From a virus (lineage: Duplodnaviria; Caudoviricetes), in the IMG/VR virus record IMGVR_UViG_3300034161_000021, positions 1 through 39,456 of that record: DNA of 39,456 bases, one strand, 5' to 3'. Positions 1 to 39,456 of this stretch are shown here, in pieces. The stretch's first letter is position 1. Each line of letters begins with the position of its first letter. The notes under the pieces were generated by a model that saw only the letters and a list, made by a program, of their open reading frames with translations, did no database searches and had not been told where the DNA came from. Both the position numbers and the translations under genes were made by a program.

Positions 1-155
1 GTAAGACGGCGCAATGGCGTGCTTGATCTCTGCCGGATCACCGGCTTTCCAGTCGCCCAGATCGACCTCTTTGAGCAAGCCGCGCAGGGTGGCGACAACC
101 GCCGTCACCGCGCCTTTCTGCCCACGGAAAGCCCCACGAAACACGGCATTGAAGG
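1..155. repeat. Terminal direct repeat, left copy (circular assembly overlap)
   Basis: 1-126 is identical to 39314-39439, and 139-155 is identical to 39440-39456. The right copy lacks 12 nt between two CCCACG repeats. Confidence 0.95.
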
Positions 156-390
156 CCGTGCCATCGGCCAGACCGAAGTGCTTCAACGACTCACGGCGCA
201 CGCCCTTGGTGACAAAGGACGCCTCCATTTTCTCCAGGCCCTGGGCCATCTCGATGGCACCGGCCATGCCGCCGGCTCGATACTCGTCGGTCTTAACCGT
301 CAGCTTGGGCAGGGTCAGGCTTGGTACGTCGCCGGCAAAGTTCACGCCGTCAACAAACAGGTTCGTGTTAAACAAAGTTTGAGGAATCAT
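1..390 (-). CDS. FII: Major tail tube protein (P2 FII-like), 5' part; continues across the circular junction to the stop at 39200
   Basis: ATG at 390 reads MIPQTLFNTNLFVDGVNFAGDVPSLTLPKLTVKTDEYRAGGMAGAIEMAQGLEKME..., a typical FII sequence directly downstream of the sheath. Absent from the ORF track because it runs off the window edge. Confidence 0.92.
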   Translation of the reverse strand, partial: MIPQTLFNTNLFVDGVNFAGDVPSLTLPKLTVKTDEYRAGGMAGAIEMAQGLEKMEASFVTKGVRRESLKHFGLADGTAFNAVFRGAFRGQKGAVTAVVATLRGLLKEVDLGDWKAGDPAEIKHAIAPSY

Positions 391-402
391 TGACTAGCCC
401 CC

Positions 403-1569
403 TTAGGCTGCTTCAAGTACTTCGGTCATCCACTGATCGGTGACTTCGAAAAGGAAATTCGGGTTTTCGGCCGGCGGCACGTCGGTAAAGCGAATGCGCC
501 AAAAGACTTTGCCCTCGGCGATTTGGCTGGCCGTGTTCAGCTCAGCGTCCGGGAACACTTCGAAGTTGATAATTGCGCCCTGGGCTTTCAGGTCACGCAT
601 GAACGCGTCCAGGCCGTTGGTCACATCACTGACGTAAGTCTTGGTGATCGAGCGGTCAACGGCCCACTTGTGACTGGCCTGCACCGCATCCATGAGAATG
701 AACAGCGTGCGAACGCGAGTGACGAATGCCCATTTCGGGTCGCTCGACAGCGTGCGGTTGCCCCACAGGCGATAGCCGTCGTCGCGGATGATCGTCGCGA
801 TATTGGCGTTATTCAGCAGGTTGGCCCGGCACGTCTCGTCGCCGTCCAGGTACTCGACAGCGCGGGTCGTGCCCGTGATGCCGGCGAACTCTTTGTTCGA
901 CGGCGAGGCCCAAAAGCCATATTCCGCATCGGTCCAGGCGAACAAGCCCGCCGCCCAGGCCGAACCCGGGGCATCGACCGTCTTGCTGGTGCCGGTGTCC
1001 CAGTACTGCACACCCGGATCAACCATGAACAGGTTGCGACTGCCGAAGTTTTCCGCGTAGGCCATGGCGGCCTCATCGGTGGTGCCCGGCCCGTCGATAA
1101 TGCCGATAGCCCGCAGATTCTGCGCCAGGCCATCGACCGCCGTGGCCACCGCTTGCTTGGCGGTATGGCCTGGGGCGATCAACAGCCGCGGCTGAGCGTT
1201 GAACAGGCTTTTACCATCGCGCAAGGCCTGTAGGCCGGTACGCTGACCCGAGGCCAGGACGCCGCCGATGATCGCCGAGGTTTGCAGCGCCTCGTCTTCA
1301 AGCTTGGCCACGCCGACGGCGACGATCACCGCCTTAGCCTTGCTGTAGATCGCCTGACAGGCCTTGGTGATCGCCGCGTCAGCGCCCCAGGCGGCAATGG
1401 CTTCGCGCTCGGTGGTGATCAATTTAAGTTCGCCAGCCTTTGCCGTGCCGCCGCCCAACAGGCCGGGGGTGAAGGTGCTGCACAGGCCGATGATCGAAGA
1501 CGACGGCAAGGAAATGGTGCGCGCGCCGGTCTTAACATCGGTGGTCGTAACGCCGTGAAAGAAACTCAT
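403..1569 (-). CDS. FI: Tail sheath protein (P2 FI-like)
   Basis: 388 aa; N-terminal FFHGVT, GFWASPSNK, GYRLWGNRT and C-terminal PPAENPNF motifs of contractile sheaths. Confidence 0.95.
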   Translation of the reverse strand: MSFFHGVTTTDVKTGARTISLPSSSIIGLCSTFTPGLLGGGTAKAGELKLITTEREAIAAWGADAAITKACQAIYSKAKAVIVAVGVAKLEDEALQTSAIIGGVLASGQRTGLQALRDGKSLFNAQPRLLIAPGHTAKQAVATAVDGLAQNLRAIGIIDGPGTTDEAAMAYAENFGSRNLFMVDPGVQYWDTGTSKTVDAPGSAWAAGLFAWTDAEYGFWASPSNKEFAGITGTTRAVEYLDGDETCRANLLNNANIATIIRDDGYRLWGNRTLSSDPKWAFVTRVRTLFILMDAVQASHKWAVDRSITKTYVSDVTNGLDAFMRDLKAQGAIINFEVFPDAELNTASQIAEGKVFWRIRFTDVPPAENPNFLFEVTDQWMTEVLEAA

Positions 1570-1590
1570 AAAGCTCGATCTCCAGAAACG

Positions 1591-1614
1591 AAAAAGCCCC
1601 GCATAAGCGAGGCT
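1591..1614 (-). terminator. Intrinsic terminator inside the late operon
   Basis: Minus strand AGCCTCGC-TTAT-GCGGGGCT followed by a T run. Confidence 0.6.
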
Positions 1615-1648
1615 GAGAGGGGTGTTCGTGTTACGCGTAACGGAATAG

Positions 1649-1675
1649 AAAACGCCCCGTCAGTGCGGGGCGTTT
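1649..1675 (-). terminator. Intrinsic terminator after the fibre assembly gene (possibly bidirectional)
   Basis: AAACGCCCC...GGGGCGTTT inverted repeat with A/T flanks, overlapping the stop at 1674. Confidence 0.65.
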
Positions 1676-2120
1676 ATTGGGGTGGGCCGGCCAACCAGGG
1701 CGGCGCCATCGGGCGGTGATCCGCCAGGGGAAACTCGGCGCCTTCCGGCCAGTTGCGCAACTGACGGCGATAGACTTGCAGTTCAGCGTATTGCTCAGCC
1801 GTGAGGGTGGTCGCAATAACTTCTTCCTGCTCATCGCGGTGGCGACTCACCACGCCGTCGGTCGCGGCAAGTTGAGCGTCCCGCCATGCCCGCTCAACTG
1901 CTGCGACATCTGCCGACGAAGGCGGTGGCGGATCAATCAGCACCGGATAACCATCAGGGCGCGCCGACATTTTTTTAGCGCTGATCGACAGCTCTTGGAG
2001 CAGCGACTGCCAATCACTCGCCGCCACCTCAACCACGTCGTCTGGCATATCAGAGCCGTGAACAGCCACTGTGTAAGCGCCGCAGGTTGAAGGACTAAAA
2101 AAAACTATATCGTTCATCAT
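1674..2120 (-). CDS. Tail fibre assembly chaperone
   Basis: FFSPST N-terminus, ERAWRDAQL and YRRQLRNWPE...FP...RP..PPWL; immediately downstream of the fibre gene. Confidence 0.85.
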   Translation of the reverse strand: MMNDIVFFSPSTCGAYTVAVHGSDMPDDVVEVAASDWQSLLQELSISAKKMSARPDGYPVLIDPPPPSSADVAAVERAWRDAQLAATDGVVSRHRDEQEEVIATTLTAEQYAELQVYRRQLRNWPEGAEFPLADHRPMAPPWLAGPPQ

Positions 2121-4090
2121 TAATACCCAATTGCTCGCCAGTATAGGGTCCAGTTTATCGCCCCTGCCCCGCTCTGATTCTGCAATAGAAGCGTGCAGCC
2201 CGCCTTATTCTGCGATCCCGACATAACGCAACTCATCAGCCCCAAAGATCCCACATGAACAGGGGTAATGTTCAGAAGCGCATTAGGAAAAGCCGTGGTA
2301 AAGCTCACATAAGCCTTACCACTGGCATCGGTTACCGCCACGCCCCACTGTTCGATGTAGCCAGATGGCAGTTTTTGAAAACCATTCGAGCCAAAGGAGC
2401 CGCTAAAGTCAGCGTTTTTACCAAGGCCAGCCGTGGACTCAACAACAGTCCATGTAGTCGAGCTCGTACCCACAAACTTGGCCGACTGGCCCGTCTTTAT
2501 CGCGTACGCTGTGCTAATCCCGCCAGACTGGTCCTGAATGGTTGTACCGGCGGGGGTAGTGACCGTCCCGCCTACCGAGGTAGCAAACAAGGTGAAGCCA
2601 GCGCTGCTGTTATTGATGCCTAGTGACAATGGCGGGGGTAGGTTGAGGGTGTACGAACCTGCCGAGCTAAACCAAAGAAGCGAACCTATATCAGTCGGCC
2701 CCAAGTCCCGGGAAGTGTTGATGGTTTGAAAGGAGCTGTATCCGTTCAATGCTCTTTGTACGAACTCGGTTGTTGCCAGCTTCTGGGTTTTGTCAAACAG
2801 CGGTGGCGTTGCCCAATCGGCGCCGGACAAGGATTTGGAATAGCGCAGCGCCGGACTGCCATGCAGGCGCCACACACCCGTCTCCTTAGTCAAGTAGGCC
2901 GTTTCACCCCACCGCAACGTGATGAACCCGTACTGCGCGCCCTCGGGGCTGATCTTGTCAGTGCCGGCGGCAGCAATGGTCTTATCGACGCCGGACGGGT
3001 TATGCAGAACGATTGTCGCGCCAGCGGGAACATCCGCCAGCAGAGGCAGTGTCGCCGCTTGAGCGCCCCCCAAAGACAGGGAAATGAACTGCCCCACGTC
3101 GGCGGCCACCAACGTGATTGCGCCACCCCCTATCGAACGACCACCCGAAAAGCTGCCCAGTGCCCGCTGAGTGAACTCAGTAGTCGCGAGCACCTTGCTG
3201 CTGTCGAACTGGGGCGCCGTAGGGGCCGTTGGCAAGCCCAACAAGGCCGGGGAATTGATCGGCGCAAACCCTTGGGTAACGTTCTGGAACGTCAGCGCAG
3301 TGGTGCCCAGGACAATCACCCCATCCGTGACCAACTGCCAACGGCTGTCGGCTAACGCGCTGCCCTGCTCAACCGATACCAGCAGCGCCGACGTCACTTC
3401 GGCATTGGTGTCGGCATCTTCCGCGCGCTTCCACACGCCCGCCGCCGCGACGTACAGACCGTTGTCCTTGGCCACGGCCTGGTTTTTCACCAGCACCCGA
3501 TCACCGGCCGCCAACGCAATGCCGTCGATGGTCAACAGGCCCGCCAGCGCGATGTTGGCCGTGGTGGCCACGCGCACCGACTGCTTGTTGTCGAGCTTAT
3601 AAAGCTCTTCCGTGATCCGCTGATCAACGTACTCGCGAGTCGCCAGCACCACGGCCGGGTCAATCTTGAGCGTGATGCTGCCGGTGCTGGACACAATGAA
3701 GTTCATCCGCACCACTTGCGTGCGGCCGGAGCCCTGCGACAGCATCGGCTTGAAGCTCGGCGCGCAGTTGGCCACCGCCACCAGATCGCCGTCCGCGTCG
3801 TACAGACCGATTTCGCGAATCCAGCGCCCGCCCTCGTCAGCCGGGATAATTTGCTCGGCGATGATCACCGCCGCGTTGACCGGATCAACCCGGAGCTGAT
3901 TCAGCGGCCGGCGGCGCCATTCATTGATCAGCCGTGTTTGCGATTCGCTCGGAATCGGATCGGTGTCATTGGCATCACCTACCCCCATTTCGGTGATCTT
4001 CCAGGGAAGACCGAGCGCGTCGGCGTTCGCCTGCTTGGCTCTCCCCACTTTCGTGAGGAGCGCGAAAAACTGAGAATTCACATCAACCAT
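2120..4090 (-). CDS. Tail fibre protein (P2 gpH-like)
   Basis: N-terminal baseplate anchor (LLTKVGRAK, IREIGLYDADGDLVAVAN, KIDPAVVLATREYVD), SVRVATTANI...GDRVLVKNQ domain, two ATTEF repeats, C-terminal GFQKLPSGYIEQWG. Confidence 0.92.
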   Translation of the reverse strand: MVDVNSQFFALLTKVGRAKQANADALGLPWKITEMGVGDANDTDPIPSESQTRLINEWRRRPLNQLRVDPVNAAVIIAEQIIPADEGGRWIREIGLYDADGDLVAVANCAPSFKPMLSQGSGRTQVVRMNFIVSSTGSITLKIDPAVVLATREYVDQRITEELYKLDNKQSVRVATTANIALAGLLTIDGIALAAGDRVLVKNQAVAKDNGLYVAAAGVWKRAEDADTNAEVTSALLVSVEQGSALADSRWQLVTDGVIVLGTTALTFQNVTQGFAPINSPALLGLPTAPTAPQFDSSKVLATTEFTQRALGSFSGGRSIGGGAITLVAADVGQFISLSLGGAQAATLPLLADVPAGATIVLHNPSGVDKTIAAAGTDKISPEGAQYGFITLRWGETAYLTKETGVWRLHGSPALRYSKSLSGADWATPPLFDKTQKLATTEFVQRALNGYSSFQTINTSRDLGPTDIGSLLWFSSAGSYTLNLPPPLSLGINNSSAGFTLFATSVGGTVTTPAGTTIQDQSGGISTAYAIKTGQSAKFVGTSSTTWTVVESTAGLGKNADFSGSFGSNGFQKLPSGYIEQWGVAVTDASGKAYVSFTTAFPNALLNITPVHVGSLGLMSCVMSGSQNKAGCTLLLQNQSGAGAINWTLYWRAIGY

Positions 4091-4691
4091 GGTAAATATC
4101 CAGAGTGTCTATTGAGTGTTCGCGCCCGACCACGCCGATGGTCCCGGTGACCTCAATGTCACGCATGACCGGCGGGTAAACGTCGATTACATCGCCTTCG
4201 TACAGGGCGACACTGATATTCAAAGCGCCTTGAGTTTCGAGGCTGATTGCGAGCCCCGTCAGGTGCCGGGTGACGGGCTTGGCGTCGTCGATCAGGCGTT
4301 CTAACTCCTGATACATTTCCTCAGTGATACCGGTATCCAGAACGCCGACCTTCAGCGCGAAGGTTCCCGGGATGCCTTCCGGGACCATCTTGAACCACTC
4401 GATAATCTCGATCAGGTAGCCCAGCGGCTCGACCACGCGGCGCAGCGCACCGACGGTGCCCTTGTGCTTGTGGATGTAGTAAGAAGCCTTGATTGCGGCG
4501 CGCTTGGTCGCCTCGGTCCAACGGTAGTCCCAGCGATCCACCGACCAGGCCCACGCCAGATGCGGCAGCAAATGCACCGGGCAGGTCTCGGCGTTGTAGA
4601 GGTCGCGCAGCGGGACAATCGTTTTCTCGAAAAACGTCGCCTCCATGGCCCGTTCCAGTTGCGTGCTGTTGATCGGCAGTAGGCTTTTCAT
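4083..4691 (-). CDS. I: Tail protein I (P2 gpI-like)
   Basis: SLLPINST, CPVHLLPHLAWAWSVDRWD and HKHKGT motifs. Confidence 0.93.
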   Translation of the reverse strand: MKSLLPINSTQLERAMEATFFEKTIVPLRDLYNAETCPVHLLPHLAWAWSVDRWDYRWTEATKRAAIKASYYIHKHKGTVGALRRVVEPLGYLIEIIEWFKMVPEGIPGTFALKVGVLDTGITEEMYQELERLIDDAKPVTRHLTGLAISLETQGALNISVALYEGDVIDVYPPVMRDIEVTGTIGVVGREHSIDTLDIYHG

Positions 4692-4692
4692 A

Positions 4693-5574
4693 TCAGCCCG
4701 CCAGCGTCACGGTGTAGCCCGTACAGTACGCCGCCTGCGCCTTGGTCGGGGCCAGGTCCTGCCATCCGACCAGCTCAACCCGGGACACACCGGCAACGTG
4801 CAACTGCGCGTCGACACCAGACCGTGCCACCTCAACGCCCAGCCGTTTGCGCGGATTGATCCAGGCCGCCAATCGACTTTTAGCCTCGACCAAGCTGGCA
4901 TCCGCTTCGGGGCCAGCGCTGGCCATGTGCAGAATCGCGTTGATTTGGTAGCGGATTACCTGGGCGCTCTGCACCGTCACCCGATCACACACCGGACGCA
5001 CGTCGTCGTCATTCAGCGCGGAGGCCACCGTGGCCAGCAACTCCGGTGGCGCCACCCCTTCCCCGTCCAAACCCAGCACCGTGACCGTAACGTAACAAGG
5101 CGCGGGACTTTCGGCCGTGGCGTCCGCCACCAACCCCGAGGCGTTGCGCGCGTGCAGGATGTAGCTGTTACGTGGGCCGGCCGTAGTCAGCCCCTCATAG
5201 GCCAACTGGATGCGCTCACGAAACGGGTCGTGATCTTCTTTGATCTCGGGCACCGGCGGAACAACCGTTAAATCCTCAGCCTGAATAACCAGGCGCTTTA
5301 GATTGACGTTGGCCCCCAAGTGATCGAGGTCGCTGCCGATGGCATGCGCCAGCAACACCGCTTTACCGGCGTCATTGACCCGGGCGCGGTTGCCGACCTT
5401 GATGTAAGCGGCGACCTCCAGCACCTTAACTACCGGATCACTTTCAAGCGCGGCGGTCCAGTTACTGCCCATGTACCCGCGAAAAACCCCCAGCCCCTCC
5501 TGATAAGCCTCTTCGAAGTCCAGCGGCTCCAACACAGTCGGTGCCGGCAGCGACGACAGATCCACAATACTCAT
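4693..5574 (-). CDS. J: Baseplate J-like protein
   Basis: Likely start MSIVDLSSLPAP (ATG 5574 overlaps the gpW stop); LESDP, GSDLDHLGA, TTAGP and VRPVCDRVTV motifs. Confidence 0.93.
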   Translation of the reverse strand: MSIVDLSSLPAPTVLEPLDFEEAYQEGLGVFRGYMGSNWTAALESDPVVKVLEVAAYIKVGNRARVNDAGKAVLLAHAIGSDLDHLGANVNLKRLVIQAEDLTVVPPVPEIKEDHDPFRERIQLAYEGLTTAGPRNSYILHARNASGLVADATAESPAPCYVTVTVLGLDGEGVAPPELLATVASALNDDDVRPVCDRVTVQSAQVIRYQINAILHMASAGPEADASLVEAKSRLAAWINPRKRLGVEVARSGVDAQLHVAGVSRVELVGWQDLAPTKAQAAYCTGYTVTLAG

Positions 5575-5897
5575 ACGGCTACCTCCAACGTGACGCCGTC
5601 GCCCAGGTACTCGCCGACAATCTTCAGGTTGATTTTCCCGCCAATAACGGAAATGACGCGCACCTGATCCAGTTTCAAACGCGGCTCCCAGCGCCCCAGG
5701 GCGCGAGCGACTTCCGCCTGTACGGCGCTTTTCCAACCCTCGTTAACGGGCAAGTCAACAAACCGCCGCAACTTGCTGCCGTACTCCATCCGATGCCGCC
5801 GGCTGCCCAAGGGCGTACCCAGAATGTCTGGAACGGATTGGCGCAAGTGCTTGATGCCGGAAATGGGCAGGCCGGTGTGGCGGTCCATTCCGATCAT
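5571..5897 (-). CDS. W: Baseplate wedge protein (P2 gpW/gp25 family)
   Basis: GMDRHTG...HLRQSVPDILGTPLGSRRHRMEYGS...ALGRWEPRL. Confidence 0.93.
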   Translation of the reverse strand: MIGMDRHTGLPISGIKHLRQSVPDILGTPLGSRRHRMEYGSKLRRFVDLPVNEGWKSAVQAEVARALGRWEPRLKLDQVRVISVIGGKINLKIVGEYLGDGVTLEVAV

Positions 5898-5902
5898 CTA
5901 AA

Positions 5903-6130
5903 TCACTCCTTCAGCGGCTTAAAGTCAGCGTAAGCTTTCAGGAACGACACCGCTTCGGCATCGGCTGGCGAAACCTCGGCCAGCCCCTTGGCCACCGACA
6001 GCGTGCGGTTGCTCGGGGGGATGATCAGGGTTCGCGACGTGTAGACCAGATCGCTAAACTTCAGCAGCTCCGGCACCGGAACAGGGGCCGCCAGTTCATC
6101 AGCGGCGGACGGCGTGGTGGTCTTGGCCAT
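5903..6130 (-). CDS. Small hypothetical protein between gpV and gpW
   Basis: ATG at 6130 (MAKTTTP...) preceded by a GGAGA RBS; co-oriented within the tail operon. Confidence 0.65.
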   Translation of the reverse strand: MAKTTTPSAADELAAPVPVPELLKFSDLVYTSRTLIIPPSNRTLSVAKGLAEVSPADAEAVSFLKAYADFKPLKE

Positions 6131-6148
6131 GTCTTTTCTCCATGCATG

Positions 6149-6171
6149 AAAAAGCCCGCACTCGGCGGGCT
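6149..6171 (-). terminator. Intrinsic terminator after gpV
   Basis: Minus strand AGCCCGC-CGAGT-GCGGGCT followed by a T run. Confidence 0.65.
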
Positions 6172-6185
6172 GTCGTGGGTTGAAA

Positions 6186-6752
6186 TTAATGCGTGTGGTG
6201 GTTGCTGTTACCACCGGCGTCGATGATCGCGCCGGCGCTGGTGATGCCCTTCGTAACGTGTAACGCGCCGTCGATCAGCACCGCCGCTTTCAGGGTGATG
6301 TTCCCGGCCGTTACCGTAACGGCGCTGGCAGTTACGACCGCCTCCGTGCTGCCAACTTTGATGGTCACCGTGCCGCTCGGTAGGTTGATGGTGTAGCTCT
6401 TGGCCTGCCAGTCGTAGATCAGCGAGCCGCCATCATCAAACCGCCAGGTTTCCACATGGTCGCGGTTATCCGGCGGCGGGCCGGCATTGCCGTACAAACC
6501 CGGGATAAACGTACCTTGTGCCAAATCACCGCTGGCACTGATCAAGGTCCCCTGCTCGTACATGGATGGCGCCCGCCAGTGCCTGGCCTTACCGGCGGCG
6601 ATGCTGTGCCAACGCACCCAGGCGCTGACCCAGTCACCACCATCCGACACCCGACACACTGGCGGGGAGGCCGCCAGATCGACCGCCACCACATAACAAT
6701 CCTTGACCACCCCCGCCAACATACGATCGTGCTGGGCGCTTGCGTAGCTCAC
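6186..6752 (-). CDS. V: Baseplate spike protein (P2 gpV-like)
   Basis: [20 protein letters not shown], and C-terminal His cluster NHHTH (metal-binding spike tip). Confidence 0.92.
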
Positions 6753-7267
6753 ACATCCTCCGACGGGACAAAGTCCTCTTTGACGTCTTCGTTAAAGCCG
6801 AACAACAACGAGCCCGGCGGCTCATCAGGCCAAGGCCACTCAAGCTCACCCAGTTCGAAAGTCTGTATCCATTGAACGGACCACATAACGAACTGCTCAA
6901 GCTCTTTGGTCGGGGCTTCAGGCTGAGCATGGATATGCTCAGGCGGGCCAAGGATAAAATCCAAGTCCCAATATTGACCATGCAGCACGACCGCCATCTG
7001 AGACGCGAGAATGGCCGCCTGTAGTGACGCTTTGTCGCGCGTGGCATCGACCAGAATGCAGGACTGAAACCGGCCAATCACGACCGTTTTACCGTCCCCC
7101 GGGTTCTCCCCCAGCGTCATGTCCGTCAGGCCGAACAGCAACGCCGGCACCCGGACTTTCGCGTCCAGCTCAGGGAAGGCCTCGACGTGCAAAACCTTGG
7201 GCATCCGCGCCTTGATCGTGCGGGTGATTGCTTCATGTAATGTCGTCAGCTCGCTCATCGTTCGCAC
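6749..7267 (-). CDS. Putative tail terminator/completion protein
   Basis: 172 aa between the head-tail joining gene and gpV, with overlapping start/stop codons; function inferred from position. Confidence 0.55.
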
Positions 7268-7613
7268 TCAGCACCAAGCCCACCATGCCCGAGCCGTCAG
7301 GCTTCAAGCGGCTGACTTTGTAGCGGCCACCGCCCAGCAAGGGCGGTAACTCAATGGTAAGGAAGTCGCCCTTTTTGACGTTGGCCACATCGACCAGCCG
7401 CACGGTAAGGGTCGGCTCTAACACCTCGTCGGCATTGATCGCACCGCCTAACCGCATCCCATCCCCTTTGCCGCCGATTTCAGCGCCGACAAAGGGGGAA
7501 ACGAAGTCACCAAACACCGACCGACCATCAGCCAGCGTTGCCTCGTCGCCCAGGCGCCTCACCAGCAAGGCGTCCATACGCTCGGCCAGCTCGCGAAAGC
7601 GCCCGGGGCCCAT
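7233..7613 (-). CDS. Putative head-tail joining (head closure) protein
   Basis: FRELAERMDALLVRRLGDEA...GDFLTI...YKVSRLKPDGSG; follows the capsid and cement genes as in lambdoid heads. Confidence 0.65.
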   Translation of the reverse strand: MGPGRFRELAERMDALLVRRLGDEATLADGRSVFGDFVSPFVGAEIGGKGDGMRLGGAINADEVLEPTLTVRLVDVANVKKGDFLTIELPPLLGGGRYKVSRLKPDGSGMVGLVLSANDERADDIT

Positions 7614-7927
7614 TACTGGATCAGCAGCGCGGAAGCGAAGCCGCCGGTTGCATCGCTGGTCAGCTTGCCGAACGGCACAGAGTCAGGCGTCGCCGGCGCA
7701 ACCAACGTGCCCGCCAGCAGGTTGACTTTCTGCCCCTGCTTCAGACCGGCCGAAGCTGGAAGAAACCATTCGCCATCAGTACGACCTACCAGCCGAACGC
7801 CTTTCGGACCACCCGAAAGCGGCACCAACACCAGATCATTCAGCGCGAGCGGAACGCCCGACAGAGCGCCGGCGGCGGGGGCCACAAAATCAACCGTCTG
7901 ACCTTCACTTACCAAATTCTTGGCCAT
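7613..7927 (-). CDS. DUF2190-like capsid cement/decoration protein
   Basis: MAKNLVSEGQTVDFVAP...SG N-terminus typical of DUF2190; directly after the major capsid gene. Confidence 0.8.
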   Translation of the reverse strand: MAKNLVSEGQTVDFVAPAAGALSGVPLALNDLVLVPLSGGPKGVRLVGRTDGEWFLPASAGLKQGQKVNLLAGTLVAPATPDSVPFGKLTSDATGGFASALLIQ

Positions 7928-7954
7928 GGCCAATTTCTCCTATGCAGAAACAAC

Positions 7955-7976
7955 AAACCCCGCACAGGGCGGGGCT
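7955..7976 (-). terminator. Intrinsic terminator after the capsid gene
   Basis: Minus strand GCCCCGC-CCTGT-GCGGGGT followed by TTGTTGTTT. Confidence 0.6.
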
Positions 7977-7994
7977 TATGGGGTTACCGGCGTC

Positions 7995-10076
7995 TTACTT
8001 GCCGAGGGACTTGTTCAGGCCGCGAGAATCGAGCGGCGCCACGCCTGCATCGATCCGCACCTTGCTGACCACACCGTCAACGCTGAAGCCTTGCGTCTGC
8101 TCGATGTACGGTTGTTCGACGCCGTCCAGATAGGCGACTTCGATAGTGTCCGTGCCTTTTTTGGCGGCCAGATACCACTCGGTCGAGGAAACATCATCCA
8201 GGCGCGGCTCGGCGATCACCTCGGCAAAGTTGCGAATCGGGTTGTCGATGCCGGCATTGCTATCAGCGCCAGGGACCGAGGCCGAACGAATCAATTGATT
8301 CGTCTTGTCTTCCAGGCACACCGGGACCAGCACAAACGCCGGGCGAATGTTCATGGTGCGCGCCTTGGCATTGCCTTCGACCTGGGACTTTTGCAGCGCC
8401 ATGGCGGTCTTGGCTGCACTGAGCGCTTCGATGGACATCACCGAGCCGGCACCTTTGAACAGGTTTTTACGGTCCGCGTGATACAGCGCCTTAGTGTCAC
8501 TCAGCACCGGGCCGGTGGTCAGCACGTCGTAAACCAGATCGCCGATGGTGCCGCGTGCCGCCAGCCCCATGTTGTAAGGCACGGTGCTGAGCTGGTCGAG
8601 GTCGTCGTTAATGATGGCCTGACGGGTGATGCCGAACAGCTCGCCATAGCTGGCCAAGCGGATCGTTTCGCCACGGTCGCCGGTGGTGATGTATTTGTAT
8701 TCCGCACCTGGGCGAACTTCGCGCAGGCTACCGAAGGCGCCCATGCCTACACGCTTGACGGTTTTGAAGTCGCTCAAGCGGCCGGTCTTGGTCCACAGGT
8801 GGAACGTCTCCGGCGCCTCGTCCCAGCCTTGCAAGACGGACTTGCCGGCGATGTCCAACAGGATGTTGCCGAAGTCGCTGGAATCGTGAGTAAACGACAG
8901 GCCCACCATCTGCATAGGGGCCAGCGTGGCCACCAGAATGCCGCGATCATGCAACGAGGCGCGGGACAGCTCGCGTAAGCTCATGTGGTTATAGGCGTTG
9001 CTGGCTTCCGTAGCGGCGTGACCCACGCGACTGGACAGCGCTGCGCGCACCGAGTCACCCACCAGATTGCCGTTGGAGATATGGCCGTGGATGATTTGCG
9101 ACCCGGTCGGGGTGGTTTCACCGCCCAAGGCTGCCAGCAACTTCGCGTTCGCCGACTCGACAGTGCAGTTCACATCGTTGAGGCAGGTGTCTTTCAAGGC
9201 CGAGTGAGCCGCCGCAAAAGGCGCACTGAATGCGGCACTGATAGCCGTGCGACGGGTAGCGTCGTCGGCCAGGACCTGGGCGCGAATCTGATCAGCGGAC
9301 AGATTCACCGGCGCCGGGGTGTTCACCGGCGCGGGAGTATTGACCGGAGCCGGCGTGTTGACTGGGGCCTGGGTATTGACCGGCGCGGTGTTGCGCGGGT
9401 TGAACAGCGTCTGTGCCGACTGAGGCATGTTGGTGAACTCCTGCATACGATTCGAATTGAGTTGAGCGGCGGCCTTGAAGGGCTCAAGAACCTTGTCCGC
9501 GAAGCCGGCCGCCACCGCTTCGTTTCCATCCATCCACGTTTCAGCCTTCAGCAGAACCTGAATCTCTTCGGCCGTTTTTCCGGTTTTCCGCACATACGCC
9601 TGAACCAGCGTGCTTTCGACCTTGTCCAGCAACTCCGCGTACTCGCGCATCGCCTCAGCGTCACCGACCTGCCCGCCCCAGGGCTTGTGGATCATCATCA
9701 TGGCGTTGGCTGGCATGTTGATCTCATCGCCGGCCATCGCGATAACGCTGGCCATGGATGCGGCCAGACCGTCGATGTACACCACAACCCGGGCCGAATG
9801 GCCCACCAGCAGGTTGTACATGGTGTTGCCTTCGAACACGTCGCCACCTGGGGAGTGAATGTGCAAATTGATTTGTGACACGTCACCGATAGCCGCCAGA
9901 TCGCGAGCGAACTGCTTTGCCGAGATGCCCCAGGCACCAATCTCGTCATACAGCAGCACGTCAACGACGCCCCGCTGGGCGGCGGCGATCAATGAGTACC
10001 AGCTTTCACCGGGCTTATTCGTTGGCGTGATCGACGCCCTTGGCCGCATCAGCGGCAGATTTTTCAGGCTGTCCAT
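7995..10076 (-). CDS. ClpP-like prohead protease / major capsid protein fusion
   Basis: N-terminal S14 motifs (IHSPGGDVFEG, GLAASMASVI, MMIHKPW, ETWM); C-terminal capsid motifs (SSDFGNIL, LSDFK, ITRQAIINDDL, IEVAYLDG, KVRIDAG). Confidence 0.95.
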   Translation of the reverse strand: MDSLKNLPLMRPRASITPTNKPGESWYSLIAAAQRGVVDVLLYDEIGAWGISAKQFARDLAAIGDVSQINLHIHSPGGDVFEGNTMYNLLVGHSARVVVYIDGLAASMASVIAMAGDEINMPANAMMMIHKPWGGQVGDAEAMREYAELLDKVESTLVQAYVRKTGKTAEEIQVLLKAETWMDGNEAVAAGFADKVLEPFKAAAQLNSNRMQEFTNMPQSAQTLFNPRNTAPVNTQAPVNTPAPVNTPAPVNTPAPVNLSADQIRAQVLADDATRRTAISAAFSAPFAAAHSALKDTCLNDVNCTVESANAKLLAALGGETTPTGSQIIHGHISNGNLVGDSVRAALSSRVGHAATEASNAYNHMSLRELSRASLHDRGILVATLAPMQMVGLSFTHDSSDFGNILLDIAGKSVLQGWDEAPETFHLWTKTGRLSDFKTVKRVGMGAFGSLREVRPGAEYKYITTGDRGETIRLASYGELFGITRQAIINDDLDQLSTVPYNMGLAARGTIGDLVYDVLTTGPVLSDTKALYHADRKNLFKGAGSVMSIEALSAAKTAMALQKSQVEGNAKARTMNIRPAFVLVPVCLEDKTNQLIRSASVPGADSNAGIDNPIRNFAEVIAEPRLDDVSSTEWYLAAKKGTDTIEVAYLDGVEQPYIEQTQGFSVDGVVSKVRIDAGVAPLDSRGLNKSLGK
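9302..9393 (-). repeat. Tandem 18-nt repeats encoding (APVNTx)5 in the protease-capsid linker
   Basis: The protein reads NTAPVNTQAPVNTPAPVNTPAPVNTPAPVNL. Confidence 0.85.
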
Positions 10077-11556
10077 TGGTTTGATTTTTCCCGTAGAACA
10101 TGTGATAGGCGTCCGAGCTGTAAACCAGCCCTTTCCCCCGGTTGGTTAAAATCTCCGCTTCGCGTGAGCGCTTGAGTTCTTGCGGGTTGCGCTGACGCGC
10201 CCGAGCCACTTCGGCCTCATCGGCAAAGCCTGCTTTAACCAGGATTTCCCACGCGTTAGCCTCATGCACCGGGTTGATCCACGGCATCACCGGACCTTGA
10301 TAAATCGCGCCGTACACGGTCCGAGGATCGACACTCGGCGGCACCTTGATCACGCCGCTAATGATCGCCATGCGCAGCCAGTCGCGATAAACGCGCCGGC
10401 ACCAGTAGTCGATAAAGTCGTGCTGCAATTGGTCGTAACCCAGTTGGGCCTCGACCAGCTCCTGACGCTGTGACGAATAACTGCCGTCGTAACTGCGCGC
10501 GAGACTGGAATAGCCCACCCGCGTACCCGAGGCGACCGCCTTGAGCTGCCCGTTCCGAAACCCTTCAAGGAAGGGGTTAGGCCGGTCGCTCTTGATCATG
10601 CCGACCTCTTCACCCGGCAACAGGGTGTCGATCACCATGCCCGGCGCCATCTGGAACGTGCGCGCCGCAGCGGCTGTCGAACCCTCTTTGGGCGCCATGT
10701 AGTCATCAGGCGAACCTTTCTTGATGTACATCGCCAGCGCGGCACTGATCCGCGCGGCGACCCGCTCGCTTTCCTCGTAATCCTTGATGTCCGCCAGTCG
10801 CGTGATTACCGCGTGCAGCAGCGGCTGGCCCCGGTTCTGGCCAATACGCTTGCGATAGGCGATGTGAATCATCTGCTCGACCGGCACCCGCTTGGTGTCC
10901 AGCGACAGGCTGTAGCCCAGCGCATCGCCCGGGTGTTTCTTCAACAGGTGAAACGCCCGAACGCGGCGCCACGCATTGCGCTCGACGCCCTGGACGATGC
11001 CCTGCGCTTCGTCGTTCTTCTCCCAGGGGAGAAAGTCCGGCTCCAGCAGTTCCAGCGAATACGGCACCGGGTGCAAATGCTGATAACCCGCGACATTGCC
11101 CATTAGTTCTTGGGCCAGCGCCTCGCCATCGCGCAGCCAGGTGCGGCACACCAAACGTTCCATTTGCGGCCGGGACAACTCGCCGGAGGCTTCCGGCGCC
11201 AGTGACCACTCGGCCCACTGCGCCTTGATTTCAGCGGCAAAATCCAGATGCACCGCACCGGAGTGATCCAGCGGAATCGGCTCGACGGAAATGCCCGGCC
11301 CGCCCACCACTCGTTCCTCCAGCCGGTCAAATAGACCGGTGACGATGTCGTGGTTCTGGTCCAGCGCCCGGCACTGGTCACGCATGGACTTGGCGGCATG
11401 CTGCAACGCCCGGTTCGCACTGCGCGGCTCGCGCTTGGCTTTATGCGTGCGGGAGGGCTCGGCCGCCTCAAATGCCTGAATTACATGCCGGGCTTTTAAG
11501 CGCTCCATCACCAGATGAGGGAAGAACGGGGCCAACGCCTTATCGAGAACGTTCAT
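10015..11556 (-). CDS. B: Portal protein, lambda family
   Basis: Likely start MNVLDKAL (ATG 11556); RDGEAL, LELLEPDFL, GQNRGQP, YSSQRQELVE and PWINP motifs. Confidence 0.95.
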   Translation of the reverse strand: MNVLDKALAPFFPHLVMERLKARHVIQAFEAAEPSRTHKAKREPRSANRALQHAAKSMRDQCRALDQNHDIVTGLFDRLEERVVGGPGISVEPIPLDHSGAVHLDFAAEIKAQWAEWSLAPEASGELSRPQMERLVCRTWLRDGEALAQELMGNVAGYQHLHPVPYSLELLEPDFLPWEKNDEAQGIVQGVERNAWRRVRAFHLLKKHPGDALGYSLSLDTKRVPVEQMIHIAYRKRIGQNRGQPLLHAVITRLADIKDYEESERVAARISAALAMYIKKGSPDDYMAPKEGSTAAAARTFQMAPGMVIDTLLPGEEVGMIKSDRPNPFLEGFRNGQLKAVASGTRVGYSSLARSYDGSYSSQRQELVEAQLGYDQLQHDFIDYWCRRVYRDWLRMAIISGVIKVPPSVDPRTVYGAIYQGPVMPWINPVHEANAWEILVKAGFADEAEVARARQRNPQELKRSREAEILTNRGKGLVYSSDAYHMFYGKNQTNGQPEKSAADAAKGVDHANE

Positions 11557-11771
11557 CAGAAGACCGCCAAGGCATGCGCCGGACGGCCTACCAATGCCGC
11601 CTGCTGACTGGCCACGCGGCGCTCCCAAAACAGCCGACCTTTCTGGATGTCTGCCAGATCCGACATCACCATTTTTCGGCCCATGAACATCGTTTCTTTG
11701 CCGTCAAGAACGGCAATCTCGGCCGCCATATAGCGGTCCACCATGTCTTGAGGAGTGATTGCTACAGCCAT
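11556..11771 (-). CDS. Head completion protein (lambda gpW-like)
   Basis: About 71 aa, MVDRYMAAEIAVLDGK...DLADIQKGRLFWERRV, between terminase and portal. Confidence 0.8.
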   Translation of the reverse strand: MAVAITPQDMVDRYMAAEIAVLDGKETMFMGRKMVMSDLADIQKGRLFWERRVASQQAALVGRPAHALAVF

Positions 11772-13798
11772 GCGCCTCGTCCTGTATTGACCCACGCGCC
11801 GGCCTCGTCGGGCGACGATGCGGGTGGTGGGGGTGGTAGTTCGGCCGTTACGGGTAACGCTTCCGGCTCGTCCGGTGATTCCTCAAGCGCCGGCCGAGGT
11901 TCGGCGGCCGGCACATGCCAGACGCCGCTCGGCAACTGCGCAGCGAGTAGGTCCAGATCCAGGCCGAAACGCGCCTGACTGATCCGCAACGCGGCAAGGG
12001 CATACACAAAGCAGTCAAGCGACTCGTTGCGCCGCTTGCTGGCATCCCAGCGCAACACCCGCCGGCCTTTGTTCATGATCCATTTCTTGCTTTCCGACGT
12101 GAGCTGCTTCAACTCGTCGTCATCACAGATCTCGTCGTTGGCCGGAAAGTGAACGCAGCCGGGTACGGGCTGATCGCCGTTCGGCATCAGCTTCAGACGG
12201 CCATAAATCAACTCTTTGGCGTTGTCAGTACCGACTTCAGTCAGGTAGGTTTTCGACTTGCGGTCTTTCTTGCGGGGGAAGCTGGCTATCGGCTTACCGT
12301 AGGTGCTGGCCCCGAAAATCGGGATCACCCACTGGATGCCCAACTTGCGGCTTTCGGCCTTGACCTCATCCGAGTAGTGGCCGCCGGAGTCCCAGCACCA
12401 GCGCTCGACGCCCATCACCGTGCCATCGGCGCGGGTGAACTGACGGTGAATCTCACGCCCGACTTTGCGCAACAGCTCCGAACTGGCCGGGTCACCGGTC
12501 AGAATGAACCGATGCACTAACCAACATTCCTCTTGCGCCCCGAAGGCCCAAACACGTCCCTCATACCGGTCGTCTTGGGTGTCGATGCCGCCGAACAGCG
12601 CAACCGCGCGGCCCGGTACTTGCGGATAAACCTCTCGGCGATCCCGTATTTGTTCCCAGTCCAGGCGCTCGCTTTGGTCTTCCTCCCACACCTCGCCCAG
12701 CGTGGTGTTGACGAAGGTTTTCAGCTTGCCCCGGTCCTTACCGACCTTGACGCGCTCGGCGGCAATGTCCGCCCAGGTGGTGAACGTTGAATAGACGGTC
12801 CAAATGTGAAACGTGACAGAGCGCGGGGTTTTGATCGGCTCGCCATCCAGGCCGAACCACTCCATGCCGTCACGCGTCCAGATCCCCGAACGCTCGCAGA
12901 TGTAGCGCCCGGTTTCGGCCGCTATCACCATCTCGTGATATTCGAAGGTCCCGCCCTGGCAGTGCTCGCACAAATACCAGGCCTTTTCGACTTGGCCATA
13001 TCCGTCTTTGCGCCACTTGAGGCCGTAAGGCTCATCAGGCCCGCCCCACTTCAAATGCTGCTCAGCACCGCAGCACGGCGCCTTGATGTGAAAGCGCAGC
13101 ATGTGCGGCGACTCTTCCGCCGCCCGGCTAATCTGGCACTCGCCCGCGATGCCCGGTGTAGAGCCGCGAATCGACTTCTTGTAAGTCGCGCCCTCCAGAC
13201 GCTTATCACCCAGCGAGGTCGGCGAACCCTCCCCTTCAATGTCGTCGTCAAACTTCGACAGCTCGTCATAGAGGACTTCGTCCGGGCTTTTCTCCCGGTA
13301 GTTGCGCGCCGCCTTGCCTCCCAGGCACCACAGCATTTTCTGGTTATCGAAACGCTTGGCATCCATGGTGTTGTCGCGGTGCTTACGCCCGTACCAGGGC
13401 GCCAGATCCAGCAACAGCGGAACGTCACGAATCATCGTCTCGACGTGCCGCTTCATCAGCTCATCAGCATCGGGGTCCGTTGGGCAGTAGCTCAGAACGT
13501 TGCGTTTCTTGTGCTGGACCTTGTAGCCGATGTTGATCATCAGCATTTTGGTGTAGCCGACCCGGGCCGACTTCAGCAGGTTGACCTCGCGAATCAGGTC
13601 GTTGCCCATGGCATTGAGCGGGGCCACTTGAAACGCCGCCGTGATCCACCGCCCTTCCTGATAGGACGATTCCGACGACAGATAGAAATGCTTGTTGGCC
13701 CACTCGACCGCTGTTAGCGGCGGCTCTTTGTACAGCGCGGCCAGCCCGCGACGGACAGCGTCAGTCAGCGCCCTCGTCCAGGGTGGCAATGTACTCAT
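11762..13798 (-). CDS. A: Terminase large subunit (lambda gpA family)
   Basis: KSARVGYTK Walker A, YDELSKFD Walker B, GSTP, KTFVNTTLGE, GIDTQDDRYE nuclease and RRNESLDC motifs. Confidence 0.97.
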   Translation of the reverse strand: MSTLPPWTRALTDAVRRGLAALYKEPPLTAVEWANKHFYLSSESSYQEGRWITAAFQVAPLNAMGNDLIREVNLLKSARVGYTKMLMINIGYKVQHKKRNVLSYCPTDPDADELMKRHVETMIRDVPLLLDLAPWYGRKHRDNTMDAKRFDNQKMLWCLGGKAARNYREKSPDEVLYDELSKFDDDIEGEGSPTSLGDKRLEGATYKKSIRGSTPGIAGECQISRAAEESPHMLRFHIKAPCCGAEQHLKWGGPDEPYGLKWRKDGYGQVEKAWYLCEHCQGGTFEYHEMVIAAETGRYICERSGIWTRDGMEWFGLDGEPIKTPRSVTFHIWTVYSTFTTWADIAAERVKVGKDRGKLKTFVNTTLGEVWEEDQSERLDWEQIRDRREVYPQVPGRAVALFGGIDTQDDRYEGRVWAFGAQEECWLVHRFILTGDPASSELLRKVGREIHRQFTRADGTVMGVERWCWDSGGHYSDEVKAESRKLGIQWVIPIFGASTYGKPIASFPRKKDRKSKTYLTEVGTDNAKELIYGRLKLMPNGDQPVPGCVHFPANDEICDDDELKQLTSESKKWIMNKGRRVLRWDASKRRNESLDCFVYALAALRISQARFGLDLDLLAAQLPSGVWHVPAAEPRPALEESPDEPEALPVTAELPPPPPASSPDEAGAWVNTGRGAWL

Positions 13799-14315
13799 TC
13801 AAAATCTCCGGGATGGCTTCGGCCAAACCGGCCGCCTCGTTACGCGTAACGGCAATCTCACGCTCGACCGCTTCAAGGTGGCGGGCCTCAAAGTCGGGAT
13901 GCTTGCGTCTTAGGTTCTTCGGAACGGTGTCGAGCGTAGAGCCCAACATGGCGGCCAAACGGCCCAGGGCGAACACGGCAAAATCAGCCGGCACCAGCTC
14001 GCCGTCCTTGACCTTGTTCCGACGCTCCTGGGCGGTGGCTTGACCCTCGGTCAATCGCAACCGCGCCTGCTGCAACTTGTATTCAATGAGCGGATCGATC
14101 TCGTTTCCGTTCTCATCGACCGGTTGTTGTTTCTGCCCGGCGTGCTTGATCCGGTTTTCCAGCACCGACCGGACGTCGTAAAACGATTCGCGGCCGATCT
14201 TGGCCACCGCCGCAACGCCCCATTTATCAAAGGCTTGCGTCGATATACCGAGGCTGTCGGCCATGCGCGTCTTGTTCAGCCATTCCGGCTTACGGGTGAT
14301 CGATGGATTAGCCAT
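13761..14315 (-). CDS. nu1: Terminase small subunit (Nu1-like)
   Basis: Likely start MANPSIT (14315); winged HTH LNKTRMADSLGISTQAFDKWG followed by a coiled coil; overlaps the gpA start. Confidence 0.9.
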   Translation of the reverse strand: MANPSITRKPEWLNKTRMADSLGISTQAFDKWGVAAVAKIGRESFYDVRSVLENRIKHAGQKQQPVDENGNEIDPLIEYKLQQARLRLTEGQATAQERRNKVKDGELVPADFAVFALGRLAAMLGSTLDTVPKNLRRKHPDFEARHLEAVEREIAVTRNEAAGLAEAIPEILNEYIATLDEGAD

Positions 14316-14346
14316 AAAGAAACAACAACCAACGTCAGGAATGGGG

Positions 14347-14408
14347 TCATACATAGCGGACGAGCGGGGCCCGAATTACCCCCTAGGGGGTGGGGGCCAG
14401 AGGGACCC
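14347..14408 (-). other. Putative lambda-like cos packaging site
   Basis: Minus strand GGGTCCC (lambda cosQ is GGGTCCT)...GGGTAATTCGGG...CGCTATGTATGA (lambda has CGCTATTTATGA), with near-lambda spacing, just upstream of nu1. Confidence 0.7.
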
Positions 14409-14490
14409 GTCGGATTTCGCTAGGGGCGCCCCAAAGCAGGGCAAATCTGCACGAAAGGCACCCTTGCTCGACATTTTCGACCTCCAGGGG

Positions 14491-15231
14491 TCAGGGTTTC
14501 GCGGTGGCCGTGGCCTGAGCGAACGCCGCCGCGAACTCGGCCGGGTAGTTGGCCTTGACGATGTTCTGCGCGATCTTGAAGAACGGAAAAATTGTGCGAT
14601 AGCTGGGCGCAGAGGAACTGAAGACAAAGACCGGCCGGACTGCATCGCCCATGCCCATCGTCTTGCGCTCCCACACACCCCGCGCACCATCGACCTCACC
14701 CGAGAAGAACCGGTGGGCGTTGCCCTTGCGCTTGCTTCGAGCGCTGCCACTGGCGTTGGCTTGGTAGCCGGTCCGTGCCTCGGCCGCACCCAAGCCCGAA
14801 AGGATCTTGGTCATGGTGCCGCGTGACACGTTGCCGTACTGATTCATAAAGGGCGCGGTCGGAATGGCGTACTCACCGCTGCGCATGAGGCCGCGTGCGA
14901 TCAACGCTTTCTCAAACCGCTTATGCGGCCGCTTACCACCCCCCACCGCTTGCTGCAGGTAGGTATCAGCCGGAATGCCTGACGCCCATGAATCCTTGAA
15001 ATAGACCTGAGCCGCGCGACTCTTGGTCGCCATCTGGACAAACAGGCTATTGAGCGTGGTCGGTGTCGGCCGGTCGAGCCGCTGTTTCATCACCGTAATG
15101 GTGCCCTTCTTGACCCGCTGAGCCAGCCGGGTCGCGGTCAAGGCCAATACGAAGGGAAGGTGCTTCTGTTCCAGCTCTAGGAAGGCAGCCGATATAGGCG
15201 CTGCATCTAACGATAAGTCGAGTTTGAACAT
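14491..15231 (-). CDS. Conserved phage protein, possible neck/tail completion protein
   Basis: Likely start MFKLDL (15231); LPFVLALTAT...RLDRPTPTTLNS and NQYGNVSRG motifs familiar from genes upstream of terminase. Confidence 0.6.
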   Translation of the reverse strand: MFKLDLSLDAAPISAAFLELEQKHLPFVLALTATRLAQRVKKGTITVMKQRLDRPTPTTLNSLFVQMATKSRAAQVYFKDSWASGIPADTYLQQAVGGGKRPHKRFEKALIARGLMRSGEYAIPTAPFMNQYGNVSRGTMTKILSGLGAAEARTGYQANASGSARSKRKGNAHRFFSGEVDGARGVWERKTMGMGDAVRPVFVFSSSAPSYRTIFPFFKIAQNIVKANYPAEFAAAFAQATATAKP

Positions 15232-15241
15232 GCCGGCCCCG

Positions 15242-15391
15242 CTACCAATAGCCAACCATGCGTAAAGCACAGAAGGCACCGAACATCATCGACACCACCA
15301 CTTGCAGCACGACGCCCAGCCAGGGCGACGACGGGGCACCCGACCTCATTGGCGGTGGCGCGGGTGGTGATGGCTTAACAGGAACAGTCAA
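15242..15391 (-). CDS. 49-aa predicted membrane peptide (not in ORF track)
   Basis: TTG start overlaps the upstream TGA: MTVPVKPSPPAPPPMRSGAPSSPWLGVVLQVVVSMMFGAFCALRMVGYW; one hydrophobic helix. Confidence 0.5.
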   Translation of the reverse strand: MTVPVKPSPPAPPPMRSGAPSSPWLGVVLQVVVSMMFGAFCALRMVGYW

Positions 15392-15741
15392 ACCGGCCGG
15401 GGCACAATGGCAGCCATCATCGCCCGAGCCTCAGCAACAAAGCCGCGAGCCTCTTCAATCGAACTGACAGTGACATTGATCTCGCCAATCGAAACAGCCG
15501 GCCGACACTCAAAGGAAGCCAGCTCAGCAACACCGGACACGTACTCAAGGCCCGGCGCGGGCATGGCCTCAGGCTGAGCCGGCTGTTTCACTACCGAATC
15601 AACGCCGAAGAAATGCCCAACGAGCTGACGACCGATGTAAAGCGAGACCGACTTACCATCAGACTCGGGGCGAACCTCGTCCGCCTCTACGGTGTGCGTC
15701 AGACCACCCGACAGAGCCACCAAATAAACTGATTTGTTCAC
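15388..15741 (-). CDS. Hypothetical protein
   Basis: 117 aa, GTG start with GAGGT RBS; overlaps neighbouring genes by 4 nt on both sides. Confidence 0.7.
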   Translation of the reverse strand: MNKSVYLVALSGGLTHTVEADEVRPESDGKSVSLYIGRQLVGHFFGVDSVVKQPAQPEAMPAPGLEYVSGVAELASFECRPAVSIGEINVTVSSIEEARGFVAEARAMMAAIVPRPV

Positions 15742-15866
15742 TGAAACACCTCGTTATGCGTAACGGCCGGCGCCTGACAGGCTTCCGACTCTCGACAATC
15801 CACATGCCCCGTAAAGGCGTAAGCCAACAGGACCACCAACAACGTCACCAGCGGCCGCGACCTCAA
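15738..15866 (-). CDS. 42-aa predicted membrane/secreted peptide (not in ORF track)
   Basis: TTG overlaps the holin stop and its TGA overlaps the next GTG: MRSRPLVTLLVVLLAYAFTGHVDCRESEACQAPAVTHNEVFQ. Confidence 0.55.
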   Translation of the reverse strand: MRSRPLVTLLVVLLAYAFTGHVDCRESEACQAPAVTHNEVFQ

Positions 15867-16186
15867 CTCAGATCCGCCTTTTTCTCGGCCAAGCGCTTGC
15901 CGAACTGTCGGACGTACTCGATACCGAGCGCACCGACAAAGCCCGACGAGGCCAAAGCCCAGCCGTAGCTAACATTGAATTCTCTGACCGTCAGACCGAC
16001 CGACAGCACGATCAGCGAGCCGATAGAGGCTTCCAGTAACTTGCGGCCGGTGCTGGTCTCCTTGGCGTCGTATTGAATCCGCAGCCAAGCCAAAACGAAC
16101 GCCAAACCCATGGCTAAGCCGTTCTCTTTTAACGCCACCAGCACCACGGCCCAAAAGGCAGGATCTTTCTCAGGCATTTTTCGCAT
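15863..16186 (-). CDS. S: Holin, lambda S family, with dual-start motif
   Basis: MRKMPEKDP N-terminus (lambda S107 begins MKMPEK), three hydrophobic segments, GFVGALG motif and basic C-terminus. Confidence 0.88.
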   Translation of the reverse strand: MRKMPEKDPAFWAVVLVALKENGLAMGLAFVLAWLRIQYDAKETSTGRKLLEASIGSLIVLSVGLTVREFNVSYGWALASSGFVGALGIEYVRQFGKRLAEKKADLS

Positions 16187-16217
16187 CTCGGTTCCTCCCG
16201 GCGCTGGGAGCGGGCAT

Positions 16218-16250
16218 AAAAAAACCCCCGACCTGTGAGGGCCGGGGGCT
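16218..16250 (-). terminator. Terminator at the head of the late operon (tR'-like)
   Basis: Minus strand GCCCCCGGCC-CTCACA-GGTCGGGGGT followed by a long T run, just upstream of the holin. Confidence 0.8.
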
Positions 16251-16331
16251 AAAGGGATTCAAGCTGAGGGGTGCTGCGTTCGCAAAAACACCACGATGGA
16301 GCAAAGAGTAGGGGAAAAGCTCACGCCTGTA

Positions 16332-16364
16332 AACACGTTACCTGTAAAAAACAGTAATCCTGTT
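16332..16364. promoter_or_regulatory. Tandem operators AACAC-GTTAC-CTGTA and AACAG-TAATC-CTGTT upstream of the late operon
   Basis: Two WACAS-N5-STGTW sites starting 18 bp apart in AT-rich intergenic DNA. Confidence 0.6.
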
Positions 16365-16404
16365 TTAACTCGACCCTGTCAACCCTGCGATTTTTGACAC
16401 CCCA

Positions 16405-16863
16405 TCAGAGCCACAACGCCCGTTCAAGTTGCGGCAAAACGCAGGGCAACTCACCCGCCCAAACCCCGCCGCAGCCCCGTGGCATGGGCTTTCGGCAGTG
16501 CGCGCAGATTTTGTTTGCCACAACCTCGCGCTGCTGTTTGATCAAATCAGCGTCACGCCGGAGCAGCGTCAAAACGTATTCGGTTGCGGTATACGGTTCG
16601 GCTCCAGATGCCCGAAATATAAGGGCTTCAGCCAATTGCGCCGCCTCGACCGGCCCAATTCTGGCGCGCAACTCCACAACCCCGGCCGCCGCGTCGCGCT
16701 CTCGCTGCTCTCGCTTGCGGATCGCCTCGGCGCTCAGCTCGCTTTCGCCATCGCTGTGACGCGTCACAAGCCCCGCCTCTTCGGCCAGCTCGACACAAGC
16801 GACGATGCGCGCAGCGTCGCCCTCCATCTGCTCCATCTGCCCCATGGCGGTCTGAGCGTCCAT
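16405..16863 (-). CDS. Hypothetical protein with C-terminal Cys cluster
   Basis: 152 aa with GAGG RBS; EYVLTLLRRD followed by CAHC...GC...C. Confidence 0.7.
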   Translation of the reverse strand: MDAQTAMGQMEQMEGDAARIVACVELAEEAGLVTRHSDGESELSAEAIRKREQRERDAAAGVVELRARIGPVEAAQLAEALIFRASGAEPYTATEYVLTLLRRDADLIKQQREVVANKICAHCRKPMPRGCGGVWAGELPCVLPQLERALWL

Positions 16864-16901
16864 TTAAAATCCTCTTATATGATTAATTTTGGTTTTGGGC
16901 G

Positions 16902-18167
16902 CTAAGCCAGCCATCCCGCCGGGTCCACGGCAGCGGGCTTAACCGCGCGTCTTGCTCCTGTCTTGTCCTGCAACGCGTCAAAACCCTGCGCATCGAGCCA
17001 GCCATGCCAGCGGTCCAGGGCGTTGCGCTTAACCTGCTCGCCCATGGCTTGGAAGTAGGTGCGCTCCAGATCGGTCGTGGAATGGTTGAGCAACAGCTTG
17101 CCCACCAGCGGATCAACGCCCAGGTTTGCCCATATAGAAGGCGCGAGCTTGCGCAGGTCGTGACTGGTCCACTCGCCGGCACCGTAACGGGTGAACACAG
17201 CGAAGGCCTGACTACGGGACATCGGACGGCCAGCGTGCGCGGTGGACGGAAACAGATAGGCCCCGTCATACCCCCTCGCCTTTTGGTTTTCTCGGTACCG
17301 ACTCAGAAAGGCCACGGCTTGCGGGGTTAGCGGCAACAGGTGGTCGCGCTTGGATTTGGTGTCAGCCCCGGGAATGAACCACTCACCGGCGTCTAAATGG
17401 ATGTTTTTCCACTTGGCCAAGCGGGTTTCGCTGATTCGGGTTGCATGGGTCAGCATCAGCACCATTAGGGCCACAGCGGCCGGATCACTCGCGAAGGCCT
17501 CAGCCCATGCGGCCAGCAGATCCACCACGGCGACGTGACGCAAACGCGCGCCCTTGGGCCGGATCTTGGCCTTGGTGAAGTTGCCGAAGGTCACCCCCGC
17601 CATGGGGTTGACGGTGATTTTCTTGAGGGTCAGTGCGCGGTTAAACACCACCTTCAGCACGTCCAACGCCGATTTGACGTAGCCCAGACTGTACTCTTCC
17701 TGCATGTGCCAAATCAGGTGCCGGTCGAGTGTGTCGGGATTGAGTTTGCTCAGGTGCAGTTCGCCCAGGGCGGGCAACAACTGGCGGTTGATCAGCGACA
17801 TCGAGGACGCCCGGCGATCCTTGGACAGACTCCGATCAGCCTTCAGCCGCTCGACGTACCAGCCCAGCACCTGGCCCACCCGCTCCCAGCCATCCACGGT
17901 GGCCGCTGCCTTCGGATCAGCCATCAAGCGAGCCAGCACCGCCGGCACGCTGTCGATCATCAGCCGGGCCGGTACGGCGGGCCAGTTCGCGGCCTTTCTC
18001 CAGATGTCGCCTTTGTCATGCCGGACTATGTGCCAACTGCCCCGGGTGCGGTCGTTACGGTAACGAAAACGCAACGGGTGACGGGGGTCGTTCAGCTCAA
18101 CAATGGTCGGATCATCGGCATAACGCTTAATGACCGCATCGGACAGGGAGACGCTAAGTGTTGCCAT
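16902..18167 (-). CDS. Tyrosine recombinase (integrase/resolvase)
   Basis: Catalytic set visible: TRISE (R), TKSK (K), HDLR (HxxR), LLNH (H), RTY (Y). Start at 18167 or 18191. Confidence 0.9.
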   Translation of the reverse strand: MATLSVSLSDAVIKRYADDPTIVELNDPRHPLRFRYRNDRTRGSWHIVRHDKGDIWRKAANWPAVPARLMIDSVPAVLARLMADPKAAATVDGWERVGQVLGWYVERLKADRSLSKDRRASSMSLINRQLLPALGELHLSKLNPDTLDRHLIWHMQEEYSLGYVKSALDVLKVVFNRALTLKKITVNPMAGVTFGNFTKAKIRPKGARLRHVAVVDLLAAWAEAFASDPAAVALMVLMLTHATRISETRLAKWKNIHLDAGEWFIPGADTKSKRDHLLPLTPQAVAFLSRYRENQKARGYDGAYLFPSTAHAGRPMSRSQAFAVFTRYGAGEWTSHDLRKLAPSIWANLGVDPLVGKLLLNHSTTDLERTYFQAMGEQVKRNALDRWHGWLDAQGFDALQDKTGARRAVKPAAVDPAGWLA

Positions 18168-18259
18168 GGTGCAAGCCTCGGTGATGCCCACGGCCTTGCC
18201 GGCGGGCGGCGTTGTCTTTCTTCAGGCAAAGCGAAACCCTGACACTCAAGGCGCCGGGT

Positions 18260-18291
18260 TCGCTAATGTGCTAATTCGCTTATTTGCTAAG
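18260..18291. repeat. Four degenerate 8-bp iterons upstream of the recombinase
   Basis: TCGCTAAT GTGCTAAT TCGCTTAT TTGCTAAG; same family as the par iterons. Confidence 0.65.
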
Positions 18292-18691
18292 GCGCGAATG
18301 CGCCTGTCAGGGATGCCACGCAGGCGTCTGCCGCTTCGTACCGGCCCAGCATGGCCAAGGCTCCGGGAGAAGGAAGGGCGCGCTGCCAGTGGCCGCAATT
18401 GATGCACGCTTTTACCGCCTGCTCCCCCTCACCCACGAACCACCACGATGCGGCCAGCATGGTCAGGGGCTTGGCGAACATCAGGCAATGCGCACCGGGC
18501 GCACCCCAGCCACCGGCGAATTGAAAACCGGCCAGATCCCCACCCTCACGCATTCTTTCCCGTTGCAGCGGGTCGAGCGTGGACGGCAGCGGGCCCAGTG
18601 CCGTCTCGATATGAATCGAAAAGCCCAGGGCAGCCCCTACGGCGTAAGGGCTTGAGTCTTTGAAGCCAGCAAACAACGGATGCAGAGTCAT
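18287..18691 (-). CDS. Hypothetical protein
   Basis: 134 aa; ATG overlaps the stop of the Q-like gene. Confidence 0.6.
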   Translation of the reverse strand: MTLHPLFAGFKDSSPYAVGAALGFSIHIETALGPLPSTLDPLQRERMREGGDLAGFQFAGGWGAPGAHCLMFAKPLTMLAASWWFVGEGEQAVKACINCGHWQRALPSPGALAMLGRYEAADACVASLTGAFAP

Positions 18692-19107
18692 TAAGCCCCC
18701 AACTGATTTTCGATAGTCGCGCGGGCCTCAGAGAGCCGGCGCTTATAGGTGGCGAAACTGATCCCCAGGGCGTCGGCCTTTTCGAACTGGCCAACCCCAC
18801 GAGGGTCGTAGCCCTTGATCCCGCGCCGCGTGATCACACCCCACCAACCGGCGTCATACTCCAGGCGCAACACATCGGCACAGATAGGGCTTGAGCCGGC
18901 CATGGCGACCACGGCCGACTCTATTCGGGCCTCAAGCGAATCGGCGGGCTCAGTGGACCTACCCGAACCACCAAAGAACAGCTCGCCCTTGTTGTCGATC
19001 AGCTTGGCGAGCATCGAGCGACCAGCGCTGACAGTTCCGCCTGAGGCGCACCACTGGGCCCACAGCTCGTAACCGATTGCCCCTTGCTTACGTCCACGCC
19101 TTGCCAT
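18691..19107 (-). CDS. Putative late antiterminator (Q-like)
   Basis: ELWAQW N-terminus, IESAV...VLRLEY, and C-terminal HTH KADALGISFATYKRRLSEA; end of the cro operon; many terminators in the late operon. Confidence 0.7.
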   Translation of the reverse strand: MARRGRKQGAIGYELWAQWCASGGTVSAGRSMLAKLIDNKGELFFGGSGRSTEPADSLEARIESAVVAMAGSSPICADVLRLEYDAGWWGVITRRGIKGYDPRGVGQFEKADALGISFATYKRRLSEARATIENQLGA

Positions 19108-19115
19108 TACATCCC

Positions 19116-19340
19116 CTAGCCACCGGCTCTAGACGTCAGCTTGTGGCCTTTCTTGGTGTCGCGGCGACAGGCCGGAAACTTCAAATTACTGAGGCACATT
19201 TGCACCCCTAAAATGGTTTCCGAGCGCACGCACAGCGAACAGCCACCCTCGCGAATTTGCTGGGCTTCGATGATCCTGGCCGGGTCGCCATAGGCATAAG
19301 CCGGTAGTGCCCGGCTCGACTCACGCACGGGCACGCTCAT
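19116..19340 (-). CDS. Small Cys-rich hypothetical protein
   Basis: Likely start MSVPVRES; YGDPARI...GCSLC...C...C. Confidence 0.6.
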   Translation of the reverse strand: MSVPVRESSRALPAYAYGDPARIIEAQQIREGGCSLCVRSETILGVQMCLSNLKFPACRRDTKKGHKLTSRAGG

Positions 19341-19791
19341 GCACGCTTGAGCGTGCCGCCAGCCCCATCGCCAGCAAGTACTCGGAAAGCGCCTCCAGCG
19401 GCGACAGGACATGCCCGAATCCGCTTTCGCCCATGGTCACCATGCGATCAGCACGGCGAATCGGCACCAGGGCCGAAGGTTTCGCGCCGTAGACATGCCA
19501 GACCTCGCCGCCGCTCTCACGCACTACCGCCGCTTCTTCCAGCGTCAGGCAATGCACAATCACCAGACCGCCCGCCACCGGCGGCCGCGTTTCAAGGCCT
19601 TCGATGGCCTGAGCCAGTCGCGCCGCGCGGGCCTTGCCATCGAGCGGCGGCAGCTTCTTCGCGGTAGCCCCACGGCGCAGCGGCGGATTCATGGCAAAGC
19701 CAGCCAAGCGGGCCTTGCCGGACCCCACAAGGTTATCGGTGATACGTTCGCGGTCGGCGATTTCACCGCCAGACAGAGCAATCAAAAACAC
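19321..19791 (-). CDS. Hypothetical protein with degenerate dNMP-kinase-like pattern
   Basis: LIALSGG start and GLVIVHCLTLEEAAVVRESGGEVWHV resemble phage dNMP kinases, but no GK[ST] P-loop is present. Confidence 0.55.
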   Translation of the reverse strand: MFLIALSGGEIADRERITDNLVGSGKARLAGFAMNPPLRRGATAKKLPPLDGKARAARLAQAIEGLETRPPVAGGLVIVHCLTLEEAAVVRESGGEVWHVYGAKPSALVPIRRADRMVTMGESGFGHVLSPLEALSEYLLAMGLAARSSVHERARA

Positions 19792-19812
19792 AATATTCCC
19801 CTTGCTGCGCGA

Positions 19813-20406
19813 TCAAGTGAGCGCGCGAAGTTTGTCGAGGCGAAGGGCCTTCAGATGGTCATGCAAGACAGCCGGGTGTGGCGCCTCACCGGCCTTAATG
19901 GCGCGCTCGGTGGCGGCCTCCACTTCGTCGACGGTGACGTTAGTCGCGCACCAGCGGCGGAATAGTTGACGGGTTGCGGAATCATTCAGCAGGTACGGCG
20001 GGCAGTTCAGGTCAACCTTGAACCACTCGACCCACTGCTTATCGGTATTGAACAGCAGGCGCTCGCCCACGACCTTGGCCGGCGCATCCGGCGGGGAAAA
20101 TCGAGCGACCAGCTCGCCGACCAGCGTCAGGCGCAGCCGGCCGTCTTCGTCGCCACGATCCAGCACCCGAGCGTGATCGCAGTAGCTCAGGAATTCGCCG
20201 GCGTCTTCCTGATTGCAATGCAGGGCCGCGAGAAAATCGCCCCAAGCCAGGACCGCTGTAGGGGCTGAGCGGGAGCCGTCCGCGCGCTCAATCACCAGCT
20301 CGACCAGCTTCAGCAGTCGGCCGATGCCGAGCAAGCCAAACCGCTGCTCGACCTTGCGGCCGATAACCATCTCTGACAGCCCCACCGGGAAGTTTGACGT
20401 CTTCAT
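19813..20406 (-). CDS. Hypothetical protein, possibly replication-associated
   Basis: Likely start MKTSNF (ATG overlaps the cro stop); RKVEQRFGLLGIGRLLKLVELV resembles Lin1244/DUF4373-type N-termini; occupies the lambda O position. Confidence 0.55.
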   Translation of the reverse strand: MKTSNFPVGLSEMVIGRKVEQRFGLLGIGRLLKLVELVIERADGSRSAPTAVLAWGDFLAALHCNQEDAGEFLSYCDHARVLDRGDEDGRLRLTLVGELVARFSPPDAPAKVVGERLLFNTDKQWVEWFKVDLNCPPYLLNDSATRQLFRRWCATNVTVDEVEAATERAIKAGEAPHPAVLHDHLKALRLDKLRALT

Positions 20407-20666
20407 TCTTTGAAGCTCGGCACCGGGCCGACCCACTTGAATTTCGCCGTGCCGTTCTCCAGAGCCCGCCAAAACGGGTTATAGATGCCGTTAAAGTCCA
20501 CCACCCCACCGGACACCACAATGATATTGAGGGCAGCACGAAAGGATGGCGGGCTCTCAAAACGGCGCCACGAATCGACCGTTCTGCGTTTCTCACCCAA
20601 CCTATCCGCCGCAATTTTTGAGGCGGATTGTGGCGACAGACTATCAATCCAAGCGTTCAGTTCCAC
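20403..20666 (-). CDS. Cro-like HTH regulator
   Basis: Likely GTG start MELNAWIDSL...AADRLGEKRRTVDSWRRFESPP; divergent from the cI-like gene. Confidence 0.75.
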   Translation of the reverse strand: MELNAWIDSLSPQSASKIAADRLGEKRRTVDSWRRFESPPSFRAALNIIVVSGGVVDFNGIYNPFWRALENGTAKFKWVGPVPSFKE

Positions 20667-20681
20667 AGCGATTCCGTTTTT

Positions 20682-20759
20682 AACAGATATGCTGTTTATA
20701 TTGGACAGCAGCAAACCTAAACACAAGTTCTTTTTAGTGTTCCTTACACTTTGAATGTA
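20682..20759. promoter_or_regulatory. Immunity operator region between cro and cI
   Basis: AACAG-ATATG-CTGTT (20682-20696), half site ending GTGTT (20727-20741), TACAC-TTTGA-ATGTA (20745-20759); AT-rich. Confidence 0.65.
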
Positions 20760-20795
20760 TATTCAGCGGCTGGAATGATTCCTAAAGAGACGCCA

Positions 20796-21455
20796 ATGTT
20801 TGACATCAAAGACAAGATAACCCCTCGACTCAAGGCGTGCCGCGCACACAAAGGATGGACGTTCGCGGAAACTGCCGCTGAATTGGCGAAGATCACCGGG
20901 ACGAAGTTCAGCACTTCCCGGTATGGGAACTGGGAACTCGGGATCAATATCCCGCCCTTAGAAATGCTGTTTATCTTGGGCAAACTCTTCGGCAAGCCGC
21001 CCGCGTATCTCGCAGGACTTACGGACGACGACGGAACCTCACCCGAAACCCGAAAATATTCGGTGCCATCCCAATCGACCGTACCCAGCCCGAACGGCCT
21101 AGTTAAGCTCGGCGACAACGCACTGGCATTCCGCTCAAGCTTTCTAGACAGCATCAAGCTGAGCAAGGAGAAAATCCTCCTTGTCGTAGCGCCGGACGAC
21201 AGCATGGCCGGCATCATTGAAGAAGGCGACCGCGCACTGATTGACCTCAGCGAAACCACCGTTACCCGTAACGACATTTTCGCAATCATGGTTAATAGCC
21301 GGCTTTGGCTGCGCTGGATTCGTCAAACCCTAGAGGGCAATTACGCCATTCAAGCGGAACACCCGGATCGCTACCCCGACCAGACCCTGACCCCGGAACA
21401 ACTGGGCGGCCTGCACATCATCGGACGCGTGCGCATGATCAATCACTTGCGCTAA
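20796..21455 (+). CDS. cI: CI-like repressor (XRE HTH plus S24-like domain)
   Basis: RLKACRAHKGWTFAETA...SRYGNWELGINIP HTH; DDSMAGIIEEGDRALID and C-terminal IIGRV of the S24 fold. Start 20796 or slightly upstream. Confidence 0.9.
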   Translation: MFDIKDKITPRLKACRAHKGWTFAETAAELAKITGTKFSTSRYGNWELGINIPPLEMLFILGKLFGKPPAYLAGLTDDDGTSPETRKYSVPSQSTVPSPNGLVKLGDNALAFRSSFLDSIKLSKEKILLVVAPDDSMAGIIEEGDRALIDLSETTVTRNDIFAIMVNSRLWLRWIRQTLEGNYAIQAEHPDRYPDQTLTPEQLGGLHIIGRVRMINHLR

Positions 21456-21480
21456 AAAAATGCCCCCATCGAGGGGCTTT
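21454..21480. terminator. Terminator-like hairpin after cI
   Basis: A7-TGCCCC-CATCGA-GGGGC-TTT. Confidence 0.55.
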
Positions 21481-21494
21481 CTACGTCTTAATTT

Positions 21495-21509
21495 TACAGT
21501 TAAACTGTT
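21495..21509. promoter_or_regulatory. Operator TACAG-TTAAA-CTGTT
   Basis: WACAS-N5-STGTW site; half site AACAC starts 18 bp downstream. Confidence 0.6.
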
Positions 21510-21735
21510 TAAAACACGATTAAGCAATATTGGTGCTTTTCCGCTTTCGCTCCCGCCTGTAACCTCCGCGAGACACCGCCAAAGCCGATTAAAGCCTTGT
21601 AGTAATTGCTTTTTGCCATCACTGGTGGCGACCTCTATAGTTGCGCCCTTTGGACACACCAGGGCCTAACAGAGAGTGATGGCCTGATCCAAAAGCAATA
21701 AACGCCCCATTTTGGGGCAAGAAACCACATGGATT

Positions 21736-21750
21736 TACACTTTTAGTGTA
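21736..21750. promoter_or_regulatory. Operator TACAC-TTTTA-GTGTA at the rightward early promoter region
   Basis: Symmetric member of the family; half site AACAG starts 18 bp downstream. Confidence 0.62.
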
Positions 21751-21779
21751 ATTAACAGAATGCAAGGTAGTAATCTGAT

Positions 21780-22055
21780 ATGACCACAGGAATTTTGACC
21801 ACCTCACCCGCCGGCACCTCCATCGGCACAGGCATCGTCCTCTTCAGCGAAGAAAACCAACGCCAGATCGTCATTACGATGAATACCCAAGCCGCCCAGG
21901 CCGCCGGCATTAGCGCCTTGGCCATGCGCGCAATCGACACCGGCGACCATGCCGACGCCCTCGAATTCATTGCTTCTTTGGCCGTAGAACTCACCCAAGG
22001 AATTCAACACCTGGCCAGCATTGCCGGCCAGCTCAAAGTCTCAAAAGCCGCCTAA
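21780..22055 (+). CDS. Hypothetical protein
   Basis: ORF co-oriented with luxR/parA; the real start may be the internal MNTQAAQ. Confidence 0.55.
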   Translation: MTTGILTTSPAGTSIGTGIVLFSEENQRQIVITMNTQAAQAAGISALAMRAIDTGDHADALEFIASLAVELTQGIQHLASIAGQLKVSKAA

Positions 22056-22081
22056 TCATCCCCGGGGTAAGGACACACACG

Positions 22082-22543
22082 ATGTACGCTGAAAAGGACA
22101 TTCACGGCGAAGACGTTATAGGGCGACCGGGTCAGGCTCTCTCTAATGCCGAGTTACGCGTATTGGTAGGCTTGGCCGATGGTGACTCCCCCAGCACCAT
22201 CGGCGCACTCATTGGCGTCGATCAAAGCAGCTTCCGGCTACTGGAAAGCAACATAAAAGCCAAGCTCGGCGCCAAGACACACCCCCACATGATTGCCCGC
22301 GCCTTCACCCTGGGCGTGCTGATTCCTCGGGCGCTCTGCCTACTGCTGTCGGTCTTGTGTGCGACCGAGCACGTAGACGATGGCAACCGCAACCAAACCC
22401 GACGCGGCGGCCGCACCGCTCCCGCTTCGCGACTGGCCAGGAACAGCATCACCCGCGCCGCCAGCGGCCCAGGCGGCCAACTCGAAAGCGTTCGCCTTGC
22501 CCAGTGCTTTCAACTGGCCGGCGCACTTCTAGCTGTTAGCTAA
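22082..22543 (+). CDS. LuxR-type HTH protein
   Basis: LSNAELRVLVGLADG...IG..IG...NIKAKLGAKTHPHMIARAFTLG; AAGGA RBS. Confidence 0.8.
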   Translation: MYAEKDIHGEDVIGRPGQALSNAELRVLVGLADGDSPSTIGALIGVDQSSFRLLESNIKAKLGAKTHPHMIARAFTLGVLIPRALCLLLSVLCATEHVDDGNRNQTRRGGRTAPASRLARNSITRAASGPGGQLESVRLAQCFQLAGALLAVS

Positions 22544-22627
22544 TTAGCTAAAACGCTAATTAGCTTGTCATTCTGATCCCCGGGGTTATACTTTATTCGT
22601 CTTTAGCTAATTCGCTAATTCGATAAA
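22530..22627. repeat. 8-bp iteron arrays upstream of parA (operator/centromere)
   Basis: TAGCTAAT TAGCTAAA ACGCTAAT TAGCT (~22537-22565) and TAGCTAAT TCGCTAAT TCGATAAA (22604-22627). Confidence 0.8.
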
Positions 22628-22640
22628 GGAAACCCCGCAG

Positions 22641-23294
22641 ATGCAAACCCCTCACGCAATCGGCTGTATCTCTCAAAAAGGCGGCGCCTGGAAATCCACC
22701 ATCGCCCGCGCTCTTGGCACCACCTACACCGTGGCCGGCTGGGAAACCAAAATCATCGACCTCGACATCAAACAAGCCACCGCGACCAATTGGGGGCAGC
22801 GCCGCTTGCGCGCCGGCATCACACCCGATGTTCCCGTCCAGCTCTATGGAAACGTGGCCGCCGCCATGAGCCGTGCCGGTGATGCCGACCTGTACATTTT
22901 TGATGGCCCGGCGAACGCCACCGAAGAAACCGTCAGAATCGCCAAAGCCTGCCAACTGCTGATCCTCCCGACCGGCCTCACCCTCGACGACCTTGAACCA
23001 CAAATTTCGCTGGCCAACAGTTTGGTCGATTCGCACGGGGTGCCGGTTGAGCGGATTGTGTTCGCTCTGTGCAAGGCCAGCACACGCTCGGCGCCGGTGG
23101 ACGCTGCGCGCGTCTATTTGGGCAAAACCCGCTTTGCCGTCCTCGACGGCTCGATTCGCAATCAGGACTGCTACGCGTCCGCCATGAACGAAGGGCGCTC
23201 GATCACCGAAACGCCTTTTAAGGGGCCGCGCACAGAAGCCATGCAGGTCATTCAATCGGCGGTTAACCACTTCGAACGGTTGATCTCCGCCTAA
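22641..23294 (+). CDS. parA: ParA-family partition ATPase (short type Ib, ParF-like)
   Basis: Deviant Walker A QKGGAWKST, IIDLDIKQAT, Walker B IFDGP; no N-terminal HTH. Confidence 0.92.
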   Translation: MQTPHAIGCISQKGGAWKSTIARALGTTYTVAGWETKIIDLDIKQATATNWGQRRLRAGITPDVPVQLYGNVAAAMSRAGDADLYIFDGPANATEETVRIAKACQLLILPTGLTLDDLEPQISLANSLVDSHGVPVERIVFALCKASTRSAPVDAARVYLGKTRFAVLDGSIRNQDCYASAMNEGRSITETPFKGPRTEAMQVIQSAVNHFERLISA

Positions 23295-23326
23295 TAGCTA
23301 ATTAGCTAAATCGCTAAATCGCTGTT
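23295..23326. repeat. 8-bp iteron array between parA and the RHH gene
   Basis: TAGCTAAT TAGCTAAA TCGCTAAA TCGCTGTT. Confidence 0.8.
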
Positions 23327-23361
23327 AAGATCAATTCACCGCGCATTCAGGACTCACAACC

Positions 23362-23652
23362 ATGGCCAGCAAAACCACAACAACCCCCGATGCTCCCGCC
23401 GTCAAAGTGGCCAAGCCACCACGCCGCAAGAGCCTGGGCGAGCCGCCACAGACCGCCACCGAAACAGCCGCAGTCGGCAATAACACGAAGGTCGCCGCTG
23501 ACGACAAGTTAGTGGATTTGGGCTTCAAACTGCCCCAGGCGTTCCGCCGAAACTTTCGCTTGTTCTGCGCAAGCAACGACATGGCCCAGGTGGACGCGTT
23601 TAGGGAGGCAATGGCGGATTACATGAAGAAAAAAGGTTGGGAGTCCAACTGA
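23362..23652 (+). CDS. Centromere-binding ribbon-helix-helix protein (ParG-like)
   Basis: Low-complexity N-terminal tail then LVDLGFKLPQAFRRNFRLFCASNDMAQVDAFREAM (beta-alpha-alpha pattern); directly after parA. Confidence 0.8.
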   Translation: MASKTTTTPDAPAVKVAKPPRRKSLGEPPQTATETAAVGNNTKVAADDKLVDLGFKLPQAFRRNFRLFCASNDMAQVDAFREAMADYMKKKGWESN

Positions 23653-23727
23653 GAAAGGATTGAGCGCCAAGGTCTTCGACCTCCTTGGCGCTCATAACAT
23701 ACCGAAACCCCGCAAAAGGTAACCGAC

Positions 23728-23871
23728 ATGTCAGACCAAGAATATACCACCCTGCGCACCACACCCGTTAACGATTTGGGCAAGATCCGCCCCGGGCAAA
23801 TCGCCGAATTCTTGCAGCGCTGCACACCCGGCGTGCGGCACGCGATTGAGCGGGCCCGCTGGAATAGATGA
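23728..23871 (+). CDS. 47-aa hypothetical peptide (not in ORF track)
   Basis: AAGGT RBS, MSDQEYTTLRTTPVNDLGKIRPGQIAEFLQRCTPGVRHAIERARWNR, ending just before a terminator. Confidence 0.5.
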   Translation: MSDQEYTTLRTTPVNDLGKIRPGQIAEFLQRCTPGVRHAIERARWNR

Positions 23872-23883
23872 ACCCCCACCGAC

Positions 23884-23913
23884 AAAAAAGCCCCGACCTA
23901 ATCGGGGCTTTTT
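23884..23913. terminator. Bidirectional intrinsic terminator
   Basis: AAAAAAGCCCCGA-CCTAA-TCGGGGCTTTTT between convergent operons. Confidence 0.85.
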
Positions 23914-23930
23914 ATTATCCGTGTGACCGG

Positions 23931-24173
23931 TCACGACTCGACGGCAAACGCCCGGATACCAGCGCCCGAAGTGAACCGCTCCACCGTGTCCAGACTCGCC
24001 CAGGTGCGAACCCCTTCGCGCTGGGAACGCACGGCCAGCCAGTTGGCCCCAGGGCCGCCCAGGCGCACATAGACCGCCCAGCGCTCACCGTGCCGGGCCA
24101 CTTTGCACTCCCGCACCGAGCCGCCGGCGATCAGTTCCAGCAACTGGCCCTCATCGAAGCCTTTACGCTTCAT
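23931..24173 (-). CDS. Small plasmid-type protein (family often labelled ParC/stability protein)
   Basis: MKRKGFDE...WAVYVRLG...VRSQREGVRTWASLDTVERF...GI..F.VE; family recognised from memory only. Confidence 0.6.
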   Translation of the reverse strand: MKRKGFDEGQLLELIAGGSVRECKVARHGERWAVYVRLGGPGANWLAVRSQREGVRTWASLDTVERFTSGAGIRAFAVES

Positions 24174-24268
24174 GCTGCCCCCGGTCCCACATTGAAAACA
24201 CCACCCCGCCCCCTTTATTCCAATCACCCACATCGACAACCCGGGCAGCGTACCAGACGCCGACCGCG

Positions 24269-24514
24269 TTACCGTAACGCCGGTAGCGTGTAGTCGCCAT
24301 CGTATCGTGGCCGCAGCTCGACCGAGCCGGGCGGCGCACGCCAGATCCGCCGCAGAATATCCGCCTGATCACCGTCGCCCTGGGGATAGGTCACACACTC
24401 GTGCCTCGGCACCCCGTACAACTGGCGCAGTTGGGACACCCCGACAAAATGCCGCTGCCCATCGGTGCGGCTAATCACGTAACCCGGACACAGCACATAA
24501 CGCGGCAGGCTCAT
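24269..24514 (-). CDS. Hypothetical phage protein
   Basis: MSLPRYVLCPGYVISRTDGQRHFVG...LYGV...LRPRYDGDY; ATGA overlap with the upstream gene. Confidence 0.7.
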   Translation of the reverse strand: MSLPRYVLCPGYVISRTDGQRHFVGVSQLRQLYGVPRHECVTYPQGDGDQADILRRIWRAPPGSVELRPRYDGDYTLPALR

Positions 24515-24924
24515 TGGAATTCGTCCTCGGCCAGCACCACCGGGTCGGCCATGCGGGCCATGCGCGCACACTCGCGGGCGAACTCCTCCGGGGTGTACAG
24601 GTTCAGAACTTGGAGAAAGCGCTGCATCCTTGGCCGAAAATAAGCGATGTCCAGGCCGTGGACGTTGAGCGCCCCGGGCGGACGCTCGACCCTTACCAGG
24701 CGGCGGGCCACCTCAGCCTTGGCGCGACGAATGCGCAACTGCCACGCCTCACCGGCAATGGCGCTATAGCCGTTTTTGATCCCGTTGCGCAGCGTGAAGC
24801 GGACGTAGTAGACCGCACTGTCTAGGGTGTCTTCGCACACCGTCTCGGCGATTTCTTCAACCAGGCGCGACAGGCGCGCCTCGAAACGCTCCACATCGGC
24901 GGCGGTGATATTCTTGGCCGCCAT
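24511..24924 (-). CDS. Hypothetical protein
   Basis: Likely start MAAKNIT overlapping the upstream stop; ends NLYTPEEFARECARMARMADPVVL. Confidence 0.65.
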   Translation of the reverse strand: MAAKNITAADVERFEARLSRLVEEIAETVCEDTLDSAVYYVRFTLRNGIKNGYSAIAGEAWQLRIRRAKAEVARRLVRVERPPGALNVHGLDIAYFRPRMQRFLQVLNLYTPEEFARECARMARMADPVVLAEDEFQ

Positions 24925-25322
24925 TACGCACCGCCTTGCAACGCGGCCCACGCGTGTGGTCGGACCCGGTACATGCGGTAGGCATACACATCACGCATAC
25001 CGGCGGGGCAGCCAGCCACCAGCCGATTCCAGTGCCCGCGTACCACCCCTTGATCCTCCAGACTGATCAACAGCCAGCGCGCCCGCCACAGGCCAATGCC
25101 AAAGCGGCGCATCAGCGCCCCGGGGCCGGTGAAGGGCCGGGCCGCCACAAAGCGGCTCGCCGCCGGGCGCAACGGATCGTTATCCCCCGGCAACGACGGG
25201 CGCAGCGTGAAGGACGCCGACAGCGGCACCCCCAAGGCCGGCAGGTCCGGCAGGCCCGACAACGTCACCCCGACCAGCTCCAGGGCGACGTCATGACCGA
25301 TATACACCTGGGCCCCGCTCAT
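24924..25322 (-). CDS. Protein with FtsK-gamma-like winged helix
   Basis: ASRFVAARPFTGPGALMRRFGIGLWRARWLLISLEDQGVV resembles the FtsK-gamma consensus (LQRRLRIGYNRAARLIEQLEEQGIV). Confidence 0.6.
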   Translation of the reverse strand: MSGAQVYIGHDVALELVGVTLSGLPDLPALGVPLSASFTLRPSLPGDNDPLRPAASRFVAARPFTGPGALMRRFGIGLWRARWLLISLEDQGVVRGHWNRLVAGCPAGMRDVYAYRMYRVRPHAWAALQGGA

Positions 25323-25630
25323 TGGTCGTCGTCCTCATCTTCGCGCAGCTCGATGGACTCGCCACCCTGCTCAATGATGGCCATCGCGGCCGCGTCGAAC
25401 AGCTGGTGCAAGGGCGTGGCGCCCTGCTCGTCTTCCTCCAGCAACTGCGTGGCCACCTCGGCCATCAACAGCGCCTGATCAATGACAAACGCCATGGGCT
25501 GGCCGTCGCCACTGACGGGCCAGTTGTCACCCATGGCCACCGAATGGGCCAAGGTGCGCTGATGGATGCGGATTACCAGCTCGTCGCCTTCAACGACGAC
25601 GGTCGGCAGGATCAACTCAAGGTCAGCCAT
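25319..25630 (-). CDS. Acidic hypothetical protein
   Basis: 103 aa with a strong AAGGAG RBS; EEDEQGATPLHQLFDAA. Confidence 0.75.
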   Translation of the reverse strand: MADLELILPTVVVEGDELVIRIHQRTLAHSVAMGDNWPVSGDGQPMAFVIDQALLMAEVATQLLEEDEQGATPLHQLFDAAAMAIIEQGGESIELREDEDDDQ

Positions 25631-25665
25631 GGGTGAATCTCCTTTTTAAATGAGTGTGTGACACG

Positions 25666-25935
25666 TCACGCGGCGTCGGTATCGGCGGGGTGCTGCTCGG
25701 CCGCTCGGGCATTGACCAGATCGGCCACCCGATCCGCGCTGACCATGGCCAGCGTTTCGGAACAGGTGTCACAGCCGAGATGAAACAGACACTCCACGTC
25801 GTGGGTATTAAGCCGGCCGTTCTGTACAGCGGAGCGATTGACGATGGACGTCGCCCAGGTCAGGGCGGTGCCGCCGCAGTGGCGACAGGTGGTAGTCGTG
25901 AAGGCCTGGGCGGTCTTGGCGATGGTGTCGCTCAT
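25666..25935 (-). CDS. Zinc-ribbon hypothetical protein
   Basis: CRHCGG...GRLNTHDVECLFHLGCDTCSET; AAGGA RBS. Confidence 0.75.
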   Translation of the reverse strand: MSDTIAKTAQAFTTTTCRHCGGTALTWATSIVNRSAVQNGRLNTHDVECLFHLGCDTCSETLAMVSADRVADLVNARAAEQHPADTDAA

Positions 25936-25997
25936 GGCGTGCTTCCTTTGCGAGTGAGTGGCTGACTGCGCGTAAAATCATTTGCGTGCAAAATGAT

Positions 25998-26022
25998 ACA
26001 TCACTTTACCTATAAGTGATGT
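25998..26022. promoter_or_regulatory. Inverted repeat ACATCACTT-N7-AAGTGATGT
   Basis: Perfect 9-bp arms with a 7-bp spacer in AT-rich intergenic DNA. Confidence 0.5.
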
Positions 26023-26032
26023 TCTTCGGCCT

Positions 26033-26070
26033 AAAAAAAGACCCCCGCCTTAGCCCTAAGTGCGGGGGTC
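26033..26070 (-). terminator. Intrinsic terminator
   Basis: Minus strand GACCCCCGCACTTAG-GG-CTAAGGCGGGGGTC followed by T7. Confidence 0.8.
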
Positions 26071-26088
26071 GATTGAACATAAGCGGCG

Positions 26089-26343
26089 TTATTCGTAACG
26101 CGGCGGGTCACTTTCAGCCGGCGGCAATAGCGACGCCTCTCCCCGCGCGTGATCCAGTTCGGCATACAGGCCGCGAAAGGTGTCGCTACTCACCAGCCCT
26201 TCCAGTTGCAGCGCCGACAGCCAGCCCGAGGCGACCGCATACCGATAATTCAGATCAGCCCAATCGGCGGCGTCGAATAGCTGGGCGATCTTTTTGCGCG
26301 CGCGTTCCACGGTGGCCGGGTTGTTCTGTTCGATCATCGGCAT
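26089..26343 (-). CDS. Small helical hypothetical protein
   Basis: 84 aa with AAAGGAACCCCCGCC-ATG leader. Confidence 0.7.
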   Translation of the reverse strand: MPMIEQNNPATVERARKKIAQLFDAADWADLNYRYAVASGWLSALQLEGLVSSDTFRGLYAELDHARGEASLLPPAESDPPRYE

Positions 26344-26404
26344 GGCGGGGGTTCCTTTCGGTTGAATTCAAATACCCCCGAAACGGGGGATTTAATCGGG
26401 GTCG

Positions 26405-26650
26405 TTACGCTAACGGCGGGGTCAGTCCGGACGGCGCCGGCTCCCACGGCAACGGCTCGCCGCGCAACACACGCTCCAGACAATGCTCGGCCCACGCTTG
26501 CTGGCTGTATAGCGAACCCGCCGAATGCACGCGCAGCGCCTCGGCCAGCATGCCCAAGGTCAGATCCTCGCGGTGCGGCAGGACGGCCTGCAAGGTTTCC
26601 ATAAAGGCTAGGCGCCGGGCACTGAAACCGGCGGGGTCAATCGTCAGCAT
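26405..26650 (-). CDS. Small hypothetical protein
   Basis: 81 aa with AAAGGAGCCCCCACC-ATG leader. Confidence 0.7.
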   Translation of the reverse strand: MLTIDPAGFSARRLAFMETLQAVLPHREDLTLGMLAEALRVHSAGSLYSQQAWAEHCLERVLRGEPLPWEPAPSGLTPPLA

Positions 26651-26668
26651 GGTGGGGGCTCCTTTCGG

Positions 26669-26911
26669 TTATGCCTGCTCGGCGGCTTTGAACGCACGCA
26701 CGGCGGCCTCGGCGGCCTCTTTGGCCTTGTCATACAGTTCGTCGCGTTCGTCATCGGTGATGATATTCGCGTCGGCCAGGGCCTCAGCATAGGCGCGCGC
26801 GCTCTCTTCACGGCGGTCGATATAGCGGCGCTCGGCCTTGCCTATCTTGTCGATCTTGATCCGCAGGATATTAAGCAGCGCGTTTTTTTGGGCGGTGGTC
26901 GTGTTGGTCAT
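26669..26911 (-). CDS. Small helical hypothetical protein
   Basis: MTNTTTAQKNALL... with AAAGGAACCCCCACC-ATG leader; in frame with the upstream Cys-rich ORF. Confidence 0.65.
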   Translation of the reverse strand: MTNTTTAQKNALLNILRIKIDKIGKAERRYIDRREESARAYAEALADANIITDDERDELYDKAKEAAEAAVRAFKAAEQA

Positions 26912-27217
26912 GGTGGGGGTTCCTTTTTTGCCGGGCAAAGTGGGATTTCCCCACTTTGGCTCCTTTTTTGATGTCCGTTTTTCGGACGACAAACGTCCGG
27001 GGCTCCTTTCAGGTGGAAAAGTTATTCCAGTTGGGTGCAAAGTTTTTCCGGTCGCGGCACGCGCCGCCCGGCTGGCTTCGCGGATACGTTCCGACCCGGC
27101 GTCGTAACAGCCCGGGCACCAGCGACAACCATAGACCTGGCACGGCGCACCGCAGTCCTCACAGGTGCCGTTCGCGTGGCCGGGGTTGTCGGGAAACTTC
27201 GGGGGCAGCTCAATCAT
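26912..27217 (-). CDS. Cys-rich (zinc finger-like) ORF reading through in frame into 26669-26911
   Basis: ATG 27217 with AAAGGAAG RBS overlapping the upstream stop; CEDCGAPC...CRWCPGC; no stop codon before 26669. Confidence 0.5.
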
Positions 27218-27540
27218 CGCGGGGCTTCCTTTTTGCCGGGTCGGGTGTGGGTGGTCGGTTTGTTCGGGCCGCACTTGCGCGCCGCTACCTTGACCGGGAA
27301 AAACCAGCGGGCCGCCACTCGCGGGGCCAGCACCGCATGCACCTTGGCATCGGCCTGGGCCCGATCCGCCTCGGCGTTGAATTCGCGCCAGGGGTCGGCC
27401 GGATCGCCCAGCACCAGGGGCGCGCCATCGGCATGAAACACCCGCCCATAGCAGGCCGAGCAATAACGGCCGAGGTCGGCCGGTGCCGCCGTGCAATACA
27501 GGCACGCGGCTAGGGCCTCTTGCCATTCGGGCGGGAGCAT
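27214..27540 (-). CDS. Cys-containing hypothetical protein
   Basis: Likely start MLPPEWQ (GAGG RBS); CLYC...CSAC. Confidence 0.55.
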   Translation of the reverse strand: MLPPEWQEALAACLYCTAAPADLGRYCSACYGRVFHADGAPLVLGDPADPWREFNAEADRAQADAKVHAVLAPRVAARWFFPVKVAARKCGPNKPTTHTRPGKKEAPR

Positions 27541-27544
27541 GGCC

Positions 27545-27781
27545 TCACCCCTCCTGTCGACGGGCCACGGCCCGCTGCATATAGCCGATGCCCTTCTCCA
27601 GCGCCTCCACGGCCCACGCCGGGCAAGGCCGGGCGCTGGGCTTGGCGGGATCATTCAGCCAGGAACGCACGGTGCGCTCGGAGCAAGGGCGCTGGGTGAC
27701 GGCAGTGATCACCACGGCGCTATAGGCCTGGGTGATGTCGTGCGCGCTCAACAGCTTGAGGTAACGGGTTCGATTGTCCAT
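27545..27781 (-). CDS. Small HTH repressor, KorC-like
   Basis: MDNRTRY...ITQA...SERTVRSWL...PCPAWA resembles KorC (DRTVRRW...PIPYAAW); lies downstream of the klcB-like gene and behind twin palindromes. Confidence 0.6.
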   Translation of the reverse strand: MDNRTRYLKLLSAHDITQAYSAVVITAVTQRPCSERTVRSWLNDPAKPSARPCPAWAVEALEKGIGYMQRAVARRQEG

Positions 27782-27810
27782 GAAAAACTCAAGCGCAAGG
27801 TGAAGACGAA

Positions 27811-27862
27811 TAGGCACATGTGCCTAATGCAAGATAATAGGCACATGTGCCTATTCGGTCAA
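27811..27862 (-). promoter_or_regulatory. Sigma70 promoter TTGACC-N17-TATTAT with two TAGGCACATGTGCCTA operators
   Basis: Identical 16-bp palindromes at 27811-27826 and 27838-27853; one overlaps the spacer and -10, the other the expected start site. Confidence 0.85.
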
Positions 27863-27920
27863 CCGGCGGGGGCTGATCCCGCTCGATGGCCTGGGGTCGT
27901 TACGCATAACGGCCACCTAC

Positions 27921-29447
27921 TCACCCGGCTACCGGTGCCACCGTGGATGGCCCGGCAACCTCCTGGGCGATTTGCTGAATGGCGTCCTGCAAACGCTTGA
28001 TTTCGGCACGGTCGGCGGTCCGCTCCTTGTACAGTTTATCCGTCGTCTTGCGCTCATCCTCGTAGCATTTCCAGCCGCGTTTAGCTTCCTTGTCGCGATG
28101 TTTATTGCGGTTGATTACCCCCTGATCTTGGTCAAGATTGGCCTTAAATTCATCGGTCCAAATTGGGCACCCCTGAAAAATCCGCTCAAGGTTTTCAAGC
28201 ACATACGGCGACTCTAGATGTTCAAGGTCAGCGCGCGCCGTGAAGTACACACTGAACGCCCACAGCATCAATGAATCTTCATCCCGGGTCAGTCGAACCG
28301 TACGCGCCCAGTTATGCGGATCGTCAGCGGACACACTGACTTCAGCCGCGACCGGCTGGCCCGCGCGCAACGCCCGGTTTTCTTCTTGCAGGCGCTGCAC
28401 CATCGTCTGCTGCCGCGCCAGCTCATCGCGCAAAAAGGCGGCCGGGCGGCGGGTACTGCGTTGCGGCTCGGCCAAGTAACGGCCGTTTTCACCCTCGGGC
28501 CACAGCTTGGTCAGCAACGCGTCAAACCCGGGCTTTTTCGTGGTCGCCCAATCCTTTGGACGGTGGTCGAGGTCTTCGTGGGCCAGCAGGCCCAGGCTTA
28601 ATACCATGCGGTCAGTCTGGGTCAGCGGAATGGCCTTGAGCCCTTCAGTGTCGGCCAGTTCTTTCAGCCGCTGCCGGTGCCGCCGTTGCCGCTCGGCATT
28701 ACTCTGCGGCACCTTGGCATTTGGATCTTTCGGCGCATCGCCGAACATGGCCATCTGGCCATCAGGCCGAACGCCGGCCAGCGCATCCGCCAGCCACGGA
28801 TAGACTTTGCGGTCTTTCGGCGTGCCATGCTCTTGGTCGATGGCCACCGCCTTGCCCTCGCCTGCCAGCAACTCCAGCACCTCAGCGCGCACCGCTTGAT
28901 CCACAGAGCGGCCCAGGTGCTGCGCCGGACGCATGTACTGATGCCGATACCCGGTCCGACTCAAAAAGGGCCGGTCGAAGTCCACCGCGCGCAGCTCGGC
29001 GCCGCAGTGGTTCGACAGCGAATCGGGGCACATCTTGACCACGATGCGTATGCCCTCGACTTCCAGCAGGAATTCGCCGGCCTGCCCCCACGCGGGCACC
29101 TGCCCAGACGGCGCCGAAAACTTGGCCTCTAACGCAACCTGAACCACCGCCGAGCCGAAGTGCGTGCCGCCGTTGAGCTTGATCACACAGGCGCGATACA
29201 CCACGTCGGCCTCGTCCAGCGCCGGCACATCACCTGCCAGCATGGCGTCATGGTAGAGCTGTCGAGCGCCCGAGGCGCGCGCCTCCAGTTCAACGGGGTC
29301 GGCCGGCAATGCAGCGACGGCCGCGATGAACTCGGGACGCTCTTCCAGAGGGACGTATTGCATAGGTTTCTTGCGGGCCATCGCGGGCACTCCACTGTGC
29401 GCCCCGGCCGGCAGGCCGGGGCTACTGTCCTTAAAGTCCGATTTCAT
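27921..29447 (-). CDS. klcB: KlcB-like protein with C-terminal SNAERQRRHR DNA-binding motif and coiled coils
   Basis: YHDAMLAGD, KLNGGTHFG, GQVPAWGQAGEFL and AVDFDRPFLSRTGYRH match IncP KlcB motifs as recalled; start at 29447 or at MARKKP (29381). Confidence 0.72.
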   Translation of the reverse strand: MKSDFKDSSPGLPAGAHSGVPAMARKKPMQYVPLEERPEFIAAVAALPADPVELEARASGARQLYHDAMLAGDVPALDEADVVYRACVIKLNGGTHFGSAVVQVALEAKFSAPSGQVPAWGQAGEFLLEVEGIRIVVKMCPDSLSNHCGAELRAVDFDRPFLSRTGYRHQYMRPAQHLGRSVDQAVRAEVLELLAGEGKAVAIDQEHGTPKDRKVYPWLADALAGVRPDGQMAMFGDAPKDPNAKVPQSNAERQRRHRQRLKELADTEGLKAIPLTQTDRMVLSLGLLAHEDLDHRPKDWATTKKPGFDALLTKLWPEGENGRYLAEPQRSTRRPAAFLRDELARQQTMVQRLQEENRALRAGQPVAAEVSVSADDPHNWARTVRLTRDEDSLMLWAFSVYFTARADLEHLESPYVLENLERIFQGCPIWTDEFKANLDQDQGVINRNKHRDKEAKRGWKCYEDERKTTDKLYKERTADRAEIKRLQDAIQQIAQEVAGPSTVAPVAG

Positions 29448-29634
29448 CCATCAGGGCGTCTAAGGCCGCATCGCCTTCACGCGCCTGATAGGCGGTCAAC
29501 AGTGCAGCGCGGGTCATGTTTTCGGCGGGGGGCAGGACGGCGCCGCCGATCAGGTGGACGGCCTCAATCAAGCGAGTGGTGGGCAGTTGGTTGGCCACTT
29601 GCTGCATGCGGTCCGAGAGTTGCGCGGCGGTCAT
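29431..29634 (-). CDS. Small hypothetical protein
   Basis: 67 aa with GGAG RBS; first gene of the klcB-like operon and overlaps it. Confidence 0.65.
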   Translation of the reverse strand: MTAAQLSDRMQQVANQLPTTRLIEAVHLIGGAVLPPAENMTRAALLTAYQAREGDAALDALMDEIGL

Positions 29635-29697
29635 CGGGTTAGCTCCGGGGTTGCAGGCTTAGCGAGATTGCCCGGCCTTGGTCGCATTCTACATAGT

Positions 29698-29822
29698 TAG
29701 CTAATTCGCACAATAGCTAATTAGCTAATTATAGAAAGACTCTCTGCCGTGGCTGACTCGGAATGCACCGCCGTCCCCTGCCGCATTTCTTTATTAGCTA
29801 ATTCGCGCAATAGCTAATTAGC
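29698..29822. repeat. Two 8-bp iteron arrays upstream of the klcB-like operon
   Basis: TAGCTAAT TCGCACAA TAGCTAAT TAGCTAAT (29698-29729) and TAGCTAAT TCGCGCAA TAGCTAAT TAGC (29795-29822). Confidence 0.8.
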
Positions 29823-29829
29823 GGCACAT

Positions 29830-30615
29830 CGCAGGCGGTACAACGTCGGTCGGACTTGGCGCTGGCATTTTCAGCACAGTGATCGCCACCCCATTCAGCC
29901 CGGCCAAGCGCACAGGCTCGCCCACCGAACGGGCCTAGGCCGATCAAGTATTGCTGCTTGGGCTGGGTGACGGCCTGTAGCGACTGATCAAAAGGCGCCG
30001 CCGACCCCGAGAGGAGCCGCCGCCGTGACCCCACCCCCCTCACTGTTTGCCGGAGCGCTTGCGCGACAGGCCAGCCGAAGGCGGCGCGTGAAGGAGCGAA
30101 GGGACGCCACTCGGTCTATCGGGTGTAATTGGTGCTAGCGCGGCCCACAGCGACTGGAAGGCGCCTTCCTGACGGAACGGCGGCGGTAGCGACAGCGAAC
30201 CAACGTCCCGCCGTGCCGTAGGCACGAATTGCGGGCGGCCTCGTTGCCTGGGCGAAGCTCAGGCGTAGACAAACAGGTCTCGGCTTGCCGAGGCATTAAA
30301 AAGGCTGGCCGCAGGCAAGCCGCAAGATCTTCGGAAGCTTAAAGGGAAAAGAACACTGACCAGTTAAATCTACTTCTGGCCTACTTAACATTTGGGGGTA
30401 TCACTTAATTTGTCTTGGGGGGTGCGGCCGTGATCGGCGCAGGAAGGTGAAGGGCAAAGCGGAGGGGAAAGCGGGGGTCGGCAGGGCTTATTTCAGCCCG
30501 GAACGACGCTCGGGGAGGGGGTTGGCAGGGGTCGGACACGGCAACGCCTCGGCGCGACCACAGCGGGTCGCCCGAGGCGTTCGGGGAAAGGGTTTGGCGG
30601 GAGCGTTTGGAGTGG
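29830..30615. other. Putative replication origin region downstream of rep
   Basis: ~0.8 kb with no credible gene: hairpin-rich part, AT-rich core (~30295-30415), strongly G-skewed stretch (30417-30600) and a hairpin at 30543-30581. Confidence 0.5.
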
Positions 30616-31620
30616 CTAGAGGTTGAGCCGGCGGCGCGCCCAGTCGTCGAACTTCAGGCCGCCATGCTGGGCAAACAGCTTGGTGCCTTCCATGCCCTTA
30701 GGCTTGCGCCCCAGCGCTTGCGCCATGTCGGCATAGACCTGATCGACAAACACCTGATAGTCAGCCTTCAGGCTGTCGGAGCCGTTATCGCGGACCACTT
30801 CCTTGGGGAACTGGTTTTTCATGGCCGGCGCCGGGAACAGGGATTTTTTCACGCTGGCACTGCGCAGCTCGGCTTCCAGTTGCTCGGCTTCGGCCTTGCT
30901 CTGCACGCCGCTGTGCGCGGCACCGTTGAGGAACTTGGCGACCTTTTGCGAGGCCTTGTTGCGGATGTTCTTCATCGCGGTTTTGGTGAAGCCGCCGAGG
31001 GCGCGCAAAAACTTCTCGCTGACGGTCTTGATCGCCGGGCGGCCGCGCTTGCCGTCCGTAGTTTCTTCGTACTGCTCGTACACCTCGATCGCCCCGGCGC
31101 GCTTTAGCCGCGCTACTCCACGCCAGAAGCGGCTCGACGCGACTAGCTCGACTTTGCTCGGGTCTTTCGGGTCTTTCTGCTCGCGGGTCAGGCCGCAACG
31201 GCGGGCGATTTCATCAAACTGCACGTTGCGAAACTCGCCACGCGCTGTGTAGGTGCCAACACGCAAGGATTTGAAGTCGGTGGCGGCATAGATCGCCGAC
31301 AGGATCAGCGTCTCGGCTTCGCGGCCCTCGCTGCGATTCTGCCGGGGCGTGCCGTCGCGATTGGTCTTGCCGCCCAGGTACGCCAGCAGCTTTATCGTCG
31401 CCGGGTCGGCAAAGTACGCCTCCACACGCTTGAGCAACTTGGTGATGATTTGCAGGCGGTGGCCGCCATTGACCTCAGGCAAGGCCAGGCGCTCGGTGGC
31501 CAAGCGTTGCGGGTCGTGCCCACAGCGGTTTCCCGACCCAAGGTGAAGCCCCGGGTGCGGATAAGTTGAAAGACCCCAGACTAAAGTCTGCGGGCCGTCC
31601 TCGGCCATCATGGCGGACAT
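30616..31620 (-). CDS. Plasmid-type replication initiator (Rep)
   Basis: RQNRSEGREA, TDFKSLRVG, HTH EIARRCGL...RFWRGVARLKRAGAI and AIKTVSEKFLRALG resemble IncFII-RepA-related initiators as recalled; flanked by an antisense unit and a long non-coding region. Confidence 0.7.
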   Translation of the reverse strand: MSAMMAEDGPQTLVWGLSTYPHPGLHLGSGNRCGHDPQRLATERLALPEVNGGHRLQIITKLLKRVEAYFADPATIKLLAYLGGKTNRDGTPRQNRSEGREAETLILSAIYAATDFKSLRVGTYTARGEFRNVQFDEIARRCGLTREQKDPKDPSKVELVASSRFWRGVARLKRAGAIEVYEQYEETTDGKRGRPAIKTVSEKFLRALGGFTKTAMKNIRNKASQKVAKFLNGAAHSGVQSKAEAEQLEAELRSASVKKSLFPAPAMKNQFPKEVVRDNGSDSLKADYQVFVDQVYADMAQALGRKPKGMEGTKLFAQHGGLKFDDWARRRLNL

Positions 31621-31644
31621 GCTGCTTTCCCCTAAGCAATGGGC

Positions 31645-31673
31645 TTGCTTCGAAGGGGACCGTCCACTAAACT
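31645..31673 (+). promoter_or_regulatory. Sigma70 promoter antisense to the rep leader
   Basis: TTGCTT (31645-31650), 17-nt spacer, TAAACT (31668-31673). Confidence 0.65.
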
Positions 31674-31679
31674 CTGACC

Positions 31680-31756
31680 TGTCGAGGTCTTCCAGAGCTT
31701 TTTTGCGGAACGATCACCGAAAACCCTAGGCTTGCAGGCCTGGGGTTTTCTTTTTT
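31680..31756 (+). ncRNA. Predicted counter-transcribed copy-control RNA (~77 nt)
   Basis: Lies between the promoter above and the terminator GAAAACCCTAGGC-TTGCAG-GCCTGGGGTTTTC-T6 (31719-31756); antisense to the rep 5' leader. Confidence 0.65.
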
Positions 31757-31811
31757 CTAAGCCCTTGTAAATCCTGAAATTCTTGTCTCTCGGCAGATGC
31801 CGGACGCCAAA

Positions 31812-31851
31812 AGAATAGCAAAGGCGCCTCGCCTTGAACATCTAAACTGTT
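31812..31851 (-). promoter_or_regulatory. Putative rep promoter (extended -10 TGcTATTCT) with operator AACAT-CTAAA-CTGTT
   Basis: -10 at 31812-31817; an operator-family variant at 31837-31851 overlaps the -35 region. Confidence 0.5.
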
Positions 31852-31996
31852 TAAATATTTTCCCCGCTCGCCATCTGGCGACACTTCGTTATGCGTGGCT
31901 GGCCAGCTTTGAGCCACCAGCGCCGCCCGATAGTAGCCCCCAAAGCGCCCACCGATCAAAGGTTTCAGGCATATGACCAGCCGACAGCCGGTCGCA

Positions 31997-32557
31997 TTAC
32001 GGCGGCGCCGGCCGCTGACTGGCTGACCATACCGCCCGCACATACCCCTGACAGGCCGCCAATGCGGTCAATCCTTCGTCGCCGTCTCCGGTGATGCCGA
32101 TAATTCGTTGAGCATGCGCGGGGTCAAGTTCGGCGCGCGCGGCTCCATGAACCACGCCGCCGGCGCTGGCAGTGGCTGGCACTCCGTCAGCACCGGCGCC
32201 GAAGGGGCCGGCGAGTAGGACTGACAACCGGACATCAGCAGTGGCAAGGCGATCAGACAGGCGTTGCTGAGTTTTCTTTGCATCGGACAGTTCTCGGTAG
32301 TGGGTTTCATCGTTGGTCTTCAAGCGGCCCTCCAGGGTGGCGCGCTTGCCCTGTTCGCTGGCCAGCGCGGCCGTCACCGCCTCGGCGTGGGCTTTTCCTT
32401 CAGTGGCTGCCTGCGCGACCTTCTCGGCCAGCGTCTGGCCATAACGCCAGTCCTGCACCACCCACGCGCCACCAGCGGCGGCACCCGCTACCAGCAGCAG
32501 TACCAGGGCGACGGCCCAGGGGCGAATAGGCGCCGGAATCAGATCGAGGATGGACAT
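31997..32557 (-). CDS. Rz: Rz-like inner-membrane spanin
   Basis: Likely start MSILDL (32557); N-terminal TM helix, WVVQDWRYG, coiled coil, RAELDPAHAQRIIGITGDGD...LAACQGY. Confidence 0.88.
   Translation of the reverse strand: MSILDLIPAPIRPWAVALVLLLVAGAAAGGAWVVQDWRYGQTLAEKVAQAATEGKAHAEAVTAALASEQGKRATLEGRLKTNDETHYRELSDAKKTQQRLSDRLATADVRLSVLLAGPFGAGADGVPATASAGGVVHGAARAELDPAHAQRIIGITGDGDEGLTALAACQGYVRAVWSASQRPAPP
32068..32283 (-). CDS. Rz1: Rz1-like outer-membrane lipoprotein spanin embedded in Rz
   Basis: MQRKLSNACLIALPLLMSG-C lipobox followed by a Pro-rich mature part, in another frame inside Rz. Confidence 0.82.
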   Translation of the reverse strand: MQRKLSNACLIALPLLMSGCQSYSPAPSAPVLTECQPLPAPAAWFMEPRAPNLTPRMLNELSASPETATKD

Positions 32558-33198
32558 AGCACCACCTTGGCCGTGGCCCACAGAGCGCGGCGGTCGGCTT
32601 GGCCGTTGGTGCCGCCATTGATAACCCGCGTGATGCGGTCGAACAGGCCCGCGTCGGCCAGCTCGTTCAGGCCGCGATCCCACCAGTACCAGGCCGCCGA
32701 CAACGCCGCGTACTCCGGCCGCTCCAGCAGCTCGGGCTGTTCCAGCAACGGCAGGCCCAGGGCCTTGCCGCACAGTCGGTAGGTGTCCCGGCCGGTGATG
32801 CCGATTCCGCCCCGGGCGCGATAGCGGTAGCCGTCCCCCGAGGACTCAGGCCCGTTACCGTTACGGCCGGCGTACACGCGGTTGGCCATCTTTTCCGAGT
32901 TGCGCAAGTAACCCTTGGCGTCCTCGACCTCGGCCGGATCAACCACACCGTTGCGGTTCAGGTCAAAGCCATACTTGAACAACTGCGCGACCCGCTCGGC
33001 GTCCTTGTAGTAGAGGCTTTCCGACAACGCCATGAGCTGGCCCGACTCATGACCCACCTGGGCGAGAAAAGCCGCCTGCCGCACCGGTGACGTGATGTCG
33101 AAGCGCGCCATAGCTTGATTGAGGGCTGACACAAAAACGCCCGCGACTGGGCGGGCGTTCGGGAGGATTCGCAGCAACTGCTGCTGAGTGATGTTCAT
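32539..33198 (-). CDS. Endolysin, glycoside hydrolase family 19
   Basis: AAFLAQVGHESG, ANRVY, GDGYRYRARG, AALSAAWYW and ITRVINGG motifs. Confidence 0.93.
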   Translation of the reverse strand: MNITQQQLLRILPNARPVAGVFVSALNQAMARFDITSPVRQAAFLAQVGHESGQLMALSESLYYKDAERVAQLFKYGFDLNRNGVVDPAEVEDAKGYLRNSEKMANRVYAGRNGNGPESSGDGYRYRARGGIGITGRDTYRLCGKALGLPLLEQPELLERPEYAALSAAWYWWDRGLNELADAGLFDRITRVINGGTNGQADRRALWATAKVVLCPSSI

Positions 33199-33213
33199 AC
33201 AAACTCCAGACGT

Positions 33214-33234
33214 AAAAAAACCGCACTCAGGCGG
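33214..33234 (-). terminator. Weak terminator between gpD and the endolysin
   Basis: Minus strand CCGC-CTGAGT-GCGG-T7. Confidence 0.5.
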
Positions 33235-33246
33235 CCATGGGATGCG

Positions 33247-34293
33247 TTACAGCTTTTCGACGCTCACAACCTTGAGCGGCCCGTCTTTCTTCTTTTTCTT
33301 GCCTTTAGATTTTCCTTTCTTACCGGCATTGCACTCGACTGTCGTGGACCAGCCGGATTGGGTAAACACCTGCTCGACCGATTCCGCCAGATACTCGCCA
33401 TCGAGCCCGACCTTGAAGCCCTGGGCGTTGATTGGCCGCTCTGCAAAAATGTCCGTGCGGCCGGGCATCTCAAGACGAACATCAGCGGTCGAGCGGTTGA
33501 ACGCCGCTAAACGCGCCTTAGCGGCTGCCTCGGCGGCGGTCTTGTTCGGATAGATATGTCTATCGGTATGCACCGCCGGCAAGCCATCCGGGGCGTCATC
33601 GTTGTTCACCGTGACAACCGCCAGCTTGCCGTCCTTCTTGTTCTGGTGCTTGGTCGCCACGGCCTTGTGCGAGTTGCGATCCCCGAGACTAAACTGCCAG
33701 CGACTAAGGTCGCTCTTCGTCAGGGTGATCGCGCCGAATGCCTTGCCGCTGGCGGTTTGGCCACCTTGACGCGGCATCACCAACAGCTTGCCGTCGGCGA
33801 CCTTGGCCGTGCAGTCGTATTGCTTGGCCAGGCGCGTGATGAAATTAAAATCGGACTCGTTGAGCTGATCCACCCGGGCGACTTTCGTTGATACCGGACA
33901 GACCGCCTGCCAGCCATTGCGCGCGGCGATGTCGGCCACGATCTTCGACAGCGGCACGTCCTCCCAGCTTCCGCTACGGATGGTCTTGCCACTGCCACGC
34001 ATGTCGCTGGCCTTGCCCTTGATCACAATCGTGTCCGGCGGACCCGACACTTCGACCGAGTCCACCGCGTAACGCCCCAGGCGCGTCAGGGACGTTTCGG
34101 CATAGCCCAGGTAGATCTCGATAGAACTGCCGCGCGCAGGCAACTGCACCTCGCCGTCACGATCATCAATGCGCAACTCAAACTCGTCGGAGTCCATGCC
34201 GGGCTTGTCTGAGGTGCGCAGCAACAACAGCCGGTCGTTGATCTTGGCCGTAATATCGGCGCCGTTGGCAACGATTCGAAACGTCGGAGTCAT
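33247..34293 (-). CDS. D: Late control/baseplate hub protein (P2 gpD-like)
   Basis: Likely start MTPTFRIVANGADIT (34293); SDEFELRIDDRDG and DQLNESDFNFITRLA. Confidence 0.92.
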   Translation of the reverse strand: MTPTFRIVANGADITAKINDRLLLLRTSDKPGMDSDEFELRIDDRDGEVQLPARGSSIEIYLGYAETSLTRLGRYAVDSVEVSGPPDTIVIKGKASDMRGSGKTIRSGSWEDVPLSKIVADIAARNGWQAVCPVSTKVARVDQLNESDFNFITRLAKQYDCTAKVADGKLLVMPRQGGQTASGKAFGAITLTKSDLSRWQFSLGDRNSHKAVATKHQNKKDGKLAVVTVNNDDAPDGLPAVHTDRHIYPNKTAAEAAAKARLAAFNRSTADVRLEMPGRTDIFAERPINAQGFKVGLDGEYLAESVEQVFTQSGWSTTVECNAGKKGKSKGKKKKKDGPLKVVSVEKL

Positions 34294-34304
34294 GGATTTT
34301 GTCC

Positions 34305-34329
34305 AAAAAGAAACCCGCACAAGGCGGGT
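34305..34329 (-). terminator. Terminator between gpX and gpD
   Basis: Minus strand ACCCGC-CTTGT-GCGGGT-TTCTTTTT. Confidence 0.6.
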
Positions 34330-34390
34330 CAAAAAACAAAGTGTCGTTACGCGTAACGCAACGGACTGCCGGCGGCGGTGTTGCCCGAGG

Positions 34391-34597
34391 TTAATCCCAC
34401 AAGCTAATCCCTTCATCGGTCGGGCGGGGCAGATCCGGCAGCACGATTACCACGCCCGTGCGGTAGGGCTGGGGTTCGTCCGCCAGCCCCTGATTGGCAT
34501 CGAGCACCGCCTCGGTGCTGCCGTTCAGATGGCCATAAACGTTATGGCAAATGACATCGAGCATGTCCCCGTCAGACGTTCTGCATGTCGTCGCCAT
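34391..34597 (-). CDS. X: Tail protein X (P2 gpX, LysM-like)
   Basis: GDMLDVICHNVYG...VLDANQGLA...IVLPD...LWD. Confidence 0.9.
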   Translation of the reverse strand: MATTCRTSDGDMLDVICHNVYGHLNGSTEAVLDANQGLADEPQPYRTGVVIVLPDLPRPTDEGISLWD

Positions 34598-35417
34598 AGC
34601 GTGCAAACTCCAGAGTGAACCCTTGTTTACGGGGAATGCCGCCGTGCAACAGCGCGCCCTGCTCCTCGCTGATGGTCTTCAGGCACCACGTCCCAATCAC
34701 CTCGCCATAGCCCGTGGTCAGGGTTAGCGGCTGAAGCCTGGCGCCGATGGTGCGCAACGTGTCGAGTTGCTTGAGGCCACCCTTGAAGCCCGGGTAGATC
34801 GTCCCCTTGAGCGTGAGCTTTTCCTCCCCCATCCCAATCGCCTGCTGCGCCGGGCGGCGCGACAGGCGTTCCTGGGAAGCCCAGCGGAATTCGGTCGAGC
34901 GGCTCAGCTCGTCGAAGGCCGCCGTGTCCAGATTGAAGTAATAGGGCTGAATCTTCGGGTCGCGGGGCTGGATGATCAGCAAGTGCGGGAACGGCTTCAC
35001 CGCTTCCGGCGCCGGCGTGGCATCCACAGCAAAGGAACTGGTGGGCACGATGTTGGCCAACGATGGGCTGACCTTGCCGGCGATATTATTAATCGCCGTC
35101 GCCGCCTTGCCCGCCTGCTCCTTCAGTGTGCCCAGCCGTTCCTGCACTTCGGTGGCAGCCCGAGTCGCACGACCGTACACCGCCACCACCTGGCCAACCT
35201 TGGCTTGAGCCGCATCCACACCGCGCATTACCCGCTGTAGCTTGGCGCCGATAGCCGGCCCCACAAACGGGATGTTTTCCAGCTCGGACGCGGCACCCGT
35301 CAACTCGCGGATCGCCCCGTTGACCGGCCCCAGCATGCCGTCCGCACTGCGCCGGCCGGCCTCCCCGGCTTCCACCAGATACTTGAGGCCCGATTGCATC
35401 TGTTCCATGTAAGCCAT
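34572..35417 (-). CDS. U: Tail protein U (P2 gpU-like) with N-terminal extension
   Basis: C-terminal FRWASQERL...PAQQAIG...LTLKGTIYP...GYGEVIGTW...FTLEF. Confidence 0.88.
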   Translation of the reverse strand: MAYMEQMQSGLKYLVEAGEAGRRSADGMLGPVNGAIRELTGAASELENIPFVGPAIGAKLQRVMRGVDAAQAKVGQVVAVYGRATRAATEVQERLGTLKEQAGKAATAINNIAGKVSPSLANIVPTSSFAVDATPAPEAVKPFPHLLIIQPRDPKIQPYYFNLDTAAFDELSRSTEFRWASQERLSRRPAQQAIGMGEEKLTLKGTIYPGFKGGLKQLDTLRTIGARLQPLTLTTGYGEVIGTWCLKTISEEQGALLHGGIPRKQGFTLEFARYGDDMQNV

Positions 35418-35426
35418 TAGGCCTCC

Positions 35427-38400
35427 TTAAACGTGGGGTTCGTCGTACAGCTTGGCCGCGTTCTGTTTCGACGCGTCCGCCATCATCCGCTGCATGTGCG
35501 GCATCAGATCCTGGGCCAAGCGTTGCGGGTCTTTGACATCCCCTTGCACCGTGACCGGCATGTTCAGCGAGTACTGAAACTGCTGATCCACTTTGGTCGG
35601 TGCCGGCTTCTCCGGCTCCTTGGGCTGGATCGCCACGGCCGCCGGCTTGGTCGGTGCCGACACCGCCAGCGAGCGCGCGACATCGCCCAGCACTGGCCCC
35701 TGCGGGGCCGGCGCCGAGGCCATCAGTAACGCGCCCGTGCCGTTTGCCCCACTGAGCGACTGGCCCATGGCGGCCAAGCTGGGAATAGCTGGACCCGGAC
35801 GTGGCGCCATCAGCAACGGCGTTACCGGCGGGGCAGGCTTTTCATCCTCACCACCAAACCACGACTTGCCCAGCGCGCCGCCCAACGCCTCACCGCCCTT
35901 ACTGCCCAGGTAAGCACCGATCAAGCCGCCGACAGCAGTGCCAATAATCGGCACCACCGAGCCAATGGCCGCCCCCGCCGCAGCACCGGCCATGGTGCCC
36001 GCCAGATTACCGGCGGCCGAGCCGTAGCCCTCGGCCTTTTCATCCTTGGTCTTGGCGGTCTCGTAGGTTTCGAACGCCATGGCGCCGGCATCCATCAGCG
36101 ATCCGCCGGGGATCATCTTGGCGGCTTTGCCGATCTTGCCGACCGCTTGCACAACCCCGCCCAGCTTCGACATGGCCCCGGCTGGAACCGGCACCGCAGG
36201 GATCGGCGGACGTGGAACCGAGCCCGGCCGTGGTAACGGTGGACGCGGCCCTGGGATTGACGGCGGCACCGGCGGACGCGGCAAGGGAGCCGGGCCCGAC
36301 GGCCTTGGCAGTGGCGACGGTGGTCGCACTGCCGGCACTGGCGGACGCGCCCCAGGGAGCGGCGACCGGGGCACCGGTGGTCGCAACGAACTACCCGCCC
36401 GAGACGGTGCTGGCCGACGACGCGAAGAATTGCGCCTTGCACCGCGACCACGCCGACGCGTTTCACCAGGGCCTCCAGCGGCGCCACCCATGGCCCCCGC
36501 GTTGACGACAAACACCTTTTTGACGCCGTCACCATCCGCACCGGCCTCATTGCCTCCGCCGGCCCCCGTGACGGTCTCCTGAGCAAGCGAAACCACCTTG
36601 AGGCCGGTCGCGACCAGATCGAGTTTGGCGGGTTTCTTGTCGCCCTTGTCGTCCGCCTTATCGTCGGCGCCGCCATCGGCAGATTTACCCTTGAAGGCCG
36701 CCACCGCCTTTAGCCCGGTCTCCACCAGCGATAACGCTTTACCGGCCTTGCCCTTGGGCTCTGAAGCCTTGCCGTCGCCGCTACCGTCCTCGGAGTTGGT
36801 CACAAAGACCTTTTGTACCGCGCCGGCCTTGCCGCCGCCCAGCGAGCCGCGCGCCAGATTTAATAACCCTTTACCCATCTTGAACGAACTAAAAAGGCCC
36901 GTCAGCGTGACCAACCCACCACCGACCAATGCGATCCCCGTCACCACCCCGGGCGCGCTGTCAGACATCGAGGTAATGCTTTTGGTGACCTTGGTCAGCG
37001 CATCGGCCACGGTATCCGTGACTGGGCGCAGAGCGTCCCCCACGCTGCGCATGGCGTCATCCATCGACTGAGCCATTTCGGCCCACTTCTGCGACGACGA
37101 CTCGCGCCGCTCACTGAGGTTTTTGTCGAGGATGCCCGTCGCATCGCGCGAGTCGTTTTTAAGCTGGGCGTACAGCGCCTTGTTCTGCATGAACGCCGTA
37201 AGCGCGGCCTTAACCTGCATGTCGGCGAACAGGTCGCCGGTGCGCAATGACTCCTCCAGAGAGGTCATCATGGCCTTGGCTTTCTCCGGGTCCGCCTCCT
37301 TGCTGATTTTCGACGTCGCTTCAGCCATCGCCGCCGCGCGTTTCGGATCGGTGGCCTGAATGTACTTCTGAGCCAACGCCATGCTGGTTTCAAGCGTGGA
37401 CATGCCGTTTTGCAACCCGGTCTGCATCGACCCCTTGTAGTCGATGCCGGCCTTTTTGTAGGCCTGGACGGTGTCGGTCGAGCCGATTTTGCCCATCCAG
37501 TTTTTGAGGTTGTTGGCCGCCTCGTCCGAGCTGCCGGCCGTCTTCATCTGCACTTGCAGCATCGCGCCCAACTGAGTCACCGCATCCATGCCGGTGATCC
37601 CATTCTTGCCCATTTCCGCCAACAGCTCAGGGAACCACTTGGCCATGTCGGACGCTTCAAAGCTGCCCGCCTGCCCTTGATAAGCAATCGCTTCAAGCGC
37701 CTGCTGCATCTGTTTGGCGTCGGTGATCTTGGCGTTTTGCCCCAGGGCGTTGATCATCTTCGCCGTATCAGCACCGTTCGACCCCTGCCCCACGACAAAC
37801 TTGGCTGCGACAGGTGCATATTCCAGGGCCTTGCTCAACTCCATACCGGCGCCAACCAACTGGTTGACCACGTCGGCCACGTCGTTGCGCGCCATGCCGG
37901 TGTCTCGCGAGGTATCAATGATCTTGCGCGACATTTCCTTTTCTTGTGGCTTGTTGGCAATGCCGGCCTTGATCGCGATGTCCCGAACAATCGCCCCGAA
38001 GTCCGCGCTGACCTTCGTTGGCACCGCCAGAGCCCCCACGCCGACGACAGCGGCGCCGACTGCTTTTGCCATGCCGGCCTTACCGGCATCCAACTGCTGA
38101 TGCCCCCGGGCTTTAAGCTCGGATTTGTTGGCTGCCTGCCCCATGGACCGATAGGCCTTCTCCAGCCGGCCGACTTCAACGCCCTGCTTCTTCAAGCTGT
38201 CGAGGTTGGAATTCAACCGACCCAGCAGCTTGGACGCACCAGCAGAGCCGCTGTCGTGGGCTTTTTTCCATTCATCGCGCAAGCGAATGGTGTCGCCGAT
38301 AGCACGCTGCAGAACACGCGCCTTGCCCCCTTCCGCCTCAAGGCGCTTGATGCGCCCCGTTACATCTTTGAACGCAGCACCGACCGTCGAACTGACGGCG

Positions 38401-38438
38401 GCGCCGATCACCAGCCCGAGGGCGAGTTTGTTCGCCAT
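35427..38438 (-). CDS. Tail tape measure protein
   Basis: 1003 aa, Ala/Gly-rich; GSFEASDMAKWFP, AANNL and GAAAGAAIGSVVP motifs; between the chaperone and gpU. Confidence 0.93.
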   Translation of the reverse strand: MANKLALGLVIGAAVSSTVGAAFKDVTGRIKRLEAEGGKARVLQRAIGDTIRLRDEWKKAHDSGSAGASKLLGRLNSNLDSLKKQGVEVGRLEKAYRSMGQAANKSELKARGHQQLDAGKAGMAKAVGAAVVGVGALAVPTKVSADFGAIVRDIAIKAGIANKPQEKEMSRKIIDTSRDTGMARNDVADVVNQLVGAGMELSKALEYAPVAAKFVVGQGSNGADTAKMINALGQNAKITDAKQMQQALEAIAYQGQAGSFEASDMAKWFPELLAEMGKNGITGMDAVTQLGAMLQVQMKTAGSSDEAANNLKNWMGKIGSTDTVQAYKKAGIDYKGSMQTGLQNGMSTLETSMALAQKYIQATDPKRAAAMAEATSKISKEADPEKAKAMMTSLEESLRTGDLFADMQVKAALTAFMQNKALYAQLKNDSRDATGILDKNLSERRESSSQKWAEMAQSMDDAMRSVGDALRPVTDTVADALTKVTKSITSMSDSAPGVVTGIALVGGGLVTLTGLFSSFKMGKGLLNLARGSLGGGKAGAVQKVFVTNSEDGSGDGKASEPKGKAGKALSLVETGLKAVAAFKGKSADGGADDKADDKGDKKPAKLDLVATGLKVVSLAQETVTGAGGGNEAGADGDGVKKVFVVNAGAMGGAAGGPGETRRRGRGARRNSSRRRPAPSRAGSSLRPPVPRSPLPGARPPVPAVRPPSPLPRPSGPAPLPRPPVPPSIPGPRPPLPRPGSVPRPPIPAVPVPAGAMSKLGGVVQAVGKIGKAAKMIPGGSLMDAGAMAFETYETAKTKDEKAEGYGSAAGNLAGTMAGAAAGAAIGSVVPIIGTAVGGLIGAYLGSKGGEALGGALGKSWFGGEDEKPAPPVTPLLMAPRPGPAIPSLAAMGQSLSGANGTGALLMASAPAPQGPVLGDVARSLAVSAPTKPAAVAIQPKEPEKPAPTKVDQQFQYSLNMPVTVQGDVKDPQRLAQDLMPHMQRMMADASKQNAAKLYDEPHV

Positions 38439-38476
38439 GTCATGGCCCCCATTTGCACTGTCTTACCGAAGGCGGC

Positions 38477-38572
38477 TCAATCCGTGAGCCACCACACCAT
38501 CTCAGCAAACGGCATCGACTGAATCTCAGCGGCGGAAAATCCGGTTTCCGCCGACAGACGTTTCGCGGCCAT
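38477..38572 (-). CDS. GpE'-like tail chaperone extension
   Basis: (GFDPSVIK)MAAKRLSAETGFSAAEIQSMPFAEMVWWLTD, a P2 GpE'-type motif, in the +1 frame overlapping the chaperone stop. Confidence 0.7.
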   Translation of the reverse strand: MAAKRLSAETGFSAAEIQSMPFAEMVWWLTD

Positions 38573-38588
38573 TTTTATGACGCTGGGA

Positions 38589-39185
38589 TCAAACCCCGTC
38601 GTCTTGGTCCATACGAAAATAGCCGGCCTGCAAGCGGTTAAAGTCCACCAGTTTCAGGCCCTCCAAATCCGCCAGAGGCGCACCGGCCAGCGCGGAAAAC
38701 AACACCAGCTCGCGCTGTTCGTCATCACCACCCGCCTCACGATTCGCCGCCCGTACATCGCCCACGGTAGGGGAACGCAAGGCCAACTTATCGACCGATA
38801 CGCCGTTGATTTCGCTCGGGCTGGAAAACGTGACCAGGGCCTGATCGGTGGTGATCGACAACCACGACGGCGTTGAGGCCGAATAATCGGTATTGGGCAC
38901 CAGATACGAATAGGCCGCTTGAACACGGCGATAGTCCGCCAGCTTCAGGCCTTCCAGATCCTTAACACCGACATCGGCCAAGCCGGCGAACAACATCAGC
39001 TCGCGCTGCTCGTCGTCCCCGTTAGAGGCGCGATCCGCCGCCCGCACCTCGCGCACGGCCGGAGCACGCAGGGTCAACGTCTCGACCTCGACGCCGTTGG
39101 CTTTGCTTGGACGTGTAAGGGTCACGACGGCGGCGAGCACGCCGAGCGACAGCCAGGCCGGCAGTGCATTATTAGTTGCTTTCAT
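38589..39185 (-). CDS. Tail assembly chaperone (Mu gp41/P2 gpE-like), two tandem domains
   Basis: Two copies of NGV.V..L.LR.P.V..VRAA...GDDEQREL.LF..LA.....DLEGLKL.D..R.QA.Y. Confidence 0.88.
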   Translation of the reverse strand: MKATNNALPAWLSLGVLAAVVTLTRPSKANGVEVETLTLRAPAVREVRAADRASNGDDEQRELMLFAGLADVGVKDLEGLKLADYRRVQAAYSYLVPNTDYSASTPSWLSITTDQALVTFSSPSEINGVSVDKLALRSPTVGDVRAANREAGGDDEQRELVLFSALAGAPLADLEGLKLVDFNRLQAGYFRMDQDDGV

Positions 39186-39199
39186 GTGGATCTATTCCT

Positions 39200-39456
39200 T
39201 TAGAGGCCGAGCGCGGCGCGAATGTCAGCGAGTTGGTCTTTACCGTCGATCACTTGAACGCCGGCCACCATGTCGATTTCGTACATGAGGCGGCCGTCGA
39301 TTTCGAGCTTGTAGTAAGACGGCGCAATGGCGTGCTTGATCTCTGCCGGATCACCGGCTTTCCAGTCGCCCAGATCGACCTCTTTGAGCAAGCCGCGCAG
39401 GGTGGCGACAACCGCCGTCACCGCGCCTTTCTGCCCACGAAACACGGCATTGAAGG
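39200..39456 (-). CDS. FII: Major tail tube protein, 3' part
   Basis: ...KEVDLGDWKAGD...YYKLEIDG...EID...IDGKDQLADIRAALGL; joins 1-390 on the circle. Confidence 0.92.
   Translation of the reverse strand, partial: FNAVFRGQKGAVTAVVATLRGLLKEVDLGDWKAGDPAEIKHAIAPSYYKLEIDGRLMYEIDMVAGVQVIDGKDQLADIRAALGL
39314..39456. repeat. Terminal direct repeat, right copy
   Basis: Matches 1-155 except for a 12-nt deletion. Confidence 0.95.

What the first reader, a model, noticed from the sequence alone, without database searches (positions are those of the whole stretch)
1..39456. Complete circular phage-plasmid: lambda head, P2-type tail and a full plasmid backbone
Seen: terminal overlap, a complete virion and lysis gene set, no flanking host genes, ParA plus RHH with iterons, a Rep-like gene with an antisense unit, a klcB/korC-like pair and a tyrosine recombinase. 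Known: N15-type phage-plasmids are linear and encode a protelomerase, while P1-type are much larger. Inference: this is a small circular cos-packaging myovirus maintained as a plasmid in a Pseudomonas-like host, possibly a poorly described phage-plasmid group.
Basis: partly seen in the sequence, partly recalled or inferred. Interest (0 to 1): 0.85.

Follow-up and report, generated by a model that had tools for sequence, protein, structure and literature searches.

The report
Unnamed small Pseudomonas phage-plasmid family
This is the whole genome of a 39-kb Pseudomonas-type virus that likely lives in its host as a circular plasmid rather than in the chromosome, and it shares a fixed block of control genes with an unnamed set of similar elements that differ in their heads, tails and plasmid-copying genes.

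Summary
Observation largely confirmed. The ends overlap, and the 39,313-bp circle restores the tail-tube gene. It carries a lambda-type head, a PS17/R-pyocin-type contractile tail, lysis genes, CI/cro, ParA+RHH, KlcB and a Rep gene with a conserved antisense-RNA unit.

Three corrections. The 'iterons' follow the ParA/RHH allele, not Rep, so they are likely partition/operator sites. The tyrosine recombinase belongs to a family that integrative prophages carry beside a separate integrase. The lambda-head/P2-tail combination is common in chromosomal Pseudomonas prophages.

Close relatives are closed plasmids (pHN2, pPL-38ph) or unit-length contigs. A distant Vibrio relative is published as a plasmid-borne, inducible phage. 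Several relatives are already catalogued as untyped phage-plasmid singletons (PMC12977533), and this scan noted such a family before on another genome (e1-3420402).

What looks undescribed: an 8-gene early module unites 18 elements across five genera, while head, tail, Rep and Par differ, and Rep is an unmodelled family under predicted antisense control. The plasmid state of this exact record is inferred, not shown.

The parts
1..155 (.). Terminal overlap, left copy (intact)
39314..39456 (.). Terminal overlap, right copy (12-nt deletion, probably an assembly slip); circle = 39,313 bp
1..7267 (-). Contractile tail block: tube (runs across the junction to 39200), sheath 403-1569, fibre chaperone 1674-2120, fibre 2120-4090, gpI, gpJ, gpW, gpV, tail completion
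   Evidence: sheath 73% to PS17 FI and 72% to an R-pyocin locus
7233..14354 (-). Lambda-type head and packaging: head closure, cement, ClpP-capsid fusion 7995-10076, portal, adaptor, gpA-type TerL 11762-13798, Nu1-type TerS 13761-14354
14347..14418 (.). Conserved non-coding block upstream of terS; candidate cos region (inferred)
   Evidence: found in 7 of 8 genomes compared, not in Solano
14491..16186 (-). Minor tail (gpZ-like) gene, orphan 15388-15741, lambda-family holin 15863-16186
16405..16863 (-). Transcriptional regulator (phrog_536); early-module gene
16902..18191 (-). Tyrosine recombinase with intact catalytic motifs, of the family that sits after the replication genes in Pseudomonas prophages; candidate multimer resolvase (inferred)
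18691..19107 (-). Probable late-gene activator (weak PA0613-family and sigma-like HTH hits, below cut-off)
19813..20406 (-). 197-aa family marker after cro; winged-helix model, weak replisome-organizer likeness; candidate lytic initiator (inferred)
20403..21455 (.). Immunity switch: cro-like 20403-20726 (-) and CI, HTH + S24 peptidase, 20751-21455 (+)
22082..22543 (+). LuxR-like HTH gene; early-module gene
22536..23652 (+). Partition operon: promoter 22565-22592, ParA 22641-23294, RHH 23362-23652, with GCTAA clusters at 22536, 22603 and 23297
23931..26911 (-). Variable accessory ORFs, mostly without family
27545..27862 (-). KorC-like HTH gene (ATG at 27781) with promoter 27862-27834 overlapped by two palindromic operators at 27811-27826 and 27838-27853
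   Evidence: operator pair found only in the 4 genomes that carry this gene
27921..29447 (-). KlcB-family protein
29697..29822 (.). Two GCTAA clusters (likely RHH-binding sites, not iterons); a further degenerate cluster lies at 18262-18295
30030..30413 (.). Conserved non-coding region downstream of rep: three TTAAGT-like repeats in an AT-richer stretch (30344-30413) and a conserved block (30030-30300); candidate origin (inferred)
30616..31620 (-). Rep initiator, 334 aa, winged-helix model; unmodelled family, distantly IncFII-RepA-like
31645..31758 (+). Predicted counter-transcribed RNA: promoter 31645-31673, about 80-nt two-hairpin RNA with variable loop, intrinsic terminator 31719-31758; lies opposite the rep leader, whose Shine-Dalgarno sits in a hairpin
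31997..33198 (-). Rz 31997-32557, embedded Rz1 lipoprotein 32068-32283, GH19 endolysin 32539-33198
33247..39185 (-). gpD, gpX, gpU, tape measure 35427-38438, tail chaperone with two TAC_7 domains

Best explanation
This is a complete temperate myovirus genome of Pseudomonas type that is likely kept as a circular low-copy plasmid, predicted to be copied by its own Rep protein under antisense-RNA control and segregated by ParA plus a ribbon-helix-helix protein. Steps: (1) In lysogeny CI would repress the cro arm (inferred from HTH+S24; RecA/SOS induction from established lambdoid biology). (2) Rep would act at an origin just downstream of its gene. An ~80-nt counter-transcript would pair with the rep leader and keep the Shine-Dalgarno hairpin shut; its variable loop would set incompatibility (promoter, terminator and covariation shown in sequence; action inferred). 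(3) RHH would bind the GCTAA arrays as centromere and operator (co-variation shown; binding inferred). (4) The tyrosine recombinase is not the att integrase and may resolve multimers (first half well supported; second half a guess, about 0.4). (5) On induction the 197-aa gene after cro may start lytic replication (about 0.5). Lambda-type terminase would cut unit genomes at a cos site, for a head joined to a PS17/R-pyocin-type tail. The element belongs to a wider family with a fixed early module and exchangeable head, tail, Rep and Par modules.
For: - Closed circular plasmids pHN2 (a dimer of about 41 kb) and pPL-38ph share 7 of 7 head, 9 of 9 tail and 8 of 8 early genes in the same order.
- Marker ORF 19813: 7 of 7 PLSDB hits are 38-48 kb plasmids or the pHN2 dimer, and all 7 carry virion genes. 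3 of 401 Pseudomonas genomes hit, all on their own 35.7-40.5 kb contigs, one with a 95-nt end repeat. 12 of 12 NCBI-sourced clusters among 115 have longest contigs of 29.7-48.0 kb.
- Vibrio relative PE002A is listed as 'is_plasmid', active, phage-to-host ratio 27.5 (PMC11630473 Table S1). Plasmid pVPGX2 and phage record VPHZ6 are 97.7% identical over 35.8 kb.
- Antisense promoter plus terminator in 13 of 14 rep leaders. 7 of 22 pairs have two-sided changes, 0 of 500 shuffles as high.
- GCTAA clusters present where ParA is 89-97% identical but Rep only 48-50% (pHN2, L010, L012), and absent in L008 with 95% Rep and another ParA.
- Recombinase homologues sit beside a separate integrase in Solano, VW-6S, G083, G276, G266 and G234.
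Against: - No host, read or copy-number data for this record. The source run was not found (5-9% of words shared) and IMG/VR calls it linear.
- A circular contig would also come from an excised prophage or virion DNA.
- Rep has no Pfam/NCBIfam hit and only generic winged-helix fold matches. One Rep homologue cluster (48%) has a 126-kb contig of unknown nature.
- The recombinase is catalytically intact, and P-P and prophage copies are interleaved in a quick tree (2 changes). A 79% copy lies on a contig with another integrase and no early module (G177:C60).
- The experimental support is for Vibrio relatives only 28-43% identical in the shared genes.
- The Shine-Dalgarno switch is weak: unpaired 0.12-0.36 free vs 0.01-0.07 blocked in 9 of 11 leaders, no change in 2, no shuffle control.
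- Relatives were found with Rep or the marker, so module co-occurrence is partly ascertained.
Confidence: 0.85

Rival explanations
1. Dual-mode element: usually a plasmid, but the tyrosine recombinase also integrates it at a host site, as reported for P88 and phiC725A (PMC7969092 passages).
For: Intact catalytic motifs and an integrase-length protein; the only recombinase in the genome; P-P copies are kin to prophage copies.
Against: Prophage homologues lie mid-genome after the replication genes, with another integrase at the end. No early-module copy was found inside a large contig in 401 genomes. No tRNA in the window.
Confidence: 0.09
2. An ordinary integrative prophage captured in its excised circular form, with plasmid-like genes as passengers.
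For: The whole virion module is 62-85% identical to a chromosomal prophage (G234:C1); circularity alone cannot separate the two states.
Against: No homologue of Solano/VW-6S DnaC, DnaB, O or P and no second integrase. Rep, antisense unit and par operon are intact and conserved. The closest relatives are closed plasmids.
Confidence: 0.03
3. A plasmid that no longer makes infectious particles (decayed P-P or tailocin-like producer).
For: A relative (CP124676) has a transposon inside its sheath gene; P1-like P-Ps are known to decay into plasmids (PMC10879196 passages).
Against: All head, tail and lysis ORFs are full length and open.
Confidence: 0.03

Closest known systems
pHN2 (NZ_CP085886) and pPL-38ph (NZ_CP062157), Pseudomonas plasmids
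   Same: Same gene order, virion, early module and Rep family; approximate one-way wGRR 0.55 and 0.45. Listed as phage-plasmids in one-member communities without a type (PMC12977533 Table S1).
   Different: DNA only 74%/59% covered at 76%/73% identity; Rep 48%/43%; pPL-38ph has another ParA/RHH; both carry HicAB, which the window lacks.
Vibrio PE002A (PQ189289), pVPGX2 and VPHZ6; P. aeruginosa pPAC1.3b; Edwardsiella pEI-2083-2; Delftia pHQS1; phage PARCL1pr; Halomonas CP080628
   Same: 6-8 of 8 early-module genes, ParA, 36-48 kb, rep placed after the tail genes. PE002A is a plasmid and inducible.
   Different: Other heads (separate S49 protease plus capsid, or HK97), siphovirus tails in pHQS1/PARCL1pr, and at least two other Rep types. 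wGRR to the window 0.05-0.18.
VP882 and phiHAP-1 (Hapunavirus), linear plasmid prophages
   Same: 38-39 kb, lambda-like packaging with P2-like contractile tail, ParA.
   Different: Protelomerase and large RepA absent from the window; 0 of 8 early genes shared; tail proteins mostly 24-35%.
Rp1/Rp2 tailocin-related Pseudomonas prophages, PS17 and R-pyocin (PMC4684702)
   Same: Tail 45-72% to an R-pyocin locus for most genes, and the same split lysis layout; whole virion 62-85% to prophage G234:C1.
   Different: The prophages integrate, replicate with DnaB/P-type genes and lack the early module; pyocins have no head.
IncFII (R1) replicon
   Same: rep preceded by an antisense RNA (CopA in R1, PMC5883639 passages); language-model look-alikes are IncFII RepA clusters (0.95-0.96).
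   Different: No PF02387 hit in the window; 1 of 69 distant homologues hits it, below cut-off; no DnaA box; the leader peptide start is not conserved.
P1 phage-plasmid
   Same: Circular plasmid prophage with partition, a tyrosine recombinase and possibly a separate lytic initiator (the last recalled, RepL).
   Different: P1 is 94.8 kb (PMC12282955 table) with headful packaging; here 39 kb, lambda-type terminase, antisense control, RHH partition.

Membership tests
Phage-plasmid (Pfeifer/Rocha definition) | Complete virion, packaging and lysis genes | tested here: met
Phage-plasmid (Pfeifer/Rocha definition) | Plasmid-type initiator and partition genes | tested here: met
   Rep hits 169 plasmid records; ParA + RHH
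Phage-plasmid (Pfeifer/Rocha definition) | Extrachromosomal lysogeny and particle production of this element | not testable with these tools
   shown only for relatives
N15/VP882-type linear phage-plasmids | Protelomerase and large RepA | tested here: not met
   VP882 proteins vs window: best E 0.56
tyPPing well-defined types (P1, N15, AB, SSU5 group, cp32) | Type signature proteins | not tested
   tyPPing not run; 8 of 8 relatives found in its table have no type (a ninth, CP124676, and PARCL1pr were not found, and the file was cut when stored)
IncFII replicon | RepA of PF02387 | tested here: not met
   only a language-model lead
IncFII replicon | Antisense RNA opposite the rep leader | tested here: met
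   predicted from sequence; no Rfam match
IncFII replicon | Leader peptide coupled to rep | tested here: inconclusive
   11-codon GTG ORF in 8 of 14 leaders (7 by script, G001 read by eye), start codon lost in pPL-38ph, PARCL1pr, pHQS1
IncFII replicon | DnaA box in a downstream origin | tested here: not met
   0 matches to 4 exact patterns in the window
Iteron-controlled replicon | Direct repeats that co-vary with Rep | tested here: not met
   GCTAA clusters co-vary with ParA/RHH; short TTAAGT repeats downstream of rep remain possible Rep sites
Type Ib partition system | Short Walker-type ParA, RHH partner, repeats flanking the operon | tested here: met
   binding untested
Integrative lambdoid prophage | Terminal att integrase and O/P or DnaC/DnaB replication genes | tested here: not met
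   (six Solano/VW-6S queries only)
IncP kil-kor genes | KlcB homology | tested here: met
IncP kil-kor genes | KorC homology | tested here: inconclusive
   29% over 41 aa, pairwise E 3e-4
Phage replisome organizer (ORF 19813) | N-terminal winged helix plus DnaD-like C-terminus, gene after cro | tested here: inconclusive
   atlas 0.93 with 145 of 256 features; BFVD E 8e-3; no PHROG/Pfam hit

The most novel reading that the evidence does not exclude
A cross-genus family of small circular phage-plasmids (Pseudomonas, Delftia, Halomonas, Edwardsiella, Vibrio) is defined neither by virion nor by replicon but by a lambdoid early module with its own lytic initiator and a repurposed prophage 'second integrase' acting as a Cre-like resolvase. 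It swaps myovirus and siphovirus virions with integrated prophages and swaps Rep/Par cassettes with plasmids. It is missed as a group because gene-content clustering scatters its members as singletons, and its main Rep is an unmodelled, antisense-controlled initiator family.
Probability: 0.35. Interest if true: 0.7.

Novelty: new variant of a known kind. Interest (0 to 1): 0.47.

Why it matters
Phage-plasmids outside the enterobacteria are mostly unvalidated singletons (PMC12977533 passages). A marker gene that pulls such singletons into one family gives a testable Pseudomonas model, with culturable carriers. It also offers a small replicon that MOB-suite leaves untyped in its carriers, and a handle on the mid-genome tyrosine recombinase family found in 89 of 401 Pseudomonas genomes, whose role I could not establish. 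Members in P. aeruginosa already carry transposons and mercury-resistance genes, so the family may move cargo. The lifestyle itself is known, which caps the surprise.

Tried and rejected
- Iteron reading rejected.
- Linear N15/VP882 type rejected.
- Strict IncFII membership rejected.
- Fold searches: Rep gave no PDB match at E<=0.001 and only winged-helix Z<=6.4. The marker gave none in PDB. The two families are unrelated by hhalign. phmmer of Rep vs PDB gave nothing.
- Rfam: 3 sub-threshold chance hits in 14000-33300.
- PADLOC: 1 weak hit among 20 accessory ORFs, ignored.
- The 9-bp palindrome at 25998-26022 as a recombinase site: found in no other genome compared.
- The GCTAA cluster before the recombinase is not seen in pHN2.
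- Sequencing runs: no RNA holder listed; 5 runs with small shares. Laying 4 of them showed only relatives' contigs, so the junction could not be tested.
- The recombinase tree is the quick tree only; six 'integrative' rows (L044, L045, L049-L052) were labelled without checking context.
- Literature: no paper for pPL-38ph, PARCL1pr or VPHZ6. One search returned only SPARCL1. One search listed 6 papers naming pVPGX2, pEI-2083-2 or pHQS1 once or twice (listing only, not read). Searches showed no description of the group.
- The supplement of PMC7969092 was unreadable, that of PMC9600943 had no hit, and PMC12977533 Table S1 was cut when stored. These, and subscription papers, may bear on novelty.
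- The search of earlier findings by sequence gave nothing.


Full report
1. Observation. The window is a single IMG/VR virus record classed 'linear'. Bases 1-155 recur at 39314-39456 with a 12-nt deletion in the end copy. Closing the circle at 39313/1 restores the tail-tube ORF, and the start copy matches the motif length in 7 of 7 relatives. Scans of 70 ORFs give Nu1/gpA terminase, lambda portal, a ClpP-capsid fusion, a full contractile tail, lambda holin, GH19 endolysin and Rz, with an Rz1 lipobox visible in the sequence. CI (HTH + S24) lies at 20751-21455. ParA, RHH, KlcB and a tyrosine recombinase are present. The KorC likeness is weak, though a palindromic operator pair over its promoter occurs in exactly the 4 genomes that carry the gene.

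2. Relatives. No near-identical phage or plasmid is held. Rep finds closed plasmids pHN2 (82 kb, a dimer), pPL-38ph, pHQS1, pEI-2083-2 and a Halomonas plasmid, plus Aeromonas RepA plasmids, circular phage PARCL1pr, five IMG/VR contigs and a 38,981-bp isolate contig with a 95-nt end repeat. The 197-aa ORF after cro is a sharper marker. 7 of 7 plasmid hits are phage-sized elements with virion genes. 3 of 401 Pseudomonas genomes hit, all on stand-alone 35.7-40.5 kb contigs. Among 115 protein clusters, 4 have a contig over 50 kb and none over 77 kb; the 12 NCBI-sourced ones lie at 29.7-48.0 kb. Short-read contigs are short anyway, so only the isolate rows carry weight. Of 29 sequences compared, 18 have 6-8 of the 8 early genes and 11 have 0-1, among them VP882, phiHAP-1, KS14, Solano, VW-6S and three chromosomal prophages. 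Head, tail, Rep and Par vary within the 18: HK97 siphovirus in pHQS1 and PARCL1pr; another Rep in G078:C27 and pPAC1.3b, and a third in PE002A. Conversely the whole virion module is 62-85% identical to an integrated prophage that has DnaB and other integrases but no early module except the recombinase. The tail is of the PS17/R-pyocin kind, as described for Rp1/Rp2-related prophages (PMC4684702, passages).

3. Lifestyle evidence. For this record it is inferred. For the family: closed plasmids in isolate genomes; PE002A recorded as 'is_plasmid', active, phage-to-host ratio 27.5 (PMC11630473, supplement rows; main-text passages); and plasmid pVPGX2 97.7% identical over 35.8 kb to phage record VPHZ6 from water. 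These Vibrio members share only 28-43% identity with the window in the marker and recombinase. The source sequencing run was not found.

4. Replicon. Rep has no Pfam or NCBIfam hit. It folds with a winged helix and belongs to a large unmodelled family (842 representatives). A language model places it beside IncFII RepA clusters (0.95-0.96; the first cluster has PF02387 in 11% of members), but only 1 of 69 homologues scanned (of the best 150) touches PF02387, below cut-off. The rep leader is far more conserved than Rep. An antisense promoter and terminator occur in 13 of 14 leaders. The RNA folds at z -3.6. On 10 sequences, 7 of 22 pairs change on both sides, with A-U to G-U changes that fit the antisense strand (relatedness and a structure taken from the window inflate this). 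Rfam has no match. How the RNA acts is open. The Shine-Dalgarno lies in a hairpin that closes further when the target is blocked in 9 of 11 leaders, and a tap-like 11-codon leader exists in only 8 of 14. R1's CopA/tap system is the analogy (PMC5883639, passages). A conserved non-coding stretch downstream of rep is the candidate origin; no DnaA box was found.

5. The repeats. Six GCTAA clusters (0.03 expected) flank parA and lie upstream of the klcB arm and of the recombinase. Of 11 sequences checked, the same clusters occur in pHN2, L010 and L012 (ParA 89-97%, Rep 48-50%). They are absent from L008 (Rep 95%, other ParA), L011, L015, pPL-38ph and pEI-2083-2. pHQS1 and PARCL1pr have one cluster of a different repeat (five of these are partial loci). 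They are therefore likely RHH sites, not iterons.

6. The recombinase. Homologues occur in 89 of 401 Pseudomonas genomes, nearly all at 40-49%. In Solano and VW-6S the gene follows the replication genes while a separate integrase lies elsewhere. G083, G276, G266 and G234 have another integrase 10-14 kb away. The window has neither that integrase nor O/P/DnaC/DnaB homologues. A quick tree interleaves plasmid and prophage copies. Multimer resolution, like P1 Cre (PMC7969092 passage), is my best guess; no site was found, and the pHN2 dimer, if real, argues against efficient resolution.

7. Lytic replication. ORF 19813 sits where lambdoid initiators sit, models as a winged helix plus a small helical domain, and resembles replisome organizers only weakly. 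I give about even odds for a lytic initiator; otherwise derepressed Rep would serve both states.

8. Known or new. In PMC12977533 Table S1 (supplement rows; passages), pPL-38ph, pHN2, pHQS1 and pEI-2083-2 are phage-plasmids in one-member communities (within the cut file). AP022265, the Halomonas plasmid and pPAC1.3b carry their own community numbers, and pVPGX2 is in the loose VP882 community. None is typed, though vConTACT2 links pHN2 to pPL-38ph and pPAC1.3b to several singletons. My searches found no description of the group; the library lacks most subscription papers. Verdict: a real, intact, probable phage-plasmid; a new variant of a known kind; interest 0.47.

Noticed in passing
L079 (NZ_CP080628) 25015-28420: The Halomonas member carries a reverse transcriptase and a four-helix-bundle gene beside its tail genes, which looks like a diversity-generating retroelement.
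   Followed up: no
G177:C19 end and G177:C60: Probably one integrated prophage split at terS: virion 54-78% to the window, recombinase 79% and nested in the phage-plasmid clade, but another integrase and no early module; suggests module exchange.
   Followed up: partly
L006 (pHN2): The 81,985-bp record is a head-to-tail dimer of a ~41-kb unit; real multimer or assembly artefact.
   Followed up: no
L080 (CP124676) 25562-32962: P. aeruginosa member with a mercury-resistance Tn3 transposon inside the sheath gene and a second copy elsewhere; likely a decaying phage-plasmid.
   Followed up: no
window 38589-39185: Tail assembly chaperone has two tandem TAC_7 domains; in most relatives only about half of it aligns.
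   Followed up: no
L014 (AhyVDH1) and one search hits: Aeromonas myophages AhyVDH1, Ahp2, 3, 32, 59.1 and Asp37 carry a 29-35% Rep homologue (after gpD in AhyVDH1) and may be unrecognised phage-plasmids of another lineage.
   Followed up: partly
Many 30-100 kb P. aeruginosa plasmids carry a 30-34% homologue of this Rep annotated as hypothetical.
   Followed up: no
window 30030-30300: Highly conserved, hairpin-rich non-coding block downstream of the candidate origin; could be a primase (ssi-type) signal (idea recalled, untested).
   Followed up: partly
G073:C24 (L076-L077): 35.7-kb contig with the full early module but no virion or Rep gene matching the window; a further module combination.
   Followed up: partly
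window 25998-26022: Perfect 9-bp inverted repeat with 7-bp spacer, not found in the other genomes compared.
   Followed up: yes

Follow-up and report, generated by a model that had tools for sequence, protein, structure and literature searches.

Scattered DNA sites in chromosomes, phages and plasmids

The closest described system is that of the chromosome organiser MatP of Enterobacterales, whose site matS is given in the available extract of PMC3603311 as GTGAC[AG]N[TC]GTCAC, and which, according to the extract of PMC8669397, contacts matS through alpha4 and beta1 and bridges to MukE through H38-D42. Scattered sites are also a feature of mobile DNA: the available portion of PMC9283540 describes the stoperators of Cluster A mycobacteriophages as many sites spread through the genome of a temperate phage, frequently where genes meet, for which a role in stopping elongation is proposed; they are asymmetric, orientation-dependent 13-mers bound by a monomeric immunity repressor. 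In the extract of PMC13768133 the KorB operators of IncP plasmids are plasmid-wide palindromes that give repression at a distance, and in that of PMC7821693 KfrA has a DNA-binding head and a coiled-coil tail.

The window, that is the whole 39,456 nt stretch of phage DNA analysed here, contains palindromes with arms identical to those of matS which, like matS, are dispersed in and between genes. Their spacer is however 2 or 1 nt as opposed to the 3 nt of matS, and the 13 bp matS form GTGAC-RNY-GTCAC is not found in the window. Whilst the stoperators of the PMC9283540 extract need a given orientation and an immunity repressor, these palindromes have no orientation and their candidate binders are distinct from the repressor-like gene. 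The window keeps the klcB-korC gene order of the IncP operon, although the IncP KlcB of pDTC28 lacks the basic module described below and pDTC28 itself has no sites. Integron attC sites are long imperfect hairpins with AAC..GTT ends, one per cassette, and the palindromes do not fit integron-like cassette sites, as they are of 11-12 bp, have the order GTT..AAC and are conserved within core genes. Among the titles and abstract openings searched no description of such a palindrome and binder system was found, and the six exact 12-mers led to unrelated papers only.

The window also has a ParA gene and a small partner, ParG-like in size and position only, with their own TTAGCTAA iterons (22536..23652, plus strand). 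The iterons, of which there are seven, are a different motif, so the palindromes are indeed independent of them as first proposed. A dispersed centromere of the KorB or N15 type would be accompanied by a ParB-family binder of the element; no ParB-family match was found among 57 ORFs compared with Pfam and PHROGs (a few small genes fell outside the Pfam scan) or 12 compared with NCBIfam.

Palindromes in the window

The initial annotation listed nine exact GTKAC-N2-GTMAC sites, one-mismatch sites at 15753, 26088 and 27899 and 1-nt-spacer sites at 5081, 6310, 18054 and 24268, all of which are present at those coordinates. Nine exact sites compare with 0.04 expected in the window and with at most one in any of 100 dinucleotide shuffles, and spacers of 0, 3, 4 and 5 nt between the same arms give no sites in the window. 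Further one-mismatch sites lie at 6253, 10470 and 16337; in all, 15 sites have up to one mismatch where 2.33 are expected, so that the six imperfect sites alone are weakly above chance. When synonymous codons of the curated CDS list were resampled 2000 times with the proteins held fixed, the CDSs averaged 0.27 N2 sites per run and never had more than 2, as opposed to the six observed, one of which (34346) falls where the late-control-D ORF is extended too far at its 5' end and is probably intergenic. For 1-nt-spacer sites the CDSs contain three against 0.53, a level reached in 13 of the 2000 runs. The enrichment therefore survives codon control, and a composition or codon artefact is ruled out by the shuffles and the synonymous resampling.

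The motif is nearly missing from host chromosomes: in three host assemblies the related phage contigs carry 205-346 sites/Mb and the remainder about 1/Mb, which rules out a host motif and sets these sites of mobile DNA apart from matS, a site of the chromosomal Ter region. The earlier claim of a dispersed, replicon-specific site system is upheld by this depletion together with the codon-controlled enrichment. There are between 9 and 20 sites per genome, many of them intragenic, and the window, a circular Pseudomonas phage-plasmid, has about one per 3 kb.

A point absent from the initial annotation is that the arms match at all nine exact sites, five being GTTAC..GTAAC and four GTGAC..GTCAC. 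Here class A denotes GTGAC-NN-GTCAC, and class B denotes GTTAC-armed sites (CGTTAC-N1/2-GTAACG) and 1-nt-spacer sites generally; all are given without strand. The class B site at 1630..1641 (GTTAC-GC-GTAAC) lies between the tail-fibre assembly and sheath genes and recurs there in relatives as well as in an integrated prophage with a common tail module, and that at 34346..34357 has the tail X-like gene on one side and the late-control-D gene on the other. Class A sites at 23923..23934 and 25658..25669 span the stop codons of genes 23931-24239 and 25666-25935, the former being followed by a terminator-like hairpin and the latter by the ribosome-binding site and start of the next gene. The 1-nt-spacer class B site at 24268..24278 similarly spans the stop of 24269-24571, and the one-mismatch class B site at 27899..27910 lies 11 bp past the stop of the KlcB-like gene.

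Several sites within coding sequence are conserved in relatives at synonymous positions beyond the rate seen elsewhere, although the aligned relatives are not independent samples. The class A site at 16756..16767, in the 5' part of the gene of its own candidate binder, is retained in 40/40 aligned relatives (four others did not align), with 90/90 synonymous arm positions conserved against 0.69 elsewhere; it encodes VTRH in the window and VTGH or VTCH in relatives. The class A site at 9875..9886, within the protease-capsid gene, is kept by 16 of 21 (67/76 against 0.60), and the class B site at 13839..13850, which encodes VTRN in the terminase small subunit, by 17 of 22 (53/58 against 0.59). In the tyrosine recombinase gene the 1-nt-spacer class B site at 18054..18064 encodes RYRN (24 relatives) or RYRH (5), with 112/131 synonymous arm positions conserved against 0.67. 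Other sites are lineage-specific, namely the class B sites at 11847..11858 (terminase large-subunit C-terminal linker) and 21261..21272 (repressor-like gene 20751-21455) and the 1-nt-spacer class B site at 6310..6320 (baseplate V); at 21261 the synonymous arm positions (23/45) show no excess conservation in the aligned relatives. A 1-nt-spacer site with mixed arms lies in baseplate J (5081..5091). The VTRN/VTRH codings first reported for the terminase small subunit, repressor-like and 16405 genes are correct.

Two classes of site and two candidate binders

The idea of one single site system is not sustained, as the motif splits in two and the sites partition by gene content. Class A sites travel with gene 16405-16863 (gene A) across Gammaproteobacterial phages: gene A loci outside Pseudomonas, 2.05 Mb in all, contain 155 GTGAC-N2-GTCAC sites, no GTTAC-armed site and seven other sites. 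Conversely, four plasmids that encode the basic module of the KlcB-like protein 27921-29447 (module B) and lack gene A, by a search that included a positive control, have 21 sites and no GTGAC-N2-GTCAC; these plasmids represent two lineages, with 3 of 30 P. aeruginosa matches taken in. On pA506 all four sites are GTTAC-armed, one of them within its own KlcB-like gene, and whilst this total barely exceeds the control count of three, the GTTAC-specific count stands out against 0.047 expected per spacer. The pattern has exceptions, in that pKenaga1 has a diverged module B yet a single site of class A type, and PARCL1pr has ten GTTAC-armed sites but a module B match of E 2.1 only. As there are two sub-types, each of which travels with its own protein, the scattered palindromes are likely to be binding sites of two element-encoded proteins.

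Candidate binder A is encoded by gene A (16405..16863, minus strand; phrog_536) and consists of a basic helix (aa 45-59), a ribbon-helix-helix (aa ~61-117) and then a C4 zinc finger. A class A site occurs within 300 bp of gene A in 43/43 loci of the window phage's group, 70/80 enterobacterial-type lambdoid loci and 3/3 loci of a further type, as compared with 0-8 for control motifs per locus group; the 37 P2-like loci have none within that distance. By manual count of the listing, the TGA of gene A falls within the left arm of the site in 59 enterobacterial-type lambdoid loci. Gene A is widespread in temperate phages and usually accompanied by one to four sites, the window phage having more, and in unrelated phages with one to four sites in total one is at or beside the 3' end of gene A, often across its stop codon. 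From this co-occurrence the 16405-16863 protein very probably binds class A sites.

A MatP-type fold is predicted for the candidate binders, which echoes the matS likeness noted at the outset. The model of the binder A core (pLDDT 93.8) finds its best match among 48,161 chains in the MatP-matS structure 3vea_B (Z 5.6, 78/83 residues, rmsd 6.3), a match level with those to RHH antitoxins (Z 5.1-5.4) and short of the Z of 7-8 that a best hit of the method typically reaches. The core is collinear with alpha4-beta1-helix-helix of MatP, and alpha4 and beta1 align with the basic helix and strand of the candidates. Against MatP family A gives a non-significant hhalign E of 0.057, a comparison that uses one MatP sequence, as genome searches gave one doubtful match and the protein search near-identical E. 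coli sequences. Pfam MatP (PF06303) and MatP_C (PF17414) match none of 113 family-A members and neither candidate. Compared with MatP, binder A has an additional zinc finger and binder B a KlcB-like domain. Foldseek returned nothing at E<=0.001 for either model, and a PDB sequence search gave weak zinc-finger matches to YbiI/TraR only (E 0.006-0.03). CopB/RepA2 is a repressor with a basic helix and RHH that has one operator at the rep promoter. It is a weak feature match (PF10723 RepB-RCR_reg, score 0.83), its profile matches 3/113 family-A members below significance (best E 0.028), and unlike binder A it has no zinc finger.

Candidate binder B (27921..29447, minus strand) has a KlcB-like N-terminal domain, a basic helix-strand-helix module (aa ~246-290) and a tail that by eye looks coiled-coil. 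The N-terminal domain matches 338 plasmid records, many annotated klcB, and the pA506 relative is annotated KlcB family. Module B matches the family-A profile with a probability of 84% (pairwise E 7e-6), and an ESM Atlas search with it gave nothing above 0.85. Exact sites lie inside or up to 60 bp after 10 of 19 KlcB-like genes, with about five expected by chance on a rough estimate. The initial annotation had named this protein as the one to test for binding; it is a good candidate for the GTTAC-armed and 1-nt-spacer sites, whilst GTGAC-N2-GTCAC tracks gene A. Since the former sites are missing where there is gene A only and present on module-B plasmids without it, the module probably binds class B.

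Placement and possible role

Our preferred reading is that dimers of the 16405-16863 protein would recognise class A sites, and the homologous module in the KlcB-like plasmid-backbone protein class B sites, each using a MatP-type basic helix and ribbon-helix-helix, and that the bound proteins may act as orientation-free brakes on transcription. With the proteins positioned at stop codons, before ribosome-binding sites and in late genes, read-through from operon to operon of the circular plasmid-prophage would be paused or damped, a role to which we assign a probability of about 0.45. Sites precede a ribosome-binding site and start in 20/105 cases as compared with 2.8% of random positions, a 7-fold enrichment, and stop-site-RBS units recur. 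Against a brake count the other 85 sites, which are not so placed, and the lack in these palindromes of the orientation that stoperators depend on. Stop-codon overlap is seen for 37/118 sites against about 14% expected, using mechanical ORFs that include shadow ORFs; in the window it is 8/13 by such ORFs and 3/13 by the curated gene list. Proximity to cos or att showed no single pattern across the elements compared.

The same two binders could instead be architectural and bridge, compact or position the circle, or repel host SMC-type complexes, which we regard as rather unlikely. MatP as top fold match, the matS arms, the coiled-coil appearance of the protein B tail, the high site numbers on extrachromosomal circles including conjugative-type plasmids, and the fact that most sites are free of position, several being in essential genes under DNA-level constraint, are all consistent with it. 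However, only one of seven genomes has spacing more regular than random, with gaps of up to 11 kb, the MukE bridge precedes the aligned part, which begins at MatP residue 66 (E. coli) or 78 (3vea_B), and partition is served by the separate ParA iterons. Furthermore, in the majority of family-A phages a locus has roughly one site, adjoining xis or cargo genes, and Vibrio and Aeromonas phage-plasmids have only 1-4 N2 sites. The transcriptional brake is thus favoured over the compaction or positioning of the replicon first proposed, because of the junction bias, the uneven spacing and the lack of the MukE-contacting part of MatP.

That the 16405 protein alone reads all variants, protein B being irrelevant, is improbable: mixed arms do occur (14/184 unique N2 and 18/66 N1 sites) and GTTAC-armed sites flank gene A in PARCL1pr, but independent arms would make about half of the sites mixed, arms being matched in 170/184, and the partition by gene content argues against a single binder. 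It is still less probable that the sites are junctions of cassettes moved by the tyrosine recombinase (16902-18191) or by homologous exchange. Repeated stop-site-RBS units in the variable early region would suit such movement, as would the position of gene A after the recombinase or before xis/int in many phages, yet conserved sites lie deep within the terS, capsid and recombinase genes, and tyrosine recombinases use arms of 11-13 bp with a spacer of 6-8 bp as opposed to 5 bp and 1-2 bp here. Least probable of all is that the arms pair as small hairpins in single-stranded DNA or RNA, or that a host protein binds them; the G-C and T-A co-variation of arm positions fits either, although a loop of 1-2 nt is too tight for a hairpin, site type tracks the gene content of the element, hosts lack the motif and a search of one host found no MatP family member.

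Implications

Two uncharacterised families gain a predicted DNA target, each a site of 12 bp: phrog_536, which is widespread in Gammaproteobacterial temperate phages, and the KlcB-fused module of Pseudomonas phage-plasmids and conjugative-type plasmids; spacer length possibly separates host from element sites. The combination of arms identical to matS and a modelled fold that points to MatP offers a handle on the origin of MatP. As a speculation to which we give little weight, the MatP-like modules of phages and plasmids may form one family in which every module is paired with a matS-like palindrome of its own. Pseudomonas phage-plasmids would have stacked two of them into a mini-macrodomain private to the element, to organise the circle or keep host SMC-type machines away from it, and chromosomal MatP/matS would be a domesticated member of this mobile family. 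Should the architectural role be true, mobile DNA would have here a system that organises its replicon.

The element and its relatives

The window is an entire temperate phage genome of 39.5 kb. Its head is lambda-like and its tail P2-like, and it encodes ParA, a tyrosine recombinase and a protein that we infer to be Rep-like from the position of its gene and its membership of phrog_20951. It is a circular assembly with redundant ends, positions 1-155 and about 39314-39456 overlapping by 155 bases at 92% identity with a gap. Because of this overlap, and because its relatives are stand-alone contigs of 39-40 kb in three Pseudomonas assemblies or, like pPL-38ph, circular plasmid records, it is a Pseudomonas phage-plasmid, the host being taken from those relatives. 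As in the IncP klcB-korC order, a KorC-like stretch (27545-27817, minus strand; 29% over 41 aa to IncP KorC, pairwise E 3e-4) directly follows the KlcB-like gene (27921-29447, minus strand). ParA has its own repeats, seven copies of TTAGCTAA where 0.18 are expected, four around parA (22536-23309) and three in the stretch that separates the Rep-like gene from the klcB-like operon (29697-29801); these are likely sites of a small ParA partner, and their motif is distinct from the palindromes, in keeping with the independence that had been proposed.

A selected, element-specific set of palindromes

The initial annotation had seen in GTKAC-NN-GTMAC a site system dispersed over the whole replicon, and the palindromes are indeed a real, selected and element-specific system. 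Nine exact sites were found in the window against 0.04 expected, and four with a 1-nt spacer were confirmed, with none at spacers of 0, 3, 4 or 5. Six sites were observed against at most 2 in 2000 protein-keeping codon resamplings, one of the six being probably intergenic. Across three host assemblies the phage contigs carry 205-346 sites/Mb against 0.6-1.4/Mb elsewhere, and hold 14/24, 11/16 and 8/12 of all sites. All six other full-length Pseudomonas relatives, among them PARCL1pr despite its different virion genes, have 6-14 sites with a 2-nt spacer and 3-12 with a 1-nt spacer, about 0.1 being expected per spacer. No description of this system was found in the literature searched.

Conservation at synonymous positions holds for part of the set, with arm third positions exceeding the rest of the gene at four of eight coding sites: 90/90 against 0.69 in the 16405 gene, 53/58 against 0.59 in terS, 67/76 against 0.60 in the capsid gene and 112/131 against 0.67 in the recombinase gene, trials that are non-independent since relatives share ancestry. 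At the site in the 16405 gene, only the spacer accounts for changes of amino acid (R, G, C). The terL site (13/18 against 0.58) is kept in four relatives only, and the repressor-like site and two baseplate sites have no third-position excess in their arms.

An integrated prophage in one host assembly (G001:C26) shares the tail module (most genes at about 85-92% aa) and retains three sites, the one preceding late-control D being absent. In that host's phage-plasmid the head module is a different one, with a 9.9-kb gap free of sites.

Two candidate readers

Of 184 unique sites with a 2-nt spacer, 170 have matched arms, which suggests two readers, and the palindromes are probably two systems. The first candidate reader is encoded by gene A (16405-16863, minus strand; phrog_536), whose family comprises 158 clusters at 50% identity. 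Its layout is a basic helix with invariant arginines (R49 in 96% and R54 in 100% of 113 members), a strand, two helices and a C4 zinc finger (16405-16510, minus strand), the last with a weak likeness to TraR/YbiI (E 0.006-0.03). The core is modelled with confidence, and MatP in complex with matS is the structure that it matches best (Z 5.6, 78/83 residues, rmsd 6.3); RHH antitoxins equal MatP on Z, with an alignment restricted to the RHH part, and sequence comparison with MatP gave no significant support for kinship.

GTGAC-NN-GTCAC lies within 300 bp of gene A in 43/43 loci of the window's group, in 70 of the best 80 (of 206) enterobacterial-type lambdoid loci and in 3/3 further loci. In P2-like loci this is so in 0/37; there 34 sites lie further downstream, each with a near-copy 33 bp upstream (34/34; for example 10847-10891 in locus L153), the pairs sitting beside a variable cargo region ahead of the portal gene. 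Named Yersinia, Pectobacterium, Pantoea and Vibrio phages with 1-4 sites have one at the gene A 3' end; AhyVDH1 lacks an exact site and has a one-mismatch copy spanning the stop, and HDW18 has none near gene A. Most phages of the family have about one site per locus, adjoining xis or cargo genes.

The second candidate is the KlcB-like protein, which carries another basic helix-strand-helix module; this module matches the gene A family profile at probability 84%, and one like it recurs in 6/7 full-length relatives at E<=1e-4, and only weakly in PARCL1pr. The partner domains to which the basic module is fused differ between elements (L017 6530-7738; L231 1555-2742), the C-terminal part in PARCL1pr presumably resembling a PAPS-reductase-type domain.

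The site types go with gene content. Among the sites in loci outside Pseudomonas that were selected by gene A (2.05 Mb, for the most part partial genomes), 155 are GTGAC-NN-GTCAC, 7 are of other types and none is GTTAC-armed. In plasmids with the KlcB-like module and no gene A, which represent two lineages, 0/21 sites are GTGAC-NN-GTCAC: pA506 has four GTTAC-armed sites, one within its own KlcB-like gene, and three P. aeruginosa plasmids (3 of 30 matches examined) have 6, 9 and 2 sites of 1-nt-spacer, GTTAC-armed or mixed type, the annotation of one of these listing a VirB system and no phage genes. Where a phage-plasmid has both genes, both site sets are present, and IncP pDTC28, whose KlcB is without the basic module, has no sites. 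A counter-example is pKenaga1, with a diverged module and a single site of the GTGAC-NN-GTCAC type; the raw count of pA506 (4), close to the tool's control (3), also weighs against the sorting. The 27921-29447 protein, put forward as a candidate reader of the whole set, would thus probably read the GTTAC-armed and 1-nt-spacer sites, and the GTGAC-NN-GTCAC sites would probably be read by the gene A protein. An 82-kb plasmid record with both genes in two copies (NZ_CP085886.1, hit H102) probably represents a dimeric 41-kb phage-plasmid.

Role of the sites

Organisation of the replicon by MatP-like binders, the compaction or positioning originally suggested, would fit the conserved intragenic sites and the arms, which are those of matS. 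Against this, the sites are spaced no more evenly than at random in 6/7 genomes, most family-A phages have about one site per locus, and the MukE contact of MatP (PMC8669397) maps to a region absent from the phage protein. Sites also precede a ribosome binding site and start more often than by chance (20/105 against 2.8%), and five of nine in the annotated P. aeruginosa plasmid overlap stop codons; since a stop triplet occurs in both types of arm, it may simply cost little to hold a site at a stop. We therefore favour a reading in which the bound proteins would act as brakes on transcription, in the manner of stoperators or KorB operators.

In one relative (locus L051, 5447-7712) a unit of stop, site, ribosome binding site and start is repeated several times between small early genes, which suggests cassette-like turnover. 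True matS sites (3-nt spacer, RNY) occur on Vibrio, Edwardsiella and Aeromonas elements (W04 36517, W05 3154, W06 375, L019 19491) together with some other 3-nt-spacer sites, about 0.05-0.15 being expected of each, and possibly serve as docking for host MatP.

By the features tested the palindromes fall outside both MatP/matS and stoperators, and the reading we favour is that they function in the manner of dispersed operators, with candidate readers that resemble MatP.
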